From IMG/VR virus record IMGVR_UViG_3300046003_007892, positions 124,001-188,000 of that record: DNA of 64,000 bases. The stretch is one strand, 5' to 3'. Of this stretch, positions 1 to 64,000 are shown piece after piece. Position 1 is the first letter of the stretch, and every line of letters begins with the position of its first letter. The notes below the pieces were generated by a model that was not told the DNA's origin, searched no databases, and saw only the letters and a program-made list of their open reading frames with translations. The position numbers were made by a program, and so were the translations under genes.

Positions 1-219
1 GGTCTGGTGGCTGAGATAAAACGAGATGCAGTCCGTGTGGGTCTCGAAGTTGACGGTGAAAATCAGGAAAGCGTCATCGGCCACGGAGATGACGTCAATG
101 TCCTTGAACTGATACCACAAGGTCTGCCCGCGATACCTAGAGCGTACTTCGCAGAAATCTTTCACGCTGCCGGTCATATAGAACCGGTAGGCAAACGGTT
201 CTCCGGTCTCGAACTTCAC
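1..219 (-). CDS. Hypothetical protein, 3'-truncated by window edge; member of small F-x4-D-x3-F-x-L family
   Basis: GTG at 219 overlaps the TGA of 216..446; open to the window edge; contains NFETHTDCISFYLSH. Confidence 0.6.
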   Translation of the reverse strand, partial: MKFETGEPFAYRFYMTGSVKDFCEVRSRYRGQTLWYQFKDIDVISVADDAFLIFTVNFETHTDCISFYLSHQT

Positions 220-446
220 TGGCCGACCATCTTGATGTGGCTGATTCGACATTCGGCGGCGTGACGGAGGAAGAACTCGACGGCGGCAGCCTCGCTCTCG
301 AACTCTTTGTTCACGACGAAATAAATCGTGCTGTCTTCCTCTACAATGGTTCCCTTGGTGAGACCAGTGGTGACGAGGACATCGACATCCCCGGTGAGAA
401 ACATGTCCTTCAACGGTCGCAAAAAGAACCGATACCGGTAGGCCAT
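216..446 (-). CDS. Hypothetical protein (small-family member)
   Basis: ATG 446 in ATGA overlap with upstream stop; EFESEAAAVEFFLRH. Confidence 0.7.
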   Translation of the reverse strand: MAYRYRFFLRPLKDMFLTGDVDVLVTTGLTKGTIVEEDSTIYFVVNKEFESEAAAVEFFLRHAAECRISHIKMVGQ

Positions 447-931
447 CAGTCTTCGGTGTTCTCGGTCAGCCCCATGAGCATGACGAGTCGCTCCCATTGG
501 CCCCGGTAGTCGTCGTTAGCCAGGATGGCGTCGAGCATGATCTGGAAGTCGCAACCCTTCTCGGCCGCGTTCAGGATGTTGGTCACCATGTCGATGTCGG
601 ACTGGTTGTTCTCCGTCGAGGCAAGCTCGCTGTCGAGTTCCTCTGACCGGGTAAACTGCCAACGCAGAGGGATTCGCCGCTCTAGCCCGCCCATGGAGAG
701 CATATTGAAGAAATTGCTGACCCGCTCGTTATTGCTACGCAGAAGAGCCACGTGTTCGGCGTGCTGGGACTTCAGTCTCGTGATCTCCGACATCCACCGT
801 TGCTCGGCGGCCTGCTCGATGGCGAAAGTGTCGGGAGTCTGCGAGGCCATCTGGATGAGGGCGGCGCGGAGATCATCAGAGCCGCCCTGCGAGTTGAGGG
901 CGTCGTTCATGTCGTCGTTGGTTTGGGTCAT
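446..931 (-). CDS. Hypothetical protein
   Basis: 161-aa ORF, AAGGA SD, coupled to the downstream ORF. Confidence 0.7.
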   Translation of the reverse strand: MTQTNDDMNDALNSQGGSDDLRAALIQMASQTPDTFAIEQAAEQRWMSEITRLKSQHAEHVALLRSNNERVSNFFNMLSMGGLERRIPLRWQFTRSEELDSELASTENNQSDIDMVTNILNAAEKGCDFQIMLDAILANDDYRGQWERLVMLMGLTENTED

Positions 932-951
932 TCGTCCTTTCGGCCGACGAC

Positions 952-1263
952 TTAAGCGGTCGGCTCGGTGGTGATCTTCACGCTATGCTGGCCGTGTTGG
1001 GCGCAGAAAGCGGTAGCGCGATCAACGCGCTGGTTTGCGACTTCACGGGGGTAGGTCCCCACGGTGGCGCGCTTCTTGTCCTGAATGGTCGCCGCCAGGG
1101 ACTTGGCCTCGGAGGCTTCCTTGTAGAAGATGGCCGCCAGCAGGGCGATCAGGAACTGCGGCGGCGCCGGGGTTCCATCCTCATTGTGAACGATGACGCG
1201 CCACAGCTTCGGCATCGAGAGCCGTTGCTTGGTACGGGATTCGGTCATCGTATCGTCGGACAA
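952..1263 (-). CDS. clpS: ClpS-like protease adaptor (divergent)
   Basis: PKLWRVIVHNEDGT...IF...A...ATVGTYPREVA...KITTEP follows the ClpS pattern; start could be ATG 1248. Confidence 0.8.
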   Translation of the reverse strand: MSDDTMTESRTKQRLSMPKLWRVIVHNEDGTPAPPQFLIALLAAIFYKEASEAKSLAATIQDKKRATVGTYPREVANQRVDRATAFCAQHGQHSVKITTEPTA

Positions 1264-1320
1264 GGGACACCTCTGAAAAACTTGAAATCAGAGCATGACC
1301 CCAAAACGCGATTTGGTCAA

Positions 1321-1352
1321 CTAAAAAAGACGGCCCCGAGAGGCCGCCTCCT
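1321..1352 (-). terminator. Intrinsic terminator after rpsU
   Basis: Minus strand GGCGGCC-tctcgg-GGCCGTC followed by T6. Confidence 0.85.
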
Positions 1353-1579
1353 TATGCGTTCTCGGCAGCGAGACGCTTGGCTTTGGCGACCCGGCGCGTG
1401 CCTTCGGCTGCCTTGCGACGACGAACCGTGGACGGTTTCTCGAAGAATTGGCGAGCACGAATTTCCTTGAGAATGCCCTCTTGCTTGACCTTGCGGTTCA
1501 GCAAACGGATGGCCTTCTCAATGTTGTTGTTGCGGACTTCGACCAGAAGGCCCCGCTTTTCAAAAGACTTTACAGCCAC
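1352..1579 (-). CDS. rpsU: Ribosomal protein bS21
   Basis: VEVRNNNIEKAIRLLNRKVKQEGILKEIRARQFFEKPSTVRRRK; GGAG SD; GTG start. Confidence 0.95.
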   Translation of the reverse strand: MAVKSFEKRGLLVEVRNNNIEKAIRLLNRKVKQEGILKEIRARQFFEKPSTVRRRKAAEGTRRVAKAKRLAAENA

Positions 1580-1620
1580 GAAAATAACTCCAAGTATTAC
1601 CCCTGCGGCAATACTATGAA

Positions 1621-1650
1621 ATTATAGGTCTTTACTGTATTGGTTGTCAA
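1621..1650 (-). promoter_or_regulatory. Sigma70-type promoter for rpsU
   Basis: TTGACA-N18-TATAAT on minus strand. Confidence 0.8.
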
Positions 1651-1653
1651 ATA

Positions 1654-2190
1654 TTATTGATGGCGTTCTTTGTAGATGTCAGCCTTCGACTTGACCGGAG
1701 CCAGGACGGCTTGCATGTCGCGACCACCATCGGCGAGGGGTTTGTCGAGCTTGTGCTCTCCGACCATCCCAAGGAAGGAATCGACTGTCGCTCGACCGAT
1801 ATCCTTGTGGGCCCGTTCGCGGCCACGGAAGCGGACCACGATCTTGACCTTGTTGCCTTCAGCGAGGAACCCTGCGGCCCGCTTCGCCTTGACGAGAAGA
1901 TCGTTGTCGTCGGTGCCCGGCCGTAGCTGAACTTCCTTGACCTCAATCGTTAGCTCCCGCTGGCGGCGGGCAAGCTCTCGCTCCTGTTTCTTTTTCTCGA
2001 AGACAAACTTCCCGGCGTCCATGATGCGGCAGACCGGGATATCCCCGCTCCCGATTTGAACAACGTCAAGGCCTTGGTGGCGGGCACTGTTGAGGGCTTC
2101 CTTCAACAGATACACACCCATCTGCTTGCCGCTGTCATCTACCAACCGGACCTTCAGGGCCCGGATTTTATCATTCACGAATACGCTCAC
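1654..2190 (-). CDS. infC: Translation initiation factor IF-3
   Basis: VNDKIRALKVRLVD...VCRIMDAGKF...KEVQLRPGTDDND...NKVKIVVRFRGRE; GTG start. Confidence 0.97.
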   Translation of the reverse strand: MSVFVNDKIRALKVRLVDDSGKQMGVYLLKEALNSARHQGLDVVQIGSGDIPVCRIMDAGKFVFEKKKQERELARRQRELTIEVKEVQLRPGTDDNDLLVKAKRAAGFLAEGNKVKIVVRFRGRERAHKDIGRATVDSFLGMVGEHKLDKPLADGGRDMQAVLAPVKSKADIYKERHQ

Positions 2191-2198
2191 GCGAGAGT

Positions 2199-3479
2199 TT
2201 AGCTTTCTACTACGACTGGGGTTGGGGTTGGCTCCACCGGCTTAGTCGGCCCAGTCGGGGAGTGTTCGAGGTGCGGTTGCTCGTGATTGGTCACGACGCC
2301 CTCGTGGACCCGAACCGTTCCGACGCCGTCGTTGCGGAGATCGGGAAGGCGGAACTGGGTCTTCATCAGGATAGTTTCGATGACGCTGCGGAGGCCGCGT
2401 GCGCCGGTCTTTTGGTCGATGGCCCGCTTGGCGATAGCCAGGAGGGCGTTGTCTTCGAAGACGAGATCGACTTCGTCGATCTTGAACAGCTTGGCGAACT
2501 GACGGATGACCGCGTTCTTCGGCTTGGTGAGGATGTGGACCAGTTGCTCCTCAGAGAGTTCATCGAGCACGGCGATGACCGGTAGGCGGCCAACCATTTC
2601 AGGGATGAGGCCGAACTTGACGAGATGGCTGGGCTGGATGTGGACCATGACTTCCGACAGCGGGCGATTGCCCTTGGCGCCGACGTTTGAAGCCGAGAAC
2701 CCGATGGTCGCGCCGGATTTCTCCATGTCCTTCTGAACGACCTTGTCGAGACCGACGAAGGCGCCGCCAACGATGAACAGGATGTTCTTGGTGTTGATCT
2801 TGATCATCGTGTGGTTGGCATTCTTCTTGCCACCCGAAGGAGGAACGTAAACTTCCGAGCCTTCGATGATCTTCAGCAGGGCCTGCTGCACGCCCTCGCC
2901 CGACACGTCGCGCGTTCCTGAGCCGCCAGCTTCCTTGGCTTTTTTCTTGTCGATCTCGTCGATGTAGATGATGCCCCGCTCGGCTTTCTCGACGTCGTGG
3001 TTGCACGACTGAAGGAGACGAGTGATGATCGACTCGACGTCGTCACCCACGTATCCGGCTTCGGTCAGCGAGGTCGCATCGGCGATGGCGAACGGGACGT
3101 CCAGGTAACGGGCGATGGACTGGGCGATCAGAGTCTTGCCCGAGCCAGTCGGGCCCAGCAAGAGGATGTTGGATTTTTCGATTTCGACGTCGTCGATGAT
3201 CGGATATTCAAGACGCTTGTAGTGGTTGTAGACCGCTACGGCGAGGGTCTCTTTGGCCGAATCCTGGCCGATGACGTATTGGTCGAGATGGTCTTTGATT
3301 GTCTGAGGGGTGGGGAGGGATTTCTTTTCCACCTCTTCGTTGGATTTGACCGTCTCGTTCATGACGGAGAGGCAAAGGTTTACGCACTCATCACAGATAT
3401 AGACACTGGGTCCGGCGATCAACTTTTTCACTTCCGTTGCGCTCTTCGAGCAGAAGGAGCAGTGCAGGGAATCAGACAT
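2199..3479 (-). CDS. clpX: ClpX AAA+ unfoldase
   Basis: Zn finger CSFC..ICDEC, Walker [36 protein letters not shown] loop, TGARGLR. Confidence 0.98.
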
Positions 3480-3509
3480 TTCAAATCCTTACTGGGAATA
3501 CTGTAGTAG

Positions 3510-3516
3510 TATTTAG
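3510..3516 (-). promoter_or_regulatory. Late-type promoter CTAAATA upstream of clpX
   Basis: Motif recurs 13 times upstream of genes; here followed by an SD-containing leader. Confidence 0.65.
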
Positions 3517-3546
3517 GAAAGCCGAGGCGGCTTCAATAATTACGAC

Positions 3547-4752
3547 CTAGGACGGGTCATTATCCCGTGGTTGAAAGTTTTCAGCCGTAAGCCACCCAGT
3601 ATCGACCATTTCTTGCTCAGATTTGTCGCTTTCGTGAACGGCGGCGACAATTTCTTCCAGGAGGTGAGGATTGTTTTCCAGGATGGTAAGCACCTGTTCC
3701 TTGGCCGATACTGAACTTTCTTCGGCAACTGTGGACTGAATTTCCGGCTCAGCTTCGGGTGTGTCCGCTACCGTATCGTCTTGACTCGCCAGAGCTTCTT
3801 TGGCAGCGATTTCAAAAATCGATGGTTCCTGGAGGAATGCCGATAGGCGTTCGTTCGGTGCCGGGACGAGTGGGATGACATCCTCGTAGGAAACCGGTCG
3901 TTCATCTTCCGGGATGAAGTCGTCCTCTGGGGAATCTTCTTCGATGACATCGGTCTCGCTGAGGTCTTCCTCGACTGGTTCCTGAACGGCTTCCACGACC
4001 ACCGGCTTCGGTTGGCGAGAACGTGACCATTCTCCAAGCGTGATCGTGCCTGAGATCATCAGGACGATAGCCAGAGGGTCGAAGGCGAACATCAGTGTTC
4101 CGATGACGGCTTGAACGGCTGCCGTGGGGTCTTTGAAGCCCATGGTGGTCAGGGGGCCCAGCTTGGCGGTGGCGGCGTTGGCCTGACTCCGCAAAGGTGC
4201 CATCTCGACGTTCTTGGCGGTGATCTGCGCGTTCAGGGCGGCGATCTCTCTGGAGATGCGATCACGGTCCCGGCGTTGTTGGCTCATGAACGTCGTTGCG
4301 CCCCTGGCCGAGCCGCCCGCAAGATAGGTGTCCACGGTCTTGTTGATGTTGGCTTGCTGGCGTTCCAGTTCCGTCCGTTGGGCGAGCAACTGGTCAAGTT
4401 GAGCCTGATGACTTTCAACCTGCATCGTGATCTCGGCCGCAGGCGCCTTCTGGTCGAGATGGGCCTTCATCAGATAGCCGTAGATGCCCAAGCTCGTGAT
4501 CAGCATCAGGGCGATGACCGCTGCGCAGAGGTAGAAGCGGTGGAACTTGCTGACGAGGGGGTTCTTCCAGTTGGAATGGACCCAACCCGCAGCGACGAGC
4601 TTGCTGACTTCGAGGACGACGCCCATGATGGCGACCGGCAAGAATGCAGCCGAGAACAAAGCAGCCAGTCCGACCACGCTGAAATAAGCCGCAACAGCGG
4701 AGATCGCCACGGCACAAAACAGGGTCAAGGACCCGACGAGAAGTTTTTGCAA
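3547..4752 (-). CDS. Membrane protein with coiled coil and acidic tail
   Basis: N-terminal hydrophobic helices, Q/E-rich heptads, further TM segment, D/E-rich C-terminus; start uncertain. Confidence 0.75.
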   Translation of the reverse strand: MQKLLVGSLTLFCAVAISAVAAYFSVVGLAALFSAAFLPVAIMGVVLEVSKLVAAGWVHSNWKNPLVSKFHRFYLCAAVIALMLITSLGIYGYLMKAHLDQKAPAAEITMQVESHQAQLDQLLAQRTELERQQANINKTVDTYLAGGSARGATTFMSQQRRDRDRISREIAALNAQITAKNVEMAPLRSQANAATAKLGPLTTMGFKDPTAAVQAVIGTLMFAFDPLAIVLMISGTITLGEWSRSRQPKPVVVEAVQEPVEEDLSETDVIEEDSPEDDFIPEDERPVSYEDVIPLVPAPNERLSAFLQEPSIFEIAAKEALASQDDTVADTPEAEPEIQSTVAEESSVSAKEQVLTILENNPHLLEEIVAAVHESDKSEQEMVDTGWLTAENFQPRDNDPS

Positions 4753-4756
4753 AGGT

Positions 4757-5143
4757 TTAGCCTTCTTTCACCAAAGTCAGGCCATGCTCACGATCAAGGA
4801 ACTTGTATTCAACCTTGACTGTCTCAAACACGCCTAGAGCTTCGATCACCATATCTGTGTCTAGCTCAGAGCAGGTGTAAAGATCAAATTGAAGAACAGC
4901 CGGAACGCATTCGTCCCATGAGTGCATGCCGATGTGGCTAGTCTCAATGATGGCGTCGGCGGTCAGTCCACGATTACCTTCTACTGGACAATAACGTGCA
5001 CGCGGCGCGGCGAGTTCTTTCATCCCGATATCCTTGATCAGCTTGGACATCCAAGCACAAACAGCGGCAATGTCCTTCTCCAGCGGAGGATTCATGACCT
5101 CGGCGCGGACAATGAGGTGTTGGTGGCGGTTATCGGGTGTCAT
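4757..5143 (-). CDS. speD: Pyruvoyl-dependent AdoMet decarboxylase-like proenzyme
   Basis: IIETSHIGMHSWDE...FDLYTC matches the ESH.S.HTWPE...DxFTC pattern. Confidence 0.85.
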   Translation of the reverse strand: MTPDNRHQHLIVRAEVMNPPLEKDIAAVCAWMSKLIKDIGMKELAAPRARYCPVEGNRGLTADAIIETSHIGMHSWDECVPAVLQFDLYTCSELDTDMVIEALGVFETVKVEYKFLDREHGLTLVKEG

Positions 5144-5212
5144 TATTCGTGAACGACCTCTCTAAAAGTAGTGGAACCGGAAATACTATCTAGGTTGTAG
5201 TATAGGTGCGAA

Positions 5213-5743
5213 TTAAATCGCGGTGACTGTGATGGCCGCTTCGGCTGCGGCAAGGTTTGCCGCCAGAGAACCCACGTCGATCTTCTCGATGCGAGTGCCA
5301 AAGCGGGCAACGTTGGTCGTGAGGCCAGCGTCATTCTCGGAGGCGGTTGCGGTGGGGTCGAAATAGTCTCCAGACTCGATACGGTTCGTCAGCAGAGAGC
5401 GGGCGATCACGCGCTTGAGCGCAGCGGCGCCGACCAGACCTTCGGCAGCCAAGCAATCCTCGCCGTGTTCGCTCACCAGAGTGAACGCGAACGTGGTGGC
5501 GTCCGTGTTGGCGTCAGCGTCCGACGTCACCGAGGTGACGTAGAGGTTGCCCATCATGCCCAGCATCCCGATCATCATTTCGTAGCGGGAGTTGCCGCGT
5601 TCCTTGGCGAGAGATGCGGCAACATCGGCAGCGAAATCGTCTTCGGCCATGTATTGTTCGATTTTTTTATTGTCGATGAAACCGTCGCCATCGGTTGCCC
5701 CGACCAGCGTTGTGATTTCAACTTCATAGGTTTTGCTCGCCAT
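5213..5743 (-). CDS. Hypothetical protein, probably virion structural
   Basis: Ala/Thr-rich ORF with GGAG SD, downstream of ATAAATA. Confidence 0.7.
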   Translation of the reverse strand: MASKTYEVEITTLVGATDGDGFIDNKKIEQYMAEDDFAADVAASLAKERGNSRYEMMIGMLGMMGNLYVTSVTSDADANTDATTFAFTLVSEHGEDCLAAEGLVGAAALKRVIARSLLTNRIESGDYFDPTATASENDAGLTTNVARFGTRIEKIDVGSLAANLAAAEAAITVTAI

Positions 5744-5768
5744 GGGGTATCTCCAGAATCCAGTCAGT

Positions 5769-5775
5769 TATTTAT
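5769..5775 (-). promoter_or_regulatory. Late-type promoter ATAAATA
   Basis: Recurrent motif. Confidence 0.6.
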
Positions 5776-5862
5776 CGTAATGCACTGTCCACGATTGTAT
5801 TTTGACTGTCGGGACTCTGCTTTGATAAATGGTTTGCAGACACCCTGTGTAAACGAGACCTA

Positions 5863-7731
5863 ATGACAACGACCAAAGAGTGGAAAAAGCTCAGCCCATA
5901 TCAACAAGCCCGCCAACGGACAGAGATGTGGCTAGGCTCACGCGACCCCCATACGCAATCCATTCTCGAATATACCGAGGATGGACCGGTCTCGGTTTCG
6001 ACGACCTGGGTCCCGGCCCTGTTCACCGCGTTCCGCGAACTCTTCGACAACGCTCTCGACGAAGTCGTCTCGCACGGCAACGGTGACCGCATCGACGTCA
6101 GCTATGATGAGACCAGCAAGGTGTTCAGCATCCGAGACAACGGACGCGGTGTCCCCATCGAATGGGACGAGACCGAACAGAAATATGCCGCCACCGTCCT
6201 CCTATCTGAGCAGAACGCGGGACGGAACTTCGAGGATGACCGTGGTGCGACTCGCGGTCTGAATGGCGTCGGCGGCGCCGTGGTCAATTTCACCTCGGAA
6301 TATTTCCTCGCACACATCATTCGTGGCGGTCAGTCCTTCACCCAGAGGTTCGTCGAAGGTTTGGAGCACGTCGCCGAAGACCCCGTCATCCTTCCGGCCA
6401 AGAAATCCGACGTCAACGGGACCCGCATCGAGTTCAAGCTCTCGAAGAAAGTCTTCAAGGACATGCGCCTGCCCGAATCGTTCATTCGTTCGCGAATGTT
6501 CGAGGCCGCCCTCTGCTACCCGAATCTCAAGATTTTCTACAACGGCAAGCAGGTGAAAACGCGCGGCGTCGAGAAAGACCTGTTCCCGAAAAGGAAGCCC
6601 ATCACGGTCGAGATCGACGAGCCCGGTTTCCGCTCACGCTTCTGGTTGGTCCCGCAGTTCTTTGCCGATGGAACCGAGACCTCCCACAGTCTCGTCAACG
6701 CCATCCCGATGTTCAATGGCGGCGTGCACATCGACACCTTCAAGCGGATGTTCTTCTCCGGGCTCATCAACGCGCTGGCCAAGGAATCGAAAAAGCGCAA
6801 GCTGACGCCGAACCGCTCCGACCTCGCGGACGGAATGCTGATCTACAACATCACCGAGATGGATGCCCCGCATTTCGACAGCCAGTCGAAGACCCGAGTC
6901 ATCAACGAAGGGGTGAACAAGATCGTCACCGCCGCGCTCGACAACCCGGATTTCTTCAAGAACGTCATCCGCAAAAATGGTGAATGGATTGAGGACGTCT
7001 ACAAGCGGTGCGCCGAGCGGACCCTGAAGAAAGAATCGTCGGAAATCTCCAAGCTGGCCAAGAAGGGCGGCAAGGTCCGCGTGGCCAAACTCAAGGACGC
7101 CACCCACTCCGACCGCCAGCAGTGCAGCCTCTACATCACCGAGGGCGATTCGGCCGTTGGTGGTCTCGTCGATGCCCGCGACGCCCGCATCCATGCCGCC
7201 ATGCCCCTGAAGGGGAAGGTGATGAATGTGCACGGCATGTCGCCCAAGCAGATTTACGAGAACGAAGAACTGGCCAGGATGATGAACGCCATCGGGCTCG
7301 TGCCCGGCCAGCGCGTGAACCGCCATCTGCTCCGCTATGGCCGCGTCTACATCACCTGCGACGCCGACGAGGACGGTAAGTCGATCACCGGCCTGCTGAC
7401 CAACTTCTTCTACCTGAACTGGCCGGAGCTTTTCGAGGCCGACCGCCCGTTCATCCACGTCTTCGACACCCCGCTCATCATTGCGGCGAAAGGCAAAGAG
7501 CGGAAGTATTGGTACGCCGACAATGAGCACACGTTCAAGCAGGAAGATTTCAAGGGCTGGGAGATCACCCGTGCCAAGGGTCTGGCCCAGTTGAAGAAAC
7601 CGGACTGGCAGTTCGCGCTCAATAATCCGAAGTCCATCCCGCTCACCGATGACGGCGACCTCAATGCCGCCTTGTCACTGATCTTTGACCCCAAAAAAGC
7701 CGACGCCCGCAAAGAGTGGATTGGCATCTAA
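5863..7731 (+). CDS. DNA topoisomerase II large (ATPase+TOPRIM) subunit, T4 gp39/60-like
   Basis: FRELFDNALDE, DNGRGVP, GLNGVG, EGDSA, PLKGK, DADEDG. Confidence 0.97.
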   Translation: MTTTKEWKKLSPYQQARQRTEMWLGSRDPHTQSILEYTEDGPVSVSTTWVPALFTAFRELFDNALDEVVSHGNGDRIDVSYDETSKVFSIRDNGRGVPIEWDETEQKYAATVLLSEQNAGRNFEDDRGATRGLNGVGGAVVNFTSEYFLAHIIRGGQSFTQRFVEGLEHVAEDPVILPAKKSDVNGTRIEFKLSKKVFKDMRLPESFIRSRMFEAALCYPNLKIFYNGKQVKTRGVEKDLFPKRKPITVEIDEPGFRSRFWLVPQFFADGTETSHSLVNAIPMFNGGVHIDTFKRMFFSGLINALAKESKKRKLTPNRSDLADGMLIYNITEMDAPHFDSQSKTRVINEGVNKIVTAALDNPDFFKNVIRKNGEWIEDVYKRCAERTLKKESSEISKLAKKGGKVRVAKLKDATHSDRQQCSLYITEGDSAVGGLVDARDARIHAAMPLKGKVMNVHGMSPKQIYENEELARMMNAIGLVPGQRVNRHLLRYGRVYITCDADEDGKSITGLLTNFFYLNWPELFEADRPFIHVFDTPLIIAAKGKERKYWYADNEHTFKQEDFKGWEITRAKGLAQLKKPDWQFALNNPKSIPLTDDGDLNAALSLIFDPKKADARKEWIGI

Positions 7732-7734
7732 GAC

Positions 7735-9078
7735 ATGAAAACTTCAGAATATATTCTCAAGACCAACCGCGAATATTCCCTCTACGTCTGCTCGCAGCGG
7801 GCCATCCCCAATATCGAAGACGGGCTCAAACCCTCTCAGCGGATGCCGTTGTGGCTGCTGCGGAACAAGGCCGGGAAGATCAAGGTCTCGGCTCTCTCGG
7901 GCATGCTGGCGGCCGAGAAAATCTACAATCACGGTGAGATGTCGGCCAACAACGCCATCTCCCTCCTGGCGGCGCCGTTCAAGAACAACAACTGCCTCAT
8001 CGAAGGCGTCGGTATGTTCGGCAGCCGCGTGGTTCCCGATGGCATCGGGGCCCCTCGTTATGTCGAGGTCGCCCGTGCCGCCATCTCAGAGAAGGTTCTC
8101 TACCGGGACCTCGATCTCGTTCCCCAGACGGAGAACTACGACGCTTCGACCATGCAGCCCATCCACATGCTGCCCATCATCCCTCTGGTGCTCCTCAACG
8201 GCATTGAGGGCATCGCGGTCGGTTGGTCCACCTCCATCCTGCCCAGGTCTCTGAAGGCCATCGTAGACGCCAGCATCGCCGCCCTTGAAGGCAAGAAGAT
8301 CAAGACCCTGGTGCCCCACTACGGCCGGTATGACGTCAGCGTCGCGCCTCTGGCCGTCAACCAGTGGGAAATCCGTGGCAAGGTCAAGATCGAAGACACC
8401 TCGACGATTCGCGTCACCGAGCTTCCTCCGGGCCTGCACGTCGAGAACTTCCTCAAGCGTCTCGACGAGATGGAAGACCGCGATCAGATCACCGGCTTCA
8501 CCGACAACTCATCCGAGGCCATCGACATCGTCGTCCGTTTCAAGCGCGGCACCCTGAAAGCATGGGACGAGGAGTCGGCCATCGACTTCCTCAAGCTGAA
8601 GGAGAAAGTCACCGAGCGCATCACCGTCGTCGATTTCGGCGGGCAGTCCATCCGCACCTATGAGAATGCCGAAGAGGTCGTCAAGGCTTTCGTCCAGTGG
8701 CGTCTGGGTTGGTATTCAAAGCGGTTCGACAAGATGCTCGCCGACGCCGTCTATGAGGTCAACTACTGGCGAGTCCTCAAGGCCCTGTTCGATGACGGCT
8801 TCACCAAACGACTCGGCACGTTCGCCGACAGGTCAGCCGTTGAAGCCGACGTCGAAAAGGTCTCGAAGAAGGTTAAGCTCAACCTGGACGCCAAGCAGTT
8901 GGACCGTGTCGTCAACCTCCCGACCTACCGGTGGACGAAGGCGTTCGAGGCCGACGTGGATGCCAAGATCATCGACATCGACGGGGCCATCTCCGACTAT
9001 CAGGCCATTCTGTCATCGCCGGACCTCCTCAAGTCCGTCTACGCGGGGGAACTCGACGAACTGCGGAAGAAAATCTGA
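7735..9078 (+). CDS. DNA topoisomerase II breakage-reunion subunit, T4 gp52-like
   Basis: RAIPNIEDGLKPSQR, YNHGEMS, GAPRY (catalytic Tyr), LLNGIEGIAVGWST; no CTD. Confidence 0.97.
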   Translation: MKTSEYILKTNREYSLYVCSQRAIPNIEDGLKPSQRMPLWLLRNKAGKIKVSALSGMLAAEKIYNHGEMSANNAISLLAAPFKNNNCLIEGVGMFGSRVVPDGIGAPRYVEVARAAISEKVLYRDLDLVPQTENYDASTMQPIHMLPIIPLVLLNGIEGIAVGWSTSILPRSLKAIVDASIAALEGKKIKTLVPHYGRYDVSVAPLAVNQWEIRGKVKIEDTSTIRVTELPPGLHVENFLKRLDEMEDRDQITGFTDNSSEAIDIVVRFKRGTLKAWDEESAIDFLKLKEKVTERITVVDFGGQSIRTYENAEEVVKAFVQWRLGWYSKRFDKMLADAVYEVNYWRVLKALFDDGFTKRLGTFADRSAVEADVEKVSKKVKLNLDAKQLDRVVNLPTYRWTKAFEADVDAKIIDIDGAISDYQAILSSPDLLKSVYAGELDELRKKI

Positions 9079-9256
9079 TGGTGGTGTTCGTCGTCGGAAC
9101 CGCGCTGTTCCTGTCTGTCATCATCGGCGTTCTCGCGGCCAAATGAATACGGTGTGACCGGGTCCTGCGGGGTCCGGTCATCGGTCGTGTCCTACCAGCT
9201 AACATTTTTTGGGTAGGGTATTGCGGCTCAATCGGCTTCACCGTATAGGTTCGGAA

Positions 9257-9529
9257 ATGATAGTAGATTTCGTACCCCCAACAAAAAAATATCGTTTTGG
9301 AACAGCGAGTAAGAGTGCGCGGCTCACCGACAGCATCGTGATTGCGATTCGTCAGGCTGACCCGAGAATTTCGTGCAAAACCCTTGGCGAACGCTACGGA
9401 TGTTCGCACGTTTCGGTATGGAAGGCCCGCACAGGCGCGTCCTGGAAGCACGTCCCCATGTACGCCCCCGTGATCGATCATTCGCTGGACGGTGAAACCG
9501 GTTACCTCGAACTCCAAACCGGGACTTGA
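9257..9529 (+). CDS. Stand-alone HTH resembling the DNA-binding tail of HNH homing endonucleases
   Basis: ARLTDSIVIAIR...TLGERYGCSHVSVWKARTGASWKHV. Confidence 0.6.
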   Translation: MIVDFVPPTKKYRFGTASKSARLTDSIVIAIRQADPRISCKTLGERYGCSHVSVWKARTGASWKHVPMYAPVIDHSLDGETGYLELQTGT

Positions 9530-9560
9530 AGGAGTCGGAAATGCCATCTATCGTGGCACC

Positions 9561-9782
9561 ATGACCATCAAGAACATCACCCACTGCTATCCGCCCGGTT
9601 TCGAGGACGGAGACGACGATGCGAAGACCTACGACGTCATCCAGTACGCAGACGGCACGGTGGTCATCCACAGCGAGTCCACCAGCCAGACCCTGACCGC
9701 CAAGGAAGGTGTTCCGCAGGAATTCCGTTCGGCGGTGACGCTCGGCAAGAAGCTGGCGAAACAGGCTATAGGGTGGCGATGA
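9561..9782 (+). CDS. Hypothetical protein
   Basis: 73-aa ORF with phage-like codon usage. Confidence 0.55.
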   Translation: MTIKNITHCYPPGFEDGDDDAKTYDVIQYADGTVVIHSESTSQTLTAKEGVPQEFRSAVTLGKKLAKQAIGWR

Positions 9783-10155
9783 TCTCGGCCTGAGGACAAC
9801 CGCGCTTCACGGCGGCCGGAGTGGCGGGGAGTTCGCCGATCAGGATGACTTTGATCGTCAGGTTCTTGCAGTCGATGACGTGCGAATCACACATGAACCC
9901 GTCCGAGTAGATTACGAGTTCGCCCTGGCCGCAGTCGTGCTTGTCCGCCCAATCGACGACCGGCTGGAACAGGGTTCCCCCACCAGAACGCAGACGCTGG
10001 CTCCGAAGCGAGCCCACGCAGGTCTCGGACATAACCTCCGTTGTGAATGTGCAGACGAAATCGAGGGGATGGCCGCGCTTCTCGATATCGGAGACCACCG
10101 CTTCCAGCGTCTCCGCCGTGATTCCACCCGACACGTCGATGGCGAACAGTCTCAT
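9766..10155 (-). CDS. Stand-alone vWA-like (MIDAS) protein
   Basis: AIDVSGGI, GGGTLF, VIYSDG. Confidence 0.75.
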   Translation of the reverse strand: MRLFAIDVSGGITAETLEAVVSDIEKRGHPLDFVCTFTTEVMSETCVGSLRSQRLRSGGGTLFQPVVDWADKHDCGQGELVIYSDGFMCDSHVIDCKNLTIKVILIGELPATPAAVKRGCPQAEIIATL

Positions 10156-10589
10156 GCGCGGGTTTCCTTGCGGGCTGCTTTCTGGCGAGCCAGGGACCGC
10201 TGGCGGTCACGTACCTTCTTGCGGATAATGTTCATGGTCGTGACGTCCATGAGTTCGACGGAGAACTCGTCGGCGGGGCCGTTGTATTCGGCCATCAGGG
10301 CGCCGACCAGACGCTCTGCCGGAGTGGCGAGCGGGAACACGCGTTCGCGGACGATGCAGGACGTGTCGTGCGCGAGTTTGAACTTGGCCGCGTCGATCTC
10401 GGACAGCCAGATGGGCCGCTCGTAGACGTCGGCGAGGGTATGGGAGTTCGAGCGGAACACGTAGAGGACCGTCGAATGATTGTGGGCGAACTTCCACGTC
10501 GGGCAGTTGTCGTCCAGCCATGCGATCACGGTCGGCCACACCGACGAGTGCAGACGGACGTTCAGGAACGCGGTGTTAGGGCGGCTCAC
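10152..10589 (-). CDS. Hypothetical protein (small-family member)
   Basis: GTGA overlap; VIAWLDDNCPTW...WLSEIDAAKFKLAH. Confidence 0.7.
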   Translation of the reverse strand: MSRPNTAFLNVRLHSSVWPTVIAWLDDNCPTWKFAHNHSTVLYVFRSNSHTLADVYERPIWLSEIDAAKFKLAHDTSCIVRERVFPLATPAERLVGALMAEYNGPADEFSVELMDVTTMNIIRKKVRDRQRSLARQKAARKETRA

Positions 10590-10891
10590 AGGCTCGTCCT
10601 CAGGCCGGTCACGCGCTCGAAGACGGGGCGGAGTTGGTCGTTGAAGAGACCATCGACCTTCTCGACCTCGGTGACTTCGAGGTTGGTCGGCGAGTAGCGC
10701 GAGAACGTGATGTTGTAGAGATCGGCCCCGGTGAGTTCGATGGTCACGCGGTTGATGCGCTTGAGGGCGCGGCCGATCTGGAACTGAAGGCTGGTCGGCG
10801 TGGACTGAAGGTTCTTCGCGCCGGTCATGGCAGCGAAGCGGCTTCCGCCAAGCTGGTTCAGGATGGTGTGGGCGACGGTTTGATCGGACAT
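10586..10891 (-). CDS. Conserved phage hypothetical protein
   Basis: TILNQLGG..FAAMTGAKN...DLYNITF...QLRPVFERVTGLRTSL. Confidence 0.75.
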   Translation of the reverse strand: MSDQTVAHTILNQLGGSRFAAMTGAKNLQSTPTSLQFQIGRALKRINRVTIELTGADLYNITFSRYSPTNLEVTEVEKVDGLFNDQLRPVFERVTGLRTSL

Positions 10892-11253
10892 CAGATTGCC
10901 ACCACGCCGCAGGTGACTTCACCGAACATGGCCGGGGTGCCGTTCAGGGGCGGGAAGATTTTGCGGAACTGGCCGGGGAGGACGCGGTCGGGCTGGTCTT
11001 CGCCGCCGATGACGACGCGGTCCACCAGGATGCGGTAGCGTTGGCATCCTTCGAGACGGTCATTCCCGATGGCCTCCAGCACGCCTTCCACATAGGCGGC
11101 GCGCTCGCTGTCGGTTTCCATCCCGAGCACGACGTTGCCGGGAGTGATGAGCGGGAAGTCGAAGGACCGGACCCGCTGGCCGACCGTCAGGGTCTTGCCA
11201 TAGATGTCGGTCGTCGAGGTCAGGGTGGCGGGGTCAAACGTCGGGTTCGTCAT
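10891..11253 (-). CDS. Hypothetical protein
   Basis: GGAG SD; coupled stop/start. Confidence 0.65.
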   Translation of the reverse strand: MTNPTFDPATLTSTTDIYGKTLTVGQRVRSFDFPLITPGNVVLGMETDSERAAYVEGVLEAIGNDRLEGCQRYRILVDRVVIGGEDQPDRVLPGQFRKIFPPLNGTPAMFGEVTCGVVAI

Positions 11254-11312
11254 GGCGATCTCCTCAAACTTGACTCGTTTTCGCATGCCGCGAAAATCTT
11301 GTCAAGTAAATA

Positions 11313-11453
11313 TCAGTGACCCTTGCGCGGACCCTTCGGCGGCTGGTTCATGCGGTGGAAGTTCTTGACCGGCTTGCCCGGAAGGGCACCGGCCTCGAAA
11401 CGGCTCCAGCGGCCATAGTTGTCCGAGAACCTGATGTTGAAGATCATGTTCAT
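11313..11453 (-). CDS. Small hypothetical protein (46 aa)
   Basis: ATGA overlap with upstream stop; MNMIFNIRFSDNYGRW. Confidence 0.45.
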   Translation of the reverse strand: MNMIFNIRFSDNYGRWSRFEAGALPGKPVKNFHRMNQPPKGPRKGH

Positions 11454-11740
11454 GTGTAGGCCTCCAGCATGTCGGCGGCGCGGCGAATGGCGCGCTCATA
11501 GTCGAGATCGGCGGACGGGTCGGCGGGCAGGTGCTTGCGCAGATCGGCCACGAGTTCATCCCGCTCGGTGACGCGGAGTTCGGCCAGGAGCTTCTTGAAG
11601 TCCTTGATGGCCGCGTCGCGGTCGGGCGTCAGCACGTGCAGGGCCTGCAAGTTGGCGATGTGACCCTCGGTCTGCTTGATCATGTGTTCGGTCGGGGCGC
11701 CGCTGGCGACGAGTACCCGCATCCCTTTGGCGAAATCCAT
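11450..11740 (-). CDS. Hypothetical protein
   Basis: TGATG coupling, GGGAGG SD. Confidence 0.65.
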   Translation of the reverse strand: MDFAKGMRVLVASGAPTEHMIKQTEGHIANLQALHVLTPDRDAAIKDFKKLLAELRVTERDELVADLRKHLPADPSADLDYERAIRRAADMLEAYT

Positions 11741-12036
11741 CACGCCCTCCCTGCCATAACGTTGTCGTAGTGTTCCTGGCCGTAGGCCCTGATGTAGGAG
11801 GCCTTGATGATCTCGGCCTTCCGGTTCTTCAAGACGGTGGCGCACATATCGAGCGAGTCGCCCGCCGAGATTTGCTCGAAGCCTTCGCGCCAGACGATCT
11901 TGGTGTGGCCGAACTTCACCACGGAGCCGCGCCCGTATTCGTCCACGACGATGGCGGCGGTCTTGGGGTCACGGCAGGAGGCGACATAGACGCCGTCCGG
12001 GCCGAACACTTTCCAGTCGTGGGATTCGCGAGCCAT
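11740..12036 (-). CDS. Hypothetical protein
   Basis: AAGGAG SD; upstream TTGACA-N16-TAGGTG. Confidence 0.7.
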   Translation of the reverse strand: MARESHDWKVFGPDGVYVASCRDPKTAAIVVDEYGRGSVVKFGHTKIVWREGFEQISAGDSLDMCATVLKNRKAEIIKASYIRAYGQEHYDNVMAGRA

Positions 12037-12098
12037 CAGTTTCTCCTTCACGACCATCACCTAGCATGGTTCGGCAAGGTGTCAATGTTTATTTGACA

Positions 12099-12130
12099 AA
12101 AAAGGGCCCCCACGCTTGCGAGGACCCCTC
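12099..12130 (-). terminator. Intrinsic terminator
   Basis: GC-rich hairpin followed by T6 on minus strand. Confidence 0.65.
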
Positions 12131-12139
12131 CGACCAGAT

Positions 12140-12235
12140 TTAGCGATGCTTCACGAGATACTGAGCGGTTCCTCTCGGGTGTTTCCGAGCGTCTCGCCAC
12201 GCGTTGTCACCGGTCTTTCTTTTTTGCCCAACCAC
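12140..12235 (-). other. Short transcription unit: 31-aa basic peptide or structured sRNA
   Basis: TTGACA at 12258-12263 and terminator at 12099-12130 bracket GTG..TAA encoding VVGQKRKTGDNAWRDARKHPRGTAQYLVKHR. Confidence 0.35.
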
Positions 12236-12402
12236 TCTGGATGCTGCCCCATTTCCTGTCAAGTAAATATTTCACTTTTCTGAAAAAGTATTTTGACCTC
12301 AAGGGGTTAACTATGGCTAAATAGGTTCACACGGGAATTCACCCGTGGTGGGCAGGAAGACCTCTCAAGACGGAGAGGCAGCTAAGACCCACAAGGAGAA
12401 AT

Positions 12403-13053
12403 ATGACTGCTACCCCACAAGGGCGGCGCGTAAATGCGCATGCCATAAAATCCCCCACAATCGAAACCCCCACCATCATCGAGTTTATCCTCGACGAGAC
12501 CGGCTCCATGGGTGTCTGCAAAGATGCTGTCGTGGCCGGGTTCAACGACTACATAGAAGAACAGCGAAGTGTGCCGGGCCTGTGCCAGATCACACTGACC
12601 AAGTTCGAGGGCGGCAAGCTCGTCACGCCGTATCAAGACCTCGACATCGGGCTCGTGCCCCTCATGACTGACCGGATGTTCAATCCTGGTGGCATGACCA
12701 ACCTCTACGATGCCATCGGCGAGCGGATAGCTTCCGTTCAAGAGCGCACTCGGGATTGGTCTGTGACGCCAAACGTCCTGATCGTCGTCATGACTGACGG
12801 TGCCGACAACCAGAGCCGGGACTATTCACACAAGGCCATCAAATCGGTCCTGTGGTCCCACCAGCGTCTGGGCTGGACGTGCGTCTATCTGGGCGCACAG
12901 GAAGGAGCGATGAAGATCGCCTCCGGCCTCGGCTTCAAAGAAGGCAACATCAAATGCTTCAAGCAAGCACAGATGAAAGAGACCATGCGTGATCTCTCTG
13001 CCGCCACCACGGTCTACCGCACTCAACCTGCTACCGCAGCAGCGTTCTTCTAA
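12403..13053 (+). CDS. vWA domain protein
   Basis: FILDETGSM, GGMTNLYDAIG, VMTDGADNQS; AAGGAG SD. Confidence 0.92.
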   Translation: MTATPQGRRVNAHAIKSPTIETPTIIEFILDETGSMGVCKDAVVAGFNDYIEEQRSVPGLCQITLTKFEGGKLVTPYQDLDIGLVPLMTDRMFNPGGMTNLYDAIGERIASVQERTRDWSVTPNVLIVVMTDGADNQSRDYSHKAIKSVLWSHQRLGWTCVYLGAQEGAMKIASGLGFKEGNIKCFKQAQMKETMRDLSAATTVYRTQPATAAAFF

Positions 13054-13063
13054 GGATAACGAA

Positions 13064-13954
13064 ATGAAAACCAACGAATTTGAAATCCGGCTCCTGATCA
13101 AGGGCCGCCCGGTCGTCGAATACCCCCACAACGGACGCACCTTCATTGAAGGTCGCGAAGGTAGTGAGTTCGAGATCGAGTTCATCAATCACCGCGCTGA
13201 GCGAGTCGAAGCCCTCATCTCCGTCGATGGCCTTTCGGTCACGGACGGCAAGACCGCTGGCATCGAGTCCACCGGCTATCTCGTCGAGCCAAACGGTCGC
13301 ATCACCATTCCGGGCTGGAAGCTCAACAACGAAGCCGTGGCGAAGTTCTTCTTCTCCGGCAAGAACAAATCCTACTCCACCCAGACGACCGGGTCGTCGG
13401 CCAACAACGGCGTCATCGGCGCCATGGTCTTCAGGGAGCGTTACGTTCTGCCCGTGCATGTGGCTCCTCCGGGCGTCTATCACCAGTACCTGCGCGGTGG
13501 CGTTTGGGGCGGGTCGGCAGGAGACGTCAACACCACGCTGATCGGCATGAACGGTGGTTCTGGTCTCGACGCGGATACCCTGGATGGCTTCGGAGTGGCG
13601 TCGTTCACCTCCGCAATGGCCTGTTCTGCTCCTCTTGAGCGGTCGCGGGCGGCTGCTCCCCCGAGCGGGGCTCGTCGCAAGGGTATCGCCACAACCCTTC
13701 AGAACACTCGGCCGGAAACCGTGACCTTGAACCAACTCGGCACTGGCTTCGGTCGCGCTGAGGAGTTCGCCACCACGGTGGTGTCGTTCGAACGCGGTGA
13801 TCTGGCTGCCCAGATCGTCGTCTACTACGACAACGCTCAAGGCCTGAAGGCTCGGGGCATCCAGGTCGGTCGTCCGTCGCGGCTCAAGTATGCTGTGGAG
13901 CCTCAGGCATTCCCTGGCATGGGCTGCACGCCGCCGAAAGACTGGCGGGCGTAA
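13064..13954 (+). CDS. Conserved hypothetical protein (beta-rich N-domain), vWA neighbour
   Basis: ISVDGLSV..G...GYLV....IPGW...F.F...SY...GVIGAMVFRE; strong codon bias. Confidence 0.8.
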   Translation: MKTNEFEIRLLIKGRPVVEYPHNGRTFIEGREGSEFEIEFINHRAERVEALISVDGLSVTDGKTAGIESTGYLVEPNGRITIPGWKLNNEAVAKFFFSGKNKSYSTQTTGSSANNGVIGAMVFRERYVLPVHVAPPGVYHQYLRGGVWGGSAGDVNTTLIGMNGGSGLDADTLDGFGVASFTSAMACSAPLERSRAAAPPSGARRKGIATTLQNTRPETVTLNQLGTGFGRAEEFATTVVSFERGDLAAQIVVYYDNAQGLKARGIQVGRPSRLKYAVEPQAFPGMGCTPPKDWRA

Positions 13955-13960
13955 TAAATA

Positions 13961-13993
13961 AGGGGGAGGGGTTTCGGCCCCTCCTTTCTTTTT
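13961..13993 (+). terminator. Intrinsic terminator
   Basis: GGAGGGG-tttcgg-CCCCTCC then T-rich run. Confidence 0.85.
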
Positions 13994-13996
13994 ATG

Positions 13997-14025
13997 TTGA
14001 CACCCTGAGTGGTATCGCCTACATT
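13997..14025 (+). promoter_or_regulatory. Sigma70-type promoter
   Basis: TTGACA-N17-TACATT. Confidence 0.75.
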
Positions 14026-14066
14026 CAAATCTCAACCCCGGCTCGGGTTCGCCCCGGCCACCTTTC

Positions 14067-14199
14067 GGAGACTACCGTCGTGACCATGTAGATTGCTACT
14101 AACGACATTCTGACCGACCACCAGATCGACTCCCCGTGCCTCCCGCACGGTACGGAGCCGGTCTTTTTTTGTGCCCGGAGTTCGCTCCAATGGAAATGA
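14067..14199 (+). promoter_or_regulatory. Attenuator-like leader: amber-interrupted uORF, terminator and SD-sequestering hairpin
   Basis: GGAG-N9-GTG ACC ATG TAG; readthrough frame stays open to TGA 14197-14199 overlapping ATG 14196; hairpin 14134-14150 and T7 at 14164-14170; GGAG-TTCG-CTCC at 14177-14188. Confidence 0.55.
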
Positions 14200-14525
14200 A
14201 GGATGACTTCTATGACGACAATCTAGATCGCACCTACAACGAATCGGACCTGGAGATACACGCTCTCCTGTTCGATGATGATGATGACTACGAGTGGGAA
14301 GACAGGCCCGCCATAGCCACTATCCGACAGCAGTATCCGGGCTGGTACTTGATGAAGATCATCAACTACTCGGCTCCCAAGCTCGCTGAAATCGAGAAGT
14401 GGCTCGAAGACAATACGAGGGGGCGTTGGGCCCGCATCGGTTGGTCTTCAGGCTGTGCCTACACGGTCGGTCTCGCTTTCGAGAACGACTACGACACCCT
14501 CCTCTACAAGCTGCAATGGCAGTGA
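14190..14525 (+). CDS. Hypothetical protein (small-family member)
   Basis: IEKWLEDNTRGRW...AFENDYDTLLYKLQW; start 14190 or 14196. Confidence 0.75.
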   Translation: MEMKDDFYDDNLDRTYNESDLEIHALLFDDDDDYEWEDRPAIATIRQQYPGWYLMKIINYSAPKLAEIEKWLEDNTRGRWARIGWSSGCAYTVGLAFENDYDTLLYKLQWQ

Positions 14526-14551
14526 AACTCATCTCATCAAAGGAAAACACC

Positions 14552-15124
14552 ATGTCTGCTCTGAACCTCAAGCCCACTTTCACCGACCGCGAATCCTACA
14601 AGGCCTGGATTGCCTCGTGGCGGGCCGCCTACCGCGAAATGTCCCAGGACATCCGCACGCGGAAATACAAGCTCAAGGACGCCCAGCGGGCCGAAGAGAG
14701 CAACGCCGGAACCCTTCAGGCCCAGCTTCGTCAGCACCGCCACATGGCGGCCAAGATGATGATGCTCCGTGAGGAGGCCACGCAGCGTCGTGACCGAATC
14801 CTGGGCATGCACAAAGCCCTGAAGGAACAGTTCGACTCGTTCCCGCTCGACCTCGGCACCTGCAAGAACGTCGATTTCCACTTCAACAAGGGTCACATCG
14901 AATTCCCCTTCCTGCCCATGTGGGCTCTGAAGGTGAAGGGCCAGACCTTCTACGTCCACAACATCGAGTCCGAGGCTCCGTGGAATACCCACGAGCGTTC
15001 CTCGGGTTCGACCAAGGGCGTGCTCCGCTTCAAGAAATGCAACATCGTGATCGATCAGTCCGGCACTGCTCGCATCACGGAGGCCGTCGATTTTTTCGTT
15101 GACGAAATGGCGGAGGCAGCATAG
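14552..15124 (+). CDS. Hypothetical protein
   Basis: AAAGGA SD; FHFNK...PMWALKVKGQTFYV...TKG; ends TAG GAG TAA. Confidence 0.8.
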   Translation: MSALNLKPTFTDRESYKAWIASWRAAYREMSQDIRTRKYKLKDAQRAEESNAGTLQAQLRQHRHMAAKMMMLREEATQRRDRILGMHKALKEQFDSFPLDLGTCKNVDFHFNKGHIEFPFLPMWALKVKGQTFYVHNIESEAPWNTHERSSGSTKGVLRFKKCNIVIDQSGTARITEAVDFFVDEMAEAA

Positions 15125-15417
15125 GAGTAAAGGACTGAGAGTGTCTTGGAGGCCGAGACCGCATTCTGGAACTAAGCGACTTCCCGCAAGGGACGCTCCA
15201 GATGCCCGAACGCTAGCCAAGTAGTCCTCCAAGCGGAGGCAAGAAGTGGGCGCACATCCTGCCGCACTCTCTAGACCCGGCGACGGGTCGAGGTAGAAGC
15301 TCTGAAGCACAAGGAAATCCTCTCGGGGATAGTGTGCCCTCGGAATTGGCGGCTCTTAGCGGGGTCGTCATGTAGCCGGGGAGGTATGGAGGTGAAAATC
15401 CCCCTGAGCATCTATTA
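15125..15417 (+). ncRNA. Unidentified ~290-nt structured RNA with predicted pseudoknot
   Basis: GNRA hairpins (tccc-GCAA-ggga, gacccg-GCGA-cgggtc, ggt-GAAA-atc); crossing helices 15131-36/15223-28 and 15137-44/15264-71; no plausible ORF. Confidence 0.7.
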
Positions 15418-15418
15418 C

Positions 15419-15487
15419 GCGCCCGAAAGGCCTATCCTGGGCTTCTAACCCCCAAGGGTGAGGTTTCGATTACCTCCGGGCGCACCA
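15419..15487 (+). tRNA. D-armless tRNA-like element; anticodon CUA by register (UCU alternative)
   Basis: Acceptor GCGCCCG/CGGGCGC+A+CCA; T arm GAGGT-TTCGATT-ACCTC; anticodon stem TGGG/CCCA; only 12 nt replace the D arm. Confidence 0.7.
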
Positions 15488-15494
15488 TTTTGAG

Positions 15495-15530
15495 GAAAGG
15501 CGGGGACCAGCGGGTCTCCGCCTTTCTTTC
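15495..15530 (+). terminator. Strong hairpin, probable terminator
   Basis: GAAAGGCGGGGACC-agcg-GGTCTCCGCCTTTC then TTTC. Confidence 0.75.
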
Positions 15531-15654
15531 ACAGGCTTCGGTGGCTTGGGAACCTGGGACCCAAGCGACTGTTGAGCCGCCATTGTCTTCGGAGGTGGCG
15601 GTGTGGGGGCGGTATGGATTTGGCGGCGCCGCTGGCCTGCCGTCCCCAACCAGC

Positions 15655-15730
15655 GCGTCGTTAGCTCAGATGGTAGAGCATCGGCTTCTAACACCGAGGG
15701 TCACGGGTTCGAGTCCCGTCCGACGCGCCA
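15655..15730 (+). tRNA. tRNA with CUA anticodon (amber suppressor candidate)
   Basis: 76 nt; D stem GCTC/GAGC; anticodon stem TCGG/CCGA with C31-A39 mismatch puts CTA at 34-36 (15688-15690); T arm ACGGG/CCCGT; G73, encoded CCA. Confidence 0.85.
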
Positions 15731-15783
15731 TTTCCTTTACAATAAATCTTGCCTTTGCTGCATTGCGATGGTATCCCTATTTT

Positions 15784-16371
15784 ATGCAAAATAGTAATGT
15801 CTCTTTGGTCCGAGCAGATGGCTCGCCCCGCATCCGCGTCAACCTGGACGTCGATGGCGTCATGTGTGATTTCGATGGCTGGTGCCGCACCAACTACGGT
15901 GGCGGCTCGCGCGAACTCTCGTTCGAAAACCCCGATGGCAGCATCCTGACTGGCGACGAAGCCCTGTGGGCCTATGTCGATCAGCACCCGGAGTTCTGGC
16001 TCGACATGCCGTTCTTCTACGGTGCCGACGAAATCATGGACATCTGCCGCCCCTACGGCGTCCGGTTCCTGACCGGCTGCCCGCGCGATGAGAATCGTTT
16101 CGCTCGCGCCTCGGCCGAAAAGGTCCAGAAACTGAACGGCAAGTTCCCCGGCATCGAAGTCGTCACGTGCTGGTCGAAGCACAAGATGCTCCACATGCAG
16201 GAGCCCGGCGACATCCTGGTCGATGATTTCATCGCCAACATTCGCCGCTGGGAAAAGGCGGGCGGCTGCGCGGTCTACTTCAAGACCCACAAGCAGGCCG
16301 TGTCCGATCTCCGTTCGGCTCTGGCTCGTCAGTTCCCCGACATCAAAGCGGGCGAGCGCGTCTGGGTGTGA
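15784..16371 (+). CDS. HAD-family 5'(3')-deoxyribonucleotidase-like
   Basis: NLDVDGVMCDF, FLTG, ILVDD...N...W..AGG. Confidence 0.88.
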   Translation: MQNSNVSLVRADGSPRIRVNLDVDGVMCDFDGWCRTNYGGGSRELSFENPDGSILTGDEALWAYVDQHPEFWLDMPFFYGADEIMDICRPYGVRFLTGCPRDENRFARASAEKVQKLNGKFPGIEVVTCWSKHKMLHMQEPGDILVDDFIANIRRWEKAGGCAVYFKTHKQAVSDLRSALARQFPDIKAGERVWV

Positions 16372-16757
16372 TGACCACGGTCCTCTATCCTCTGTCACCA
16401 CGCCAGAAGATCATGGCCTTGATCATTCACGCCCATGCGGCTGTACTGAATAAGAAAAGCCGGTCGTATCCCGACGCAGATTTCGGCGACATCGACTGGT
16501 TTTTCGAGGTCAAAGAGTTCGGCTACACGATGAACTTCAGACTATCGAGTCCTCACGAAATCATGACCCGTGACTGGAAGGTCTATATGGACCCTTCTCT
16601 TCAGGATATGAATTTCGTAGCCAACACCGATGACTTCGGATATTTCACCAAATCGTTCTGGCAACTCTACAGAGACGTCAACGCGGTCTTCGCCAAAGAG
16701 CCGACGCCCGACTGGTTGGTGCCTCGTCTGAAGAAAATAGGGGGCTGTCATCCCTAA
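16368..16757 (+). CDS. Hypothetical protein
   Basis: GTGA coupling; 129 aa. Confidence 0.65.
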   Translation: MMTTVLYPLSPRQKIMALIIHAHAAVLNKKSRSYPDADFGDIDWFFEVKEFGYTMNFRLSSPHEIMTRDWKVYMDPSLQDMNFVANTDDFGYFTKSFWQLYRDVNAVFAKEPTPDWLVPRLKKIGGCHP

Positions 16758-17013
16758 GGCGCGAAAGAAAAAATGTTTCCGGCGCCTCTACACGCCGGAC
16801 TCGACCGGACTCGAATTCCGTTTCGATTTCGTTCGTCCGCTGGGTTCTCGGGCGCGGGCAACGCACCCTCTACGGGATGACCAGTTGCAGGAAATGTGGG
16901 GGCATTGGAGCCGTGACAGCATCGAGCTAGATGACGAGCGGCAGATGATCTCGCTCTACTTTGAGGATGAACGTGATTTTGTCCTCGCCAGCCTGACAAT
17001 TCCCGCAGAATAA
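16750..17013 (+). CDS. Probable small-family protein lacking a canonical start codon
   Basis: Frame open 16741-17013 ending LYFEDERDFVLASLTIPAE; possible ATC start after GGGGG. Confidence 0.45.
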   Translation: MPKARKKKCFRRLYTPDSTGLEFRFDFVRPLGSRARATHPLRDDQLQEMWGHWSRDSIELDDERQMISLYFEDERDFVLASLTIPAE

Positions 17014-17055
17014 GCTTGCCAGGATGGCAACGGGCCTGTAAGGAAAGATTTCTAC

Positions 17056-17146
17056 GCGAGGGTGCCAGAGCATTCAAATGGGCCGGACTGCAAATCCGGT
17101 GGAGCCAATAACTCCTACGAAGGTGCGAATCCTTCCCCTCGCTCCA
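17056..17146 (+). tRNA. tRNA-Cys(GCA) with long variable arm (class II / Tyr-like scaffold)
   Basis: Acceptor GCGAGGG/CCCTCGC, U73, CCA; CCGGA-CTGCAAA-TCCGG; V-arm GGAG-ccaataa-CTCC; T arm GAAGG-TGCGAAT-CCTTC. Confidence 0.88.
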
Positions 17147-17164
17147 CCCTTTCTGGAGCCAGTC

Positions 17165-17641
17165 GTGAATGTCGTAGACGAACACGAATACGGCGACGAC
17201 GGCTACCTTCTCGAAATTCGCGACTGGTGGGGCGGAGAAAGCATCGGTGCCTTCGGTCATATCCCCATCAAGGAAGTCGCCACGCAGGCTCGGCGCGACG
17301 GTAGGTCGTTCGGCTCCCAGGTTCGCGACATCCGTGCATCGGAAGGCTACTACCTGAAATCCATCAACTACGGCGCCTACCATGAACTTCGAGTTGAGTT
17401 CGAAGGTCGGGCGGGTCGCCGGACCATAACCTTGGCTGAAATCTCGGACGCCGTCTACCGCACGTTTTTGGAGTTCAGCGTTTCGTTCGAGAAACCTTGG
17501 ACGTCGATGGTGGTCAGAGCCAGGAACAAACTCCCGGAAGGCTTCATCGTTGGTTTTCAGAGCGACGCCGACCTGACCAAATACATCATGATGCTGGACG
17601 CCGCGATTGCCAGCCTGAACAAACCCTTTATAGTCAAGTAG
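17165..17641 (+). CDS. Hypothetical protein (small-family motif at C-terminus)
   Basis: GGAG SD, GTG start; [16 protein letters not shown]. Confidence 0.7.
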
Positions 17642-17649
17642 GCCCCAAG

Positions 17650-19596
17650 ATGAGCAAGTATCGCACCCACACCTGTGGCAAAGTAGACAAATGGACCGCT
17701 GGCGTCCGGGTCAAGCTCTCCGGCTGGGTCCATTCGCGTCGCGATCACGGTGGCCTGTGCTTCATCGATCTCCGGGACAACTACGGCATCGTCCAACTCG
17801 TCGCCCACCCCGAGAGCCCCGCTTTCGCTATCCTCAACGATGTCCGCCTCGAAAGCGTGATCTGCGTCGAGGGACCGGTGATTATGCGGGCCAAGGAACA
17901 CGTCAACGCCAATCTGGCTTCCGGCGAGGTCGAGGTTCAGGTCATGGCCTGCGAAGTTCTCAGCGAAGCCGAACCCCTTCCGGTGCCGGTCGTGCCGCCG
18001 CGCAACAAGGAAGGTGAGGAAGTCCTCTACCCGGAAGAGCTTCGCCTCAAGCACCGCTATCTCGACCTCCGCCGTGACGCCCTGCACCGCAACATTCTCC
18101 TCCGCAGCGACGTCATCGCTCATATTCGCGAGGGCATGATCTATCAGGGATTCCGGGAGTTTCAGACCCCCATCCTGACCGCCTCTTCGCCCGAGGGGGC
18201 GCGGGACTTCCTGGTGCCCTCCAGGGTCCATCCGGGCCAGTATTACGCCCTCCCGCAGGCCCCGCAGCAGTTCAAGCAACTCCTCATGGTCGCGGGCTTC
18301 GACCGCTATTTCCAGATCGCTCCCTGTTTCCGCGACGAGTCCGCGCGTGCCGACCGCAGCCCTGGTGAGTTCTACCAACTCGACATCGAGATGTCGTTCG
18401 TCGAGCAGGACGAAGTCTTCGCTGTCGCCGAAAAGATTCTGTCGAGCACCTTCGAAAAGTTCGCCCCCAAAGGCATGACCGTCGATCAGGCGCCCTACGT
18501 CCGTATTCCCTACCGGGAATCCATTCAGCGTTTCGGCTCCGACAAGCCCGATCTCCGAAACCCTCTGGAGTTCCGTGACGTCACCGAAACTTTCCGGGAC
18601 GGTGACTTCCCGTTCTTCGCCGACATGATCGCCAAGGACCCCGAGGCCCGCGTCTGGGGCATCGTGGCTTACGACAAGCAGTATCTGCAAGGCCTGCACG
18701 ACCCTCTGCTCCCCGAAGGCTATCCACTGGTCACGTCGGGTTTCTGCAAGAAAATGGACCAGTGGGCCAAAGACGAGGGACGGGGTCTGGCTTATATCCG
18801 CTACGCCGACGACCCCTATGTCGATGGCGTGACCCCCTATGCCCATCGCCCGCATGGGCCGGTGGCGAACAAGATCGGCGAAGACGCGGCTGGCAAGATC
18901 GGCCAGGACTTCAACATCCTCGACGCCAACGAGTGTGCCATCTTCTTCGTCGCGGGGCGGCCGGATGAGATGTATAAGTTCGCCGGACTGGTGCGCACCA
19001 AGCTGGGAGAAGAACTCGACCTGATCGAGAAGAATGCCTTCAGGTTCTGTTGGGTGGTTGACTTTCCCATGTTCGAACTCAACGACGAAGGCCGGGTGGA
19101 TTTCTCCCACAACCCCTTCTCGATGCCACAGGGCGAGATGGACGCTCTGGAGAACCAGAACCCGCTCGACATTCTCGCCTATCAATACGACATCGTCTGC
19201 AACGGCATCGAACTCTGCTCGGGCGGCATTCGGAACCACAAGCCGGAGATCATGCTCAAGGCTTTCGAGATCGCCGGGTATGGGCCCGAGATTGTCGAGC
19301 AGCAGTTCGGCGGTATGCTCAATGCTTTCCGCTACGGGGCTCCCCCGCATGGCGGCATGGCGCCCGGTATCGACCGCATCGTCATGCTCCTGGCTGGTGA
19401 GGAGAGCATCCGCGACGTCATCGCCTTCCCGCTCAACCAGCAGGGCCAGGATTTGATGATGAACGCGCCCGCGCCGCCGACCGAGAAACAGGTTCGGGAA
19501 CTCGGCCTGAAGGTTCGTCTCAAGGATGGGCCGCACCTCATCGACGGCAAGACCGCAGACGTCAAGAACGGCGTCATCACGGTGGTGCAGGGGTAG
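17650..19596 (+). CDS. aspS: Aspartyl-tRNA synthetase, probably non-discriminating
   Basis: YRTHTCG, RRDHGG (His at the ND position), [35 protein letters not shown]. Confidence 0.98.
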
Positions 19597-19597
19597 C

Positions 19598-19912
19598 GTG
19601 AGGGGCATCGAACAACAGACGGTGTATGACAAGCCGCCGCCTGCGGTGGGTGTCCTCGCGGCTGCGCTGAACATCAGCATCCCGGAGGCCAAGGCGGCTC
19701 TTCGGGAGTTGATCTCCGCAGGCTACGTCATCGCCCCGCGTGAGCCTACAAACTCGATGCTGGTCGCCTACTTCGAATCCTACGGCAAAGTTGCCACCAA
19801 CCCGAATACGTTCGTGGTCGGTATTGGAAAAGCTCGGCGGCGATGGGCGGCGATGGGCAAAGCGGGAACAGCGGTCGCGCTCTCGACAAAGGCTATCCCA
19901 GATGAAACGTGA
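19598..19912 (+). CDS. Hypothetical protein
   Basis: GTG start 1 nt after the aspS stop. Confidence 0.6.
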   Translation: MRGIEQQTVYDKPPPAVGVLAAALNISIPEAKAALRELISAGYVIAPREPTNSMLVAYFESYGKVATNPNTFVVGIGKARRRWAAMGKAGTAVALSTKAIPDET

Positions 19913-20120
19913 TCTAGAAGCCATCGACGCCGCGACCGACGCTGCCGCAAAGGTGGTGTCGGCTCGCCTGCCGGAGATCATCCGCGAGCACATGGGCCGT
20001 GACATGACTTTCGCCGAGGTCATCCGTGCCGGTAATGCCGCTGTGCCCGACCCGGCCGCTGGGAGGTGCCGTGCGGCGATCTCGGTTGAACTCTATAAGG
20101 AAACGATGGCCCGCCTATGA
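19902..20120 (+). CDS. Hypothetical protein
   Basis: Overlap-coupled ORF. Confidence 0.55.
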   Translation: MKRDLEAIDAATDAAAKVVSARLPEIIREHMGRDMTFAEVIRAGNAAVPDPAAGRCRAAISVELYKETMARL

Positions 20121-20506
20121 TCGACATCGACGACGAGGACAGCGAAGAAAAAGTCTGGGATGATTTCCAGAAAAACGGGTCAGCTTCGATCAGCATCAAC
20201 GGCGAGGTCGTGACCCTGACCGAACTCTTCTTCTACCGAGAGCCCGACAACCAAATCTTTTGGGCCGGGTACGTGGAGCCGCGTCGTGGTCGCGGTGGCG
20301 GCTGTGAAGACCTCAACATCCCCGACAAAGCCTTAGAGGCGATCTGTCCTGGACTGGGCATACACTGGAACACGTGCGAGCAGGGGCACGAAGTCGGCGA
20401 GCCCATCTACATGGGACGGAACAAACGGTCTCAGCAGCCCTACGATGAGGCGGAAATGAAGAGAATCGAGGCCATCTTCGTCTCGAAGGGTTTCCGGGTC
20501 CTCTAA
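20117..20506 (+). CDS. Hypothetical protein
   Basis: ATGA coupling. Confidence 0.65.
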   Translation: MIDIDDEDSEEKVWDDFQKNGSASISINGEVVTLTELFFYREPDNQIFWAGYVEPRRGRGGGCEDLNIPDKALEAICPGLGIHWNTCEQGHEVGEPIYMGRNKRSQQPYDEAEMKRIEAIFVSKGFRVL

Positions 20507-20509
20507 CAT

Positions 20510-20541
20510 TTACTTGACAAGTCATCGCGGCATGCTACTGT
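20510..20541 (+). promoter_or_regulatory. Early-type promoter ACTTGACAAG-class
   Basis: TTGACA-N16-TACTGT; first 20 nt identical to 62407-62426. Confidence 0.75.
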
Positions 20542-20568
20542 GCGGCATCGCTTCACAGGATTGTCCCG

Positions 20569-21426
20569 ATGATCGTCGCCCCGCACCTTCACCTCGCCCT
20601 CTTCTGCCTCGTCAGTTTCCAGGTCTGGACTCGCGAAGACCGCGCGTGGGTGGTCGGCGCCAAGGATGAGATCGACCTCGATTTTGAGGGCGTGCAGGAA
20701 CTGATCGACCTCGGTCTCGTGGACCGTCAGGTGAACCCCAAGCAAGGCGCCAACGTCGGCAACACGTGGCTGCGCGTCGATGACTACGACAGCCCGGCCA
20801 ATAAGGCGTTCGACGAGACGTTCGCTGTCCATCCCCTGCCGGAACATCCGGGCCTGTGGGCCATCGGCGACTGGGATGAGGGCACGAACACCATCTACGT
20901 CCCGGCACCGGAAGGCAGCGTCCAAGGCGAAAACGGCGTCTTCGACAGCGAATCGAACGGTTGCCTCATGATGCCGGTCAATACGCCGGTCCCGCGTCTC
21001 CGCAACGCCTTCAACGAAGACCTCAGGATGTGGGGGCCGACGACCGAGAGAAACGCCTACTATGCGCGTTTCCGGGGTTCGAAGCGGCGTCACAATGTCG
21101 GCTACGCCGACGCCTCCATGCTGGCCACGCTGCGGTGTATCATCGAAGATGAGGTCTACTCGTCGGGTCACCTCTACTGCGTGGGGGTCGAGGACAAGTT
21201 CAAGGGCACGGGCAAGTATGCCCCTATTCTCGACAGCAGTGCCCTGTATGTGATGCTTCGCTTCGGCATTGCGGAAGTCACCCGCGAATACGAGCGCGGC
21301 GTCTCCAGCGAGGGCTACGGCGTCACCGACCTGGGCCGCAAGGTCTACGAAATCCTGATGGCCAACTACGACAAGTTGGCCGACAAGAAACGCTACGAAG
21401 AAATCGCCAAAGCGATGGGGTGGTAA
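20569..21426 (+). CDS. Hypothetical protein
   Basis: 285 aa, strong codon bias. Confidence 0.75.
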   Translation: MIVAPHLHLALFCLVSFQVWTREDRAWVVGAKDEIDLDFEGVQELIDLGLVDRQVNPKQGANVGNTWLRVDDYDSPANKAFDETFAVHPLPEHPGLWAIGDWDEGTNTIYVPAPEGSVQGENGVFDSESNGCLMMPVNTPVPRLRNAFNEDLRMWGPTTERNAYYARFRGSKRRHNVGYADASMLATLRCIIEDEVYSSGHLYCVGVEDKFKGTGKYAPILDSSALYVMLRFGIAEVTREYERGVSSEGYGVTDLGRKVYEILMANYDKLADKKRYEEIAKAMGW

Positions 21427-21427
21427 G

Positions 21428-21730
21428 ATGGCCCAGACGGGAAGACTTGTTCGGAAAACCGACCACGACACCGACGCCGGTATTCTGGCCGTCTACAGCA
21501 ATGGCCTGACCGGAAAGTTCGTCTGCCTCTACGACGGTGCCGCGCAGGGTCTGGACACCGACGCGGGGAAATACACCCTGCTGTGCACCTGCCACGGCCT
21601 GACGCTGTCCCACAACAACCGCGCCCAAGCGGCGCAGATGGCCCGCAACCCGACTGAATGGTGCGAGGAGTGCCGCGATGCGGACGACGAACTCCAAGCC
21701 CTGGCGGCCAAGATCAAAGGAGAACTGTAA
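21428..21730 (+). CDS. Hypothetical protein with possible Zn-binding motif
   Basis: CTCHG...WCEEC. Confidence 0.7.
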   Translation: MAQTGRLVRKTDHDTDAGILAVYSNGLTGKFVCLYDGAAQGLDTDAGKYTLLCTCHGLTLSHNNRAQAAQMARNPTEWCEECRDADDELQALAAKIKGEL

Positions 21731-21936
21731 TGCGTCTCGGCGAACTCAAGAAACAGATCGGCGACCATCCGGGCTCCGTCTTCGCTTGGTCGAACCTCCT
21801 CGATAGCTGGGTTGCCCAACAGAAGGGCAGTCTCAAGGATGCGCTCGACCACAAGTTCGAGAAGAAACGCAACGTCGAGACCTACATGAAGATCGAGCCC
21901 GCGACCGGGCGTCTGGTCCACGACCGCGAAGACTGA
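21730..21936 (+). CDS. Hypothetical protein
   Basis: TAATG coupling, GGAG SD. Confidence 0.65.
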   Translation: MRLGELKKQIGDHPGSVFAWSNLLDSWVAQQKGSLKDALDHKFEKKRNVETYMKIEPATGRLVHDRED

Positions 21937-21972
21937 CTTGACATTACCATCGGGGCGAGTATTGGGTATCGT

Positions 21973-22287
21973 ATGGAATGGTTCACCGAAAAATATGCAG
22001 CCCTGATGGCCAACGAAGTTTTCGTCTCGTTGGCCATGAGCGTGATCGCAGCCGTTGGCTCCACCATGCTGGTCGTCATGCCCCTCCTGGTCTGGTGCGC
22101 ATGGCGGGTGCGGAAGCACATGGCCGACATGGTCAACTGGGACGTCGTCCGCGTCGTCACCACGCAGGCCCACGAATATCAGATTCATCGAACCACCGGC
22201 AAGCGACGTGTGACCTCGCGTCTCATCCCCGTTCCGCCCATCGACAAAGACTGGCTGGCCGGTCGCACGGAGAAACTCCATGACTGA
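21973..22287 (+). CDS. Hypothetical membrane protein
   Basis: One TM segment; upstream TTGACA promoter. Confidence 0.65.
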   Translation: MEWFTEKYAALMANEVFVSLAMSVIAAVGSTMLVVMPLLVWCAWRVRKHMADMVNWDVVRVVTTQAHEYQIHRTTGKRRVTSRLIPVPPIDKDWLAGRTEKLHD

Positions 22288-22960
22288 CGCTCCAATCAAG
22301 ACGGCGGCCGAAATAAGCCGCGAGTATCGTCGCAGCCTCAACAAATGGCAGATCGCTTTTCTGTATCTGTTCTGCGCTTGCGCCATCGCCTTCCTTGTTG
22401 TGATCATCGCCGCCGTGAACGGTTTCCTACCGGAATCGTATCTCAAGACGGCGGTCGAGACTTTTCCGTGGGTCATCGGGCCGATCTTTGGCGCCATCAT
22501 GGTCTTTCAAACCATGAGCATCATTGCCGAAGGCAAAGCCTTACTGGCGAGAGATGTGCGCATCGCCGCCCTGATGGCCCGCCGCTACAAAATCTACACA
22601 GTGGTCTCCCGTGAGGCCATGGCCAAGATGGGCGACGAGGTCGGCAAGATGTTCGCACAGGGCGGACACGCCGCCCTTCATGCTTGGTGGGATTCCTTCA
22701 CTCGCTTCCCCCTGTTTGCTAAGGCGTACAAGGACAGCCAGCACGCTTTCAAGATCACTCTGGTCGTGGACACCGATGCGGAGCTTGAGGCCCTCTACGA
22801 GGCCTTCCAGCCGATTTGCGGGGTATCCCTGGTTCGAGACGCCGGGTTCACCGTTTTCAAGGAGCCCACGATCACCTGTTTGGGCATCGGCCCCATCGCC
22901 GACGAGGACCGGGGTGCGCTGGCCGACCTGAAGACCCTGAGGCCCGCCAAGTCGAAATGA
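22280..22960 (+). CDS. Pth2-type peptidyl-tRNA hydrolase with N-terminal two-TM extension
   Basis: GKMFAQGGHA, KITLVV, VRDAGFT, TITCLGIGP; two hydrophobic helices in the first 85 aa. Confidence 0.88.
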   Translation: MTDAPIKTAAEISREYRRSLNKWQIAFLYLFCACAIAFLVVIIAAVNGFLPESYLKTAVETFPWVIGPIFGAIMVFQTMSIIAEGKALLARDVRIAALMARRYKIYTVVSREAMAKMGDEVGKMFAQGGHAALHAWWDSFTRFPLFAKAYKDSQHAFKITLVVDTDAELEALYEAFQPICGVSLVRDAGFTVFKEPTITCLGIGPIADEDRGALADLKTLRPAKSK

Positions 22961-23325
22961 GTTGGCCCCCTCGCTATCTCGATATCCACAACTACTTCAA
23001 CGAGGATGAATTCCGCTCGTTGGGGTATGTGGATATCGGCCTCTTCACGCAGGCCGAACTCGTTGATGAGGATAGGCGGGTCGATCTGTCCCGCGTCGGC
23101 TTCCCCTACATCTTCCGAATCGAAGACACCGACCGCACGAGCGCATTCACCCTCGCCGTGGCGAACATGATCTTCGCCCAGCCGGGTCTCCTCGAACGCT
23201 GGACGTCGCTCCGGGTGGGGAGCGAGATCATCATGGGGTTCACGACCGCGCTCGAAGTGACCAAGTTCCGCCTCATGGTGGACCCCCTTCTGGCCGAGTA
23301 TCAATTTCAGATTCCCGATGATTGA
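22957..23325 (+). CDS. Hypothetical protein (small-family-like)
   Basis: ATGA coupling; GFTTALEVTKFRLMV. Confidence 0.65.
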   Translation: MSWPPRYLDIHNYFNEDEFRSLGYVDIGLFTQAELVDEDRRVDLSRVGFPYIFRIEDTDRTSAFTLAVANMIFAQPGLLERWTSLRVGSEIIMGFTTALEVTKFRLMVDPLLAEYQFQIPDD

Positions 23326-23785
23326 ATTCCTCACCCCGGTCGAGGATGACCACTTCCTTCGCGGCGCCCCAGCCGAGCCCCTGTTCTGCGACTGGTTCAT
23401 CCCCGAGCATTTCACCCATCTGGGCTACCAACCGCTGGCGGAATGCGGGCCCGTCATGAGCCAGGAAGACGGTGAGAACATCATCGACCTGACGCCCAGC
23501 GGCTTCGTACATTTCATGAAGATTCCGCGTGGTCGAGACCAGATCGCGTTCGGGAACGCGGTCGGTTCGGTCATCATCGACCAGAGTCTTTCGATGCGGT
23601 TTACGTCGATCAATGCCCGCTACGTTGGGGGCGTGTACGACAAGAGTATCGCCCACAAAAACGCCGCACGGCCCACGCTCCACGACGGCGACGGCTATAT
23701 CATGCTCACCAAGTTGTCCGAACTCGCCAAACTCAAGATGCTTATATTGCAAGTCACTGAGGACTATGGTTATCGTTTCAGATGA
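23318..23785 (+). CDS. Hypothetical protein (small-family-like)
   Basis: Overlap coupling; MLTKLSELAKLKML. Confidence 0.65.
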   Translation: MIEFLTPVEDDHFLRGAPAEPLFCDWFIPEHFTHLGYQPLAECGPVMSQEDGENIIDLTPSGFVHFMKIPRGRDQIAFGNAVGSVIIDQSLSMRFTSINARYVGGVYDKSIAHKNAARPTLHDGDGYIMLTKLSELAKLKMLILQVTEDYGYRFR

Positions 23786-24177
23786 CCTACAAATGCCCCG
23801 GCGACGAAAAGCAGCCGAACAACTGGTTCAATCCCGTCACCTTCAAGCCGTATGGCTACGTCGATTACATCGACCTTCGCGATAAAGGTTTCGAGACCCT
23901 GGTCAGCACTGACGGGGAGCGGCGAGAGTGGTCATTCGACACCGCTGCCGTGGGTTTCATGAAGGAATGCTATAGCATCTCTGGAGATCAGAGAACCATG
24001 GACATCATGATGGAGGAATTGGCCGTTCTCCTGATAGAGTACGGTCTCGTCATGCAACCCTGGTCCTCTGTGACCATACGGGGGACCGTCATGATGTTCT
24101 TTACCGACAAAAAAGATTTGACCAAGCTCCTCTTCATTGGAGACCCGGTTTTGGGAAAAATCCCTGACGCCGAATGA
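23782..24177 (+). CDS. Hypothetical protein (small-family member)
   Basis: MFFTDKKDLTKLLFI. Confidence 0.65.
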   Translation: MTYKCPGDEKQPNNWFNPVTFKPYGYVDYIDLRDKGFETLVSTDGERREWSFDTAAVGFMKECYSISGDQRTMDIMMEELAVLLIEYGLVMQPWSSVTIRGTVMMFFTDKKDLTKLLFIGDPVLGKIPDAE

Positions 24178-24179
24178 AT

Positions 24180-24209
24180 ACTTGACAAGTATCCATTATC
24201 CCCTACACT
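24180..24209 (+). promoter_or_regulatory. Early-type promoter ACTTGACAAG-class
   Basis: TTGACA-N16-TACACT. Confidence 0.7.
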
Positions 24210-24223
24210 GGCGTGAGGAGGAT

Positions 24224-24634
24224 ATGATGAAAACCACGACTTTGGATTTGGTGATGGACAAGCCGCTCGCCAACGCCCCGTATGTGCGCCCGCAAGAGAT
24301 GGCGCCCGCGTCGATGAACGGCATCATCTTCGGCGTTCGGTCGCGCATCCTGGTCCGCTCCGCCGATTATCTGCTGGTCTGGGTTCCCGGCCACACCATC
24401 TATCTGAATCGCATGCAGGGCTCGGGCTATGGCTCGTCGTCCCTCCAGGTCGTCGGCAACAAGCGGCCGGTCCAGTATTACCGCACGCTGGTTCGCGGTG
24501 GTCGTCTCAATGAGGCGATGCTCAAGAGCAAGGCGGTCGAGATCGACGAACTCTTCGGTGAAGGAACTGCTGCCGCCATCGATCTCAAAGCCACCTTCGC
24601 CCTCGGCACGCCCGACTGGTTCCAGCCCCGGTGA
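24224..24634 (+). CDS. Hypothetical protein
   Basis: GAGGAGG SD. Confidence 0.7.
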   Translation: MMKTTTLDLVMDKPLANAPYVRPQEMAPASMNGIIFGVRSRILVRSADYLLVWVPGHTIYLNRMQGSGYGSSSLQVVGNKRPVQYYRTLVRGGRLNEAMLKSKAVEIDELFGEGTAAAIDLKATFALGTPDWFQPR

Positions 24635-24909
24635 AGAAAACCACCTACGAGTATGGGGTCCACGAGACCAATGCGGAGGCCTGTCAGTTCGTGGTCTGCT
24701 TCCCGGTACGCCGACATGCAGGGCGTCACTGGGGCGACCGCAAGCTGATCATGAAATGGCTGCGCAACAACGCCCCCAAGGGCAGCTACCTCACGCCGTC
24801 GCACAACTTCCGCAACGAAGCCGGGGAAGAAATCTGGATGGTTCGCGTTGAGACCTTCACGCTCGCCACCGCCCTCTACTTGGTCTTCGGTGAAGGTTTC
24901 GGCGGGTAG
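24631..24909 (+). CDS. Hypothetical protein (small-family-like)
   Basis: LIMKWLRNN...VRVETFTLATALYLVF. Confidence 0.6.
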   Translation: MKKTTYEYGVHETNAEACQFVVCFPVRRHAGRHWGDRKLIMKWLRNNAPKGSYLTPSHNFRNEAGEEIWMVRVETFTLATALYLVFGEGFGG

Positions 24910-26570
24910 ACGGAGTCCACGATCTTCTTCAGAACGCCGCCGTGGCGGTCGTAGGCGCACGCGCCGATAGCACTCGTTCGGTCCAGCTTCTGGACGGCCA
25001 TCTTCATCTGCGCTGGCGTGAATTCCTTCTGCGGCATGTAGCCGACCATCTGCATCCGGTTGTAGGGCTCAAGCTTGTCCAGGAAATTTAGGAAGATCGG
25101 CATCGGGATGCGGTTGGCCTCATAGGAGGCATAATACTTTCTCGCGAACATTTCGACGTCGTGATCGAGTGTCGCTTGCAGGATAAACGGCGGGACGTCG
25201 CCGGGACCACCAGTCCAGGATTCAAGAACGTGGGGGTCGCGGGCAATCAGGGTTTCCATGTTGGCTTGGCTCATCCGCAGGCCCTGGTAATATTTTCTGA
25301 ACTTCTCGTGGTTCTGGAGAATGAACTGCTGAACTCCAGCGGACAGCTTGCGGCCGACTGCGCGGCGAGGCGTCTCTGAGATGATCTCGATCACCTGCTT
25401 GTCTCCAAACGGAGCGATGCTCATGATGAGATTGTCAGTCTCCCCCATGGCGCACAACGGGTCAGCCATGATGCGGTCCTGCACGGACTTCGGAAGATCG
25501 CTCCACTGTATACCATTGTTGCCCAGACCGGACAGCACGATAGACGACGTGTAGAGGAATGAGATGATCTCATCGTCGGACAGTTTGCCTTGCCGCATCT
25601 GGTTGATGAAAATCTGCGGCTTGGCCGACCAGATTGCACGGTTGGACTTCGGCTCGTTGCCTTCGTAGCGGTTATTGACCGTCTGGAGGAGCTTGATGCC
25701 CTTCATGGACATGAAGACAGCCTGCGAGGGCTCGTTCTCGTGGATGATGCCCTGGCCCTCGTGCTTGGACCAGTCGTAGTCCAGGACGCCGTCGTAGCCC
25801 ATCTTGCGAAGAATCTTGTTCCAGTCCAGAGACGGGTTGAGGCTTTCTTCGTCGTCGGCCCAAGAATTCTGGGTCTCGTATTCGTCGAGGTCGCGATGAT
25901 ATTGCTCTACCGCCCCCGCGTGGGTCTCCAGTGCCTCTTCCCATTCGTCTTCGCTGTCGAAGTCCTCGTATTCTGGCTCGTCGGGCCATTCCGGGCGGGT
26001 CAGGTCGGGGTCCACGAGACGCATCTTCGTTTTTTCGAGTGCGGCCTTGTAGAGAACATTCCACAGGGCGCCGCCCTCGGTATCTACGGGGAGATCGTCA
26101 TCCGGGACTTCGTTGAACTCCGAAGATGCGTAGCGGACATCCGATACGCTCACCTTGGCGAGGTCGAGAACATTCAGCGACGGGCTGATCTCGAATACCT
26201 GGATGTATGGAGCCGTGGAAGCGAACTCGACGCCGCCTTTGCCCTTATGGAGCACGTAGTCGATAGGGTAGGCGTAGATGCCCAGCGGTGTCCGATAGCT
26301 GGACTGGGGGTTGATGCCCAGTTTGGCTCCACGGGTATTGTGGGTCTTACCGGATGCGCCCGAGACGCCGCCGTCGCGGAAGTTCTTGCCTTCGATCTTG
26401 CCGCCGTAACTGCCAGCCTTGCCCATATGGGTCAGGTTGCCGACGTCTTCCGTGTAGGAGACGAACACGTCCTTTCGGCCCTCGTAGGGACGAAGCTGAT
26501 CTTCAATCGAACGCTTGAAGTTCTGGTCGGGATTCCGTCGCTGTTCGAGGAGGATTTCGTGGAAACGCAT
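24876..26570 (-). CDS. Putative internal head protein with ART-like motifs and acidic insert
   Basis: MRFHEILLE N-terminus; PLGIYAYP, GYDGVLDY, GIIHENEPSQAVF; CTAAATA 4 nt upstream of ATG. Confidence 0.75.
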   Translation of the reverse strand: MRFHEILLEQRRNPDQNFKRSIEDQLRPYEGRKDVFVSYTEDVGNLTHMGKAGSYGGKIEGKNFRDGGVSGASGKTHNTRGAKLGINPQSSYRTPLGIYAYPIDYVLHKGKGGVEFASTAPYIQVFEISPSLNVLDLAKVSVSDVRYASSEFNEVPDDDLPVDTEGGALWNVLYKAALEKTKMRLVDPDLTRPEWPDEPEYEDFDSEDEWEEALETHAGAVEQYHRDLDEYETQNSWADDEESLNPSLDWNKILRKMGYDGVLDYDWSKHEGQGIIHENEPSQAVFMSMKGIKLLQTVNNRYEGNEPKSNRAIWSAKPQIFINQMRQGKLSDDEIISFLYTSSIVLSGLGNNGIQWSDLPKSVQDRIMADPLCAMGETDNLIMSIAPFGDKQVIEIISETPRRAVGRKLSAGVQQFILQNHEKFRKYYQGLRMSQANMETLIARDPHVLESWTGGPGDVPPFILQATLDHDVEMFARKYYASYEANRIPMPIFLNFLDKLEPYNRMQMVGYMPQKEFTPAQMKMAVQKLDRTSAIGACAYDRHGGVLKKIVDSVYPPKPSPKTK

Positions 26571-26574
26571 CCAC

Positions 26575-26581
26575 TATTTAG
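26575..26581 (-). promoter_or_regulatory. Late promoter, leaderless configuration
   Basis: CTAAATA-GTGG-ATG; the TAA is also the stop of 26578..26994. Confidence 0.7.
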
Positions 26582-26994
26582 ACCGGGTCGCTGACCTCGA
26601 ACGAGTCGAAAATAAAAACGAGACGGTGAACCTGGGGGTTGCCGTCCATGGTGTTCATATTCATGTCGGTGACCGCGTGCGTGTAGAGACGGCAGCCGAG
26701 AAAGTTTCTCGTCGCCCCCTTCTCTCTCTTGCCCTGCCGATTGATATTGTGGGGCGTCATTCGAACCGCGACTTTGCTGGCCTCGTCATTGGAACCTCGG
26801 GACGACGCCATGCGGCCGATCATCCTGACGATGCGTCCGTCGAGATCATCGGCGGCAGCTAGCCAAACCCGATGAGCGGTGAGATCAAATCCGATTTCGT
26901 GGACATGGTTGGCCCAGATGCTCGGCTCATCGGCCAGCATGAGCATCATTCCAGTCACATCCACCACGAACCTGTTGGACGCGGTTCTGGTCAT
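26578..26994 (-). CDS. Hypothetical protein, paralog of 26991..27464
   Basis: RFVVDV...HRLVFIFDSFEV aligns by eye with its neighbour. Confidence 0.7.
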   Translation of the reverse strand: MTRTASNRFVVDVTGMMLMLADEPSIWANHVHEIGFDLTAHRVWLAAADDLDGRIVRMIGRMASSRGSNDEASKVAVRMTPHNINRQGKREKGATRNFLGCRLYTHAVTDMNMNTMDGNPQVHRLVFIFDSFEVSDPV

Positions 26995-27464
26995 CGGCCG
27001 CCCTTGCGGAGCTTGATCGGTTTCGTCTTCGGCAAACGGACCTCGAACAGCCCGTAGGTGAACGTCAGACGATGCGAGATCATGACCCGCTCGGATTCAT
27101 AGTCGCGCCTCATCGGCGTGATGCGGTCGTGCCGTTTCAGCACGAGATCGCTGAACACCTTGGTGTGCCCCTCTGTGAATTCGTCCGGGTCACCCTTGAC
27201 CGAAATCGTGAGCCCGTCTGGACAGTGGAGGCGCGACATCATCATGGCCACCTGACCATGGCGGTCCTCCGAGACGGTGAACCTTACGGTTTTCTTCGCG
27301 ACGTTGAAGTGGATGTTCCACACGAACCGACCGATATCTTCGCAGTCGTTGAGGGCCAGGAAGACCGAGTTGACGGTGACCTCGAAGTCTTGGTTGAGGG
27401 CCGTGAAATCGTCATCCTCTCCAAGAAAATGTTCGTCCTCGGGGTCGTACTTGTAGACGCTCAC
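26991..27464 (-). CDS. Hypothetical protein, paralog of 26578..26994
   Basis: DFEVTV...HRLTFTYGLFEV. Confidence 0.7.
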   Translation of the reverse strand: MSVYKYDPEDEHFLGEDDDFTALNQDFEVTVNSVFLALNDCEDIGRFVWNIHFNVAKKTVRFTVSEDRHGQVAMMMSRLHCPDGLTISVKGDPDEFTEGHTKVFSDLVLKRHDRITPMRRDYESERVMISHRLTFTYGLFEVRLPKTKPIKLRKGGR

Positions 27465-28072
27465 GCGCCCTTCTCCCCATGGATGGCTTTCACGAGGGCC
27501 ATCTGCGTGGTGAGCAGATGCTTGATGTTCTCGTAGGCGGCCTCCTGGTCGGGGAAGAGGCGACGAGCCTTCTTGATCATCGGCAGGAAGAACTCCTCGC
27601 CCTCAGCCACGTAGGCGAGTTGTTTCTTGGCATTGAAAACGCCCACCATGGAGTTGAAGTTGTGGCCCCGGTCGGCGCCCTTGCCGATGCTCGCATAGGG
27701 GTCTTGAGCGATGCTGGCGAAAACCTCGGTAGGGTTGCGTTTGACGCCCTTGAACTCCTTGGTCATCGCCCAGACAGAGGTCGCGACATCCTCGCCGAAG
27801 CGGCGGGCCTGTTCGTCGCGCGCAATCCCATAGTCTTCGGAGACGTCGTGGAGGAGACAGACCGTCAGGGTCTTCTCCATGTCGCGCAGCGCGGGCAGGG
27901 TGCGGACGTAGTGGCAGATCGCGATCTGATGACTGAACTCCGGCGTGACGCCGTCCTTGCGGAAGCCATTGTGATGGAAAGCTGCGAACTCCATGGCCTC
28001 TAGGGCGAGGTTGTAGCCTCGACCCAGAAGCCAGTATCGGAGGGCGATTTCTTGTTTCTTGAGAGGGTCCAT
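27461..28072 (-). CDS. HD-domain RelA/SpoT-type hydrolase (Mesh1/small alarmone hydrolase-like)
   Basis: AAFHH.G.RKDGVTPEFSH, LLHDVSED, KGADRGHN. Confidence 0.88.
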   Translation of the reverse strand: MDPLKKQEIALRYWLLGRGYNLALEAMEFAAFHHNGFRKDGVTPEFSHQIAICHYVRTLPALRDMEKTLTVCLLHDVSEDYGIARDEQARRFGEDVATSVWAMTKEFKGVKRNPTEVFASIAQDPYASIGKGADRGHNFNSMVGVFNAKKQLAYVAEGEEFFLPMIKKARRLFPDQEAAYENIKHLLTTQMALVKAIHGEKGA

Positions 28073-28102
28073 GACTTCATGATGGCTCCTTACTCAGGAT
28101 TG

Positions 28103-28789
28103 TCAAGAAGAAGGAGCATCAATTCCCGCAAGTCTGGCAAGAATTTCGCAGTCGCCTACGTTGACCTCGACCAGACCCATTGCTTCGGTGCGGTCAGCGA
28201 AGCATTTGTTCGCAGCTTCGGCCACAGCGACACCCGCATCGCGCTTGCCGTTGTCATATCCCTTGCCTTGTCCGAAGTGATGACCGAGGCCGAACATGAC
28301 GGCGCAGACGAACGTCAGAAGGAGTATGCTGCTGACGATCTCAACCACGCTGTGCTCGCCGGGTTTCTTGACGACGGGCTTGGGCTTCGGGGCATTGGTG
28401 ACGAGGGCGGCAGCCGGTGACACAGCCTCATTGAGGATTTGGCGAGAGCCGGAAAGACCCAGTCGATCACCTAGAGGGCTGTAGCCGTCGCTGATCAACG
28501 GCGCGATCAGACGAAGCTTGTTCAGTTTATCGATTCGGCTGTTTTCCAGTTTGGTGACGTCGAGGAGACCGCGCTCGACCGCAAACGACGTGGCGCCGAG
28601 AACATCACCGATCTCGTCGTGGATGAGGTCCAGGTTGGTCCTCTTCGATTTGTCGTCGGGATTGTAGGAGTCGTAGCCGTGGCGGAGGGTCTTGCCGATG
28701 ATCTGCACGACTTCGCCGCACTCTTCTGACAGGACGCCGATCTCGTATTGATGAGCAAGTTTCTCGGGATGGGGATGACGATTGGACAA
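28103..28789 (-). CDS. MazG-like NTP pyrophosphohydrolase fused to a C-terminal TM region
   Basis: LSEECGEVVQIIGKTLRHG...DEIGDVL; then SILLLTFVCAVMFGLG. Confidence 0.8.
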   Translation of the reverse strand: MSNRHPHPEKLAHQYEIGVLSEECGEVVQIIGKTLRHGYDSYNPDDKSKRTNLDLIHDEIGDVLGATSFAVERGLLDVTKLENSRIDKLNKLRLIAPLISDGYSPLGDRLGLSGSRQILNEAVSPAAALVTNAPKPKPVVKKPGEHSVVEIVSSILLLTFVCAVMFGLGHHFGQGKGYDNGKRDAGVAVAEAANKCFADRTEAMGLVEVNVGDCEILARLAGIDAPSS

Positions 28790-28842
28790 AATATGACCTA
28801 GTGGGACGTGGTTATAGGTCTGTTGCTGTCCCTCAATACGAC

Positions 28843-28867
28843 AAAAGACCGGGGATTAACCCCGGCC
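28843..28867 (-). terminator. Intrinsic terminator
   Basis: GGCCGGGG-ttaat-CCCCGGTC-TTTT on minus strand. Confidence 0.8.
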
Positions 28868-28909
28868 TTATGGTAACCGATAGGGTTCGGCAGAGCCGAA
28901 TTAAATCGA

Positions 28910-29218
28910 TCAGACGGCGCGCAGCGTCGGCGTTGTTTTGCCGCGTTGAATGCCGAACGGTTCTCCCGCGACCTGAAGGGCCTGCTTGGCGGTTTGCAGC
29001 GCGGCGAGGGCCTCGCCGATTTTGTTGATCTGGATGGTCTCCAGTCCAGCCCGCGTCTTCGACAGCGCAGTCAGGCGCGTGATCGAATCGTTGACGACCA
29101 GCAGGTTGCTCGTCAGTTCCTGTTCCAGGAGAGCAGGCAGGGACTGCGAGATCGAATTGATCTGGTCGATCACCGAGAGATCGGTTGTCGGGGCGACAGA
29201 TGCGGGAATTGCGGACAT
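28910..29218 (-). CDS. Small coiled-coil-like protein downstream of the large ncRNA
   Basis: GAGGAGG SD; L/I/A/Q-rich heptads. Confidence 0.75.
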   Translation of the reverse strand: MSAIPASVAPTTDLSVIDQINSISQSLPALLEQELTSNLLVVNDSITRLTALSKTRAGLETIQINKIGEALAALQTAKQALQVAGEPFGIQRGKTTPTLRAV

Positions 29219-29284
29219 GGGTTCCTCCTCAGGAATTTCACAGGATGGTCACAGAATATCCGGTTTCCCAAATTTGGAAAGGTT

Positions 29285-29938
29285 TTTTTCGGACTACGAG
29301 ATGTCCGACTGTCGTCGTCCATCTGCTTCTGTTCGTCTCACTCGCAAGCTCGTTCGCTTGAACATCAGCAATTCAGACACTTAAACAAACAAGTCATCAT
29401 CCCTAGATCGCGAAGCATCACTTTTATCCCCCTATGATTCTGGAGGTCCCCATAGGGGCAGAATCATAGAAGGAAAAGTAATCAGACACCCTGAGTCGGC
29501 TCATGACCAGCCACATCAGCCGCGATGTCGTTTTACGGACGGCTGGCGGTTCCCCGCTACCAGCATGAGCGGCCCAATCCCGGCGAGCTTACTATGGTGA
29601 ACGAGACCTCAGCTTGTTCCTCTGGATATCGATCAGGTCGATTTAATCCCCAGGAGCCTATGTCTCAGCGTGCTATTTTTGTGCCGAACGGTTATGGAAT
29701 TGCTTCCAAGCTTACACGGAGGGCGATGGGCGGACCCCACGTGCACGGATAGACGTCAAGCGTTAGACGTAGCTATCCTCTTTGTTTAAGTGCCTTTTCG
29801 CGAATACGAACTCCGCCGAGGGGCTGACCGCTGGGAAGCAAATCACCTCACTGGTCGTCCTACCCTGTAGCCGGTCATTCTTCCCGACTTTCAGTGTTGA
29901 GGCGGGCATCACCTCTAGTAGCCCTGGACGCGCTATGT
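29285..29938 (-). ncRNA. Unidentified ~650-nt highly structured RNA
   Basis: Own promoter; no credible ORF; 12-bp long-range helix 29378-89/29781-92; 11-bp helix 29432-42/29459-69 extended by G-U only on the minus strand; GGAA and GCAA GNRA loops; G(CUUG)C loop with tandem GA pairs. Confidence 0.8.
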
Positions 29939-29945
29939 AGGGGTA

Positions 29946-29975
29946 ACTATAGAATCGAATCCTCGGAGTCGTCAA
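29946..29975 (-). promoter_or_regulatory. Sigma70-type promoter for the large ncRNA
   Basis: TTGACG-N18-TATAGT. Confidence 0.75.
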
Positions 29976-29993
29976 ATAGAATCAGAGGTTGTA

Positions 29994-30803
29994 TTAGCGG
30001 CACCCCATGGCGCGTCTATACTGTGCGAAGTTTGCTTGCACCCATTGGATTACTACGCTCATGTCGTCGTTCACGAACAGAGGCCGCAATCCCCTGTTCT
30101 GGTTTTTGTTTATCACCTTCCAGGTCCCGCCATCGTTGGCGATGAAGACGATATCGCGGGGGTCAACGTCTGCTCCCCAGAACACGATCTGTTCTTCCTG
30201 ATCGCCGTGGTGGTCACACTTGACGCCTGAGTTCATGAACATGACGGCCTCTCGCCCATACTTGCTGCCGCTGTCGGCATTGCGGTAGTTGGCGTCGTAG
30301 GCGAAATTGTAGCCGCCGTGCTTTTTTGCCTCGTCTGAGAACCACGTAGTCAGCCCGAGCTTGTCCATCTCGTCCATTCCGTACTTGAAACCATAGAGGG
30401 AGATTTCGCGGGCGTTGTCCGAAAAATGGATGAGCCACGTCGTGCGAGGAATCAGGCGATCTTTCCCGAGTGTCATGTGGGCGGTGGTCGGGGCATCGGC
30501 CGGGTCGTGGTGCAAGATCGTACCGATGATATCCTGGGCGCATTCTTTCTGGATGTGCTCGGGGAGCTTGTAGAAAAAATCGGCATCATACGTGATGGAG
30601 TTGGCGAGATCGTTCCAGGTGACCTCTTCGCCCGCCGCCTCATTGGTCTCGTCGGGATAGTTGTCCACGAGCCATGACGCGATATGACTCCAGTGCTGGT
30701 AGGGGTCGAAATCTCCACCCTTCATGTACTGGAGGAAATTCGTGTTGTCGGGAGAATACTTCTCCATCACGGACTCGGCGACGATTTCGAAGTAGGTTTT
30801 CAT
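29994..30803 (-). CDS. Putative internal head protein, ART-like C-domain
   Basis: MKTYFEIVAE resembles the T4 capsid-targeting sequence; WLIHFS...NFAY...DQEEQIVFW; ATAAATA 5 nt upstream. Confidence 0.75.
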   Translation of the reverse strand: MKTYFEIVAESVMEKYSPDNTNFLQYMKGGDFDPYQHWSHIASWLVDNYPDETNEAAGEEVTWNDLANSITYDADFFYKLPEHIQKECAQDIIGTILHHDPADAPTTAHMTLGKDRLIPRTTWLIHFSDNAREISLYGFKYGMDEMDKLGLTTWFSDEAKKHGGYNFAYDANYRNADSGSKYGREAVMFMNSGVKCDHHGDQEEQIVFWGADVDPRDIVFIANDGGTWKVINKNQNRGLRPLFVNDDMSVVIQWVQANFAQYRRAMGCR

Positions 30804-30808
30804 CCACC

Positions 30809-30815
30809 TATTTAT
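30809..30815 (-). promoter_or_regulatory. Late promoter, leaderless configuration
   Basis: ATAAATA-GGTGG-ATG. Confidence 0.7.
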
Positions 30816-30850
30816 TGACTGGCCGGGCCCGGTTGTCCTATCGCTCCCGT

Positions 30851-31261
30851 ATGAACATGTCATTTGAGAGCCACGGCTTCACCTACCTGATCGGGCACCC
30901 GATCACCAAAATCGAAATCGGCAACTCGGGTGCCTATCTGCGTCTGACTGCCTTCGGCGTCGAGTATGCATTCGGAGCCTTCGGTGACTGCTGCTCGCAT
31001 AGTTGGATTGAGCACATCGACGGCGTCGCCGCTTTGCATTCTGGAATCGTTGAGGTCGAAGAAGTCACCCAGACCGTAGACGAGAAAGACAACCGGGACG
31101 AACTCGTTCAGGTGTATTTCTACAAGCTCATTACTGCGCTCGGAAATGTCACCATCGAGATGCGGAATGCCAGCAACGGCTACTACGGTGGCTGGCTGGA
31201 GACTTGCCCGCACGGCACTCCAAAGGACGTCGTGTGGAAGACCATCACGGAGGATTTCTGA
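30851..31261 (+). CDS. Conserved phage hypothetical protein
   Basis: GDCCSHSW...EMRNASNGYYGGWL. Confidence 0.75.
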   Translation: MNMSFESHGFTYLIGHPITKIEIGNSGAYLRLTAFGVEYAFGAFGDCCSHSWIEHIDGVAALHSGIVEVEEVTQTVDEKDNRDELVQVYFYKLITALGNVTIEMRNASNGYYGGWLETCPHGTPKDVVWKTITEDF

Positions 31262-31530
31262 TGCTAACCGCGAGTGATCGTGCCCTCCAACTCGCCTTGC
31301 TGGTTCTCGTCGTCCCATACGCGATTTTGTGTTGGGTGGTGGCTCCATGCTTCCTGCTTTTTGCCGCGATAATAACGCTCGGCGCCGCCTTGCTCGACCG
31401 GTGCGGCTTCGAAGAGTTCTCCGGGATGTTCATCGTCACGCTGTTTGTCGTCACATCGCCGTTCCGCTTCGTGTTCGACCGAATCTACGCAGCCGTGTTG
31501 GGTCGCGAACACGAGTGGAAGTTTCACTAA
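31261..31530 (+). CDS. Hypothetical membrane protein
   Basis: Two or three hydrophobic helices; TGATG coupling. Confidence 0.65.
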   Translation: MLTASDRALQLALLVLVVPYAILCWVVAPCFLLFAAIITLGAALLDRCGFEEFSGMFIVTLFVVTSPFRFVFDRIYAAVLGREHEWKFH

Positions 31531-31533
31531 ATA
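31527..31533 (+). promoter_or_regulatory. Late promoter, leaderless configuration
   Basis: CTAAATA-TGGA-ATG; the TAA is the upstream stop. Confidence 0.7.
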
Positions 31534-31537
31534 TGGA

Positions 31538-32122
31538 ATGCGTCTGACCGAACTCTCTATCCCGCACGACCGCGAAGAACTCTCGCTGGAACTCATGGTC
31601 GCAGGCTACAGTCCGTTGGGTTCCGGCGACTTCGCCGATGTCTACCACAAGCCCGGCGCCGCCTACGTCCTAAAGGTTTTCGAGCCTCGCGACGAAGCCT
31701 ATCGGGCATTCCTGACCCTGGCCCGCTCCCATCAGGACAACCCGCATTTCCCGAAGATCATCGGGAAGCTCGTAAATATCAAAAACAAATGGTTCGCTGT
31801 TCGGCTCGAAAAGCTGGAGCGGTATCGCTACGACAGCACTCTGATCTACCGCTACATTCGCTGGCGGGATGAGCGAGGCAAGCATGACCCGCAGGGTATG
31901 TTCGCGATGGAACTCGAAGACGCGTTCGAGTTCATGGAGGAATACCCGAAACTCCAAGAAGCATGCGATCTCATCATCGACAATCTCCTCACGCAGGGCG
32001 GCCAATCCCTGGCCGGTCATGTGCCGGATTTCCGTCAGGACATCCGCAACGACAACATCATGATGCGGGGAAATACCATCGTGATCGTTGACCCTATCGT
32101 GCCCAACAAAGAGATGAAGTAG
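31538..32122 (+). CDS. Protein kinase-like fold enzyme, putative head cargo
   Basis: LGSGDFADVY, VLKV, DIRNDNIM (DxxxxN), IVIVDP; MRLTE N-terminus. Confidence 0.8.
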   Translation: MRLTELSIPHDREELSLELMVAGYSPLGSGDFADVYHKPGAAYVLKVFEPRDEAYRAFLTLARSHQDNPHFPKIIGKLVNIKNKWFAVRLEKLERYRYDSTLIYRYIRWRDERGKHDPQGMFAMELEDAFEFMEEYPKLQEACDLIIDNLLTQGGQSLAGHVPDFRQDIRNDNIMMRGNTIVIVDPIVPNKEMK

Positions 32123-32132
32123 CGGATAGAAG

Positions 32133-32160
32133 AAAGGCCCGGACTTGCGTCCGGGCCCCT
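32133..32160. terminator. Hairpin between convergent genes
   Basis: GGCCCGGA-cttgcg-TCCGGGCC. Confidence 0.7.
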
Positions 32161-32161
32161 C

Positions 32162-32707
32162 TCAAAATCCTCTCAATCTTACAAAAACGTGCTGACCATT
32201 CCTCCAGGAGTGGAGCGGGTTTCGGGCCCAAGATGGTCTGACGCTGACGTTATGGAAGTGGGTAGCCCCTCCGGTCGGGTCGCCTGACGTGGCGAGATCG
32301 GTCCCATAGAGGGTATCGTAGGCGAGTTGCTGGGAAGCCAGCCAAGCAGAGCGTTCGCGGGGAATGATTCCGCCAACCGGGCGGGTCGTCCACGTGAACT
32401 GTCCGTCATCCCATACGACGCCGCATACTGTTTGCGGAAAACGAGGGGATTCGGAACGGTTGAGAACTACGTGCGCTACGGCACGTCGGCCGTCGATGTC
32501 ACGGACACCTCGGGCTTCATGATAGATAGTCAGAGCGAGACAAAGAAACTCACGACGCTCGTTATCTTGCAGTTCCTGGGCTTGTTGGAACACGGGCACC
32601 TGACTACTCAGGGGTCCCATCTTCCATGCGTTCGCGAACGCGGTAGTAGACGTAAAGAGTGAAATGACTACTGCCGCAGCCGCGAGAGCGGCTTTGGATA
32701 TCTTCAA
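32162..32707 (-). CDS. Secreted SleB/Hydrolase_2-family cell wall hydrolase
   Basis: Signal peptide; CLALTIYHEARG, AVAHVVLNR, FPQTVCGVV, QFTWT, GGATHFH; late motif at 32736-32742. Confidence 0.92.
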   Translation of the reverse strand: MKISKAALAAAAVVISLFTSTTAFANAWKMGPLSSQVPVFQQAQELQDNERREFLCLALTIYHEARGVRDIDGRRAVAHVVLNRSESPRFPQTVCGVVWDDGQFTWTTRPVGGIIPRERSAWLASQQLAYDTLYGTDLATSGDPTGGATHFHNVSVRPSWARNPLHSWRNGQHVFVRLRGF

Positions 32708-32797
32708 AATAGCGGTCCTTTTGCTGTTGAAGGGTTATTTAGGCATTTTGGTTGCCCAAATGTCAAAATCAGCGTGGCGCGCATTGTCGCAGCCAGT

Positions 32798-32923
32798 TCA
32801 CTGGCGGTGTTTCTGCCATGCGGAGATGCCCCACAGGGTGCCGACGAGGGCGCCGATCACGTAGCCGAGACCGAATGCGGGCATGGAAATGTTGGCGAGT
32901 TGGTCTGCTGTCAGGCCGTACAT
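32798..32923 (-). CDS. Small single-TM protein
   Basis: GGAG SD; FGLGYVIGALVGTLWGISAW. Confidence 0.5.
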   Translation of the reverse strand: MYGLTADQLANISMPAFGLGYVIGALVGTLWGISAWQKHRQ

Positions 32924-33067
32924 TTTCTGCTCCGAAACAATTTGATCGCGTGGGGAATAAACTCGTATAACCAAACCAGACGGAAACGTTCCGAGCCCGG
33001 CGTTCTGCAAATCATACCACGGGTTCTCATATTACAGCAAGGCTTCATTATTTTGTCCGCCAACACT

Positions 33068-33445
33068 TTGAACAATAACAACAATCGCCCGAGCACGGGT
33101 CCCCGCAAGCCCCGTTCGGAGACGGCTGTTCGTTCACCGAAAGCGGTGCGCCGCCTGTCGGACCCGGACGCCATCCACGATTTCGTCAAGCCCCTGCGGG
33201 ACCTCGTCGAATCCTTCGGTCTGCACGTCAAGCCGACCGTGCACGTCAATGGCCCGTCGTCGGACGCCGCCATCATCGTCGTCGATTTCGGCTCACCGCT
33301 CGTCCAGGTCCGCCTCAACTCCGAGCAGTCCGGTGAACTCGCTGCCCGCCTGCGCCGCCTCACCAAGGAATTCTACCAAGGCGAAGTCAACGTCCGCATC
33401 GGCGTCGATAACCAGAACGGCATTCACTGGTCGGCTCTCGCTTAA
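33068..33445 (+). CDS. Hypothetical protein
   Basis: Strong codon bias; start uncertain (TTG). Confidence 0.65.
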   Translation: MNNNNNRPSTGPRKPRSETAVRSPKAVRRLSDPDAIHDFVKPLRDLVESFGLHVKPTVHVNGPSSDAAIIVVDFGSPLVQVRLNSEQSGELAARLRRLTKEFYQGEVNVRIGVDNQNGIHWSALA

Positions 33446-33476
33446 TACTTGACAAGTTTTGCAACTGGTCTACAAG
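33445..33476 (+). promoter_or_regulatory. Early-type promoter ACTTGACAAG-class
   Basis: TTGACA-N16-TACAAG. Confidence 0.6.
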
Positions 33477-33518
33477 GGGGTTCCGAGCAATCGGAACCCT
33501 TTTTGGTTGGAGAGCGGC

Positions 33519-33746
33519 GTGAAGTTTTCTGAGGCTCCGGGTTCATCTCTACCCAACGACAGCAGTGGCTGGACCGTTATGGCGTGGATTGTCGGGCTAT
33601 TTTTCTGGAACGTCCGGGACTTCATTTTCGACGTTCCCCATGACCCCACCCATCTCGTCGTCGCTTTCCTGTGTGTGTTCGTCGTCGCATTGCAGATTTC
33701 CCTGAATCGCCTCACTGCGATCATTCGCGGCCTGGAAGGAAAATAA
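33519..33746 (+). CDS. Small two-TM protein
   Basis: GGAG SD, GTG start, two hydrophobic segments. Confidence 0.55.
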   Translation: MKFSEAPGSSLPNDSSGWTVMAWIVGLFFWNVRDFIFDVPHDPTHLVVAFLCVFVVALQISLNRLTAIIRGLEGK

Positions 33747-33747
33747 G

Positions 33748-34044
33748 ATGTCGCTTCATTTCGAACCCGTATCGACCACGGTCGCTCGCGTCGGCTATCG
33801 TGCTGGCAGGGCCCGCGACGTGAATCTCATCCGCTACGCCGTCTATAGCGACGGCGTCTTTGTCGGCCATGTCGCCAATGAAATGGTCACCTTCGAAAAG
33901 AGCCGTCCGGGCAAAAACTATGTGGACCGCCGCTGGCAGTCCCCGCGCTGGAAGTTCTACGAAGAGGACAGCGTGCGGTGCCGCGTCTATTTCGAAACCC
34001 GAGATCGGGCAGTGGCTGAGCTTCTCGCTCAAGTCGCCGCGTAA
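33748..34044 (+). CDS. Hypothetical protein
   Basis: GGAAGGA SD. Confidence 0.65.
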   Translation: MSLHFEPVSTTVARVGYRAGRARDVNLIRYAVYSDGVFVGHVANEMVTFEKSRPGKNYVDRRWQSPRWKFYEEDSVRCRVYFETRDRAVAELLAQVAA

Positions 34045-34124
34045 TTTTGGGTAAACGAAGCCTCTTGCAAACCTGCCAATATAGGTTGTAGTTTGCGACT
34101 CCCTGCCTCAAGGAGTCACCCCAC

Positions 34125-34592
34125 ATGGTCACCAAGCCACCCAGGAAAAACAACCTCAACCTCGCGGCGCAACCGTCCGCTCAGGGCTATCGCTTCATCG
34201 ACAAAGACCCCGACATGGAAGTCGTCGTCGCCGCGATTGCCAACTCGGGCCTCACGGTCGAAGCCATCAGCGAAATGACTGAACGGCAAGGCAACAAGGT
34301 CTCCGCCGCCGCCATGGTGGGCTGGATGTACGGCAAAACCAAGCGTCCCCAGAACTACACCCTCACCGCCGTCATGCAGGCTCTGGGCTATAATCGGAAG
34401 TGGATGGAAGCCAACATGGCCCCGACCGTCTCCATCGCCGTCGCCACCGCCGCCGTGGACAACATGGTGTCGAAGTTCAAGCTCAAAGGCGGTCTGCCGC
34501 CTCGGGGCCAGAAGGGCAAGACGGCCAAGAAAGCCCTCAAGGGAAAGACGGCCAAGTCCGGTAAACCGAAAGCCTTGGAGGCGACATCGTGA
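34125..34592 (+). CDS. Cro/XRE-like HTH protein with Lys-rich tail
   Basis: GLTVEAISE...VSAAAMVGWMYGKTKRPQNYTLTAVMQALG; AAGGAG SD. Confidence 0.7.
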   Translation: MVTKPPRKNNLNLAAQPSAQGYRFIDKDPDMEVVVAAIANSGLTVEAISEMTERQGNKVSAAAMVGWMYGKTKRPQNYTLTAVMQALGYNRKWMEANMAPTVSIAVATAAVDNMVSKFKLKGGLPPRGQKGKTAKKALKGKTAKSGKPKALEATS

Positions 34593-35653
34593 TCGACCCC
34601 AAGCACCTCTCGGAGTTCATCACCTCCCCCGACGCCACCGATATCATGCAGGCTTTCTCCTCCATGGACCAGGGGCCCTTCAGAGCCTCGCTGGTGGCTC
34701 ACCTGATGACGATGTCGTCCATGGCCGCCATGACCGCGAACGCCGCTCCAGCACCCGTTCCCGCGCCCCCTGCACCGGTCCCCGACCGACCGTTCGTCTC
34801 CGAGACTGTGGAAGGACGGATTCTGGAGCGTAAGCTTCGGGGCGAGACCATTCGCAGCATCGAGAAGTCGGAGAACGTCTCCTTCCGTTTCGTTCGCACC
34901 GTTCTGGACAAAGCGTCCAAGCAAGGCGTGGACGTCGGTCGCCTCCCGGCCAAAGCCCCTGCGGCCAAAGCCCCTCCGGCCAAGCACACACTGAGCAAGG
35001 AAGATCGCGGCCTGCGTCGCAAGGAAGCCATCCGTCTTCGCTACCTCGGGATGGGTCCCAAGGAGATCGCCGTTCAACTCGACATGTCGATTGGCAACGT
35101 CGGGAATGCGATCTGGGCCGCGAAGACTGGCGACAAAGGAGAGCCCGTCACGGTCTTTCCCGATATCGACGAGACCATCCTGGCGGGAAGCATCCCCGGA
35201 CCATTCAATGTGAAGTCTTCGGGGAAACGGTTCGTCTGGGCTGATCATCCCGAGATCGAGCACGCCGTGATCGACCGCTTTCTTCAGGGCGAACGAGCCA
35301 GCACCCTGATGAAGTTCATCCGCGAGCAATCCGGCGACGACATCACCGAGAACATGGTTCTGGGCCGTCTCTACAACCGCCGCCCTGAGTTCCCCGTCGA
35401 AGTCCTCCGCGATGGTCCGATCTCGTGGATGGAGGCGTGGACGATCATGTCGGTGGTGAACAAGTCCCCCGAGGGCTGGCTGACCAAACTGTCTGATCGT
35501 CTCGGTCTTCGGGAGCGCATCACGCCGCCGCAGGATATCAACGCGATTGCGGCGCCGGAGAAGATCGCACTCATTCGGTCGGCCTACCACGCGACCATTC
35601 TCGCGCGGGGAAATACGGGAACGGTTGCCCAAACGGTCGCCCAAACGGCCTGA
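34589..35653 (+). CDS. Multi-HTH DNA-binding protein (LuxR/sigma4-like and GcrA-like HTHs)
   Basis: GMGPKEIAVQLDMSIGNV; W...LQGERASTL...ITENMVLGRLYNR. Confidence 0.6.
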   Translation: MIDPKHLSEFITSPDATDIMQAFSSMDQGPFRASLVAHLMTMSSMAAMTANAAPAPVPAPPAPVPDRPFVSETVEGRILERKLRGETIRSIEKSENVSFRFVRTVLDKASKQGVDVGRLPAKAPAAKAPPAKHTLSKEDRGLRRKEAIRLRYLGMGPKEIAVQLDMSIGNVGNAIWAAKTGDKGEPVTVFPDIDETILAGSIPGPFNVKSSGKRFVWADHPEIEHAVIDRFLQGERASTLMKFIREQSGDDITENMVLGRLYNRRPEFPVEVLRDGPISWMEAWTIMSVVNKSPEGWLTKLSDRLGLRERITPPQDINAIAAPEKIALIRSAYHATILARGNTGTVAQTVAQTA

Positions 35654-35698
35654 CCCAACGATGGCCCCGGTGGTGCAAGCCACCGGGGTTCTGTCCGT

Positions 35699-35705
35699 CT
35701 AAATA
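35699..35705 (+). promoter_or_regulatory. Late promoter, leaderless configuration
   Basis: CTAAATA-AGCC-GTG. Confidence 0.65.
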
Positions 35706-35709
35706 AGCC

Positions 35710-36480
35710 GTGCGCATAGCGGTATGTATATCTGGGCAGTTGCGAAACTGGGACCAATGCGGAGCATGGTGGGAACCTCTGTTCTCCCATCTCGCCCCCA
35801 CGTATGACGTCTTCGTCCACACCTGGGATTACCGCACGGAGCCGGGCAGCACGGTCTCGGCCCCGGTCTCCGATATCGAACTCGCCGCCTTTCGGGATTG
35901 CTTTGACCCAGTCGCCATGCAGGTTAGCCCTGCGGCCGATTATGCGTGGCTGGACGAACGAGCAGCCAGGATTCCCAACACCTGCCACCTCGTCACACCC
36001 GGACGACCATCGACCCAGCACGCCAGCCAGTTCGATTCGATGCGGCGAGCCTTCCATCTCAAACGAGAGCACGAGATCGCCGAGGGGTTCCTCTACGACA
36101 TCGTCATACGCGCCCGCACAGACATTCGCATAACCAAGCCCCAGCCCCTTGCGGCTCCAGGACGCGACACCGTCATGGGTGAACTGTTCCGTCGTCTTGC
36201 GTGGCGGCACACCCATTTCTCCGACCGTTTCTTCATCTCCGATTCGGTGACGGCGGACAAGATCGGCAACGTCTTCGCTGCCCTCCCCATGATTCGCTCC
36301 GGCGTTTTCTTTGAACCCGACAAGGACATCACGCCCGAGACCGTTCTGCATTTCTACCTTCGAATGCTGGGACTCAAAATTCAATCTATCGACGTCGCCA
36401 CCCGCCTCGTTCGATCATCTCAATACGCCGCCGCCCAGTGCGAGCTTGGGCGCGGACTGGGAGCCCATGAAACGATCTAG
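35710..36480 (+). CDS. Putative glycosyltransferase-like protein
   Basis: RIAVCISGQLR...DVFVHTWD...YDIVIRARTD...SDRFF. Confidence 0.7.
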   Translation: MRIAVCISGQLRNWDQCGAWWEPLFSHLAPTYDVFVHTWDYRTEPGSTVSAPVSDIELAAFRDCFDPVAMQVSPAADYAWLDERAARIPNTCHLVTPGRPSTQHASQFDSMRRAFHLKREHEIAEGFLYDIVIRARTDIRITKPQPLAAPGRDTVMGELFRRLAWRHTHFSDRFFISDSVTADKIGNVFAALPMIRSGVFFEPDKDITPETVLHFYLRMLGLKIQSIDVATRLVRSSQYAAAQCELGRGLGAHETI

Positions 36481-37183
36481 AATTGCCGTCTGCCTATCGG
36501 GCCAGCCCCGCACGTGGAAGACCTGTGCGGCCAACATTCGAGCTTTCTTCGACCCGGCCGGAGACGTGGATTATTTCATCTCGACCTGGACGCGGAACAC
36601 ATGGTGGAACGACGGTCAGGCGTACCTCGAAGATGCCGACACTGAAGGACTATCTGAGGCTTTCAACCCTGTTGCTCTACGGATTGAACCCCTGCCTAAG
36701 AAATTCGGATGGAACGGTCTATTCGATTCGTTCACTTCTAGTGTGCATGATAAGAAAAGTCATGAAATCGCGAACTCTTTCCTGTATGATGTTGTAGTAA
36801 AAGGCCGGTTGGATTGCGTATTTGATCCTCGCTTGACGTTCAAGCCCGGCGCAGTAGAGTCCATGACCGCCTATTCTGTAAATCATATGGAGAGAATGCC
36901 CCACGAATACTATGGGGCCAATTTCTCCGACATGTGGTTCCACTCTGGAACCATGGAGATGGACATCCTCGCCGACTGCATGCGGGATGCCGACATCATC
37001 GAGCACGAGGACTACGGCCCCGGAGTTCTTCTCTGGAACCACATGACCAAGTATCGCATCCATCCAAGCTATTCTCCCGCGATGGTGCACAACACCATCG
37101 TCCGCAAGGAGTTCGAGCATCTCGACGGCCTCGTGGATTACGAGGAGATCAGGGACCGCTTCAAGGGCTGGGTGGGACGATGA
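36467..37183 (+). CDS. Putative glycosyltransferase-like protein (paralog)
   Basis: RIAVCLSGQPR...DYFISTW...YDVVVKGRLD...SDMWF. Confidence 0.7.
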   Translation: MKRSRIAVCLSGQPRTWKTCAANIRAFFDPAGDVDYFISTWTRNTWWNDGQAYLEDADTEGLSEAFNPVALRIEPLPKKFGWNGLFDSFTSSVHDKKSHEIANSFLYDVVVKGRLDCVFDPRLTFKPGAVESMTAYSVNHMERMPHEYYGANFSDMWFHSGTMEMDILADCMRDADIIEHEDYGPGVLLWNHMTKYRIHPSYSPAMVHNTIVRKEFEHLDGLVDYEEIRDRFKGWVGR

Positions 37184-38766
37184 CCGAGACTGTAGTCATC
37201 CTCGCTGCGGGATACGGGAGCCGCATGGGACCCTACGCGGACAAAATCGCCAAGACCCTCTTGCCGGTCGGCCAGAAAGCTGTGGTGAGTCACATCATCG
37301 ACCGCTTCGACCCCCAGACCCATTTCGTGATCGCGGTCGGTCATCTCGGGACGCAGATCAAATCCTATATCGCGATGGCGCACCCTCGGCTCAACGTCAC
37401 CTTCGTGGACGTCGATATCACTGCGGCGCCCGACTCCACTTTCGGACCAAACGCGGCCGGTCCCGGCACCACCCTCTTGGCCTGTCGCCCCGACCTCGGT
37501 GAAGGCCCGTTCTTTCTCGTGACCGGAGACACCCTGTTCGAACTTCCCGCCGACCTGACGGGCAACTGGGTTGGCATTCAGCACGTCGATGATCAGACCG
37601 AATACTGCAATGTCGTCCTCGACGGCGACATGGTCATAGAGGTGGCGGACAAGGTCGAGAAACCAGGAAGCATGGCCTGGACTGGTCTTGCCCACATCGA
37701 AGATCACAGCTTCCTCGACAAGCTCGACTACGCGTCAAACACCGGCCTTCCGCCTAGCGTGGTCAGATGGTTGAACGTGCGGACCAACCAGGAGAACTCC
37801 CTCTCGCGGGGTATCCGCCACCTGACCGATATGGGCACCCTCAAAGGACGTTGCCATGAGTGGTCGGACACGGGCACCTATGCGAAATACCGAGCAGTCG
37901 CAGGGGCAGAGGGGACATTCGCCTTCGAGAAAGAGGGTGAGTTCCTCTATCGGGTCGGAGATAGAATCGTAAAATATTTTGAGAATCCCAAGATTGCCTA
38001 TGATCGCGTCTGCAAGGCGACCATGCGGGAGGACGTCTTCCCCAAGATCGTCGGCTCCAGTGGGTCCTTCTATGCATACGAGTTCGTCCCCGGCCGGACC
38101 CTATACGAAGGTCTGACGCCGGGGCGTTTCATTGAACTCACCCTCTTTCTTCACGACCGGGTCTGGGACCCCAACGGCGACCCCGTGCACCCAACGCTCG
38201 TTCATGATTTCTATGTCCGCAAGACTGAAGCTCGTCTCGCGGCCTTCATGGAACGGAACCCCGATTTCGAAGAGGCCGAGTGCGTTAACGGTTTCGAAGT
38301 CAGACCCATCGCGGAACTCCTTCTGACCATTCCCGCGCACGAGGGCGTGAAGTCTTTCATCCACGGTGATTTGCAGTTCGACAACATCATCGACGACGGA
38401 ACAAAGTTCACCCTGATTGACTGGCGGCAGGATTTCGCAGGCCGGGTCGAGTACGGCGATCTCTACTACGATTTCGCAAAACTCCTGGCTGGCATATGGG
38501 TGGATTTCAGAGCCGTGAAAACCATTCAGCCAACCGTGGACGGTGGTCGAACGACAACCCTGTCATGCTTGCCGTCGATTGGTAACACGCTCGCCTACGC
38601 GTCGATTCTACAGGCAGCGGCGGCGCGGTATGATCTGGATTTCGCTGTCGTGAAAAAAATCACCGGCCTCATCTACTTGAATATGGCGGGACTCCACAAC
38701 AATCCGCTAGACTTGTATTTCTACAGTCTAGCTCAAGTGGTCCTCTCCGGTTATGATCTCGCGTAA
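37180..38766 (+). CDS. Nucleotidyltransferase + APH/choline-kinase-like fusion
   Basis: ILAAGYGSRM...KTLLPVG; IHGDLQFDNII...LIDWR...GDLYYDFAKL. Confidence 0.88.
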   Translation: MTETVVILAAGYGSRMGPYADKIAKTLLPVGQKAVVSHIIDRFDPQTHFVIAVGHLGTQIKSYIAMAHPRLNVTFVDVDITAAPDSTFGPNAAGPGTTLLACRPDLGEGPFFLVTGDTLFELPADLTGNWVGIQHVDDQTEYCNVVLDGDMVIEVADKVEKPGSMAWTGLAHIEDHSFLDKLDYASNTGLPPSVVRWLNVRTNQENSLSRGIRHLTDMGTLKGRCHEWSDTGTYAKYRAVAGAEGTFAFEKEGEFLYRVGDRIVKYFENPKIAYDRVCKATMREDVFPKIVGSSGSFYAYEFVPGRTLYEGLTPGRFIELTLFLHDRVWDPNGDPVHPTLVHDFYVRKTEARLAAFMERNPDFEEAECVNGFEVRPIAELLLTIPAHEGVKSFIHGDLQFDNIIDDGTKFTLIDWRQDFAGRVEYGDLYYDFAKLLAGIWVDFRAVKTIQPTVDGGRTTTLSCLPSIGNTLAYASILQAAAARYDLDFAVVKKITGLIYLNMAGLHNNPLDLYFYSLAQVVLSGYDLA

Positions 38767-39223
38767 GCCCCAGCATCTCATCTTCGACGTCGATGGCGTA
38801 TTCACTGACGGGAAGTTCTACTACACCGCTGACGGCAAAGTCATGAAGGCGTTCTGCTGCCAGGATAGCGATGGTCTCAGAGACCTCATGGGCGAGTTCA
38901 ACATCCATCTCATCACCGCCGACAAGAACGGCTTCGAAATCTCTCAGGTGCGGGCCAAGGATATGGGATTCCCCATCCATCTGGTCCCCAACGCAGACCG
39001 TGCCGCGCACGTTGCCCACTACGTCAAGTTCGGTGGTGCGATCTTCATGGGTGACTCGATGACGGACATCCCGGCCCTCAGGGAGGCCACCTACGCCATC
39101 GTCCCCAAACAGTCCCGCATCGAAGTCCGCGATGAAGCCGACTACGTGACCGCCTACGCTGGCGGAGAGGGCGCCGTCTTGGACGCCTGCCTGCATCTGA
39201 AAGAGAAGTTCCGAGCCCGCTAA
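38753..39223 (+). CDS. KdsC/YrbI-family HAD sugar-phosphate phosphatase
   Basis: IFDVDGVFTDG, KAF...D..G, FMGDSMTD. Confidence 0.88.
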   Translation: MISRKPQHLIFDVDGVFTDGKFYYTADGKVMKAFCCQDSDGLRDLMGEFNIHLITADKNGFEISQVRAKDMGFPIHLVPNADRAAHVAHYVKFGGAIFMGDSMTDIPALREATYAIVPKQSRIEVRDEADYVTAYAGGEGAVLDACLHLKEKFRAR

Positions 39224-39226
39224 ATA
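39220..39226 (+). promoter_or_regulatory. Late promoter, leaderless configuration
   Basis: CTAAATA-TGGC-ATG; the TAA is the upstream stop. Confidence 0.7.
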
Positions 39227-39230
39227 TGGC

Positions 39231-39740
39231 ATGCGATATGCCGAACTGAGCGAGAAGTGGGTTGGGGCCGTCAAGACCAAATGGTCCAACGATCACATCG
39301 ACCTCTACATGGACCCGTCGCGGGCTGAGTTCATGAAACTCATGAAGGAATGGGGCACCGCCGCCCGCGCACTCGTGTCCACGCAGGGCAACCTTCTTTT
39401 CTGGCATATGGACCAAGCCCTCCACAGCGAGGCCGCAATGTCGATTGAAGGTCACGCCTGGGTCCCCGCCCATCTTGTCCTGTATCCGCCCGGCAACGAA
39501 TGTTCGATCATCATCAACGAGTTCGAGAACTTCATGTGGGATGACGACTTCGATGACGCCAACGGCGGTGGCTATAAACCCCTGCTGACCCGCGTCGTCT
39601 CGACCCTTCAGGCCAACGAGCATCTCCAGCGCATCTACGGCACGGTCGAACTCTGGGGTCTCGCCGAAGACCGTGGTCTCGACAATCCCTACATCGCCAT
39701 CACGCCGGAATGGCTGGCTGCCAACGTGGTGAAGAAATGA
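39231..39740 (+). CDS. Putative internal head protein (domain shared with 41296..42525)
   Basis: MRYAELSE; LYMDPS...ARAL...FW...ALH. Confidence 0.7.
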   Translation: MRYAELSEKWVGAVKTKWSNDHIDLYMDPSRAEFMKLMKEWGTAARALVSTQGNLLFWHMDQALHSEAAMSIEGHAWVPAHLVLYPPGNECSIIINEFENFMWDDDFDDANGGGYKPLLTRVVSTLQANEHLQRIYGTVELWGLAEDRGLDNPYIAITPEWLAANVVKK

Positions 39741-40294
39741 AGTTCGACGACATCCTCCTCCATGAAGCGGTCGGCGACGACTACCTCTATCACGGCACCG
39801 ACTGCGACAACGCCGAGAGCATCCTGCACGCCAACGTCCTGCGCGGAGAGACCGATCACCATTCCACCACCCTGATGCCCATCAAGGGTTTGAACCGGGC
39901 CCACCCCCTGCCATTCCGGGCCAAGGAGGTCGAGCAGAACGGCCGAGTTTGGGGAGTGTCGCTGACCAGGAGCCTGAGGTTCGCCCGGCAGTGGACATCC
40001 GGCTGGGGTGCCGTCTTCGTCCTAGATCGGAAGAAGCTGGCAACCCGTCATCGGTTCGTCCCCATCGACTACGACAAGAATCGCCGCGAGGCCGAGGAGT
40101 TCCTTCTCGGGAGCATCGAGAGCCTTGATGACTTCCTGGTCCGCATCGAGATCAGCGGCGAAGCACACGAAACCCTTCTGGAAGCCAACGAGGATTTTCT
40201 CGACGGTCAGAAGCCCAACGAACTTCTCCTCGCGCACCCCAAGCTTGTCGTGGTCGGCAAGGCGTGGAACATCAATGGGATGGTGAATACCTAG
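39737..40294 (+). CDS. ART-like putative head protein
   Basis: MKFDDILLHE; YLYHGT, VSLTRS..FA, EAEEF. Confidence 0.65.
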   Translation: MKFDDILLHEAVGDDYLYHGTDCDNAESILHANVLRGETDHHSTTLMPIKGLNRAHPLPFRAKEVEQNGRVWGVSLTRSLRFARQWTSGWGAVFVLDRKKLATRHRFVPIDYDKNRREAEEFLLGSIESLDDFLVRIEISGEAHETLLEANEDFLDGQKPNELLLAHPKLVVVGKAWNINGMVNT

Positions 40295-40596
40295 TCGCGA
40301 GGCGGCACATAGAAGCCGTAGCGAATGCGCTCCCGGCGAATTTGCTCGTCGGCCATCGCCTGCTCGTCGTTGAGGTCTTTGTAGATGCCCCAGCGAAGAA
40401 CCCGCCACATTCCACTACCGAGTTTCTCGACCATCGCCTGAGCTTCCTCCTGCGAGCAGAAGCCAGCATAGACGGAGTTGGTCCCGGCACCAACGACGTA
40501 GATGCCGTTGCGGTCCTGCCACTCGGTCCAGGTCCCCTTCACGATCTTGTCGTTCGGGGTCATGCTCTGTTCGACGATGTCTATGATTTCGCGCAT
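40291..40596 (-). CDS. Hypothetical protein with head-cargo-like N-terminus
   Basis: MREIIDIVE. Confidence 0.65.
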   Translation of the reverse strand: MREIIDIVEQSMTPNDKIVKGTWTEWQDRNGIYVVGAGTNSVYAGFCSQEEAQAMVEKLGSGMWRVLRWGIYKDLNDEQAMADEQIRRERIRYGFYVPPRD

Positions 40597-40603
40597 ACCG
40601 CCT

Positions 40604-41299
40604 TTAAGCAGTGTAGGTAATATTTGTCAAGTTAATAGGTTTCTCATTGAGGAGATCGTATCTCTCGATCACGCTCTGAACAAACAGGGGAGAACCCTTG
40701 AGGACGCGAAGTTCGTATTCGTTCTCGCCGGTTTCCCAATCCATCCCGGCCATGATGGTGTGGTGCCAGTCAATGTGGGATGGGTCTACGACGGCGTGGA
40801 TGACCACGTTGACGCCTTCGGACTTGAGATCGCTCCAGACGGGTTCGAAATCCCAAGCATGGGGGTCGTAGGTCCAGTAGATGCCCAAGCTGGTCTGGCC
40901 GATGCGCTGGACGGTAGCCGCCCAGTTGGTCGGGACCTTCATGATGCGGTGGATGGAATACAGGCCGGAATGTTTCTCAATAGCGGTCAGGCGTGCGATG
41001 ACCTCGTCGTAGCGATTGTCGCACCACCACATCGCAAACGCACGGAACTCCGGCGTATCCTGGACGTCGATATCTTCCATGTCCGCGAATTGATCGGGGA
41101 ACGGATAGTTGAAATCACCCTCTCGCCAGTATTCAATCATGCGTGCGCCATTGTCGGAACCCTGGAACTTGCCCGGATAGGCCGCATGCGCTTGATCATC
41201 CCAGAAGAGACCCTGAACGAGGCTGTCCGTCATCTTGGCGCAGATGGCAGCCTTGTCCGTGGCGCCGACGCTTTCCGCGAGCGTGATCAAATGTCTCAT
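40604..41299 (-). CDS. ART-like putative head protein
   Basis: MRHLITLAE; IHRIM, SLGIYWT, ENEYEL. Confidence 0.65.
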   Translation of the reverse strand: MRHLITLAESVGATDKAAICAKMTDSLVQGLFWDDQAHAAYPGKFQGSDNGARMIEYWREGDFNYPFPDQFADMEDIDVQDTPEFRAFAMWWCDNRYDEVIARLTAIEKHSGLYSIHRIMKVPTNWAATVQRIGQTSLGIYWTYDPHAWDFEPVWSDLKSEGVNVVIHAVVDPSHIDWHHTIMAGMDWETGENEYELRVLKGSPLFVQSVIERYDLLNEKPINLTNITYTA

Positions 41300-42525
41300 C
41301 GGAACTCGTAGGGACGCAGTCCCGAGAAGAGTTTCTTGAAGGCCGGGTTGGCGAGCATCTGAGCGGCCGAGTGCTTCGGCACGTAGACGAACACGTCGCC
41401 GGTCGTGAAGAAGGCCATCTTGGAAGTTCCGCCGATTTCGCCCGCCGCATCGCCGAGGAGTTTGTCGAAGTCCGTGGCGGCCATGAAGGGAGCAACGGTG
41501 GTGATGTCGTCGGTCATCTGACGGTAAATCTGTTGGTGGATGGCTGAGTTGGCGTCCCAGATATAGACCGACGCCCCGAACGTGACGCCACGGACGAGGC
41601 CGTATTTGGCGTTAGCGATGAGGCTCCTGGTCGTGTTCGGTGTGGGGTCGATATGAACGATGACTTCGCGGTCCCGGACATCGAACTTCTCCATCCGTTC
41701 CGTCAGGGGGCGAGCCGATTTTCGCAACATCAAATCGCTGTCGGCGTCGAACTCAAATCCGAGACGTTCATACCAGCTTTCAAGATCGATCTGGCCGAGC
41801 GCATTCGTGTTGTCGTCCTCGGCGTTTCCGAACTCGACATCCGATCTAGGGAACAACTCCAGGTCCACGCTGAGTTGATCAGCCGTCCGCATAAGGTCGG
41901 TCATGATCTGGCGACCCTTCCCATCATGGCGTTCGCCAGCCGGAACATGGAGCCATCGAATTTCTACGGTGTCGTGGTTGAGCGCAATGAGCTTCAGGTT
42001 GCTGCGGTGATATTTTTCCGCCATCGCCTTGATGAGCGCAGCAGCGTTGCCGGTGTTCTCGATCAGGGAGCGTTTCATCTCCTCAGAGACGTCGATGATG
42101 CGCGGATTGAACATTCGCTGGAACGCCGGGTTGCCCATCAGGTCGCCCTCGGCACCAGCGGCGACATAGAAGAAACCGACCTCGGGGTCTTCGATGAAGG
42201 TGAAGAAGTTGGCCTTCTCGTATTCCCGACGCGCATCATCGACCACCGTTTGGAGATCAAAGCCCATCATGAACAGGCGGACCTCGTGGAACTGGTCTGT
42301 AACCTGACGCCAGATGTCGGCGTGGATAGCCTTGCTGGCATCCCAGAAGAAAATGTCGTTGTTGACCGCAAAGCCACGCACCATGCCGAACTGCGCATTG
42401 GCCAGCAGGGCTTCCAGCGTGTTCGCGGTTGGATTGCTGTGCACGACAACGTCGCGGCCACGAACATCAAACTGTTCGGCGCGCTCCGTGAGGTCGGACT
42501 CAGCGAGAGATATGAACTGACGCAT
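41296..42525 (-). CDS. Putative head polyprotein: repeat domain - GNAT - repeat domain
   Basis: MRQFISLAE; WLHVPAGERHDGKGRQIM...WYERLGF (GNAT); two copies of LTER..FDVR.R.V.VH..PT.NT...L.ANA..G.VRG. Confidence 0.78.
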   Translation of the reverse strand: MRQFISLAESDLTERAEQFDVRGRDVVVHSNPTANTLEALLANAQFGMVRGFAVNNDIFFWDASKAIHADIWRQVTDQFHEVRLFMMGFDLQTVVDDARREYEKANFFTFIEDPEVGFFYVAAGAEGDLMGNPAFQRMFNPRIIDVSEEMKRSLIENTGNAAALIKAMAEKYHRSNLKLIALNHDTVEIRWLHVPAGERHDGKGRQIMTDLMRTADQLSVDLELFPRSDVEFGNAEDDNTNALGQIDLESWYERLGFEFDADSDLMLRKSARPLTERMEKFDVRDREVIVHIDPTPNTTRSLIANAKYGLVRGVTFGASVYIWDANSAIHQQIYRQMTDDITTVAPFMAATDFDKLLGDAAGEIGGTSKMAFFTTGDVFVYVPKHSAAQMLANPAFKKLFSGLRPYEFR

Positions 42526-43064
42526 TACTCGTCTTCATGCCACGTCTGGGGATTGCCGTAGAAATGGCGAATCTGTTGTGCATCAGCGGGGTCCTGCATG
42601 TCAAACACTGCTTGACGGGACAGTCCCTCGACGTTCTTCAACCATCCATCCACGATGAAGCGATCATCTACCACGGCGAAGGCGTGACCGTCGCAATAGT
42701 CGGCCAGCGCGGATTCGTCGTTGTCCTCATAGTTGATTCCGCCTGCGCCATGCATCCAGAACCCCATTTTCTTGGCTCGCTCCGGTAGGGCGGCGACAAC
42801 GAAGCGGGCCCAACTATCACAGAACACGGCGGGGCCATGGTCTCCCATGACGTGTTGCCCGCCGCCCATGGCGTCGTATTCTTCATCGGAAAGATCATTG
42901 ATCTCGGGGGTGGACTCGTCGTGATCATCGAACTCGATGCTGTTTGGATAGTTGGACTCATCTCCGAAATAGTCTTCGAGTTCGGCCTTGACCTGGAGGG
43001 CCGTCTTAGGAGGCGTGGCGTCTCGGTGGCGAGCCATGGCTTCGAGGAGGTTGGCGTATCTCAA
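42525..43064 (-). CDS. Putative head protein
   Basis: TTG in TTGA overlap; RYANLLE; C...A...GHAF..VDD.FIVDGW could be a papain-like triad. Confidence 0.65.
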   Translation of the reverse strand: MRYANLLEAMARHRDATPPKTALQVKAELEDYFGDESNYPNSIEFDDHDESTPEINDLSDEEYDAMGGGQHVMGDHGPAVFCDSWARFVVAALPERAKKMGFWMHGAGGINYEDNDESALADYCDGHAFAVVDDRFIVDGWLKNVEGLSRQAVFDMQDPADAQQIRHFYGNPQTWHEDE

Positions 43065-43513
43065 CGGTTTTCTCCGATGCGGTCCCATAGGCCATCGAGT
43101 TTGCCACCGATGACCGTGCGGTAGAGGAACTGGTAGCCGTCGTCGCGGAGTTTATCGAAAGCCTGCACGTCTTCGTGCCGGTTATCGCAGATGAAATCTC
43201 CCCGGTCGGTGGTCACGCACAGGACGGCGTGACCCTCATTTTCTTCAGTCTTGCAGACAGTAAAGAGAAGCGCGGATGCGGGGAACCCCGCCTTGAGGAG
43301 CATGTCGAGTTTGTAGAGGGTGATGCCGTCACAATCCTCGATCTTGTCGCTAGCAACATCGCGCGGGAAATCCCAGCGTTCGATGACGCCCCAGGTCTCC
43401 TCGTCCGAGGTCCACACGACCTCATTGCCCAGACGATTGACGCGTCGGAGTTCAGCCCATGCCTTGGTGGTCAGGACGAGACGATTATTTCCATCAACGG
43501 TGTATTTCAGCAT
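43061..43513 (-). CDS. Transglutaminase-like cysteine peptidase (BTLCP/LapG-like)
   Basis: RVN...W...D...W...EDCDGITLYK...GHAVLCV.T..GD.ICDN. Confidence 0.85.
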   Translation of the reverse strand: MLKYTVDGNNRLVLTTKAWAELRRVNRLGNEVVWTSDEETWGVIERWDFPRDVASDKIEDCDGITLYKLDMLLKAGFPASALLFTVCKTEENEGHAVLCVTTDRGDFICDNRHEDVQAFDKLRDDGYQFLYRTVIGGKLDGLWDRIGENR

Positions 43514-43695
43514 TGTTCGAACTCCGGGTTGCGCTCGCAGAACTCTGTCGCCGCTGGGGGAGTTGTGACCCTGCCCTGCGTTTCCATGTGCTCAGCACAG
43601 GGCAGGCCGGGCTCTGGAGTGCAGTGATCGTATTTGGGTTGTTCAGTACAGCCCAAGACAAACAGCGTGGCGAGGATAGCAAAAGCAGCTTTCAT
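43507..43695 (-). CDS. Small lipoprotein
   Basis: MKAAFAILATLFVLGC lipobox; leaderless after CTAAATA. Confidence 0.75.
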   Translation of the reverse strand: MKAAFAILATLFVLGCTEQPKYDHCTPEPGLPCAEHMETQGRVTTPPAATEFCERNPEFEQC

Positions 43696-43700
43696 GCTGC

Positions 43701-43741
43701 TATTTAGACAAAGAAAATCCAGATAAGGTGGAGGATAAATA
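43701..43741. promoter_or_regulatory. Back-to-back late promoters
   Basis: TAAATA on minus strand at 43701-06 and on plus strand at 43736-41. Confidence 0.7.
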
Positions 43742-43769
43742 CCCAAAACACACCGTTTTGGAGAAACCA

Positions 43770-44267
43770 ATGTCTAAGAAACCCGCATGGCTCGAAGTAG
43801 CCGAACGTTACATCGGCACGAAAGAATATCCCGGCGCCGGAAACAACCCCGTCATCCTCCAGTGGGCCAGCAAGACCGCCCGCTTCCTCGGTATTTCCTA
43901 CAAACAGGACAGCGTGCCGTGGTGTGGCCTCTTCACTGCATTCTGCATCAACGAAGTAGGTCTGGTGCCGGTCAAGGTCGCGGTTCGCGCGTCCGAGTGG
44001 GCCAAGTTCGGCGTCGCCGTTCGGGAACCCGTTCTCGGAGCTATCGCGGTCTTCACCCGCGAGGGTGGTGGTCACGTCGGCTTCGTTGTCGGCCATGACG
44101 CCGACGCCCTGCACGTTCTCGGTGGCAACCAATCTGACGCCGTCAACGTCCAGCGTATCGCGAAGTCGCGCTGCTCTGCGATGCGCTACCCGGCCGGTCT
44201 CCCGACCCCGCGTCCGCTCGCACATTCGACCCTGGCTGATTCCCGTCTGAGCACCAACGAAGCCTAA
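43770..44267 (+). CDS. TIGR02594-family NlpC/P60-like peptidoglycan peptidase (endolysin candidate)
   Basis: WLEVA...GTKEYPG..NNP.I, PWCG.F, GGGHVGF, VLGGNQ. Confidence 0.9.
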   Translation: MSKKPAWLEVAERYIGTKEYPGAGNNPVILQWASKTARFLGISYKQDSVPWCGLFTAFCINEVGLVPVKVAVRASEWAKFGVAVREPVLGAIAVFTREGGGHVGFVVGHDADALHVLGGNQSDAVNVQRIAKSRCSAMRYPAGLPTPRPLAHSTLADSRLSTNEA

Positions 44268-44641
44268 TGCGCGATCTGATCAAGCTGGCCGAAGGCCTGC
44301 GGCTCCTGACCCTCTACCACGGCACCTGCGCGCACAACGCGAAGATGATCTGTAAGGATGGTTGGCAGCCGCATTCCGGGGCTCCCTACGGGGCCTCACA
44401 CGGCGGCCAGTCTGATTATCTCTACATGAGTACCGACGAGGAAGACGCTCTTTGGTTTGCCGAAGAGCAGGGCTGCACGACGGTCATTCAGGTCATCAAC
44501 GTCCCCATCGATTACTTGATAGTGGACCCCGAAGACGGTTGCTCTGAGACAGTCGAGGAAGAAATCTCGGGACCGTATCCGGGCAAGGTTGCTTTGACTC
44601 GCGCCCTTGGTCCCGAACACTTCATTCTTTCTCAGGTCTAA
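44267..44641 (+). CDS. ART-like putative head protein
   Basis: MRDLIKLAE; LYHGT, LYMSTD...A..FA. Confidence 0.65.
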   Translation: MRDLIKLAEGLRLLTLYHGTCAHNAKMICKDGWQPHSGAPYGASHGGQSDYLYMSTDEEDALWFAEEQGCTTVIQVINVPIDYLIVDPEDGCSETVEEEISGPYPGKVALTRALGPEHFILSQV

Positions 44642-44644
44642 ATA
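44638..44644 (+). promoter_or_regulatory. Late promoter, leaderless configuration
   Basis: CTAAATA-GCTG-ATG; the TAA is the upstream stop. Confidence 0.7.
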
Positions 44645-44648
44645 GCTG

Positions 44649-45983
44649 ATGATCAGAGAACTCGACTACTGGTATGGCGCGCAGACGAAGCGTTTCCTCG
44701 AACAAATCGTCCGCGCCTTCTCGGGCTATCAATACATGACCGGCTGGCGCAATGGCGACGAGCCCCAGTTGAAGATGGTCCCATGCCGGGTCGATTCTCG
44801 TGATCGCCTCGTCGGTCACATCATGCGCAACAACTCGGAGAACACCCTCCTGGCGGCGCCGATGATCACGGTGTCCCACACCGGCCTGACGATGCGCCGT
44901 GAGGACGTTCAGAACCTGACCCACATCGACACGCTCCAAATTCACGAGCGCGAGGTTGATGAGAACGGCGAGTACACGGGCAGATCGGGGAACCGCTACA
45001 CCGTGGAACGCCTGATGCCCCGGCCATTCAACATGCTGGTCAGCGTCGATATCTGGACCTCAAACCTGGACCAGAAGCATCAACTCCTGGAACAAATCCT
45101 GACCGTGATTGTCCCCACGTTCGAAATTCAGAACTCCGACAATCCGCTGGATTGGACAGCCAAGACGCACGTCGAGGTCGAGGACATCAACTGGTCCTCT
45201 CGTCAAATCCCCATCGGAACTGGCGGAGAGAACGATCTCGAAATCGCGACCATCACCCTGCGGGTTCCGATCTGGCTCTCTCCTCCGGCCAAGATCACCC
45301 AACAGCGTCGCATCGAGAAAATCATCACGAACATTCACGACGACACCATTGAGGGTGACACCGGCTCACCACACGTCGTGACGCCGGGCAACCACCGCAT
45401 CAGTGTCTCGGGCGACACCATTACTCTGCTGGGCTCCAAGGGAGCACTGAAGAATGACGCGAACGAATTCCACTCGTGGGCTGATTTGATCAACGACTAT
45501 TCGAAAGACCTTCGCCCGACCCTGAGCCAACTTCGTCTGAGCAAGAACCTCGTTCTCGAAGACGAAGACGAGATCGTGGGAACGCTTCAGTACGACAACG
45601 CGCACCCGAACAAACTCTTCTGGCAGATCGACCCCGACACCCTACCGTCCAACACCCTCTCGCCGGTTCTGGCGATCATCGACCCACTGCGGAACTGGCC
45701 CGATAACGGCCTGCCGGTTAGTGCCTCCGGTCAACGCTATCTGGTGGTCTCTGCGGTCGGTGCTTCCACTCAAGCTTGGGGCAACCTCGTCGCGTCTGAA
45801 AATGACATCATCCAATACAACAATGGTCAATGGTCGGTCGTGTTCGACGCCAGCGTGGCCATTACTGAGCGGCACTATATGGTAAACCTGAACAGAAGCA
45901 AGCAGTTGAAATGGACGGGAGAGAACTGGGTCGTGGCCATTGACGGTGACTATGCTCCCGGATATTGGCGTCTCGTGCTCTGA
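44649..45983 (+). CDS. Tail completion/sheath stabiliser (T4 gp15-like) with C-terminal extension
   Basis: YWYGAQTKRF...F, VP, MPRPFNM...DIWTSN.DQK.QLLEQIL, WT...EL. Confidence 0.7.
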   Translation: MIRELDYWYGAQTKRFLEQIVRAFSGYQYMTGWRNGDEPQLKMVPCRVDSRDRLVGHIMRNNSENTLLAAPMITVSHTGLTMRREDVQNLTHIDTLQIHEREVDENGEYTGRSGNRYTVERLMPRPFNMLVSVDIWTSNLDQKHQLLEQILTVIVPTFEIQNSDNPLDWTAKTHVEVEDINWSSRQIPIGTGGENDLEIATITLRVPIWLSPPAKITQQRRIEKIITNIHDDTIEGDTGSPHVVTPGNHRISVSGDTITLLGSKGALKNDANEFHSWADLINDYSKDLRPTLSQLRLSKNLVLEDEDEIVGTLQYDNAHPNKLFWQIDPDTLPSNTLSPVLAIIDPLRNWPDNGLPVSASGQRYLVVSAVGASTQAWGNLVASENDIIQYNNGQWSVVFDASVAITERHYMVNLNRSKQLKWTGENWVVAIDGDYAPGYWRLVL

Positions 45984-46055
45984 GTTTGTCAAATAAATGC
46001 TTGACTAGGTTTTTGACTCGTCCTATACATGTTCTCACACCGCTGGAGAACACCG

Positions 46056-46577
46056 ATGACCGACCGCAAATACCTCTCGTGCTCCGAAACCGCGAAGATC
46101 ATTCGGGCCGCCCTCAAGGAGAGCTTCCCCGGCGTCAAGTTCTCGGTTAGGAGCCAGACCTACGCGGGCGGTGCCTCGATCAACATCGGCTACCGGGACG
46201 GCCCTGCCGCCAAGCTCGTCGAAGCCATCACGAGCAAGTTCGAAGCTGCCTCGTTCGACGGCATGCAGGACTTGAAGACCTACAACCGCCACACCTACGA
46301 GGGCCGTGAAGTTTCGTTCGGCGCCGACTACATCTTCGTGCGCCGCGAGACGTCCCATGACGCCCTGGCCGCCGCCAAGGACCGCGCTGACACCCTGCGG
46401 GAAACCGACGTTCAGGCTTACTGCGACGCCGTGAACGGCAACCGCGATCTCGTCTATCGTCACGGTCCCGAGGACGGCGAACTCAACTATCGGGCTTGGG
46501 CCGAGTTCTTCGCTCTCAGCTACCCGGTCAAGCCCAGCCCGACTGCCGACAAGGTCGTCATGGTCCAGAAGGGCTAG
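46056..46577 (+). CDS. LPD29-like domain protein
   Basis: ETAKIIRAALKESFPGVKFSVRS..YAGGASI...FDGMQD...FGADYIFV.R; own TTGACT-N17-TATACA promoter. Confidence 0.75.
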   Translation: MTDRKYLSCSETAKIIRAALKESFPGVKFSVRSQTYAGGASINIGYRDGPAAKLVEAITSKFEAASFDGMQDLKTYNRHTYEGREVSFGADYIFVRRETSHDALAAAKDRADTLRETDVQAYCDAVNGNRDLVYRHGPEDGELNYRAWAEFFALSYPVKPSPTADKVVMVQKG

Positions 46578-46855
46578 TAGAAGAGCGGCTCTCCCCGATG
46601 CGGGTGAGCCGGTTCTTCGCGAGGCGAGGACGGCGTTGTCCGCACATAGGCGGCTGGTGGCTCCGCGTAGGTTCCTTGTGGGGGAACGCTCATGACTGCT
46701 TGCGCGGGCGGGGCCACGACCACAATCCTGACCTCCGGGTCAACGACGGTCGGCATCCGACGATCAGGCTCGGGAGGCCTGATGTCCTTGGCGAGCCAAA
46801 GGCCAGCCAGCACGGCAGAGCCCACGAGACCGATCACAAACATGACTTTCCGCAT
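46574..46855 (-). CDS. Hypothetical protein, N-terminal TM, Pro-rich
   Basis: GGAGG SD. Confidence 0.55.
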   Translation of the reverse strand: MRKVMFVIGLVGSAVLAGLWLAKDIRPPEPDRRMPTVVDPEVRIVVVAPPAQAVMSVPPQGTYAEPPAAYVRTTPSSPREEPAHPHRGEPLFY

Positions 46856-47017
46856 ACTGTCCTCCTGACGAGCCAACGGAAATCTCATTGGTCCGTTCCG
46901 CGTCAATAGCCTGGGATTGTGGAAATAACCAGAAGATTTCGTGGTGCGAAAAAACCGTTGCACGTCTGGCTAGTATATGGGATAGAGGTAATCTCGCTTT
47001 CCCCTTGAGGACTTACC

Positions 47018-47452
47018 ATGCCTGTTCAGAGCCGCGACGAACGCATCGACGCCGACCCAACCATCGAAACCATCGAGAAAAAGATCAAGGGCAAGGTCGT
47101 CTACGTCGCCGACAAAGCCAAGGGGGATTTCCTCGCCAAGGCGGTGCTGGTTTCGCGTGGCGCGGACACCAACATGATCGTCCACCTGGAATGGAAGGGC
47201 AAGGACGGCGGCCTTCGGCGCGACACGGCCCCCTACGCCAACATCCGAACGCTCGACGAGGTCGCCTCGGCCCTGAAGTCGGCGGCCACGGACGCGGTCT
47301 CGCGTGAGAACGTCGAGCGCACCGTCACCGACCTTTACGCCAAGGCCAAGACGCTGGTCCCGGACACCCGCCTTCTGCGCGGCACCGCGATGGCGGCCTT
47401 CGGCATCTTCATGGAGCGGGTCAACCGCCGCAAGGGCGACGACACGAAATGA
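47018..47452 (+). CDS. Hypothetical protein
   Basis: GAGG SD, strong codon bias. Confidence 0.7.
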   Translation: MPVQSRDERIDADPTIETIEKKIKGKVVYVADKAKGDFLAKAVLVSRGADTNMIVHLEWKGKDGGLRRDTAPYANIRTLDEVASALKSAATDAVSRENVERTVTDLYAKAKTLVPDTRLLRGTAMAAFGIFMERVNRRKGDDTK

Positions 47453-47892
47453 TCGAGTATCCGGCCTCATTCTATTGTGCGGTCGGAGAAGGTCATATCC
47501 GGGACCGCAGGCAAGACGGCGAATGGCGGTGGTTCACCATCGACGACCAACACGGTCTGGCCATTCCCCTGATTGCTCTGCGGGCCAACGAAGTCGATGC
47601 GAGCGGCGATCTCTCATACACGGGTCGCTTCGCCAATCTGGTTGAGGATGATCTCGGTCTCGCCGTTGTGGTCATGATCGATTTCTCCCTCAAGCACCAT
47701 CAGGCGTTTCTGAACGACATTTTTCGTTTCGTCGTTGAATCCGGTTCCCCTTGGACGATGCGGGTGGCCCGCCAACTTGAGGTGGCCCCCGTGCAGATGA
47801 TCATCGGGACGGCATGCTTCCGCACCTATGCGGCCATGTTCGAGCAGTGGCCGAAGGACGTCCTCGACGCAACCGACCCCGCCTACCGATAG
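47449..47892 (+). CDS. Hypothetical protein
   Basis: ATGA coupling. Confidence 0.65.
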   Translation: MIEYPASFYCAVGEGHIRDRRQDGEWRWFTIDDQHGLAIPLIALRANEVDASGDLSYTGRFANLVEDDLGLAVVVMIDFSLKHHQAFLNDIFRFVVESGSPWTMRVARQLEVAPVQMIIGTACFRTYAAMFEQWPKDVLDATDPAYR

Positions 47893-47899
47893 GGCCATC

Positions 47900-48808
47900 A
47901 TGTATTCGAAAATCAGAGACCTCCATAACGTAGCCGACGCGGTGTCTGATCGCACGGCACCGGACTCCGTCGTCAACCAAGAGATCGATTCGGCTTGCCG
48001 GGACGTGCCCGGATATCGGTCTCTCGACTATGCGGGTTCCTCGGAAAATGCTCTGGTTCTTGTTTCCCTCCTGGCCGGGACCCGCGTTCGTGTCCTGATC
48101 GATTCGGACCCAGACCGCAGCCCCGAATGGCGATGCCTCATCCGTCTTTCAGGAGAGGATGGGACCTCGGCCCAAGGGTTGACCCATCACAGCATGGCGC
48201 GCGCTATTCTGCGTGCTCTGTTCGCCCACATAGCGAACCAGTGCAGTCATACCTGGACACCAGCCATGGCCAGCTATGGCATGTATTGTGGCACCTGTGG
48301 GGTGTTCTCGACGGCGGTGTTCGACGGCGATGACCCGGTCGAGAAGGTCGTGAACCAAAAATCCATCATCGACGTCATTGATACCCCCGAGGCCCCCAAG
48401 GGAAGTCAACGATTTCGGGGTGAACTCGGTGAGCTTTATCATTGGGCTTCTCAGCACATCGACCGCACACCCAAGCTCCCGTGCGCCGTCACCGATATGA
48501 CCCCGAGGGAGTTCAAGATTTTCGAGGTCACCGCCTACGCGTGCGGGTTCGGCCTGTTCATCCGCGATCTTCTTCACGCCCGCCTTGTGCGCGAGCAGTC
48601 TGAATCCGTGACCGACGCTCTCAATGCGGCGGCAGAGGCTATCGGGACCTGGGTGTGCACCTACGCCTCTGACATGTGCTCAGAGGAAGACGTTGTCGAA
48701 GCCCAGAATCGCATCGCCGAAGGCGGCGGCACGCTCGCCTATACGGCCGAGGTGGGGCGCCGCATCCAGAACGCCATTGATGACATCAAAGGGCGGAAGG
48801 ATGTCTGA
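47900..48808 (+). CDS. Hypothetical protein
   Basis: 302-aa ORF. Confidence 0.65.
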   Translation: MYSKIRDLHNVADAVSDRTAPDSVVNQEIDSACRDVPGYRSLDYAGSSENALVLVSLLAGTRVRVLIDSDPDRSPEWRCLIRLSGEDGTSAQGLTHHSMARAILRALFAHIANQCSHTWTPAMASYGMYCGTCGVFSTAVFDGDDPVEKVVNQKSIIDVIDTPEAPKGSQRFRGELGELYHWASQHIDRTPKLPCAVTDMTPREFKIFEVTAYACGFGLFIRDLLHARLVREQSESVTDALNAAAEAIGTWVCTYASDMCSEEDVVEAQNRIAEGGGTLAYTAEVGRRIQNAIDDIKGRKDV

Positions 48809-49562
48809 CGCCGAACTCCTCCTTGACCCCAAACACAGAGGCGAAGTCTCGCGGGTGCTCCGCAGTGCCTTGGAGATCAAGGACCGTGACCGCCACATCA
48901 TGGCGGTCTACCAGAAAGCCTTGGAGGCTATCGAGCACCATGGCACCAACACACAGTCGGCCTTCGTTGGTCACGTCCGTGGCGTCGTCCGCTACGCCTT
49001 GGGCGAAGTCCAGCGTCTCAAGAAAGAAAACACCACCGCCGACCATGAGATCGCCGTCAATCCCAAGATCGCCGCCATCGTCGAAGAGTGCTGGCGGTAT
49101 TGGGAACAGGTCAAGGGGAACTGCGGCGACGACATCAACATCGAAAACCAGGAGTTCAACGTCGGGCTCATCTCGTCTTGGGTTCGGGCCACGCATTCTC
49201 TGTCGAAGGCTCCCGGCGAATACATGATCTACGAGAAAGACCTGGACGCTGACTTGATCTTCGACGAAGCCGCTGTCGCCTATCTCCTCGCCCAGCAAGG
49301 GACCACGACATTCAAGACCGATGCGGCCACTTACGTGGACATGTCGGGAATCACGACAGCCATGACCGAGATGGTCAAAATCCTTCTGTCGATCTCCCGC
49401 GTCCGCATCATTCTCATGAACCGTACCATGAAGGAGTTCGCCCGCGAGGCCGAGCACACCGAGCACAAACTCCGGCAGGAGAACATGCTCCTCAGGGCAG
49501 AGCGGGACCAACTCAAGAAGCGGCTCGACAAATATGAGCCGGACATTAAGTCAACGATGTAG
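48801..49562 (+). CDS. Hypothetical coiled-coil protein
   Basis: GGAAGG SD; C-terminal heptads. Confidence 0.7.
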   Translation: MSDAELLLDPKHRGEVSRVLRSALEIKDRDRHIMAVYQKALEAIEHHGTNTQSAFVGHVRGVVRYALGEVQRLKKENTTADHEIAVNPKIAAIVEECWRYWEQVKGNCGDDINIENQEFNVGLISSWVRATHSLSKAPGEYMIYEKDLDADLIFDEAAVAYLLAQQGTTTFKTDAATYVDMSGITTAMTEMVKILLSISRVRIILMNRTMKEFAREAEHTEHKLRQENMLLRAERDQLKKRLDKYEPDIKSTM

Positions 49563-49640
49563 CCCTAAATAATCTCAAGCCGGTTGACGAGCGACCCGCG
49601 CGCAGTTACCATTTTTTGGTAGCCCGAGATTGGTTTGAAA

Positions 49641-49844
49641 ATGATCGATTGTCTGCATCGTCCCGCGCCCTTCCACCGCATCCTCGTGGACGGCGTCATA
49701 GGCGTCATCCACAAGATCACCCATGGCCCAAAAAACACTAGACTTATCGTAGTGGTTGTGGGTAAAACAGAGCTTACAATTCCCTTCGCGGCCCTTGCTT
49801 GGGACGCGACGAATGCGCTCTGGAGACCTTTGTGCACGATCTGA
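49641..49844 (+). CDS. Possible small hypothetical protein
   Basis: Follows TTGACG-N17-TACCAT; overlaps the serS start. Confidence 0.35.
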   Translation: MIDCLHRPAPFHRILVDGVIGVIHKITHGPKNTRLIVVVVGKTELTIPFAALAWDATNALWRPLCTI

Positions 49845-51151
49845 AAGCAATCACGTCTGACCCCGAAGCATTCATCACCCGGTCGTTGGGTCGAGTGGAT
49901 GCCCAAAGGGTCAAGCAGATTGCCGAACTTCATAGTGGCGCCAAGACTCATCTTCGCATCGTCGAAGAGGCCGCAGCAAACATAAAGCATCTGAGCCGTC
50001 AGATTGGCCCTCTGATGCGAGACCCCGTCGCCAACGCAGAGCAGATCGCGGAACTCAAGTCCCAGGTCGCCGGGTTCAAGGACGCCGAGGTGCGCTCGGC
50101 CGCCCATCACGAAAAGCTCGAAGAAGCGGCACAGGCCGCTGCTCTGGCACTCCCCAACCTGCCCGCGCCAGACGTCCCATTCGGCGTTGGTGAGGAAGAC
50201 AACGTCCAGACCGCAATCTGGGGCGATCTACCCGTGATCGCCAACCCGCTCGATCACGTCGCCATCGGCGAGCGTCTCGGGATGGATTTCGAACAGACGG
50301 TCAAGATGTCGGGCTCGCGCTATGTCACCCTGCGGGGCTCTCTGGCCCGACTGGAACGCGTGCTCGGGCAGTTCATGCTAGACACCCACGTCGCCAACGG
50401 TTGGGAAGAGGTCACGCCACCCCACATCGTCAAGCCCGACGCCATGTTGGGCACGGGTCAGCTTCCCAAGTTTGGCCACGACATGTTCCATACCGGAGAG
50501 ACTGATCTCTGGACCGAGGACACCCGTTTCCTTATCCCGACCGCCGAGGTCTCCCTGACCAATCTGGTCCGCGAAACCCTGATGGACGCGGAACCCCAGC
50601 ACCGCATGGTTGCCCTGACGCCCTGCTACCGCCGCGAAGCTGGTTCGTCGGGTCGTGACACCAAGGGGATGATTCGCCTCCACCAGTTCAACAAGGTCGA
50701 GTTGGTTTCGGTCGTCGCCGCCGAGCATTCGGAAGCCGAACATATCCACATGCTGGAAGCCGCCGAAGGCATCCTGCGTCTGCTCGGCCTGCCGTTCCGC
50801 CGCATTCTCCTGTGCAGCGGTGACATGGGCTTCTCGGCTCGCAAGACGTTCGATCTCGAAGTTTGGGTCCCGAGCCAGGACACCTATCGGGAGATTTCGT
50901 CGATTTCGAACTGCGGTGACTTCCAAGCTCGCCGCATGGATGCTCGCTGCCGTCGCGGGAGCCGGTCGGACCCGCACCGCAAGGGAACTGACTTCGTCCA
51001 TACCCTCAACGGGTCTGGCGTCGCTGTTGGCCGCGCCCTCGTGGCCATTCTGGAAAACTATCAGGAGCCGGACGGCAACGTCCGCATCCCTGGCGTCCTG
51101 CAAGATCGTCTCGGTGGTGCCGAACTCCTCACCCCGGAAGGTTTCAAATGA
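49832..51151 (+). CDS. serS: Seryl-tRNA synthetase
   Basis: GTG-HDLKAI start with GGAG SD; LIPTAEV, CYRREAGS.GRDT.GMIR.HQF.KVE, EISSISNC.DFQARR, HTLNGSG.AVGR. Confidence 0.98.
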   Translation: MHDLKAITSDPEAFITRSLGRVDAQRVKQIAELHSGAKTHLRIVEEAAANIKHLSRQIGPLMRDPVANAEQIAELKSQVAGFKDAEVRSAAHHEKLEEAAQAAALALPNLPAPDVPFGVGEEDNVQTAIWGDLPVIANPLDHVAIGERLGMDFEQTVKMSGSRYVTLRGSLARLERVLGQFMLDTHVANGWEEVTPPHIVKPDAMLGTGQLPKFGHDMFHTGETDLWTEDTRFLIPTAEVSLTNLVRETLMDAEPQHRMVALTPCYRREAGSSGRDTKGMIRLHQFNKVELVSVVAAEHSEAEHIHMLEAAEGILRLLGLPFRRILLCSGDMGFSARKTFDLEVWVPSQDTYREISSISNCGDFQARRMDARCRRGSRSDPHRKGTDFVHTLNGSGVAVGRALVAILENYQEPDGNVRIPGVLQDRLGGAELLTPEGFK

Positions 51152-51312
51152 GTGAAGACGAAACGCTGACCGAGGACGTCAAGCGCGCATATCAGATTTC
51201 TCGTAATTCCACTGGTTTCTCTGGCGATGCCTTGGCGTCAGTGGTGGCTGGTGTTTTGACCGTCATGGCGATCAACCGTCTCACACAGGCGATTCAAGAC
51301 CGTGAGGAATAG
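51148..51312 (+). CDS. Small hypothetical protein
   Basis: ATGA coupling to serS. Confidence 0.5.
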   Translation: MSEDETLTEDVKRAYQISRNSTGFSGDALASVVAGVLTVMAINRLTQAIQDREE

Positions 51313-51547
51313 CGTCCCGCACGACAAGCTCTCGCCGGGCTTCTGGTATATCCATATCGACGTCAAACCCTTTTATTCTATCGTGGAAATCACGCGAGAT
51401 ATCACCGGGTTCACCAACACCGGAGAGATCATCTTCGGTGATTTGGTCGTGTGGTCCATGGACCATGAAGGCAATCACGAACTCGGGGCCTACTGCCCTG
51501 ACCAGTTCATCGGTCTCGTTCCCGCCCCTCTGCAAGCAATGCCATGA
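51302..51547 (+). CDS. Hypothetical protein
   Basis: Overlap-coupled. Confidence 0.55.
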   Translation: MRNSVPHDKLSPGFWYIHIDVKPFYSIVEITRDITGFTNTGEIIFGDLVVWSMDHEGNHELGAYCPDQFIGLVPAPLQAMP

Positions 51548-51717
51548 GAAACATTCTCGAATACCCCATCACCGACGAGGAAATGCTCAACGCCATCGAC
51601 CGTGCAATTTCGGAGGTCGATTTCAGCACGCTCGCCATGGGGGACATGCATTTGGCTTCCCTTCACGCCGCGCGCGCCCGCCTTCTCGCGACCTTTGAAG
51701 TTCCTCCTTCAATTTAG
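51544..51717 (+). CDS. Small hypothetical protein
   Basis: ATGA coupling; YPITDEEML. Confidence 0.5.
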   Translation: MRNILEYPITDEEMLNAIDRAISEVDFSTLAMGDMHLASLHAARARLLATFEVPPSI

Positions 51718-51751
51718 TTGACGAAAAAATGAAAGACGGTAGTTTGTCAGG

Positions 51752-53548
51752 ATGGATTTCCTGCCCTCTGCCGCTCTTCGCTCCTGGCCGCATCGCCAAG
51801 CCATCGACGTTCTGCGTCACGTCGTAAAGACGCGCCTGCCGAGTGCTGCTCTGAAGGACGCTATGGCCCTGCTGTCGCAGGGTCGGGTCGAGGAACTCAT
51901 CACTGCGTTCCCGGCACTGTCCGGGCGTCAGGTCACCTTCCAGACCGGCTACGGCCCTTCGGGTGCCCCGCACATCGGCACCTTCGCTGAAGTCGTGCGG
52001 ACCTCGTGGGTCCAGCACGCTTTCCGGCACCTGACTGGAGACCGCATCAAGACTGCCCTCTACGTCGTCAGCGATGACTTCGATGGTTTCCGCAAGGTTC
52101 CCGATGGTCTCCCGGCGTGGATGGAAGAGGATTTCGGAAAGCCCCTGACGAGCGTTCGGGACCCCGATGACATCTATGAGAGCTTCGGCGCCGCGAACAA
52201 CGCCAAGCTCCGTGCGTTCCTGGCCAACCTCGGCATCGAACATTTCTTCGTCTCGGCGACGCGGGCGTATGACTCCGGCGTTTTCAACGACGAACTCCTC
52301 AACGTCTTCGATCATCACGACGCCATCCTGGACATCATTCTCCCGACGCTTGGCGAAGAGCGGCGCGCGACTTACTGCGCCTTCATGCCCCTCTCGCAGG
52401 AGGGGCGTCTGCTCCAGACCGGAACCCGTCTATCGCAAAACCATCGCGGCTTGCTCCTCTACGATGACCGGTTCGGCTGCCAGACCGGCAACGTGGTCAC
52501 GGATGGCAACGCCAAGCTTCAATGGAAGGTCGATTGGGCCATGCGTTGGGCTGCGCTCGGCACCGACTACGAAATGTCGGGAAAGGACTTGATCGAGTCG
52601 GTCAAGATCGGCAACCAGATCGTGCGCGTTCTGGGCAGCCAACCGCCCGTGCAGATGACCTACGAGATGTTCCTCGACGAGAATGGCGAGAAGATCAGCA
52701 AGTCGCGGGGCAACGGCCTCTCGGTTGAGCAATGGCTCCGCTATGGCTCGCGCGAGGGTCTGTCCTACTTCATGTTCGGCAACCCCACGGCGGCGAAGAA
52801 GCTCCACGTTGGCGTCATCCCACGCGCCGAGGACGACTATCTCGAAGACCTGGAAGCAGTCACGCCGGATTCGCCGTCGTGGCATATCCACCGAGCCGCC
52901 CCGCCCGCGCCGCTCACCACCGAAACCTCCTACGCGATGTTGGTCAACATGGCGTCGGTTTCGCGCGCCCCGGACCCCGGCATCCTCCTCCAGTATCTGA
53001 GCCAGAATCGTCCCATCGCCGAGGAAGAGATCGCCCGCGTCCATGCCCTGGCGCAGACGGTGGTCAACTACTGTGCTGGTGAGGTCTATCCGCACATGAA
53101 GCCCCGCGTGGCGACCAAGATGGAGAAGGTTGCCCTCTACGAATTCGCCTATGAACTCGAACAGATGGCCGATGGCCTCACGGCTGAGGAATACCAGACG
53201 GTCGTCTACGAGGTAGGCAAGACGCGGGGCTATGCGGACGACCTCCGTGCATGGTTCCGGGTCATCTATGAGACCGTCTTCGGTTCCGAAGAGGGCCCGC
53301 GCATCGGAGCGTTCATCTGTGCCATCGGCCGCCTGAACGCCATCTCGCTTTTCAACGGCGTGCCGATGGCTCGCGACCCCTTCATTGGTCGCAACCCCAC
53401 CGAGGTGCGCGCGTGGGAGATCGCCCGCGAGGCGCACGGCCCAGATATCCCGAGCCCGCACGAAGGCATGCCGCCCTCGGTGTGGTGCGCATTCGTGGCT
53501 GCCGCCGAGAAGGAACTCGGGCTGAGCAAGGAAATCGGAAATGCTTGA
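51752..53548 (+). CDS. lysS: Class I lysyl-tRNA synthetase with C-terminal extension
   Basis: TGYGPSGAPHIGT, SDDFDGFRKVP, KLQWKVDWAMRW, GKDL, KISKSRGNG, GPRIGAF. Confidence 0.97.
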   Translation: MDFLPSAALRSWPHRQAIDVLRHVVKTRLPSAALKDAMALLSQGRVEELITAFPALSGRQVTFQTGYGPSGAPHIGTFAEVVRTSWVQHAFRHLTGDRIKTALYVVSDDFDGFRKVPDGLPAWMEEDFGKPLTSVRDPDDIYESFGAANNAKLRAFLANLGIEHFFVSATRAYDSGVFNDELLNVFDHHDAILDIILPTLGEERRATYCAFMPLSQEGRLLQTGTRLSQNHRGLLLYDDRFGCQTGNVVTDGNAKLQWKVDWAMRWAALGTDYEMSGKDLIESVKIGNQIVRVLGSQPPVQMTYEMFLDENGEKISKSRGNGLSVEQWLRYGSREGLSYFMFGNPTAAKKLHVGVIPRAEDDYLEDLEAVTPDSPSWHIHRAAPPAPLTTETSYAMLVNMASVSRAPDPGILLQYLSQNRPIAEEEIARVHALAQTVVNYCAGEVYPHMKPRVATKMEKVALYEFAYELEQMADGLTAEEYQTVVYEVGKTRGYADDLRAWFRVIYETVFGSEEGPRIGAFICAIGRLNAISLFNGVPMARDPFIGRNPTEVRAWEIAREAHGPDIPSPHEGMPPSVWCAFVAAAEKELGLSKEIGNA

Positions 53549-53855
53549 GTCGTCTGGAAGAATCACCCGCGATGCCCTGCGGTCCATGTGCGAGAACTTC
53601 ATCCATCGGGCAGAAGCCGAGGCCGACGAGACGCGTGAACGTCTCCTGGCCCGCGAGGGCGAGCGACGCCATGGCTGGTTCACGTCAACCGAAAAGCTCC
53701 TGACTGCGCGCAAGCACGAAATCGACGACGCGGTGGCGACGGTCCATGGTCCCCGGTTGGACCGCGCCCGCACGCTCCTCAATTTGGCCAACCACGACGA
53801 ACTCACTGATCTCCGCATCAGTGCAAACGATCTCGCATTCCTCGAAGGTGCCTAG
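53541..53855 (+). CDS. Hypothetical protein
   Basis: Overlap-coupled. Confidence 0.6.
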   Translation: MLESSGRITRDALRSMCENFIHRAEAEADETRERLLAREGERRHGWFTSTEKLLTARKHEIDDAVATVHGPRLDRARTLLNLANHDELTDLRISANDLAFLEGA

Positions 53856-53857
53856 GG

Positions 53858-54082
53858 ATGTTCGCGTTCACTGGTCGCATCGAAACCCATCTCGACGATG
53901 GTGGCCAAGCCCGCATCGCGGAAGACCTGTCCTGCGTGAGCATCGATCATCCAGAAATCTTTGTCCGATTGCAAAGCTGGCATGACGCGGACGACTGGGG
54001 CGACAAGGGCCCCCGCCACCCGGCCATGGACGAACTCGAAGGCCGTAAGGTGATGATCACCATTGAGATTTTGCCCGAATGA
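53858..54082 (+). CDS. Hypothetical protein
   Basis: FVRLQSW...H...ELEGRKVMITIE. Confidence 0.6.
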   Translation: MFAFTGRIETHLDDGGQARIAEDLSCVSIDHPEIFVRLQSWHDADDWGDKGPRHPAMDELEGRKVMITIEILPE

Positions 54083-54345
54083 AAAAGATCACGCTCGAAC
54101 TCGACCTCGATATCCCGGACGAGCTTATGGCTCTGACGAGTGACGCCCTCCTTCTTGCTGCCGCCTCCAACGTAGTTGGCTTCGCCATAAAGGGTCACCT
54201 CCTCACGGTCATATCCAACCTCGGAATCAAAGGACTGCCCGCAGAATCCCAAGCCATTCTGGATAGGAGCAACCTGTCCCACAATGGCTGGGCGGAAGTC
54301 CTCTCTGCCTGCACGGAAGACGCCATTCGAGTGAGGCCGAGATGA
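54079..54345 (+). CDS. Hypothetical protein
   Basis: ATGA coupling. Confidence 0.55.
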   Translation: MKKITLELDLDIPDELMALTSDALLLAAASNVVGFAIKGHLLTVISNLGIKGLPAESQAILDRSNLSHNGWAEVLSACTEDAIRVRPR

Positions 54346-54557
54346 AAAAAGTTCGCCTGAAATCTTTTCCGAAAAAGAACTCTCGCCGAGAGCAAAACCG
54401 GATTGCCCGGCTGATGGCGAGTGAGATTTTCGATGATGGTGGTTCGCCCGCTCGGCCGGTCGCTCCCGGTCAGACGCGCCAGGACTACGTGGAGAAGAAC
54501 TGGCGCGTCCACGAAGATCGCGCCCGCTCCGCCGTGACGCTGAACAAGAGATACTGA
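54342..54557 (+). CDS. Small basic hypothetical protein
   Basis: ATGA coupling. Confidence 0.55.
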   Translation: MKKVRLKSFPKKNSRREQNRIARLMASEIFDDGGSPARPVAPGQTRQDYVEKNWRVHEDRARSAVTLNKRY

Positions 54558-55033
54558 TGAAGACGCTGGAATGCTCTTTCAATCAGGAAGGCATCGGCAA
54601 GACGCTGTCGAACTTGACCTTCCATCCATTCACCTTCCGAGACATCCGTTTCGGGAGCATTGAAGGTTTCCTGCAATCGTTGAAGGTCCGCGACGCCGAC
54701 CGTGCCGCCGACGTTCGCGTGCTGGCCGGATACCGGGCGTGGAAGCTCGGTCAAGAGGGCAACTCCTGGCAGGATAGCCAGACCCTGTGGTTCGATGGCG
54801 CCGCCTACCCCCGCGCCTCGCGCGAGTATCGCGAACTCATCACCGCAGCCTATGATGCCTGCTTCGAGCAGAACGACGGCTTCGTCATCGCCCTGATCGA
54901 GAGCGGCGACAGTTGCCTCGTCCACACCATCGGGAATCACGACCAGACCCGCACGACCCTCACGGAGTGCGAATACATCTATCAACTCTATCGGCTCCGC
55001 GCCCGCGCTCAGCAAATCCTGCGGGAGGACTGA
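54557..55033 (+). CDS. NADAR-like protein
   Basis: LSNL..HPF.F....F.SIEGFLQSLK...A...G...AL..SG...L.H. Confidence 0.7.
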   Translation: MKTLECSFNQEGIGKTLSNLTFHPFTFRDIRFGSIEGFLQSLKVRDADRAADVRVLAGYRAWKLGQEGNSWQDSQTLWFDGAAYPRASREYRELITAAYDACFEQNDGFVIALIESGDSCLVHTIGNHDQTRTTLTECEYIYQLYRLRARAQQILRED

Positions 55034-55452
55034 TGTGGTATGATGAAGAGCGCATTTGCCAGTTCACGATGGTGGACCAGCCGCGCCCCGCCGACCTCAA
55101 CTACTTCAACCTGGGCCGTTTCTGCGGCCCCTATGGTTCCCTGCGCACTCACCTCAAGCTTCGTGACGTCAGCGACGCGACCATAATCGGCCGCCCTGAC
55201 CACAAGCTCCACATTCACGTCTACTATGAGGGCAGAGAGGTGTTGCAGGATTTGCGGCGGGTCGGCTCAGAGCTTGCGAAGATGGACGTAACTTTGCGCC
55301 CGTGGTCGGCAGTGCAGATCGCTCAGCATGGTCGGGGTGACGCTAACAAACACCTGATCGTTCTTATGTTCTCGTCCGAAATCGACGCCATTATTGTTTG
55401 CGGAATGGTACTCCCGTCTCCAACCAAGAAGGTCACCCATGCCGTTCGCTAA
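55033..55452 (+). CDS. Hypothetical protein (small-family member)
   Basis: LMFSSEIDAIIV. Confidence 0.65.
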   Translation: MWYDEERICQFTMVDQPRPADLNYFNLGRFCGPYGSLRTHLKLRDVSDATIIGRPDHKLHIHVYYEGREVLQDLRRVGSELAKMDVTLRPWSAVQIAQHGRGDANKHLIVLMFSSEIDAIIVCGMVLPSPTKKVTHAVR

Positions 55453-55870
55453 TCTGCAAGACCTCTTCAAGGGTGACATCGAACCCTACGAGTGCACCCG
55501 CGTCGGCATGGTGCCGAGACACGAAGTCAACCGTCCCGCCGAAGTGACGTCGTGGGACTGGCCCTATGATTTGATTCTACCGCACATCGGTGGTTTCTCC
55601 GGCCCTGGTTTCTCTGGTTTCACCAGCTATCTCATCTATCGGGATACCATCGACAATCATTTCGCCATCGCCAGTGCTTGCGCTGATCTGATCAGTGCTG
55701 GAACGGTTCTATCGCCCTGGTTGGCCTTGTGCGCTGATATGGACCGTGTCCAAATTTTGTTATTTTCCAATGACAAAGATCAGATTGTAATGCGCATGAT
55801 GATCGATGCAGAAATCATAGTGGTCGAACCAAAAAAACCCTATGCAAGTAATACCCGCCATGCTAGATAG
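55439..55870 (+). CDS. Hypothetical protein (small-family member)
   Basis: LLFSNDKDQIVMRM. Confidence 0.65.
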   Translation: MPFANLQDLFKGDIEPYECTRVGMVPRHEVNRPAEVTSWDWPYDLILPHIGGFSGPGFSGFTSYLIYRDTIDNHFAIASACADLISAGTVLSPWLALCADMDRVQILLFSNDKDQIVMRMMIDAEIIVVEPKKPYASNTRHAR

Positions 55871-55900
55871 CCCATCTGATCTAAGAAAGGTCCCTTGAAC

Positions 55901-57064
55901 ATGTCCGAACCCAAGCCCGTCAAAATCACTCCGACGCCGTCACGCAAGAAAGCCGAAACGCCCTCCGTGCAGCAGGCCACCATCCTGGCTGAAATCCCGG
56001 TCGCGGCCCCGCCCGCTCCGCCCATCCTGTCAGTGGCGCCGACCCGCTCAGCGGTCGCGGTCCAGCAGGCCCCGCTGTCCATCACGGAAATCTCCCAGAT
56101 GGGCGGAACCACGCTGGTCAAGACGGCGGCCATCTCGGGCAAGATCACGTCCGTCGCCAAGGCTGGCGACATGGACGAACTCGGCAAGCTGGTCGGCCAA
56201 CTCCTCATCAAGGCGAAGGAATACGACCCGAGCAAGCTCGGCAAGGGCGGCATTCTGGGCTGGTTCCGCAAGTCCAAGCAGCAACTGCTGAACCACTATC
56301 AGACCGTGGACCAACAGGTCGGCGGCCTCGTCATCGAAGTCGATAAGCGTGTCGGCTTCTTCCGTGGTCGCGTCGCCGATCTGGAAGAGATGTTCAACGC
56401 CAACGAAGAATATCACGAGGAACTCGGTCAGACCATCGCGGCCATGCAGGAGCGCGTCGAGTGGATGCGCAGCAACCAGCCGGTCGTGGACGAGGCCGAC
56501 GCCTTCTCGGCGCAGAAGGCCGCCGACTGGCAGCAGGTGATCACCTTCGCCGAGAAGCGCATCGACGACCTGAGGCGCGGGCAGATGCTGTCCGAGCAAA
56601 CCGGGCCGCAGATCAAGCTGATGGCGATGAACTCCATCGCGCTGTCGCAGACGTTCGACGACATCAAGGTCACCACCATCCCGACCCTGCAACGGACGTT
56701 CGCCCTCTACATCATTAACAAGGAACAGCAGCAAGGCGCGGACATGGCGGAGGCGGTGCGCAACACCACCAACGCGGCCATCATCCAGAACGCCGACCTG
56801 TTGAAGTCCAACACGTCCAAGGTCCACACTCAGCTTTCCAGGTCGAACATCGACATGAAGACGCTGGAGCACAACCAGCAGGCCGTGTTCGATTCCTTGA
56901 AGGAAGTCGAACGCATCCGCGCCGAAATGAAGTCCCGGCTGCAATCGGAGGCACCGAAGATCGAACGCCTGTCGGCCGATCTTCACACCCGCATGGCCGA
57001 GTATGGCCGCGCTCTGCCGGGCGGCAACTCCGCCAAGCAGATCGAACAAACCGCGACCTTCTAA
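55901..57064 (+). CDS. telA: TelA/KlaA-family toxic anion resistance protein
   Basis: Long helical ORF; GWFRK...YQTVDQQV...FAEKRIDDL...QIKLM..N..L...F...TIP. Confidence 0.85.
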   Translation: MSEPKPVKITPTPSRKKAETPSVQQATILAEIPVAAPPAPPILSVAPTRSAVAVQQAPLSITEISQMGGTTLVKTAAISGKITSVAKAGDMDELGKLVGQLLIKAKEYDPSKLGKGGILGWFRKSKQQLLNHYQTVDQQVGGLVIEVDKRVGFFRGRVADLEEMFNANEEYHEELGQTIAAMQERVEWMRSNQPVVDEADAFSAQKAADWQQVITFAEKRIDDLRRGQMLSEQTGPQIKLMAMNSIALSQTFDDIKVTTIPTLQRTFALYIINKEQQQGADMAEAVRNTTNAAIIQNADLLKSNTSKVHTQLSRSNIDMKTLEHNQQAVFDSLKEVERIRAEMKSRLQSEAPKIERLSADLHTRMAEYGRALPGGNSAKQIEQTATF

Positions 57065-57076
57065 GGGAAACCCAGA

Positions 57077-57829
57077 ATGCCCATCGAACTCGACAAGAAA
57101 GCCGAAACCGTTCAGCGCGTGCTGCTCGACAAGGGCTTGGCCACGGCGCCGACCATGCGTGTCGCCGTCGCCATCGACATCTCCTACTCGATGAAGGATG
57201 AATTCGAGGACGGCAGCGTCCAGAAAGTTCTCGACCAGCTTCTCGGCGTCGCCAAGACGTTCGATGATGACGGCGCCTTCGACATGTGGCAGTTCGACGA
57301 CCGCACCGATTACATCGGTCAGGCGTCGGAAGCCGACTACGGCACCTACGTGCGGTCCAAGCGTCTGGGCGTCCGGGGCGGCACCCTCTACTCGCCGTGC
57401 CTGCGCGATATCACGTCGCGGATGTTCGGCGCGGCGCAGACCCAGACGACCACCCAGAAGAAGGGCGGCTTCCTCGGCTTCGGCGCCAAAACCGTGCAGC
57501 AGACGGCGAACATCGGCGGCTCCGACGAGCCCGTCATGGTCCTGTTCATCACGGACGGGGCCCCGCAGGAAACCATCTCGGCTGTCCGGGCCGTGCTGAA
57601 GGACGCGCAGAAGCACAACATCTACTTCCAGATGATCGGCATCAACAACCAGGGAGAAGAGTTCGAGTTGCTCTCGACCCTGGCCGACGAGCTTCCCAAC
57701 GTCGGCTTCGTCAAGATGAACGGCTTCCGCAACACCGACGAGCAACTCTATCGCGCCATGATCACCGACGAACTCGTCGCGTGGGTGTCGAAGTTCGCCA
57801 CGTCGGCTGCGAAACCCGCCGTCGCCTGA
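57077..57829 (+). CDS. Ter-associated vWA protein
   Basis: AIDISYSM, FDDDG, GGTLYSP, FITDG, IYFQMIG. Confidence 0.88.
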   Translation: MPIELDKKAETVQRVLLDKGLATAPTMRVAVAIDISYSMKDEFEDGSVQKVLDQLLGVAKTFDDDGAFDMWQFDDRTDYIGQASEADYGTYVRSKRLGVRGGTLYSPCLRDITSRMFGAAQTQTTTQKKGGFLGFGAKTVQQTANIGGSDEPVMVLFITDGAPQETISAVRAVLKDAQKHNIYFQMIGINNQGEEFELLSTLADELPNVGFVKMNGFRNTDEQLYRAMITDELVAWVSKFATSAAKPAVA

Positions 57830-57924
57830 TTCACCCTGCCGGGGGCGGGCAGCCGCCCCCGGTTCCTTCTCTGCTCAAAGAGTGCATTTCTAGAAAAGGG
57901 GCCCAAGTGCCGCAACGATCTTTC

Positions 57925-58989
57925 ATGAGCTACTTCCGTGGCTCGTTCATTTTCGCCGTCATCGCCATCATCGCGGGCGGCGTCTATGGATACTATACGG
58001 GCGGCACCATCGCCGCCACGCTCACCATGGCGTGGGTCGTCGCCGTGCTGGCCGTCCTTGAGACGAGCCTGTCGTTCGACAACGCCGTCGTCAACGCCAC
58101 CATTCTGGAGAACTGGGATGACAAGTGGCGCCGCATCTTCCTGACCTGGGGTATCTGGATTGCCGTGTTCGGTATGCGGATTGTCTTCCCCATCGCGGTC
58201 GTCGCCATCGCGGCGAACATGAACCCCGTGGACGTCATCAACATCGCCCTGTTCGACCCGGCCACCTATGAGGCCAGGATGCACGAGGTCCATCACGAGG
58301 TCGCTTTCTTCGGCGGCGCCTTCCTCGCCATGGTCGGTCTGGCCTTTTTCTTTGAAGAGCGTCAGGTCTACTGGTGGGAAGCCCTTGAGAGCAAGCTCGG
58401 CAAGGCCGGTGAGATCGAAAGCCTGTCCGCCATTCTGGTCATTCTGGTCGCCGTCTTCGCGTCCGCTGGCCTCGGCGAAGAGCGCATCTCGGCCCTTCTG
58501 GCAGCCATCTTCGGCGTCGGCGCCTTCATCGCCGCCCACGCCATGGGGACCCTGCTCGGCGGTGGTGAGGACGACGGCACCGGCAAGAAGGTCATTCGTG
58601 CTGGCGTCGGTGGCTTCCTCTACATCGAACTGCTCGACGCATCCTTCTCCTTCGACGGCGTGATCGGCGCGTTCGCCCTGACGAACCTGCTGGTCATCAT
58701 CGCCCTCGGCTTGGGTGTCGGCGCCTTCTTCGTCCGCTCGATGACCATCTATCTGGTTGACAAGGGGACGCTGGCCGAGTTTCGTTACCTCGAACACGGG
58801 GCCTTCTACGCGATCATCGCACTGGCCGCGATCATGTTCCTGAGCGGCGTCGGCATCGAACTGCCCGAATGGATTACGGGTCTCATCGGCGCGGCGTTGA
58901 TCGGCGCAGCCCTCGGACACTCCATCCTGGCCAATCGCAAGGACAAGAAACTCGAACAAGCCCACGTGATCAATCAACCGGGCACCTGA
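57925..58989 (+). CDS. TerC-family (DUF475-type) membrane protein
   Basis: LETSLSFDNAVVNA, WGIWIAVFGMR, ELLDASFSFDGVIGAFA, YLEHGA.YAI. Confidence 0.93.
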   Translation: MSYFRGSFIFAVIAIIAGGVYGYYTGGTIAATLTMAWVVAVLAVLETSLSFDNAVVNATILENWDDKWRRIFLTWGIWIAVFGMRIVFPIAVVAIAANMNPVDVINIALFDPATYEARMHEVHHEVAFFGGAFLAMVGLAFFFEERQVYWWEALESKLGKAGEIESLSAILVILVAVFASAGLGEERISALLAAIFGVGAFIAAHAMGTLLGGGEDDGTGKKVIRAGVGGFLYIELLDASFSFDGVIGAFALTNLLVIIALGLGVGAFFVRSMTIYLVDKGTLAEFRYLEHGAFYAIIALAAIMFLSGVGIELPEWITGLIGAALIGAALGHSILANRKDKKLEQAHVINQPGT

Positions 58990-59061
58990 CAACCTCCGGG
59001 AGCCCGCCCTTTCTTGGGCTCTCACTCATCCTCTGTTCAACTCTCGAAGGACCATAAGACC

Positions 59062-59661
59062 ATGGGTATCAATCTCGACAAAGGCGGTCGCGTCGCTCTC
59101 GGCAAGGACGACGGCCACACCAAGTTCATCGTCGGCCTCGGCTGGAACGCCAATCCCGGCACCGGCGCCACCTATGACCTCGACGCCTCGGCCTTCGGCT
59201 GTGCGCCGGACGCTGGCGGCGACCCCCATCTGATCGGTGACGACTACTTCATCTACTACCGCAACCTCAACTCGCCGTGCGGCGGCATCACCCACTCGGG
59301 CGACAACCTGACCGGCGACGGCGATGGCGACGACGAGCAGATCGTTCTGGACCTGTCGAAGGTCCCGGCGCATCTCCAGGAAATCGCCTGCATGGTGACC
59401 ATCTACGACGCCGCCTCCAAGGGTCAGAACTTCGGCCAAGTCCGCGCCGCCTACATCCGCATCGTGGACGCCGAGACGAATGTCGAGGTCGCCCGCTACG
59501 ACCTGACCGAGGACTACCACGACTCGACCGCCATCCAGTTCGGCTCGGTCTACAAGAAGTCGGACGGCTCGTGGGCCTTCAAGGCCATCGGCCAGGGCTT
59601 CAACACCGATCTGCGCGGCCTGCTGGGCGTTTACGCCCCCAACGCGCAGGTGGTCGGCTAA
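59062..59661 (+). CDS. terD: TerD-family protein
   Basis: VGLGW, YDLDASA, HSGDNLTGDGDGDDEQI, IYDA..GQNFGQV, W.FKAIGQG. Confidence 0.95.
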   Translation: MGINLDKGGRVALGKDDGHTKFIVGLGWNANPGTGATYDLDASAFGCAPDAGGDPHLIGDDYFIYYRNLNSPCGGITHSGDNLTGDGDGDDEQIVLDLSKVPAHLQEIACMVTIYDAASKGQNFGQVRAAYIRIVDAETNVEVARYDLTEDYHDSTAIQFGSVYKKSDGSWAFKAIGQGFNTDLRGLLGVYAPNAQVVG

Positions 59662-59688
59662 CCCGCCCTCCCCGGCTGTTAGACGACG

Positions 59689-59719
59689 GAAAGGCGGGTC
59701 CTCGGGCCCGCCTTTTTTC
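59689..59719 (+). terminator. Intrinsic terminator ending the Ter operon
   Basis: GGCGGGTC-ctcg-GGCCCGCC-T6. Confidence 0.85.
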
Positions 59720-59800
59720 GTCCACCGAAATGTAAAATAAAGTCTGGACTTTTAACCTAGTTCCCCTTACGGTGGCAGAGGTGAGAATGGGAGTTCAAGA

Positions 59801-60823
59801 GTGGCGCGCGATAAGGGTTCAACGAAGAAGCTGAAAGCACAGGCGACGGATGTTGCCGGTGAACCCAAGCCTATCGCGCCAGCCTCCCAAGTTGTTGTTC
59901 CGTTCGTTCGGAACGGCGTCAATACCGAGCCGAAAGCTCTGGACCCGACCCGTTTCGAGCCCCGCGCCATCCGCCTCCCGGAGACCCACTTGACCCCGAA
60001 GCCGCCGAAGCCAATCGCGCCAGCAGCAGCCCTGCCGGAACCGGCCGCTCCGCGCTCGCTGATGGACCGGCTGCGCAACAACCCGCCGCCCGCTCCGAAG
60101 CCCCAGCCGGTGGCGCCGCCGCGCGCGTTGGCACCTCCCCGTCCTTCCCCTCCTCGTGTGGAGCCCGTCAAGCCCGTGCCAAATCCGTACAACGTCACGA
60201 TTGACGACAAGATCGACCGCCTGATGGAGCGCGCCTTCGAGATCGACCCCCAGACGACGTCGAACATTCGCTTCCGTCCCCGACTGGACAAAGCGGTCAG
60301 CCAGACCGCCCGCGAGTGGATGGACTGGGGCCAGCGCGGTCTTGAAACCCTCCGCACCGTGACGGTCAAGAACGCCGAGTTCGTCAACAAATACACGACC
60401 CTGAACGCCGCGCAGTGGATTCAGGAGACCCAGAACGCCGCGAACAAGCCGCCGTCCTTCATGGACCGCTTCAACCGCAAGCCCGTCTCCTTCTATGAAG
60501 GCCAGATGGACCGCATTCGCGCCGACCTCGCCGACCTCCTGGTTCCGCTGGAAGCCGAGATCGCCGATCTCCGCCCCCGCTTCGACACCCTGCGCTTGGA
60601 TGTCCTGACCTTCTCGGTCCTCTACGAGACCCTGTCGGACCCGCACGACATCCAGGTCGTGCAGACCCGTCAGCGCACGCTCGTGAATGGCCAGACGTCG
60701 GTCGCCCAACTCCTCCAGATGATGGAGAACACGCGGGCGTCGATCACCCAGAATATCCAAACCATCGACGACCTTCTGCTGACCCTGATTCCGCAGTGGA
60801 AGATGGCTGAGAGCCAGCGGTGA
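59801..60823 (+). CDS. Pro-rich N-terminus + helical domain, possibly a remote TelA paralog
   Basis: SFMDRFNR...YE.QMDRI..DL...Q.RQRTL...QL..M..T..S...NI..I...LIPQW parallels TelA. Confidence 0.6.
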   Translation: MARDKGSTKKLKAQATDVAGEPKPIAPASQVVVPFVRNGVNTEPKALDPTRFEPRAIRLPETHLTPKPPKPIAPAAALPEPAAPRSLMDRLRNNPPPAPKPQPVAPPRALAPPRPSPPRVEPVKPVPNPYNVTIDDKIDRLMERAFEIDPQTTSNIRFRPRLDKAVSQTAREWMDWGQRGLETLRTVTVKNAEFVNKYTTLNAAQWIQETQNAANKPPSFMDRFNRKPVSFYEGQMDRIRADLADLLVPLEAEIADLRPRFDTLRLDVLTFSVLYETLSDPHDIQVVQTRQRTLVNGQTSVAQLLQMMENTRASITQNIQTIDDLLLTLIPQWKMAESQR

Positions 60824-61278
60824 AACGGCGGCAGTTCACGCCCCACGCGTCGATCAAGCCCCTTCCGACCGTGCACCTCTGGGAGAATCGCAACTCGCTC
60901 ACGGGGCAGAACCCGCACGAGGTCAACTTCATCTACACGATCAAGGGTGCGCTTCGAAACGCCCGCACGCTGAAGCAATGGGGGAGCTACAAGCCCGCCA
61001 AGCCGCTCGCCCACAAAGTCGTGCTGGTGTTCAAAGAACCGCTGACTTCCCGCTGGCTGATGGATTCCCCGTTGCTCTCGCTGGTGGCGTGGTTGACCGA
61101 ACACAGCCGTTCGACATGGGAAATCTCGCCACCGTTTCGTGCGCCGATTGATTATACGGAGTTTCCGAGAAGAGAGAATCCGCCCCAGGTCACCGTGGGT
61201 CTGGCCGATCACACCGACTTCGTAGCTCTCATGTTGCTCGGTGAACAGGCCTTCTCCTATCTGGAGACCCGGCCATGA
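60820..61278 (+). CDS. Hypothetical protein (small-family member)
   Basis: LVAWLTEHSRSTW...GLADHTDFVALML. Confidence 0.65.
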   Translation: MKRRQFTPHASIKPLPTVHLWENRNSLTGQNPHEVNFIYTIKGALRNARTLKQWGSYKPAKPLAHKVVLVFKEPLTSRWLMDSPLLSLVAWLTEHSRSTWEISPPFRAPIDYTEFPRRENPPQVTVGLADHTDFVALMLLGEQAFSYLETRP

Positions 61279-61703
61279 TTCCCTGCTGGGAGGCGTTGAA
61301 TAATCGACCGGGCGTTGGGGTGTCTTCGAGAGACCATCTGGAACCCCGGACGGAAAATCAGAAACGTTTTGTGGAAGAACTCCACCCGACGCAGAACCCC
61401 TGCATGGGTCGCGTCCGCAACGGAGTAGACTTCCGTGGTGGCTACGATGAGACCCAGTATATCGAGGTCCAAATCGTCCCGCCCCAATATCCAGACGAGC
61501 CCGACTTGTCTGTGACTCCTCGTTGGGTCATGCTCAACATTCTGGGATGGCTCCACTACGAATCTCGGGGCCGGTGGCGTATTGAGGGCTGGGACAAGTT
61601 CAAGATCGGCATCTCCTTCTGGCACCCCAGTGATGCGGCCGAGTTCGCCATGAACCCGCAGGGTCTGGCGATGTATCTGGAGGACCGCATATGGAACTCC
61701 TGA
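61275..61703 (+). CDS. Hypothetical protein (small-family member)
   Basis: ILGWLHYESRGRW...SFWHPSDAAEFAM. Confidence 0.65.
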   Translation: MIPCWEALNNRPGVGVSSRDHLEPRTENQKRFVEELHPTQNPCMGRVRNGVDFRGGYDETQYIEVQIVPPQYPDEPDLSVTPRWVMLNILGWLHYESRGRWRIEGWDKFKIGISFWHPSDAAEFAMNPQGLAMYLEDRIWNS

Positions 61704-62008
61704 CCGAACACCTGACCGCCTATCTGGGTCAGCACCCCCTCCCTATCCCCGACTTTGGCGAGTTCTTCGAGTTCGCCATGCCGGGCGATTACGCCATGCT
61801 GGTTCTTCCGTGCGGACTCCACTGCCTTATGTGCGATAGCGGTGGCGGCCACGCCTTGCTCGTTCATGCCATGGAGCGCGACGGGCAAGCTTGGAAAGAT
61901 GTCGATTTCGACGAGGCAGACCCCGAGGCCAACATGCGCTGGGCCGACGACGAAGATCGCGCGGCCTTCGTCCTGACCTTGCTCGCCGCCACAAGGGGAA
62001 CCGCATGA
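61691..62008 (+). CDS. Hypothetical protein (small-family member)
   Basis: RWADDEDRAAFVLTL. Confidence 0.65.
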   Translation: MELLTEHLTAYLGQHPLPIPDFGEFFEFAMPGDYAMLVLPCGLHCLMCDSGGGHALLVHAMERDGQAWKDVDFDEADPEANMRWADDEDRAAFVLTLLAATRGTA

Positions 62009-62406
62009 CCGAGGCGTCAATCGAATGCCCGACGTGTGGGCGTCGGTCCTGGCACCCCAAGGACGTAGAGCACCAGTGGTGCGCCGCGTGTGAACGGTTC
62101 CACTGCCTAATGTTTTACCGGACGATGTTCCACATCGTCACCGTCAAGCCCCTGACGTTCATTTGCCGAATGATCGGAGATGGCCTCATTGACGGCGATC
62201 TTGAGGAAGATCGCATCTATACGCCCGCCAGTCATGGAATCCTTCCCCCGGATTCCAGACCCGGCGACATCTGCACCGCCTATATGAACATCAATGCCGT
62301 GCACCGCCACAAACGGTATGATGGGCTCATCCTCCACACCATTGAGCGACAATTCCGCGAGGGTGAACTACCGACGTGGGAAGACCTCATGGAGTCTGAA
62401 ACATAA
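62005..62406 (+). CDS. Hypothetical protein with N-terminal Zn ribbon
   Basis: CPTCG...WCAAC. Confidence 0.6.
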   Translation: MTEASIECPTCGRRSWHPKDVEHQWCAACERFHCLMFYRTMFHIVTVKPLTFICRMIGDGLIDGDLEEDRIYTPASHGILPPDSRPGDICTAYMNINAVHRHKRYDGLILHTIERQFREGELPTWEDLMESET

Positions 62407-62438
62407 TTACTTGACAAGTCATCGCGCTCGGCTATTGT
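62407..62438 (+). promoter_or_regulatory. Early-type promoter ACTTGACAAG-class
   Basis: TTGACA-N16-TATTGT. Confidence 0.75.
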
Positions 62439-62458
62439 GCCGCTGAACGGAGGACACA

Positions 62459-63097
62459 ATGGTTCGCAAGATCACCTATCGGGGTTTCAACATTTCGTTC
62501 TGGGACGCGGCTTTTGACGTCTTGGACGAAAATGGCGTCAACGCCATTCCGGGGAATCTGTCCTTCGAAACCGTCAAGGCGGCCAAGCTCGCCATTGACA
62601 TTCTTTCTGAGGTTTCCTGCCGCCATGGCGCCGGAACCCCCGAGGCCGTGAAAGAGTTCGACCGTCGTCACCGCCTGTCCCTGGCCCGCGCCGCGAACGC
62701 TGACCGGCTCGCCGAAGCGGCTGAGATCATGCTGCGTTCGGTCTCTGCTGACTTCCACAACGACCAGGAGGGCCTCGCCCTGCGGATGGTCTTGCAGGAT
62801 ATCGCCAAGGCCGCCGACCCGCGAGCCACCAGCACGGTGCCGGGCCAGCCGGACAAGATCGCCTTCTACATCAACGACGATGGCAGCCGGGTTGCGGCCG
62901 ACGTCGCCTATCCGGTGATCGAGAATGGCTACAAGGACCCCGTCGAGGTCGAGTTCGACGGTCGCGTCTACATCGTCCGCTTCCGCAACGGTTGCTCGGC
63001 CTATTCGATTTCGGCCAAGGATAAATGCGACGTGCCGGTAGATTCGGATGTCACCGGAGCCATCGCCGACTTGGCCCGCCCGCTCGCGTGCTGCTGA
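62459..63097 (+). CDS. Hypothetical protein
   Basis: GGAGG SD. Confidence 0.75.
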   Translation: MVRKITYRGFNISFWDAAFDVLDENGVNAIPGNLSFETVKAAKLAIDILSEVSCRHGAGTPEAVKEFDRRHRLSLARAANADRLAEAAEIMLRSVSADFHNDQEGLALRMVLQDIAKAADPRATSTVPGQPDKIAFYINDDGSRVAADVAYPVIENGYKDPVEVEFDGRVYIVRFRNGCSAYSISAKDKCDVPVDSDVTGAIADLARPLACC

Positions 63098-63140
63098 ACT
63101 ATTTTCTTGACAAGTAATGCAGATCGACTAGATTGACGTC

Positions 63141-63719
63141 ATGGCCCTGATTGACCCCCGCCCCGCACACACTCTTACGGCTCGCGACCGCAGCTATGCT
63201 GAAAAGCATGCCGCCTCTGGCGCCAAGATGCCGGTGCCGTGGTTCACCGGGTCCACGATGGCCCGCCCCCTCACTTTCCTGATCGATCAGATCGAGGAGA
63301 ACCGCCTGCGTCCCCTTCAGGAGGGCGAACGCTACTGTGGGCCCTTCATTCTGCCGCCCTTCCAGCGTCCGGCCACGTGGTCGCTCGAACAGAAGGTTGC
63401 CCTGATCGAATCCATCTGGGCCGGGCTCCCCATTGGCTCGCTGGTCGTCAACGTCGCTGAGACCTATGCCTCGCGCTTCTCGTCCTGGCTGATCGACGGG
63501 CAGCAGCGTGCGACCGCCATCACCGAATACGCCGCCGACGCCTTCCCGGTGAACGGATGCCTGTGGTCCGAACTCGCCGAGGTGGACCGCCGCGTGTTCC
63601 GCATGGCGAAGATCATTTCCGTCTATGAGACCAAGTTCGAGGACGAGGACGTCCTCCGCGAGGTCTACAACCGCCTCGCCTACGGGGGCACCGCCCACAC
63701 CGAAGAGCAACGGGCGTGA
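63141..63719 (+). CDS. Stand-alone DUF262 (ParB/Srx-like) protein
   Basis: LPPFQRPATW, LIESI..GLPIG, LIDGQQR.TAI; upstream TTGACA-N16-TAGATT. Confidence 0.88.
   Translation: MALIDPRPAHTLTARDRSYAEKHAASGAKMPVPWFTGSTMARPLTFLIDQIEENRLRPLQEGERYCGPFILPPFQRPATWSLEQKVALIESIWAGLPIGSLVVNVAETYASRFSSWLIDGQQRATAITEYAADAFPVNGCLWSELAEVDRRVFRMAKIISVYETKFEDEDVLREVYNRLAYGGTAHTEEQRA

Positions 63720-64000: not shown

Follow-up and report, generated by a model that had tools for sequence, protein, structure and literature searches.

Leader-bearing ADP-ribosyltransferase-fold proteins as predicted head cargo of a T4-like giant phage

We consider it probable that a T4-like giant phage packages in its head, and injects, a battery of about 24 proteins sharing an N-terminal leader, and that at least two of five proteins flagged earlier are enzymes with the ADP-ribosyltransferase (ART) fold. 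Injected phage proteins act ahead of any phage gene expression, so that they can decide the first minutes of infection and its outcome against host defences. The window analysed here, 64,000 nucleotides (positions 124,001 to 188,000 of IMG/VR record IMGVR_UViG_3300046003_007892), is part of a 240-kb fragment that is about 45% complete according to its record. A sequence-only reading of the window had proposed five divergent ART-like cargo domains. As a whole that proposal is partly supported: all five ORFs and every motif quoted for them are present, and in all five the GC content by codon position is of the coding type (about 0.6/0.38/0.75). The features discussed below are as follows.

24876-26570, minus strand: 564-aa leader-bearing protein (leader MRFHEILLEQ...), containing IYAYP and IIHENEPSQ
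26575-26580, minus strand: TAAATA, resembling the T4 late promoter core, 4 nt before the start codon (ATG) of the 564-aa ORF
29994-30803, minus strand: 269-aa leader-bearing protein (leader MKTYFEIVAE...), containing IHFS and DQEEQ
30809-30814, minus strand: TAAATA, here part of ATAAATA, 5 nt before the start codon (ATG) of the 269-aa ORF
39737-40294, plus strand: 185-aa leader-bearing protein (leader MKFDDILLHE...) with a predicted ART fold
40291-40596, minus strand: 101-aa ORF (leader MREIIDIVEQ), last of a three-gene leader-bearing run
40604-41299, minus strand: 231-aa leader-bearing protein (leader MRHLITLAES...), containing IHR, IYWT and ENEYE
41296-42525, minus strand: 409-aa ORF (leader MRQFISLAES), first of the three-gene run and not flagged earlier
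44267-44641, plus strand: 124-aa leader-bearing protein (leader MRDLIKLAEG...) with a predicted minimal ART fold

The 269-aa ORF had been listed as 29994-30863; its real start is the ATG at 30803. In the three-gene run, the ATG of the 231-aa ORF overlaps the stop of the gene upstream, and the 409-aa ORF has no Pfam or PHROG match.

A leader of the capsid-targeting type

All five flagged ORFs start with a leader of about 10 residues, M-[RK]-x-x-h-x-h-h-E, which about 24 coding ORFs of the genome bear. When only first-ATG ORFs are counted, 14 carry it, compared to 1.0 ± 1.1 after residue shuffling. The leader of the 269-aa protein is identical at 7 of 10 positions to the T4 capsid targeting sequence (CTS), MKTYQEFIAE (PMC8442874). 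The mature parts of the leader-bearing ORFs show no mutual relationship; those of T4 internal proteins are likewise unrelated behind their common CTS (PMC3012670; PMC9026906). By its length, its h-x-E ending and its occurrence on unrelated proteins, the leader makes this set candidate T4-type CTS-bearing internal head proteins. Most leaders in the fragment have an MR-x-L-I-x-L-A-E flavour, and related phages each have a flavour of their own that is common to the different cargo proteins of that phage. Homologues of the 124-aa protein occur both with and without the leader, and the leader has low pLDDT in the AlphaFold2 models of both the 124- and 185-aa proteins.

Across the genome, ORFs with the leader tend to have TAAATA upstream (odds ratio 17, p 1e-5), the hexamer lying 4-7 nt from the ATG of leader-bearing ORFs. 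Among the flagged ORFs it is directly upstream in only two of the five, the other three being behind overlapping upstream genes. Sequence gives good support to the claim that these proteins are cargo: all five have a leader of the T4 CTS type, which is enriched far above chance and linked to a late-promoter-like element.

In the mechanism we propose, leader-bearing genes would be transcribed late, the leader would bring each protein into the prohead core, and a gp21-type prohead protease would cleave behind the leader's glutamate. The mature protein would be kept in the head and then ejected into the host with the DNA, and members of the battery would have only the T4 CTS-type leader in common. 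We infer packaging, cleavage and ejection in this phage, as we do NAD+ use and targets. Searches of the 240-kb fragment turned up neither a gp21-type protease nor a clear gp23. Two relatives that CheckV rates as 100% complete, compared to 45% for the fragment studied here, encode a Peptidase_S77 gp21-type protease, scoring 89.8 bits in G001 and 53 bits in G005.

Two proteins with a predicted ART fold

The loose H/R...S/T/Y...E pattern has little meaning in a single sequence, and we aligned relatives of each protein by family. Because the quoted residues fall in the few invariant or nearly invariant columns of these alignments, the pattern is real and non-random. The M-S-T of the 124-aa ORF does vary; the invariant residue there is the tyrosine directly ahead of it. 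As for the fold, the ART-like assignment made for all five holds for two, 39737-40294 and 44267-44641, whose AlphaFold2 models were confident and whose PDB structural neighbours, among the matches listed, were almost all ART-superfamily enzymes.

The 185-aa protein has the signature LYHGT ... GVSLTR ... R-E-A-E-E-F, which contains the quoted YHGT, SLT and EAEE. In its family (67 sequences aligned), H19, S75, T77, R78, E118, E120 and E121 are invariant or nearly so. In the model, strand 16-22 contains H19, strand 70-77 contains S75/T77 and strand 120-124 contains E120/E121, E118 lying immediately ahead of that last strand. Compared with solved ARTs, the predicted structure has the split beta-sheet ART fold, and these residues answer to the conserved triad expected on strands 1, 2 and 5 (H or R; Y or S-x-[ST]; catalytic E). 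The 124-aa protein is predicted to have the same fold with an H-Y-E/D triad. Its signature, LYHGT ... YLY-x-[ST]T ... VDPEDG ... E, contains the quoted YHGT and MST, and H18-G19-T20, L52-Y53, D87-P-E-D-G91 and E99 are invariant or nearly so in 59 sequences. An hhalign comparison links the two families with one another and with Pfam ART-PolyVal, the second link having 87% probability and E 3.8e-6 for the 44267 family. A Tpt1 profile-search match (E 1.1e-3) backs the ART fold of the two, the ESM Atlas offers a lead to DarT/PARP, and one relative, P0125, has a sub-threshold match to PTS_2-RNA.

We therefore assign a predicted ART fold to both proteins with good confidence, and place them in the histidine-type branch, closest to Tpt1/KptA, DarT, Arr and ART-PolyVal. 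Most likely both would consume NAD+ in ADP-ribosylating some host macromolecule at an early stage of infection; the further suggestion that the flagged proteins are NAD+-using enzymes with different host targets remains at the level of inference. The substrates of their nearest structural neighbours include nucleic acids or small molecules besides proteins.

Pfam ART models matched none of the five flagged ORFs, ART-PolyVal (PF18760; gathering cut-off 31.2 bits) included; its own-genome matches, all leader-bearing and outside the window, scored 61.1 and 58.8 bits, with a weak third at 18.5. Membership of Tpt1/KptA was rejected, as the PTS_2-RNA HMM (PF01885), run against the genome with a ceiling of E≤10, hit nothing and matches to solved Tpt1 are limited to the C-terminal NAD lobe. 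DarT membership was rejected as well, with no match to PF14487 in the genome and no macrodomain or DarG-like antitoxin gene among the neighbours scanned.

Three further domains and competing readings

The other three flagged proteins appear, from their alignments, to carry conserved effector domains with ART-like invariant triads, and all three domains recur inside multi-domain polyvalent phage ORFs of 1263 to 3886 aa. Their profiles (5, 25 and 12 sequences for 24876, 29994 and 40604) gave no ART match in PDB, Pfam or PHROGs and no hhalign signal to the two ART-fold families.

In the 231-aa protein the core spans residues 89-231 (nt 40607-41035) and carries the signature R / G-x-Y-W-[ST] / E-x-E-[IV]-x-[LI]. 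Across 12 sequences the sole invariant columns are R30, G51, W54 and E108, with E106 nearly invariant. R30, W54-[ST] and E106-x-E108 may answer to what the R-S-E clade (Alt/VIP2/C3-like) would show (R on strand 1, an S-T-S-like motif and E-x-E ahead of strand 5), and the core (P0004; YR ... W[ST] ... E-x-E-[IV]-x-[LI]) presumably resembles C3/VIP2-type toxins. The 12-sequence profile had no Pfam or PDB match, and no HMM link to PF03496 was found; the domain also lies within giant ORFs of G006, G007 and G011.

The 269-aa protein has 35 relatives in IMG/VR and a conserved core at residues 100-269 (nt 29997-30506), with the motifs WLIHF[ST]D-x-A ... GGYNFA[YF] ... KYG ... H-x-GD-x-E-x-QVIF. In 25 sequences, 13 columns are invariant (among them W24, H27, G65/N67/F68, D102 and Q106) and 12 nearly so (including Y66 and E104). 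The 25-sequence profile had no Pfam, PHROG, PDB or hhalign link. Faint hints come from an Arr-ms cluster (feature score 0.87) and from a poor Atlas ESMFold model (pLDDT 0.59), whose TM of 0.34 to DRAT is below shared-fold level.

The 564-aa protein has an N-domain spanning roughly residues 29-305 (nt 25656-26486), which is interrupted by an acidic insert and has the motifs VSYT, P-x-GIY-x-YP, WN-x-x-LR-x-x-GYDG and IIH-x-x-E-x-x-Q. Five sequences conserve G-I-Y, W222, R227, G230, D236 and I-H-x-x-E-x-x-Q. Its relatives are L092 (611 aa), L093 (445 aa) and a 406-aa ORF of G001, and another stands at the N-terminus of a 2452-aa ORF of G006. The hhalign alignment to ART-PolyVal is weak (35-37%, E 3.5e-4) and covers only the GYDG...E part; the first-strand position is Ser, and His in two distant relatives. 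No Pfam match was found, nor a PDB match with the five-sequence profile.

A serious contender, if short of an even chance, is that only two of the five are ARTs, and that the other three are unrelated effector folds (hydrolases, nucleic-acid-binding proteins or defence inhibitors) with coincidental H/R-S/T/Y-E patterns. The T4 internal proteins that share a CTS are diverse, IPI* being a restriction-enzyme inhibitor (PMC3012670), the mature parts of the leader-bearing ORFs here are mutually unrelated, and others among them give non-ART hints (DUF6782 metallopeptidase, DUF6098); 29994 and 40604 also lack a profile link to ARTs. Against coincidence, the invariant columns are few and exactly those needed for an ART triad, and 24876 has its weak ART-PolyVal link. 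These same points favour a reading that we find rather doubtful, namely that all five are ARTs with targets of their own, two of histidine type, another two (29994 and 24876) of a divergent histidine type, and 40604 of R-S-E type. Each family has invariant residues that match an ART-like triad; the presumed C3/VIP2 resemblance of 40604 and the Arr-ms and DRAT hints for 29994 fit as well, and the same domains are fused in a 3662-aa ORF of G011 that also holds a Pfam ADPrib_exo_Tox ART. Among the modifying domains that polyvalent proteins carry, ARTs are moreover the most frequent (PMC9503650). However, the profile searches with the three domains gave no ART, hhalign gave no signal to the two ART-fold families, the position expected to hold the NAD-binding His is Ser in the 564-aa protein, and the 29994 model is poor.

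Two other readings concern function and delivery. It is improbable, in our view, that the two ART-fold proteins are Tpt1-like RNA 2'-phosphotransferases serving the phage tRNA/synthetase machinery, or non-catalytic NAD+/ADP-ribose binders that blunt NAD-based defence. Tpt1/KptA does give the top structural and profile matches, JGI names two homologues 'RNA:NAD 2'-phosphotransferase', and tRNAs and two aminoacyl-tRNA synthetases are among the phage's genes. Yet the Tpt1 matches span only the NAD-binding lobe (about chain residues 84-180), the 124-aa protein is too short for an RNA-binding lobe, the genome has no PTS_2-RNA match, the acidic residues that characterise transferases do not vary, and a capsid-targeting leader would be expected on an injected effector and not on an enzyme of housekeeping repair. 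We give as little credence to the idea that the N-terminal motif is a conserved 5' gene module, for recombination or translation initiation, on proteins that stay cytoplasmic in the producing cell. The short distance from TAAATA to the ATG speaks for it, since near-leaderless translation could make use of conserved sequence at the 5' end of the gene, and so does the fact that no protease was found in the fragment. But it is the peptide that is conserved, including a hydrophobic-x-Glu end of the kind cleaved by gp21-type proteases (PMC9026906), different phages have different leader flavours, and the same domains are otherwise delivered inside virion-associated polyvalent proteins (PMC5512222, cited in PMC9503650).

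Relation to known systems

A leader-sharing, head-packaged battery with at least two ART-fold members, the reading we prefer, would extend an established theme, that of head-packaged phage ARTs (PMC9503650). T4 Alt resides in the head, has its propeptide cut by the prohead protease, is ejected with the DNA and acts at the start of infection (PMC9026906; PMC9503650). The likeness here is a predicted T4-type phage ART with an N-terminal leader that would be removed in the head. Alt is a large member of the Alt/VIP2 family, and the two ART-fold proteins differ from it in their small size (124 and 185 aa) and their histidine type; Pfam ADPrib_exo_Tox finds nothing in the phage genome, and this phage has several such ARTs per genome. 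With T4 IPI, IPII and IPIII the set shares a Glu-ending 10-residue N-terminal leader on otherwise unrelated small proteins and a diverse cargo. T4 has only a handful of these, whereas the 240-kb fragment alone has about 24 candidates, predicted enzymes included.

This suggests that giant T4-like phages have multiplied the Alt strategy into numerous small and fast-evolving ART-type enzymes outside the coverage of Pfam, each with a 10-residue head tag. It is tempting to speculate further, and tentatively, that a T4-like giant-phage clade packs an arsenal of small NAD+-using enzymes in its heads under phage-specific leaders (at least eight in the fragment), that 29994, 40604 and 24876 are undescribed ART families, and that CTS tag and polyvalent fusion are interchangeable means of delivering a single repertoire of effector domains. 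The two new ART families are well defined and easily expressed, and nucleic-acid-modifying enzymes are among their nearest structural neighbours; the three conserved effector domains offer clear mutational targets. Leader plus late promoter amounts to a sequence rule by which the injected proteome of uncultured phages could be listed with nothing more than their sequence.

ART-PolyVal (PF18760) and the polyvalent proteins (Iyer et al. 2017) are also phage ARTs predicted to be delivered by the virion, and this genome has two bona fide leader-bearing ART-PolyVal proteins. The difference is that the domains here stand alone behind a CTS-type leader and are not fused in one polypeptide. From DarT the two ART-fold proteins differ in that a scan of neighbouring genes showed no DarG-like antitoxin next to them, and from Tpt1/KptA in lacking the RNA-binding lobe. 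Relative to both Tpt1 and DarT, the 39737 family adds S-x-T-R and E-x-E-E motifs.

A leader of capsid-targeting type

Five ORFs of the window had been read, from the sequence alone, as divergent ADP-ribosyltransferase (ART)-like cargo. All five were recovered, together with every motif string quoted for them, and are named here by their first coordinate:

24876-26570, minus strand, 564 aa
29994-30803, minus strand, 269 aa
39737-40294, plus strand, 185 aa
40604-41299, minus strand, 231 aa
44267-44641, plus strand, 124 aa

Each of the five has coding-type composition. The true start of the 29994 ORF is the ATG at 30803 (the protein begins MKTYFEIVAE), and the 39710 ORF starts at 39737, in agreement with the sequence-only reading.

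All five proteins begin with a leader of about 10 residues, M-[RK]-x-x-h-x-h-h-E (h, hydrophobic), which also heads two more ORFs in the window and about 17 elsewhere in the record, for a total of about 24. Counting first-ATG ORFs alone, 14 carry the leader, compared to 1.0 ± 1.1 (maximum 5) upon residue shuffling. The T4 capsid targeting sequence (CTS) is MKTYQEFIAE (PMC8442874), with which the 29994 leader shares 7 of 10 residues. In T4, head incorporation needs no more than the first 10 residues, gp21 cuts after the Glu, and the tag is the sole feature common to the internal proteins (PMC9026906; PMC3012670). Similarly, the leader-bearing proteins are mutually unrelated past the leader; the T4 arrangement, in which a CTS tags diverse cargo, is what we read here from the genes. 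The two additional window ORFs flank the 40604 gene and form with it a tightly packed run of three leader-bearing genes:

window 41296-42525, minus strand, 409-aa ORF with the same leader and no Pfam or PHROG match
window 40291-40596, minus strand, 101-aa ORF with the same leader

The hexamer TAAATA, which is like the T4 late promoter core, lies 4-7 nt before the ATG in 11 of the roughly 24 leader-bearing genes (odds ratio 17, p 1e-5 for the association). Among the five, it precedes 24876 and 29994, while the 39737, 40604 and 44267 genes overlap the stop codon of the upstream gene:

window 26575-26580, minus strand, TAAATA upstream of the 24876 gene ATG
window 30809-30814, minus strand, TAAATA upstream of the 29994 gene ATG

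At this spacing, these two sites and about nine others in the whole record would leave almost no 5′ UTR, and the late mRNAs of leader genes preceded by TAAATA may be leaderless or nearly so.

Related giant phages each have their own leader flavour on their own cargo (MR-x-Y-x-x-I-x-E in G001, MKYLKTFE in G003, MKYLY-x-G-x-IYE in G005). Some homologues of the 124-aa protein have the leader and some lack it, and in both of our structure models it is a low-confidence N-terminal tail. A gp21-type protease (Peptidase_S77) was found in G001 and G005, both 100% complete according to CheckV, and was not found in this 45%-complete record. Because of the leader, TAAATA, the co-varying flavours and the relatives' protease, we infer that leader-bearing proteins would be packaged into the head, cleaved and ejected. 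The description of the five as cargo is well supported at the sequence level by the enrichment of the leader, its likeness to the T4 CTS and the unrelated mature parts.

Two proteins with a predicted ART fold

The ART-like part of the earlier description held for 39737 and 44267, given their models, Foldseek and the profile links of the 44267 family to Tpt1 and ART-PolyVal; 29994 and 40604 have no profile link and 24876 has a weak one. None of the five proteins matched Pfam (E≤1), single-sequence phmmer found no match in the PDB, and the sole match in a PHROG scan was a weak one, of 40604 to phrog_35613, a function-unknown family. HMMs for Arr-ms, DUF3990, PTS_2-RNA, DarT and ADPrib_exo_Tox run against the phage's own genome matched none of the flagged ORFs, nor do these belong to the Alt/VIP2, ART-PolyVal, Tpt1 or DarT families by HMM.

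For the 39737 protein, a word-index search returned only two relatives and an exhaustive HMMER search returned 246 at E≤1e-3. In a 67-sequence alignment, H19, G73, R78 and E120 are invariant, and L17, Y18, I29, T39, S75, T77, A83, E118, E121 and F122 are nearly so. AlphaFold2 modelled the protein with confidence (pLDDT 92.4, pTM 0.86), the Foldseek result for this model agrees with an ART fold, and the invariant residues map to the strands bearing the ART triad. The nearest BFVD models are uncharacterised jumbo-phage proteins of SP-15, Dickeya JA11, Atu_ph07 and phage G. Judging by strand positions, residues of both 39737 and 44267 would contact NAD+.

Two relatives of 39737, P0125 (2290 aa) and P0129 (735 aa), contain 9 and 6 separate HMMER matches to the domain, respectively, which suggests tandem arrays or polyvalent proteins built of this ART domain. 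P0125 also matches PTS_2-RNA below threshold (E 1.3e-4).

The 44267 family has 117 homologues, two of which JGI names 'RNA:NAD 2'-phosphotransferase', and its invariants are H18-G-T20, G32, P35, L52-Y53, A61, A65, D87-P-E-D-G91, E99 and P105. When the PDB was searched with the family profile, Tpt1 was found at E 1.1e-3, followed by diphtheria toxin and tankyrase; the structure model has a pLDDT of 85.8. With hhalign, the family aligns to the 39737 family (92%, E 7e-7) and to an ART-PolyVal alignment compiled from this phage and its relatives (87%, E 3.8e-6). Its gene is flanked by a gene like those of tail lysozymes, whose stop codon overlaps its ATG, and by a gp15-like gene, which by annotation is a virion-gene setting:

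window 43728-44267, plus strand, CHAP-domain protein (phrog_1259, E 3e-31), like the C-terminal part of baseplate-hub/tail-lysozyme proteins
window 44649-45983, T4 gp15-like tail sheath stabiliser

Outside the window, three more leader-bearing proteins match ART-PolyVal (coordinates of the whole record):

18922-19698, plus strand, ART-PolyVal protein (61 bits, above cut-off)
85371-86195, minus strand, ART-PolyVal protein (59 bits, above cut-off)
about 86741-87898, plus strand, weak ART-PolyVal match (18 bits), with LYRG in place of YHGT

The related phages have 3 to 12 ART-PolyVal matches each. T4 Alt is a head-packaged ART, and we liken it to the leader-tagged ARTs here, whose packaging is predicted from sequence. 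Packaging in the head has been put forward broadly for phage ARTs, on the grounds of gene context and of MuF/polyvalent fusions (PMC9503650). The present case differs in its small stand-alone ARTs of histidine type, in how many there are, and in a predicted delivery by a short tag of CTS type, which would be interchangeable with polyvalent fusion.

The 24876, 29994 and 40604 domains

When the families of the other three proteins were compared with the two confirmed ART families by hhalign, they aligned through the shared leader or not at all, and their profiles retrieved only chance-level rows from the PDB.

Full-length relatives of 24876 occur at two loci (L092 and L093), and two further ORFs share its N-domain: a 406-aa one in G001 and a 2452-aa one in G006, which begins with it. 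The invariants of this domain are P-x-GIY, W222, R227, G230, D236 and I-H-x-x-E-x-x-Q. By eye, the GYDG...E part is like the C-terminal part of ART-PolyVal, to which hhalign gives a weak match (probability 35-37%, E 3.5e-4). The first-strand His of distant relatives (IHTT, VHYS) is Ser in 24876 (VSYT), and the family profile showed no link to the PDB. It is possible that the 24876 protein is an ART.

The 29994 protein has 35 IMG/VR relatives and a conserved core in its C-terminal 170 residues, with 13 invariant columns. Its profile linked to neither ARTs nor PDB entries; the ESM Atlas gives faint leads, an Arr-ms cluster at rank 26 (score 0.87) and DRAT (TM 0.34, on a poor model).

For 40604, an HMM of five relatives retrieved seven further copies in other giant phages. 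Across these 12 core sequences, only R30, G51, W54 and E108 are invariant and E106 is nearly so, in the pattern YR ... G-x-Y-W-[ST] ... E-x-E-[IV]-x-[LI], which we take to resemble the R-S-E signature of C3/VIP2/Alt-type ARTs. As an ART signature this motif is suggestive; HMM and PDB searches gave no backing for 40604 as an R-S-E ART, and a search of related phages for Alt/VIP2-type sequences found one domain, in G011, and no further relatives.

In related phages, domains of all three types are strung together in giant ORFs. A 3662-aa ORF of G011 carries 29994-like and 40604-like domains in one frame, as worked out by arithmetic on locus coordinates, plus a Pfam ADPrib_exo_Tox ART, and the 2452-aa ORF of G006 starts with the 24876-type domain, followed by a 40604-type domain. 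These ORFs resemble the polyvalent effectors described by Iyer et al. (2017), proteins delivered with the virion whose most frequent modifying domain is the ART, according to the account in PMC9503650. Recurrence in ORFs of polyvalent type supports reading all three as predicted injected effector domains; it lends no support to an ART identity as such.

The source genome

The 64-kb window spans bases 124001-188000 of a single IMG/VR record (240,363 bp, GC 0.58, 45% complete by CheckV). The record gave no megablast or tblastn match to GenBank phages, except for a weak match of 39737 to a hypothetical protein of Bacillus phage SP-15. Based on this and its T4-type gene content, which in the window includes topoisomerase II subunits, we assign the record, as a fragment, to an uncultured giant myovirus of T4-like type. 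The window also codes for:

2199-3479, minus strand, ClpX homologue with zinc finger
49799-51151, plus strand, seryl-tRNA synthetase (Pfam E 2e-33), adjoining the lysyl-tRNA synthetase gene
51752-53548, plus strand, class I lysyl-tRNA synthetase (Pfam E 1e-94)
57286-58989, plus strand, TerC-like membrane protein (DUF475/TerC family)

ARAGORN labelled a tRNA with a CTA anticodon (15655-15730, plus strand) as tRNA-Pyl, which would decode amber; because the window ORFs are normal under table 11, no recoding was assumed despite this call. A tRNA-Cys(GCA) (17056-17146, plus strand; ARAGORN) is 91 nt long, which leaves room for an insert. On the strand of the 24876 gene, further upstream and past two small unannotated ORFs, lie adjacent genes for an HD-domain phosphohydrolase and a MazG-like NTP pyrophosphohydrolase (27461-28789, minus strand). 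A 610-aa protein (36934-38766, plus strand) joins NTP_transf_3 nucleotidyltransferase and APH-type kinase domains, and a 354-aa protein (34589-35653, plus strand) with a weak match to sigma-70 region 4 (E 1e-4) is possibly a phage transcription factor.

Follow-up and report, generated by a model that had tools for sequence, protein, structure and literature searches.

Tagged genes and TAAATA-headed units in the window

The window is a stretch of 64,000 nucleotides within a 240,363-bp contig (375 called proteins) from a lake-water phage with a genome of about 500 kb. Between positions 24876 and 44641 it carries ten genes for proteins of 101-564 aa that begin with similar short N-termini, here called tags. 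All ten N-termini listed in the original prediction were located at ORF start codons where it had placed them, and the GC3 and codon scores of these ORFs are of coding type.

The first two genes lie on the minus strand. 24876-26570 encodes a 564-aa protein (MRFHEILLE, then Gln) with a predicted N-terminal alpha/beta domain and C-terminal helical repeat, and 29994-30803 a 269-aa protein (MKTYFEIVAE, then Ser) which has the tag nearest to the T4 capsid-targeting sequence (CTS) and weak leads towards ADP-ribosyltransferases (ARTs). Each follows a TAAATA box on the same strand (26575-26580 and 30809-30814), 4 and 5 nt upstream of the ATGs at 26570 and 30803, respectively. On the plus strand, boxes at 31528-31533 and 39221-39226 stand 4 nt before the ATGs of a kinase-like 194-aa protein (31538-32122; MRLTE, a short and weaker tag) and a 169-aa protein (39231-39740; MRYAELSE, then Lys). 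The latter is followed by a gene for a 185-aa protein of predicted ART fold (39737-40294; MKFDDILLHE, then Ala, followed by LYHGT), the start of which overlaps the upstream stop (ATGA).

A box at 43701-43706 heads a minus-strand unit running from 43695 to 40291, which includes an untagged transglutaminase-like cysteine protease (Peptidase_C93, 43061-43513; Pfam E 1.8e-29) and four tagged proteins: one of 179 aa (42525-43064; (M)RYANLLE, then Ala), whose TTG start codon overlaps the preceding stop (TTGA), one of 409 aa (41296-42525; MRQFISLAE, then Ser) with a GNAT-like centre between two copies of an unnamed domain, one of 231 aa (40604-41299; MRHLITLAE, then Ser) with a weak match to phrog_35613, a family label without a function, and one of 101 aa (40291-40596; MREIIDIVE, then Gln). 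On the plus strand, the box at 43736-43741, 28 nt before a CHAP-domain gene (43770-44267), heads a unit that includes a 124-aa protein (44267-44641; MRDLIKLAE, then Gly, followed by LYHGT), ART-like by family alignment. A further plus-strand box (44639-44644) stands four nucleotides before the ATG of a gp15-like tail/neck protein (44649-45983; phrog_11196, phrog_227), which is 41% identical to a Phosso protein annotated as 'head-to-tail adaptor' and which, starting MIRELDYW, serves as an untagged control.

The window contains 17 copies of TAAATA where 2.9 were expected, and none of 100 shuffles attained 17. The tagged genes had been described as mostly in TAAATA-driven units; in fact all ten sit in TAAATA-headed units, four with their own box 4-5 nt before the ATG and six as downstream genes, four of the latter with overlapping stop and start codons. 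Across the contig, a box within 7 nt of the ATG precedes 21 of 42 tagged genes versus 12 of 333 others (Fisher 7e-15), and 16 of the 42 have no TAAATA nearby. The box is also present ahead of the virion gene for the gp15-like protein and, at a distance of 24-30 nt, ahead of other genes; the TAAATA-N4/5-ATG spacing was seen in 42 genes. It may represent a late-type promoter, which fits the cargo context discussed below, and its position 4-5 nt before the ATG in half of the tagged genes implies that many of their late mRNAs would be leaderless or nearly so. No RNA run that contains the sequence was found.

The N-terminal tag across the contig

The tag combines a basic residue at position 2, hydrophobic residues at about positions 4-8 and, at position 8-10, a Glu that most often has Ser, Ala, Gly or Thr after it, and its commonest form on the contig is the nine-residue MRxφφxφxE. 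In the whole-contig gene call, the pattern ^M[RK].{2,6}[LI].E matched 31 of 375 protein starts, compared with 2.1 expected from internal positions of the proteins, and a looser descriptor matched 42 starts (11.2%) versus 2.6% of internal Met residues. About one gene in ten is tagged, including those for ART-like, acetyltransferase-like and kinase-like products, and most of these genes lie outside 24876-44641; the motif is as real as first supposed, but the earlier count of about ten was too low for a contig with some 30-40 tagged genes.

Codon 2 of the tagged genes is CGC (13), CGA (7), AGA (5), CGT (5), CGG (2), AAA (3) or AAG (1), and the tag Glu is encoded by GAA or GAG. Synonymous codons thus vary while amino acids are kept, which argues for selection of the tag at the protein level. 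The tagged proteins are mostly non-paralogous and of several types, including ART, GNAT-like and kinase-like. Tag residues are modelled poorly (pLDDT about 50 for residues 1-10 or 1-20) in otherwise confident AF2 models, and have no transmembrane or signal-peptide character.

All ten window proteins have the features of a T4-type CTS, namely a tag of about ten residues with hydrophobics on one helical face and a hydrophobic-x-Glu end. In the T4 CTS, MKTYQEFIAE, residues 4, 7, 8 and 10 are reported to govern targeting and processing (PMC9026906), and these are kept in three contig proteins that start MKTY...φxE (MKTYFEIVAE, MKTYADILVE and MKTYADIIVE). With these three proteins and the common basic/hydrophobic/Glu pattern, the proposed likeness to T4 capsid targeting is borne out.

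Predicted functions of the tagged proteins

Modelling confirmed the predicted ART fold of the 185-aa protein (39737-40294), for which AF2 gave pLDDT 92.5 and pTM 0.86, with residues 1-10 at 53, and Foldseek returned Tpt1/KptA (probability 1.0), NarE and DarT as top PDB matches. The protein has at least 246 homologous clusters. Among 55 aligned members of its family, conservation is at least 90% at H19, S75, T77, R78, E118 and E121 and complete at E120, an alignment that contains the His in strand 1, the S/T motif and the catalytic Glu of an NAD site. The 124-aa protein (44267-44641) aligned within this family and shares 24% identity with its 185-aa member, an alignment that supports its assignment as ART-like.

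Of 122 single-domain homologues in the family, 111 are tagged, with 8-18 aa between the tag and the catalytic His and a peak in the Glu-to-His distance at 8-9 residues. Multi-repeat homologues, including a giant of 2290 aa with nine repeats, align from query residue 16 or later, past the tag, and their internal repeats are untagged; some other homologues (MAPLYHGT) start at the domain itself and have no tag. The family profile aligns with the N-terminus of Escherichia coli DarT1 from residue 2, so the tag helix could be partly structural in these proteins.

The 564-aa protein (24876-26570) has 46 homologues, nearly all starting M[RK]xx[ED][IL]xE(A)RRNP, with conservation of the P1 Glu (E9) at 90% or more in homologues that share about 30% identity. 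Its AF2 model has pLDDT 83, with residues 1-20 at about 50. Foldseek with the whole chain gave no match, and residues 31-305 aligned with a cyanophage A4 pre-ejectosome protein, MbcT, ParT, RES and diphtheria toxin at VIA-align Z scores of 4.9-6.5, under the safe level of the tool; these alignments, together with weak Atlas leads to ART-PolyVal/AcrIF11, suggest that the N-terminal domain may be ART-like. None of the tagged window proteins reached the Pfam thresholds for ART-PolyVal. The ART-like label given earlier therefore holds for 39737-40294 by fold and for 44267-44641 by family alignment, and is suggested at most for 24876-26570.

The GNAT and kinase functions proposed earlier stand as leads, each with a profile or feature match and neither with a Pfam match. 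The 409-aa protein (41296-42525), one of a family of seven paralogues on the contig, resembles GNAT clusters in the Atlas (feature score 0.92, 177 shared features), with structural TM scores up to 0.65 that are normalised on short targets, and by eye contains a motif-A-like RHDGKGRQ; against Pfam it had no match even at E 5. Its repeated 'domain X' resembles 39231-39740 by eye, although BLAST did not group the two. The 194-aa protein (31538-32122) matched phrog_15752, a T7-type protein kinase, at E 1e-7 over residues 19-187, and by eye contains a glycine-loop-like GSGDFADV followed by YVLKV, and DIRNDN. These matches point to a possible T7 gp0.7-type kinase; Pfam and a sequence search of the PDB gave no match.

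Head genes and virion proteins of related phages

In the nearest named phages, Phosso, Atu_ph07 and PA5oct, the head modules are of T4 type and include a gp21-type protease (Peptidase_S77, 94.6 bits in Phosso and 85 bits in PA5oct). In Phosso and PA5oct the head genes are ordered portal, small protein, protease, scaffold, MCP, and the core proteins of these modules start MRYNEFSKE, MRFLEILRE, MKKTNLMDIMES, MKTVDLNKVLEM, MDNGLNSLLES and MKINDIITE. No gp21-type protease (PF03420), scaffold or major capsid gene was found on the contig, which holds about 45% of the genome, so that this is an absence of data and not of the genes.

Five proteins detected in PA5oct virions have tag-like N-termini, including ones of 70-104 aa encoded away from the structural modules. 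Enrichment of the tag in the PA5oct virion proteome is not robust: a strict regex gave 5/11 versus a 20% baseline, a loose descriptor gave 9/93 versus 16/268 (p 0.24), and a PSSM trained on the present genome placed two virion and four non-virion proteins above threshold (p 0.47). Phosso, which of the named phages is the nearest relative, showed no expansion of the tag, with seven tagged proteins versus four expected.

Comparison with known systems

As in T4 IPI, IPII, IPIII and Alt, otherwise unrelated proteins begin with a short tag that closes with hydrophobic-x-Glu, the genes appear late from their TAAATA context, the cargo includes ART-like proteins as with Alt, and the clade of the relatives has a gp21-type protease and T4-like head gene order. 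Alt, a packaged and N-terminally processed ART (PMC5512222, PMC9026906), is a precedent that supports the reading of the tagged enzymes as cargo. The number of tagged genes, some 30-40 on half a genome, differs from the handful in T4, and many of these genes are apparently leaderless. Two further differences count against a T4-type reading: the prevailing nine-residue form places its hydrophobics unlike the T4 10-mer, and the cargo is mostly enzyme-like and, for each of the ten window proteins, acidic (pI 4.4-5.7), whereas the abundant T4 internal proteins are small and are described as basic (PMC9026906).

The phiKZ-like giant phages also contain many head-internal proteins with propeptides; a gp21-related protease (phiKZ gp175, SPN3US gp245) cleaves these behind a Glu, and the proteins are ejected into the host (PMC9026906, PMC5694885, PMC7411985). 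These phages belong to a lineage separate from the Atu_ph07, Phosso, PA5oct and Rak2 group to which the present phage relates, and the same accounts describe no common tag like the uniform one at the protein starts here. ART-fold effectors have likewise been predicted to be packaged and injected as parts of polyvalent proteins (ART-PolyVal, PF18760; Iyer et al. 2017, PMC5512222). The giant multi-repeat homologues of the 185-aa protein recall these, and a neighbour of one of its homologues matched ART-PolyVal. The window proteins are mostly single-domain 'solo' forms, each with its own tag; a polyvalent protein carries several unrelated effector domains per chain, and with one or two domains each they do not belong to this class. 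The 185-aa protein shares its predicted fold, the His (LYHGT) and the S-x-T and E-x-E-E stretches with DarT, Tpt1/KptA and NarE, but differs from them in its marginal sequence match (DarT1, E 0.003 at best for the family profile against the PDB) and late phage context, and has no antitoxin partner.

Proposed capsid targeting and alternative explanations

The MKTY likeness, the T4-type head modules of the relatives and the φ-x-E N-termini of their core proteins together point to a T4-like capsid-targeting propeptide on an enlarged set of cargo, a reading to which we assign a probability of about 0.55. Four other explanations were considered. Leaderless-mRNA expression could constrain the N-terminus through ribosome binding or early elongation instead of sorting, as the association of tag and TAAATA might indicate, since in half of the tagged genes the box leaves no space for a Shine-Dalgarno site. 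This is improbable given that amino acids are kept through synonymous codon changes, that more than a third of the tagged genes (16/42) lack a nearby box, that the six operon-internal window genes, including the four with stop/start overlap, are still tagged, that homologues in other phages (L056, gene 20140-20616; PA5oct; Phosso) are tagged where the gene has an ordinary leader or a Shine-Dalgarno site, and that the gp15-like gene has the same TAAATA spacing and no tag. We likewise consider it unlikely that the N-terminal helix is an inherited structural part of one fast-evolving ART-like superfamily. ART-like character is assigned to two of the ten window proteins, in one case by fold, with weak leads for a further two, and both the alignment with DarT1 from residue 2 and the peak in Glu-to-His distance would suit such descent; the tag is nevertheless also found on the GNAT-like and kinase-like proteins and five others with no ART signals, the multi-repeat matches begin past it, some homologues lack it, and in the models it stands apart from the domain with low confidence values.

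The tag might instead be recognised for regulated proteolysis or chaperoning, perhaps by a phage ClpX-like ATPase, and so shorten the lifetime or curb the activity of toxic enzymes in the cell that makes them. Among the N-terminal signals read by ClpX is a Met-basic-hydrophobic-rich class, a ClpX-like protein is encoded at 2199-3479 of the window, a contig protein has, by eye, a GroEL-like N-terminus, and the cargo look potentially toxic. Such a role has little probability, as it does not account for a tag nearly identical to the T4 CTS, for the conserved Glu with a small residue behind it or for like N-termini on head-core proteins encoded beside the prohead protease in the relatives. It is similarly doubtful that the tag directs proteins to another late assembly or place, such as the tail, baseplate, membrane or replication compartment: some tagged genes do adjoin tail or lysis genes (the CHAP-domain and gp15-like genes), but T4 as a precedent and the core proteins in the head modules of the relatives indicate the prohead core, and nothing in the tag resembles a transmembrane segment or signal peptide.

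For the capsid-targeting propeptide, we infer the steps from targeting and cleavage through packaging to ejection, as well as what the tagged proteins act on. The tagged genes would be transcribed late from TAAATA, many as leaderless or nearly leaderless mRNAs, and the tag would bind the scaffolding core of the forming prohead, after which a gp21-type prohead protease would cut behind the Glu. Mature enzymes would then remain beside the DNA inside the head and, when the phage infects, pass into the new host cell; on this reading they are probably pre-packed and injected. The cargo, comprising ART-fold, GNAT-like, kinase-like and other proteins, would probably serve to counteract host defence or to take over the host.

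Source phage and gene content

The contig, the 240,363-bp virus record from which the window (bases 124001-188000) is taken, has a GC content of 58% and a completeness of ~45% (CheckV), and its sequence was found again in several lake-water metagenomes, among which no RNA run containing it was found. The window encodes T4-type topoisomerase II subunits (5863-9078, +), a ClpX-like ATPase (2199-3479, -) and a gp15-like tail or neck protein (44649-45983, +), for which the closest named phage is Sinorhizobium phage Phosso (469 kb, 41% identity), with Agrobacterium phage Atu_ph07 (490 kb) at 39.5%, the Pseudomonas PA5oct group at 32% and Rak2-like phages also among the nearest named relatives. These genes and matches indicate that the source is a fragment of a ~500-kb megaphage from the Atu_ph07-like, T4-related group. 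Neither megablast of the region nor tblastn of one tagged protein of MKTY type (29994-30803) gave a match among 50,697 phage records, and no close relatives were found in IMG/VR with the gp15-like protein.

The window also contains a gene (55895-57064, +) whose product matches a PHROG family with the annotation 'tellurite resistance', and N-termini resembling GroEL and aminoacyl-tRNA synthetases are encoded at contig positions 201188-202786 and 116350-120068; together with the ClpX-like and topoisomerase II genes, this set is typical of very large phages.

A recurrent N-terminal tag

The original prediction had drawn attention to about ten window proteins (24876-44641) sharing a short N-terminus that resembles the T4 capsid-targeting sequence, here called the tag. 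All ten quoted peptides lie at the start codon of an ORF of 101-564 aa with coding-type composition, and the choice of starts was sound: a TAAATA box lies 4-5 nt ahead of the ATG in four of the genes, the start of the gene at 39737 overlaps its upstream neighbour's stop codon in the sequence ATGA, that at 42525-43064 begins with a TTG within a TTGA overlap, and the others are later members of the same units. The size of the set, however, was understated. In a crude gene call of 375 contig genes, a strict pattern, M-[RK]-x(2-6)-[LI]-x-E, opens 31 proteins against 2.1 expected from internal positions, and a looser descriptor opens 42 (11.2%) against 2.6% at internal Met residues, so the ten are a local sample of ~30-40 such genes on this half-genome contig. 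Residue 2 is most often Arg (55 of the 375 contig proteins), the commonest tag length is nine residues (16 cases, with 8-10 residues in 28), and 24 of the 42 have Ser, Ala, Gly or Thr directly after the tag Glu.

The tag is conserved in its amino acids rather than its nucleotides, codon 2 being CGC, CGA, AGA, CGT, CGG, AAA or AAG and the tag Glu GAA or GAG; a recombination cassette, which would be conserved at the nucleotide level, was rejected on account of this variation. All-against-all BLAST showed the tagged proteins to be mostly unrelated beyond the tag, the exceptions being a seven-member family and a few pairs. The 564-aa protein (24876-26570, -) has 46 metagenomic homologues on contigs of up to 561 kb, nearly all of which start M[RK]xx[ED][IL]xE(A)RRNP, with Met1 invariant and Glu9 at least 90% conserved at ~30% overall identity. 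The family of the 185-aa protein (39737-40294, +) comprises at least 246 clusters, and a hydrophobic-x-Glu tag opens 111 of its 122 single-domain members, at a distance from the conserved His that varies from 8 to 18 residues. Some members open at the domain itself (for example MAPLYHGT), and multi-repeat giants (2290 aa, 9 repeats) are matched from query residue 16 or later, which is past the tag. AlphaFold models show residues 1-10 to 1-20 as a low-confidence helix (pLDDT ~50) on otherwise confident domains. The variable spacing, the tag-free repeats and members and the low-confidence modelled helix indicate that the tag behaves as a separable module.

P0048 (2290 aa, metagenomic) and P0052 (735 aa), both distantly homologous to the 185-aa protein, contain 6-9 matched domain stretches, and the N-terminus of P0048 is itself tag-like (MKKVSPIIE). 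Another uncultured T4-like phage lineage, represented by the Logan contig L056 (131 kb, GC 42%), encodes a cluster of large tagged proteins and three further tagged proteins (8438-13053 and 19459-21242); one protein of the cluster has ART-PolyVal and T7-kinase matches, and two of the three have an APLY(H/R) motif following the tag.

Predicted functions of the tagged proteins

Of the ten tagged window proteins, nine have no significant family match and one has a match to a PHROG kinase family alone; Pfam at E 5 returned nothing usable for the ten. Several tagged proteins are predicted to have an ART fold. The ART-like assignment made in the original prediction was borne out for the 185-aa protein by a predicted model (pLDDT 92.5), for which the best PDB matches in Foldseek were Tpt1/KptA (prob 1.0), NarE and DarT, and by the conservation of His19, Ser75, Thr77, Arg78, Glu118, Glu120 and Glu121 across 55 relatives, in which Pfam found only single weak matches (Tpt1, NarE). 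It also held by family alignment for the 124-aa protein (44267-44641, +), which shares 24% identity and an LYHGT motif with the 185-aa protein. BLAST ties the 185-aa protein to one more contig copy, and at least two further tagged proteins have, by eye, an LYH motif behind the tag. The 564-aa protein combines an alpha/beta domain (residues 31-305) with a helical-repeat C-terminus; the best structural neighbours of the domain are all ART-fold, at Z of only 4.9-6.5, and include a cyanophage A4 pre-ejectosome protein, MbcT, ParT, RES toxins and diphtheria toxin, while Foldseek with the whole model gave helical-repeat noise only. The MKTY-type protein at 29994-30803 has weak ART-like leads.

The other proposed activities are leads. 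In the 409-aa protein (41296-42525, -), an unnamed domain stands on either side of a putative GNAT-like centre, which is suggested by an Atlas feature score of 0.92 and a motif recognised by eye; the protein has no Pfam match. The proposed kinase (31538-32122) has a T7-type kinase PHROG match at E 1e-7 and no other. The tagged proteins at 40291-40596, 40604-41299 and 42525-43064 have no assigned function.

The unnamed domain of ~70 aa, which follows the pattern ..V.V..NP[ST]......L......RG........WDA..A[IL]H..I and occurs twice in the 409-aa protein, recurs in 39231-39740 (+; by eye) and in five or six more contig genes, and in BLAST the 409-aa protein falls into a group with six more contig proteins, of which four are tagged. 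Untagged neighbours of the tagged genes encode HD, MazG, an APH-like kinase, a transglutaminase-like cysteine protease and a CHAP domain protein. In addition to the tagged kinase candidate, a second kinase-like protein, without the tag, is encoded mid-region (37225-38766, +; APH phosphotransferase family, E 2.7e-10). A 62-aa ORF with the hydrophobic N-terminus MKAAFAILATLFVL (43507-43695, -), the first gene after a TAAATA box at 43701-43706, lies upstream of the transglutaminase-like cysteine protease and four tagged genes and may encode a small membrane or secreted protein.

TAAATA boxes and probable late expression

TAAATA occurs at 90 contig sites against ~39 expected, and at 17 in the window against 2.9. 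At 33 contig sites the box is separated by exactly 4 nt from the ATG of a downstream ORF of 50 aa or more, and at 9 others the gap is 5 nt; in the window, boxes at 4-5 nt are found at 26575-26580 (-), 30809-30814 (-), 31528-31533 (+), 39221-39226 (+) and 44639-44644 (+). A box within 7 nt of the start is present in 21 of the 42 tagged genes compared with 12 of 333 others (Fisher 7e-15), and several of those 12 encode N-termini that are variants resembling the tag, among them MDYAAFLFE and MRAHIDLAANILFE. The T4 late promoter is TATAAATA. The untagged gp15-like virion gene has the same box at 4 nt, and the box lies 24-30 nt upstream, with ordinary leaders, of the genes for ClpX, for a protein of 1000 aa or more and for others, a distribution that fits a T4-type late promoter.

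A distance of only 4-5 nt between box and ATG leaves no room for a Shine-Dalgarno site. The late mRNAs are thus predicted to be leaderless, with transcripts from T4-type late promoters beginning at or beside the A of the AUG, which would be an unusual use of this promoter. The arrangement is not shared with Phosso, in which TAAATA boxes lie 17-34 nt from the ATG, and TAAATA-N4-ATG was absent from the 80 protease-bearing, Phosso-like IMG/VR loci retained; in L056, TAAATA lies 6 nt before the ATG of two tagged genes.

A 12-mer, GTCAAGTAAATA, is repeated in the window (11301-11312 and 12258-12269, +), with seven further copies on the contig (genome 23521, 35305, 64068, 69395, 70140, 84429 and 195822-). 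CTT usually precedes it, an ATAGAC-like hexamer lies ~15-20 nt upstream in most copies, and most copies are away from ORF starts; it may represent a second class of promoter or a site of regulation.

Comparison with the T4 capsid-targeting sequence

In T4, the N-terminal decapeptide of IPIII (MKTYQEFIAE) is sufficient to bring about incorporation into the prohead core, with targeting governed by residues 4 and 7 and processing by the prohead protease gp21 governed by residues 8 and 10; Alt loses a 7-residue N-terminal propeptide, and this capsid-targeting sequence has been proposed as a general loading route for diverse proteins in T4-like phages (PMC9026906; PMC3012670). Enzyme cargo has its classic precedent in Alt, a packaged and N-terminally processed ART (PMC5512222). 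The best reading of the tag is that it is a T4-type capsid-targeting propeptide, to which we assign a probability of about 0.55. Three contig proteins start MKTYFEIVAE, MKTYADILVE and MKTYADIIVE, keeping Tyr4, the hydrophobic residues 7 and 8 and Glu10. Phosso and PA5oct encode a gp21-type protease, Peptidase_S77 (94.6 and 85 bits), within a module of portal, small protein, core protein(s), protease, scaffold and major capsid protein, and proteins of the relatives' head module begin with the same kind of N-terminus: MKINDIITE (virion-detected) and the scaffold MTVKFEHILNE in PA5oct; MRYNEFSKE...LSE, MRASELFE and ...FMNILNE in Phosso; and MRFLEILRE, MKKTNLMDIMES, MKTVDLNKVLEM, the scaffold MDNGLNSLLES and the capsid MTKLFES...ALCEG in Phosso-like IMG/VR contigs.

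The likeness to T4 on which the original prediction relied is upheld by the MKTY-type tags and the head modules of relatives, but the partner genes are missing from the contig, on which no prohead protease (PF03420), scaffold or capsid gene was found, as is expected of half a genome. The sole Gp23-family match on the contig, a 17.6-bit fragment in a 237-aa ORF (104024-104737, +) with a stretch, VMPTKIASNIVGVSPM, resembling the T4-type major capsid N-terminal motif, was rejected as a capsid protein. The abundant internal proteins of T4 are basic, whereas the ten window proteins are acidic, and a motif scan found no tag expansion in Phosso.

Of the 461 proteins in the GenBank record of PA5oct (MK797984.1), 93 carry a virion-detected label. 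The strict pattern finds 11 PA5oct proteins against 2.7 expected, five of them virion proteins, including some of 70-104 aa that adjoin dihydrofolate reductase or lie amid unrelated genes. The loose descriptor finds 9 of 93 virion and 16 of 268 non-virion proteins (p 0.24), and a position-specific matrix trained on the megaphage contig alone, at a 0.5% false-positive threshold, finds 2 and 4 (p 0.47). This enrichment is not counted as support, since it is suggestive by the strict pattern and not significant by the other two. The virion-detected set also holds ribonucleotide reductase, thymidylate synthase, GTP cyclohydrolase, ClpP, FtsH, ligase and MazG, which are either contaminants or many packaged enzymes and limit its use as a gold standard.

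Alternative explanations of the tag

A constraint of leaderless translation on the first codons of the tagged genes is disfavoured, as tag codons vary synonymously, operon-internal genes and homologues behind ordinary leaders keep the tag, and the gp15-like gene has the same box spacing without it. Inheritance of a structural helix within one ART-like superfamily is also improbable: from residue 2 onward, the ART-family profile can be aligned with the N-terminus of E. coli DarT1, so the helix may be partly structural in that family, but GNAT-like, kinase-like and other proteins carry the tag too, and repeats and some homologues lack it. A degradation or chaperone signal, for example for the phage ClpX, is a long shot that would leave the T4 likeness and the head-core parallels unexplained, and there is a similarly small chance that the tag directs proteins to a late structure other than the head interior.

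Implications for very large phages

Variable cargo carried by the capsid-targeting sequence and gp21 is already known in T4 and close relatives (PMC9026906), as is mass packaging of cleaved ejection proteins in phiKZ-like phages (PMC9026906, PMC5694885, PMC7411985). No paper was found on a similar tag or its expansion in the Atu_ph07/PA5oct/Rak2 group, and the PA5oct paper does not mention propeptides. The new elements are the scale (~1/10 of genes), the dominant nine-residue MR-type form, the enzyme-rich, ART-heavy candidate cargo and the coupling to apparently leaderless late promoters. More tentatively, and with somewhat less confidence than the propeptide reading itself, M-[RK]-x-φ-φ-x-φ-x-E could be a 'zip code' marking more than a tenth of the megaphage genes, and hundreds of ART-like clusters in uncultured phages, as prohead cargo, here within a compact leaderless cassette of late promoter, AUG and tag that would turn any enzyme into a pre-made injected effector.

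The T4 capsid-targeting principle, already in use to load foreign proteins into T4 heads, would then extend to a distant clade of very large phages with dozens of natural tag variants. The tagged proteins would likely include new anti-defence and host-takeover enzymes. If the tag is a packaging signal, it would provide a simple sequence rule for identifying the proteins, hard to find by homology, that are injected by huge uncultured phages before genes are expressed, and their injected anti-host arsenals could be readable directly from metagenomes.

Follow-up and report, generated by a model that had tools for sequence, protein, structure and literature searches.

Organisation of the locus

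The locus was examined within a 64,000-nt window (positions 124,001 to 188,000 of IMG/VR record IMGVR_UViG_3300046003_007892), which is part of a 240-kb contig of an uncultivated jumbo myovirus. On the minus strand, the stop codon of a gene for a 289-aa protein is followed by a short conserved element, a sigma-70-type promoter and 727 nt (29945 to 29219) without a conserved open reading frame. This stretch is followed by a gene for a 102-aa protein, which is led by the Shine-Dalgarno sequence GAGGAGG, and by a hairpin resembling an intrinsic terminator. Only short mechanical ORFs were detected in the 727 nt, for example one of 70 aa at 29763-29975, and TAA, TAG and TGA occur in every frame. 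A recoded gene, which had been considered because a tRNA of the amber-suppressor type (anticodon CUA) is encoded in the same window, was therefore rejected. The coordinates of all features are compiled in Table 1.

Table 1 Features of the locus and their conservation in the two related lineages L003 and L039. All features are on the minus strand.
Position	Feature	Observations
29979..29992	Conserved element ACAACCTCTGATTC between the stop codon of the upstream gene and the -35 hexamer; may be an UP element or a regulator site	Identical in L003, one change in L039, while the flanking coding sequence diverges
29946..29975	Sigma-70-type promoter: TTGACG, 18-nt spacer, TATAGT	10 of 12 matches in a consensus scan; TTGACC-18-TATAGT in L003 and TTGACG-18-TATAGT in L039 at the homologous place
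29283..29945	Structured RNA domain as a whole, about 660 nt from just after the -10 hexamer to the conserved A-run	Aligns end to end with L003 and L039; consensus-fold energy and compensatory pairs far beyond shuffles; no Rfam match
29799..29930	5' domain: outer helix CGUCC/GGACG (29930-29926 with 29860-29856), inner hairpin GUCGG/CCGGC, hairpin GCGGA/UUCGC (29816-29800)	Compensatory changes in the outer helix and both hairpins; 26-nt insertion in L039
29781..29792	5' strand of the long-range helix (CACUUAAACAAA), preceded by the invariant AAAAGGC	Perfect 12-bp complement of 29389-29378; three compensatory pairs in L003; duplex energy -20.3 in the window, -19.0 in L003 and only -6.9 in L039
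29378..29389	3' strand of the long-range helix (UUUGUUUAAGUG); with the 5' strand closes about 400 nt	As for the 5' strand
29747..29778	Hairpin Pa: GGAUAG/CUAUCC plus ACGUC/GACGU, nearly invariant 8-nt loop U(A/U)ACGCUU	Three compensatory pairs across the three lineages; loop conserved
29713..29745	Hairpin Pb: UGCACG..CGUGUA plus GGGU/GCCC, conserved 9-nt loop CCGYCYAWY	Four compensatory pairs, 100% of cells paired
29695..29708	Hairpin Pc: UGGAA-GCAA-UUCCA, a GNRA tetraloop	Identical in L003; CGGA-GUAAAA-UCCG in L039, with a compensatory closing pair
29685..29694	Invariant single-stranded UAACCGUUCG	Identical in all three lineages and unpaired in the consensus folds
29603..29666	Domain Pd: outer helix GAGAC/GUCUC enclosing a long irregular hairpin	CAGAC/GUCUG in L003 and GAAAC/GUUUC in L039 (two compensatory pairs); all three fold to the same shape
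29518..29574	Three-way junction: Pe (GGCCGC/GCGGCU) holding Pf (GCUGG..CCAGC, capped by GG-GGAA-CC) and Pg (GUC..GAC)	Four compensatory pairs, 92-100% of cells paired
29417..29482	Long hairpin Ph: about 28 bp, pyrimidine-rich 5' strand, conserved 3' strand AGGGGGANAAAAGUGAU	28 (window, 3 of them G-U), 22 and 27 pairs, with 3-6 G-U pairs; weaker as the reverse complement by 8 kcal/mol in the window and by 8-13 kcal/mol overall; eight compensatory pairs
29399..29410	Conserved CGAUCUAGGGAU; its AUCU pairs with RGRU just 5' of Ph	CGAUCUA invariant in all three; helix 100% paired, with changes on one side only
29324..29370	3' hairpin domain Pi: UGCU-GA-UGUUC...GAACA-GA-AGCA with a tandem G-A, enclosing AC-GA-GC-UU-GC-GA-GU, a second tandem G-A	Compensatory UU/AA to GG/CC and C-G to U-A changes in L003; in L039 the outer tandem G-A is replaced by Watson-Crick pairs and the inner hairpin is shortened (read directly)
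29283..29307	Hairpin Pj (CGGAC..GUCCG) followed by the invariant CGAAAAAA run; likely 3' boundary of the structured domain	Stem covaries: CGGAC/GUCCG, CGUAG/CUACG and GGAAU/AUUCC; A-run invariant (read directly)
29222..29235	Hairpin UUCCU-GAGG-AGGAA, occluding part of the Shine-Dalgarno sequence; ATG at 29218-29216	Identical in L003; L039 forms an 8-bp equivalent from a different sequence
28910..29218	Gene for the 102-aa protein, a predicted helical hairpin	Homologs of 102 and 101 aa at the same place in L003 and L039; substitutions by codon position 25/20/41 and 32/22/40; AlphaFold2 pLDDT 74, helices 16-53 and 64-88; no Pfam, PHROG or PDB relative
28841..28867	Intrinsic-terminator-like hairpin GGCCGGGG-UUAAU-CCCCGGUC, followed by UUUUGU	Read from the sequence; not listed by the consensus scan; absent in L003, where the next gene starts at once

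Occurrence in related phages

The same layout, consisting of the upstream gene, the promoter, a gap of 730-760 nt and the small protein gene, was found in only two other related phage lineages (L003 and L039). The gap aligns end to end among the three. Among 1.84 billion representative proteins, the small protein has only these three real relatives, each of which lies directly after the RNA region. Apart from the protein of L039, the remote HMMER hits are filamin and TPR repeat proteins and were regarded as spurious. Neither the small protein nor the upstream protein has a significant match in structure searches against the PDB.

Searches beyond these lineages gave no further members. BLAST against isolated phages returned no match for the region (distant mode), for its 8-kb neighbourhood (near mode) or for the upstream protein (tblastn). 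Exact-pattern scans for conserved blocks in viral contigs, metagenome contigs and species-representative genomes produced, apart from self hits, only chance matches, mostly inside coding genes, as shown by nhmmer and by reading them; the 40 hits of one such scan are redundant copies of a few abundant phage genes. Eight further loci carrying homologs of the 289-aa gene (L004, L005, L007-L010, L077 and L078) do not have the RNA within 3-5 kb, either by synteny or according to two covariance models.

Furthermore, no Rfam model matches any of the three copies. The whole window was searched at gathering scores, and the region and its counterparts in L003 and L039 at E<=10, which returned only chance-level hits, none of which recurred at homologous places. 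This holds for GOLLD (family model of the conserved 3' half), ROOL, OLE, group I and group II introns, RNase P RNA and tmRNA, which had been named beforehand as the families to be checked. ARAGORN detected only two tRNAs in the window (15655-15730 and 17056-17146, about 12 kb away) and no tmRNA. The upstream gene ends with its own stop codon at full length compared with its 30 homologs and is separated from the RNA by the promoter, which is not the arrangement of an intron within a gene.

Evidence for a conserved, non-coding fold

To determine whether the region maintains a secondary structure, we compared consensus folds with column shuffles of the alignments. With two sequences the consensus energy was -155 against -95 +/- 6.5 for shuffles, with 33 compensatory pairs against 20 +/- 3.5. 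With three sequences it was -143 kcal/mol against -81 +/- 6, with 32 compensatory pairs against 13 +/- 4, while the plus strand was weaker (-123) and had more broken pairs. In formal tests of two sub-regions, 96.6% and 95.6% of cells were paired and 7 and 12 pairs had changed on both sides, which none of 500 shuffles reached, whereas slid controls gave 38-54% paired cells and 0-3 such pairs. Of 51 pairs in hairpins checked by hand, 16 were compensatory and one was a mismatch. Four SNPs of a near-identical strain fall in the RNA, and all four are at unpaired positions. Single-sequence folding gave weaker signals, with z-scores of -3.4 on the minus strand, -1.0 on the plus strand and -4.1 for L003. 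G-U pairs favour the minus strand. Since only three independent sequences exist, individual helices rest on few events; this applies above all to the long-range helix, which is weak in L039.

Substitutions in the region show no codon periodicity (94/86/81 mismatches by codon phase) and indels are not multiples of 3, whereas in the small ORF third codon positions change most. Gene callers placed short ORFs in the region, but these are not conserved between the lineages.

These results confirm what the first-pass annotation had observed, namely a promoter-led, ORF-free stretch of about 720 nt with elaborate helices, followed by the 102-aa ORF and a terminator. The perfect 12-bp helix is exact and the long hairpin with its G-U pairs is conserved, and ggatag/ctatcc, gagac/gtctc, tggaa-GCAA-ttcca and AC-GA-G..C-GA-GU all exist and are kept by the relatives with compensatory changes. 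However, the multiway junction as drawn there was wrong in detail: gctcatg/catgagc and acatc/gatgt are present in the window but are not kept in L003 or L039, where the junction GGCCGC/GCGGCU is conserved instead. The minimum-energy fold of the window sequence as a whole was likewise rejected as the conserved structure, because only 34-40% of its pairs that changed stay canonical in the relatives.

Two candidate loop-loop pseudoknots (the Pa loop CGCUUG with CAAGCG, and CGUUCG with CGAACG) are complementary but either invariant or contradicted by the covariation of the local hairpin, and remain unsupported. A search of the window for antisense targets of the invariant loops gave two 11-nt complements (near 22243 and 41852), which is about what chance allows, and the short relatives permit no comparison.

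Relation between the RNA and the small protein

No terminator-like site on the RNA strand and no conserved second promoter lies between the RNA and the small ORF in any lineage, and the RNA was never found without the gene. However, the three lineages are related, syntenic phages that also share the upstream gene, so that these cases are not independent and the adjacency may be plain inheritance rather than functional coupling. The protein is also not consistently basic (pI 6.2, 4.7 and 8.1) and has no recognisable RNA-binding fold. The interpretation of the first-pass annotation, a member of a class such as GOLLD or ROOL or a new class, possibly forming an RNP with the downstream protein, is thus supported only in part: the region is a conserved, strand-specific, heavily structured non-coding RNA domain with its own conserved promoter, not a decayed gene or a DNA repeat element, and it is a new class without a match to any Rfam model, while the partnership rests on adjacency and the missing terminator, which is weak evidence.

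Interpretation

Together, the data are best explained by a new and very rare family of large, autonomously folding phage RNA, carried on a moron-like cassette in a small clade of uncultivated jumbo myoviruses, whose closest isolated relatives are Sinorhizobium phage Phosso and Agrobacterium phage Atu_ph07. What the sequence comparison demonstrates is the conserved promoter, the absence of a terminator or conserved second promoter before the small ORF, the conserved hairpin over its Shine-Dalgarno sequence, and about 660 nt that keep a multi-domain secondary structure through compensatory substitutions. This structure comprises a 5' domain, the long-range closing helix, five or six hairpin arms with invariant loops, a three-way junction, a 28-bp G-U-containing hairpin and a 3' hairpin with tandem G-A pairs. 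We infer, in the absence of expression data, that the cassette is transcribed by host RNA polymerase early in infection and that the 5' 660 nt are a stable RNA and the main functional product, as covarying stems with invariant loops and junctions are what is seen in RNAs with a defined tertiary fold. It is likewise an inference that the helical protein, translated at a throttled rate from the same transcript, binds the RNA and works with it as a ribonucleoprotein, and a role in host take-over or counter-defence is a guess based on the early-type promoter and the moron layout. We put the probability of a functional structured RNA at about 0.9, and that of the RNA-plus-protein partnership, which is our best guess at the function, at about 0.4.

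Alternatively, the structure could be a giant cis-acting leader, a sensor or regulatory platform that only controls translation or stability of the 102-aa gene through the hairpin covering the Shine-Dalgarno sequence. The single predicted transcription unit, the conservation of this hairpin in all three lineages (in L039 with a different sequence) and the constant presence of the gene would be in line with this. We consider it unlikely, because no known aptamer or leader family matches, 660 nt with many invariant loops is far more than known leaders use to control one small gene, and the roughly 60-nt linker between the A-run and the Shine-Dalgarno sequence is the least conserved part, which argues that the structured domain is a separate module and not an expression platform.

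Slightly less likely is an RNA-only particle or trans-acting RNA of the GOLLD/ROOL kind, for example a homo-oligomeric assembly, with the small ORF merely co-transcribed. Size, phage origin, GNRA loops, invariant loops and A-rich single strands would suit kissing-loop and A-minor contacts, which GOLLD, ROOL and OLE use to form RNA-only multimers (PMC12286853). The invariant CGAUCUA holds the palindromes GAUC and, in two lineages, CUAG, and the protein lacks RNA-binding hallmarks. On the other hand, there is no sequence or structure relation to GOLLD or ROOL, no tRNA island is adjacent, and AUCU of the CGAUCUA block is predicted to pair within the molecule.

A ribozyme, either a self-processing element that releases or caps the downstream mRNA or a catalytic RNA acting on a host substrate, appears improbable. 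The covarying stems with invariant junctions and loops and the size would fit large ribozymes, and hairpin Pj plus the A-run mark a sharp domain boundary just before the mRNA part, but no ribozyme or intron model in Rfam matches, no gene is interrupted and no catalytic motif can be named. Finally, a DNA-level element (replication origin, packaging site or remnant of a mobile element) or a decayed or recoded gene, for which the many inverted repeats, the CUA-anticodon tRNA and the called ORFs might speak, is very unlikely given the stop codons in all frames, the missing codon periodicity, the frame-breaking indels, the strand asymmetry, the compensatory changes in stems whose sequences change, the lack of conservation of the called ORFs and the absence of visible tandem or iteron-like repeats in the alignments, which were the only place where repeats were looked for.

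It may be speculated, although we regard this as unlikely, that the RNA and its 102-aa helical partner form a previously unknown kind of viral ribonucleoprotein, or an RNA-scaffolded assembly or ribozyme, made early in jumbo-phage infection and with its own biochemical activity against a host process or defence. This would be a new functional class and not just another sequence family of ornate RNA without assigned function.

Large RNAs with intricate conserved folds are rare, and each one found so far (ribosomal RNAs, RNase P, introns, OLE, GOLLD, ROOL) has revealed new RNA architecture or chemistry. The family described here, from jumbo phages of a lineage distantly related to phages of Rhizobiales, comes with a handle that GOLLD and ROOL lack, a dedicated small protein gene on the same predicted transcript, which makes binding, co-structure and translational control accessible to experiment at a size well suited to cryo-EM. 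It also shows that very narrowly distributed ornate RNAs exist, which surveys requiring several hits in one viral database would miss.

Comparison with known systems

Long structured 5' leaders and riboswitches resemble the region in its position upstream of one gene, with which it is inferred to be co-transcribed, and in the conserved hairpin covering the ribosome-binding site, but it is several times longer than known leaders, matches no aptamer family and has a poorly conserved linker to the ribosome-binding site.

Phage morons are inserted between conserved genes with their own promoter, payload and terminator. The cassette has a sigma-70-type promoter and, in the window lineage only, an intrinsic-terminator-like hairpin, and it lies downstream of a gene whose more distant homologs have other neighbours. 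Its payload, however, is mainly a 660-nt structured RNA rather than a protein, and the terminator is missing in L003.

GOLLD and ROOL RNAs are phage-encoded, 580 to over 800 nt long and have a very complex conserved secondary structure with GNRA loops and invariant loops, no known function and, for ROOL, no known protein partner (PMC12286853). The present RNA shows no sequence or structure similarity to them by covariance model, is not located beside tRNA genes (a position that is typical of GOLLD but not obligatory), would be co-transcribed with a dedicated small protein gene, and is extremely rare, with three lineages against the wide distribution of GOLLD and ROOL.

OLE RNA differs in being cellular (Gram-positive extremophiles and anaerobes) rather than viral; its model does not match, the neighbouring proteins have no Oap-like Pfam hits, and the OLE RNP is membrane-bound through OapA, whereas the 102-aa protein has no predicted membrane segment as read from its sequence. 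Nevertheless, OLE is a roughly 600-nt ornate RNA that is encoded in one operon with the genes of small partner proteins and functions as an RNP (PMC9723947, PMC7936274), and is thus the closest precedent for a large ornate RNA with a co-encoded small protein.

Genomic context and organisation of the cassette

The upstream gene and the small ORF both map at 100% identity to the 240,363-bp viral contig IMGVR_UViG_3300046003_007892, and the neighbouring genes are phage genes. These encode T4-type topoisomerase II subunits, a protein matching tail-sheath and sheath-stabiliser families, a SleB-type endolysin, a MazG-like protein, an HD-domain hydrolase and a kinase-like protein. The best isolated relatives of the topoisomerase are found in Sinorhizobium phage Phosso and Agrobacterium phage Atu_ph07, with an amino-acid identity of about 50%. 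The window therefore comes from an uncultivated jumbo myovirus, while a host among the Alphaproteobacteria is only inferred. Directly downstream of the cassette lie two genes for a MazG-like pyrophosphohydrolase with a hydrophobic C-terminal segment and an HD_4-domain hydrolase, the domains of which suggest a nucleotide- or alarmone-degrading gene pair.

The first-pass annotation had described a promoter-driven, ORF-free, highly structured stretch on the minus strand, followed by a 102-aa ORF and a terminator, and this observation holds. A consensus promoter scan revealed the promoter, and the 727 nt from there to the ATG at 29218 contain only short, non-conserved mechanical ORFs, with all three stop codons present in every frame. 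The terminator-like hairpin downstream of the ORF can be read from the sequence, although the consensus scan did not report it. Every helix that had been listed in the annotation is present in the sequence. Folded alone, the minus strand reached a z-score of -3.4 against dinucleotide shuffles, compared to -1.0 for the plus strand.

Coordinates of the features discussed in the text (window positions unless another contig is named; elements of the RNA cassette are listed 5' to 3')
Feature	Position	Strand	Description
Upstream gene	29994-30863	-	289 aa (called as 269 aa)
Conserved 14-nt element	29979-29992	-	ACAACCTCTGATTC, just upstream of the -35 hexamer; possible UP element or regulator site
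Promoter	29975-29946	-	TTGACG-18-TATAGT
5' domain	29930-29799	-	
Invariant AAAAGGC		-	
Long-range helix	29792-29781 with 29389-29378	-	12 bp
Hairpin Pa	29778-29747	-	Nearly invariant loop U(A/U)ACGCUU
Hairpin Pb	29745-29713	-	Conserved 9-nt loop
Hairpin Pc	29708-29695	-	GCAA loop
Invariant single strand	29694-29685	-	UAACCGUUCG
Domain Pd	29666-29603	-	Closed by GAGAC/GUCUC
Three-way junction Pe/Pf/Pg	29574-29518	-	GGAA loop
Long hairpin Ph	29482-29417	-	Base extended by pairing of RGRU with the AUCU of the invariant CGAUCUA
Hairpin Pi	29370-29324	-	Two tandem G-A motifs
Hairpin Pj and invariant run	29307-29283	-	Pj followed by the invariant CGAAAAAA
Linker		-	Poorly conserved, from the A-run to the ribosome-binding site
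Shine-Dalgarno hairpin	29235-29222	-	Covers the Shine-Dalgarno sequence
Small ORF	28910-29218	-	102 aa, preceded by GAGGAGG
Terminator-like hairpin	28867-28841	-	GGCCGGGG-UUAAU-CCCCGGUC, followed by UUUUGU
12-nt repeated string	29682-29693 and 28951-28962	-	AACCGTTCGGCA
MazG-like pyrophosphohydrolase gene	28103-28789	-	
HD_4-domain hydrolase gene	27461-28072	-	
tRNA with anticodon CUA	15655-15730	+	Encoded CCA end
tRNA-Cys (GCA)	17056-17146	+	88-91 nt
Intergenic stretch resembling the linker	46913-47032	+	Also holds CGAAAAAACC
Small gene as called in L039	L039 1260-1691		143 aa as called; start after the ribosome-binding site at 1386 (101 aa)
ORF called inside the window-type RNA	L036 5895-6041		48 aa

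Conservation of the cassette in related phage contigs

The upstream protein belongs to a family of about 30 proteins in large phage contigs, and our search returned 30 homologs. It has no Pfam or PHROG hit, although one homolog carries an ART-PolyVal domain (PF18760). The AlphaFold2 model is confident (pLDDT 86, pTM 0.79), but it showed no significant fold match in the PDB, and the protein may therefore represent an orphan fold. An initial search with the small protein did not reveal any homologs. The closest homolog of the upstream gene (58% identity) is located on a 4.4-kb Logan contig, hereafter L003, which shows the same layout of upstream gene, a 776-nt gap and a 102-aa gene that is 54% identical to the one in the window. 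The gap aligns along its whole length with 63% identity and contains 14 perfectly conserved blocks of 8-24 nt. A full HMMER search with the two small proteins revealed one further true relative on a 1.8-kb JGI contig, L039, which contains the same upstream gene (59% identity), the same promoter, a gap of about 760 nt that aligns throughout, and a 101-aa homolog. The other hits of this search are filamin and TPR repeat proteins and are spurious. The 14-nt element upstream of the -35 hexamer is conserved in all three lineages, although the adjacent coding sequence diverges.

Near-identical copies of the window type occur in further samples, one of which has four SNPs within the RNA, all at unpaired positions. 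More distant homologs of the upstream gene have other neighbours and showed no match to two covariance models of the RNA, and pattern scans of viral, metagenome and genome collections gave only chance hits. Hence, the family as found comprises three lineages. Public gene calls run into the RNA, as the small gene of L039 is called from an upstream start inside the RNA and a 48-aa ORF is called inside the window-type RNA of contig L036. These look like annotation artefacts.

A conserved RNA secondary structure

To elucidate whether the gap encodes an RNA with a conserved structure, we conducted several tests that control for optimisation bias, and all of these indicate that it does. Since the two sub-regions were aligned to their own covariance models, the respective counts lean towards the structure.

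Tests for conserved secondary structure
Test	Observed	Control
Two sequences, consensus energy	-155 kcal/mol	-95 +/- 6.5 (column shuffles keeping the conservation pattern)
Two sequences, compensatory pairs	33	20 +/- 3.5
Two sequences, plus strand	-127 kcal/mol	
Three sequences, consensus energy	-143 kcal/mol	-81 +/- 6
Three sequences, compensatory pairs	32	13 +/- 4
Three sequences, plus strand	-123 kcal/mol, more broken pairs	
Sub-region 29684-29798, cells paired	96.6%	38-44% (slid partners)
Sub-region 29684-29798, pairs changed on both sides	7	0/500 shuffles reach it; 0 when slid
Sub-region 29401-29580, cells paired	95.6%	39-54% (slid partners)
Sub-region 29401-29580, pairs changed on both sides	12	0/500 shuffles reach it; 0-3 when slid

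A check of the local hairpins by hand revealed 16 compensatory pairs and one mismatch among 51 pairs. The long hairpin Ph has 22-28 pairs, of which 3-6 are G-U pairs, and loses 8-13 kcal/mol as the reverse complement, which fixes the strand. The region is not coding, as mismatches by codon phase amount to 94/86/81 and indels break the frame, whereas third positions change most in the small ORF (25/20/41 and 32/22/40).

The drawing in the first-pass annotation has to be corrected in parts. The helices gctcatg/catgagc and acatc/gatgt, from which a multiway junction had been drawn, are not kept in the relatives, and the conserved junction is GGCCGC/GCGGCU instead. The 12-bp long-range helix has three compensatory pairs in L003, but only a weak counterpart in L039. 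Moreover, the minimum-energy fold of the window sequence is a poor guide, since only 34-40% of its pairs that changed remain canonical in the relatives, and the three single-sequence folds disagree on long-range pairs.

The 12-nt string AACCGTTCGGCA occurs both as the invariant single strand of the RNA and inside the small ORF, where it encodes EPFG. As the copy in the ORF is not conserved in L003, this is probably due to chance. The poorly conserved 3' linker showed a weak similarity (nhmmer, E = 0.001) to another intergenic stretch of the window, which may indicate a shared leader or promoter feature, or chance.

ARAGORN did not detect a tRNA or tmRNA within the region. Elsewhere in the window it detected a tRNA with the anticodon CUA, which is of the amber-suppressor type and labelled tRNA-Pyl. 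In phages, such tRNAs often go with TAG recoding of some genes. A crude test in which TAG was read as sense lengthened stop-free stretches, though only modestly, and does not decide for or against recoding here. The window also contains a tRNA-Cys that is unusually long for this tRNA and may have an insertion or a long extra arm.

Possible mode of action

Our analysis establishes a conserved promoter and a conserved multi-domain fold in three independent sequences, as well as the absence of a terminator-like site on the RNA strand before the ORF in any lineage. It also establishes that the hairpin over the ribosome-binding site is conserved, with L039 building it from a different sequence, and that the small protein is restricted to these three loci in our searches. 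What follows from this for transcription and function is inferred from sequence alone. In this view, the cassette would be an early, moron-like unit transcribed by the host polymerase, and its main product would be the folded RNA, as invariant loops and junctions beside covarying stems point to a defined tertiary structure. This RNA would act together with the small protein, which is predicted to be a two-helix hairpin with a partly basic tail (AlphaFold2, pLDDT 74) and whose translation would be held down by the hairpin over the Shine-Dalgarno sequence. The partnership of RNA and protein remains tentative (probability of about 0.4), since the co-occurrence is not independent evidence and the protein has no RNA-binding hallmark. 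The earlier interpretation as an ornate RNA of a known or new class that possibly forms an RNP with the downstream protein is partly supported.

Of the alternatives, a giant cis-regulatory leader is unlikely but ranks closest, followed by an RNA-only particle or trans-acting RNA of the GOLLD/ROOL kind (PMC12286853), which we consider slightly less likely. A ribozyme is improbable, and a non-RNA element can almost be dismissed.

Comparison with known RNA families

None of the three copies matches an Rfam 15 family at E<=10, which covers GOLLD, ROOL, OLE, HEARO, introns, RNase P, tmRNA, riboswitches and small ribozymes. Furthermore, the RNA does not interrupt a gene. A large survey of structured RNAs in IMG/VR required matches to at least three regions of that database (PMC10690425). 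As the family described here has one contig there, it was probably not reported. The feature is real and represents a new sequence and structure family among the large ornate phage or bacterial RNAs of unknown function, on the evidence of three independent sequences and without expression data. Its distinguishing traits are a dedicated small protein gene, inferred to be co-transcribed with the RNA, and a very narrow distribution.
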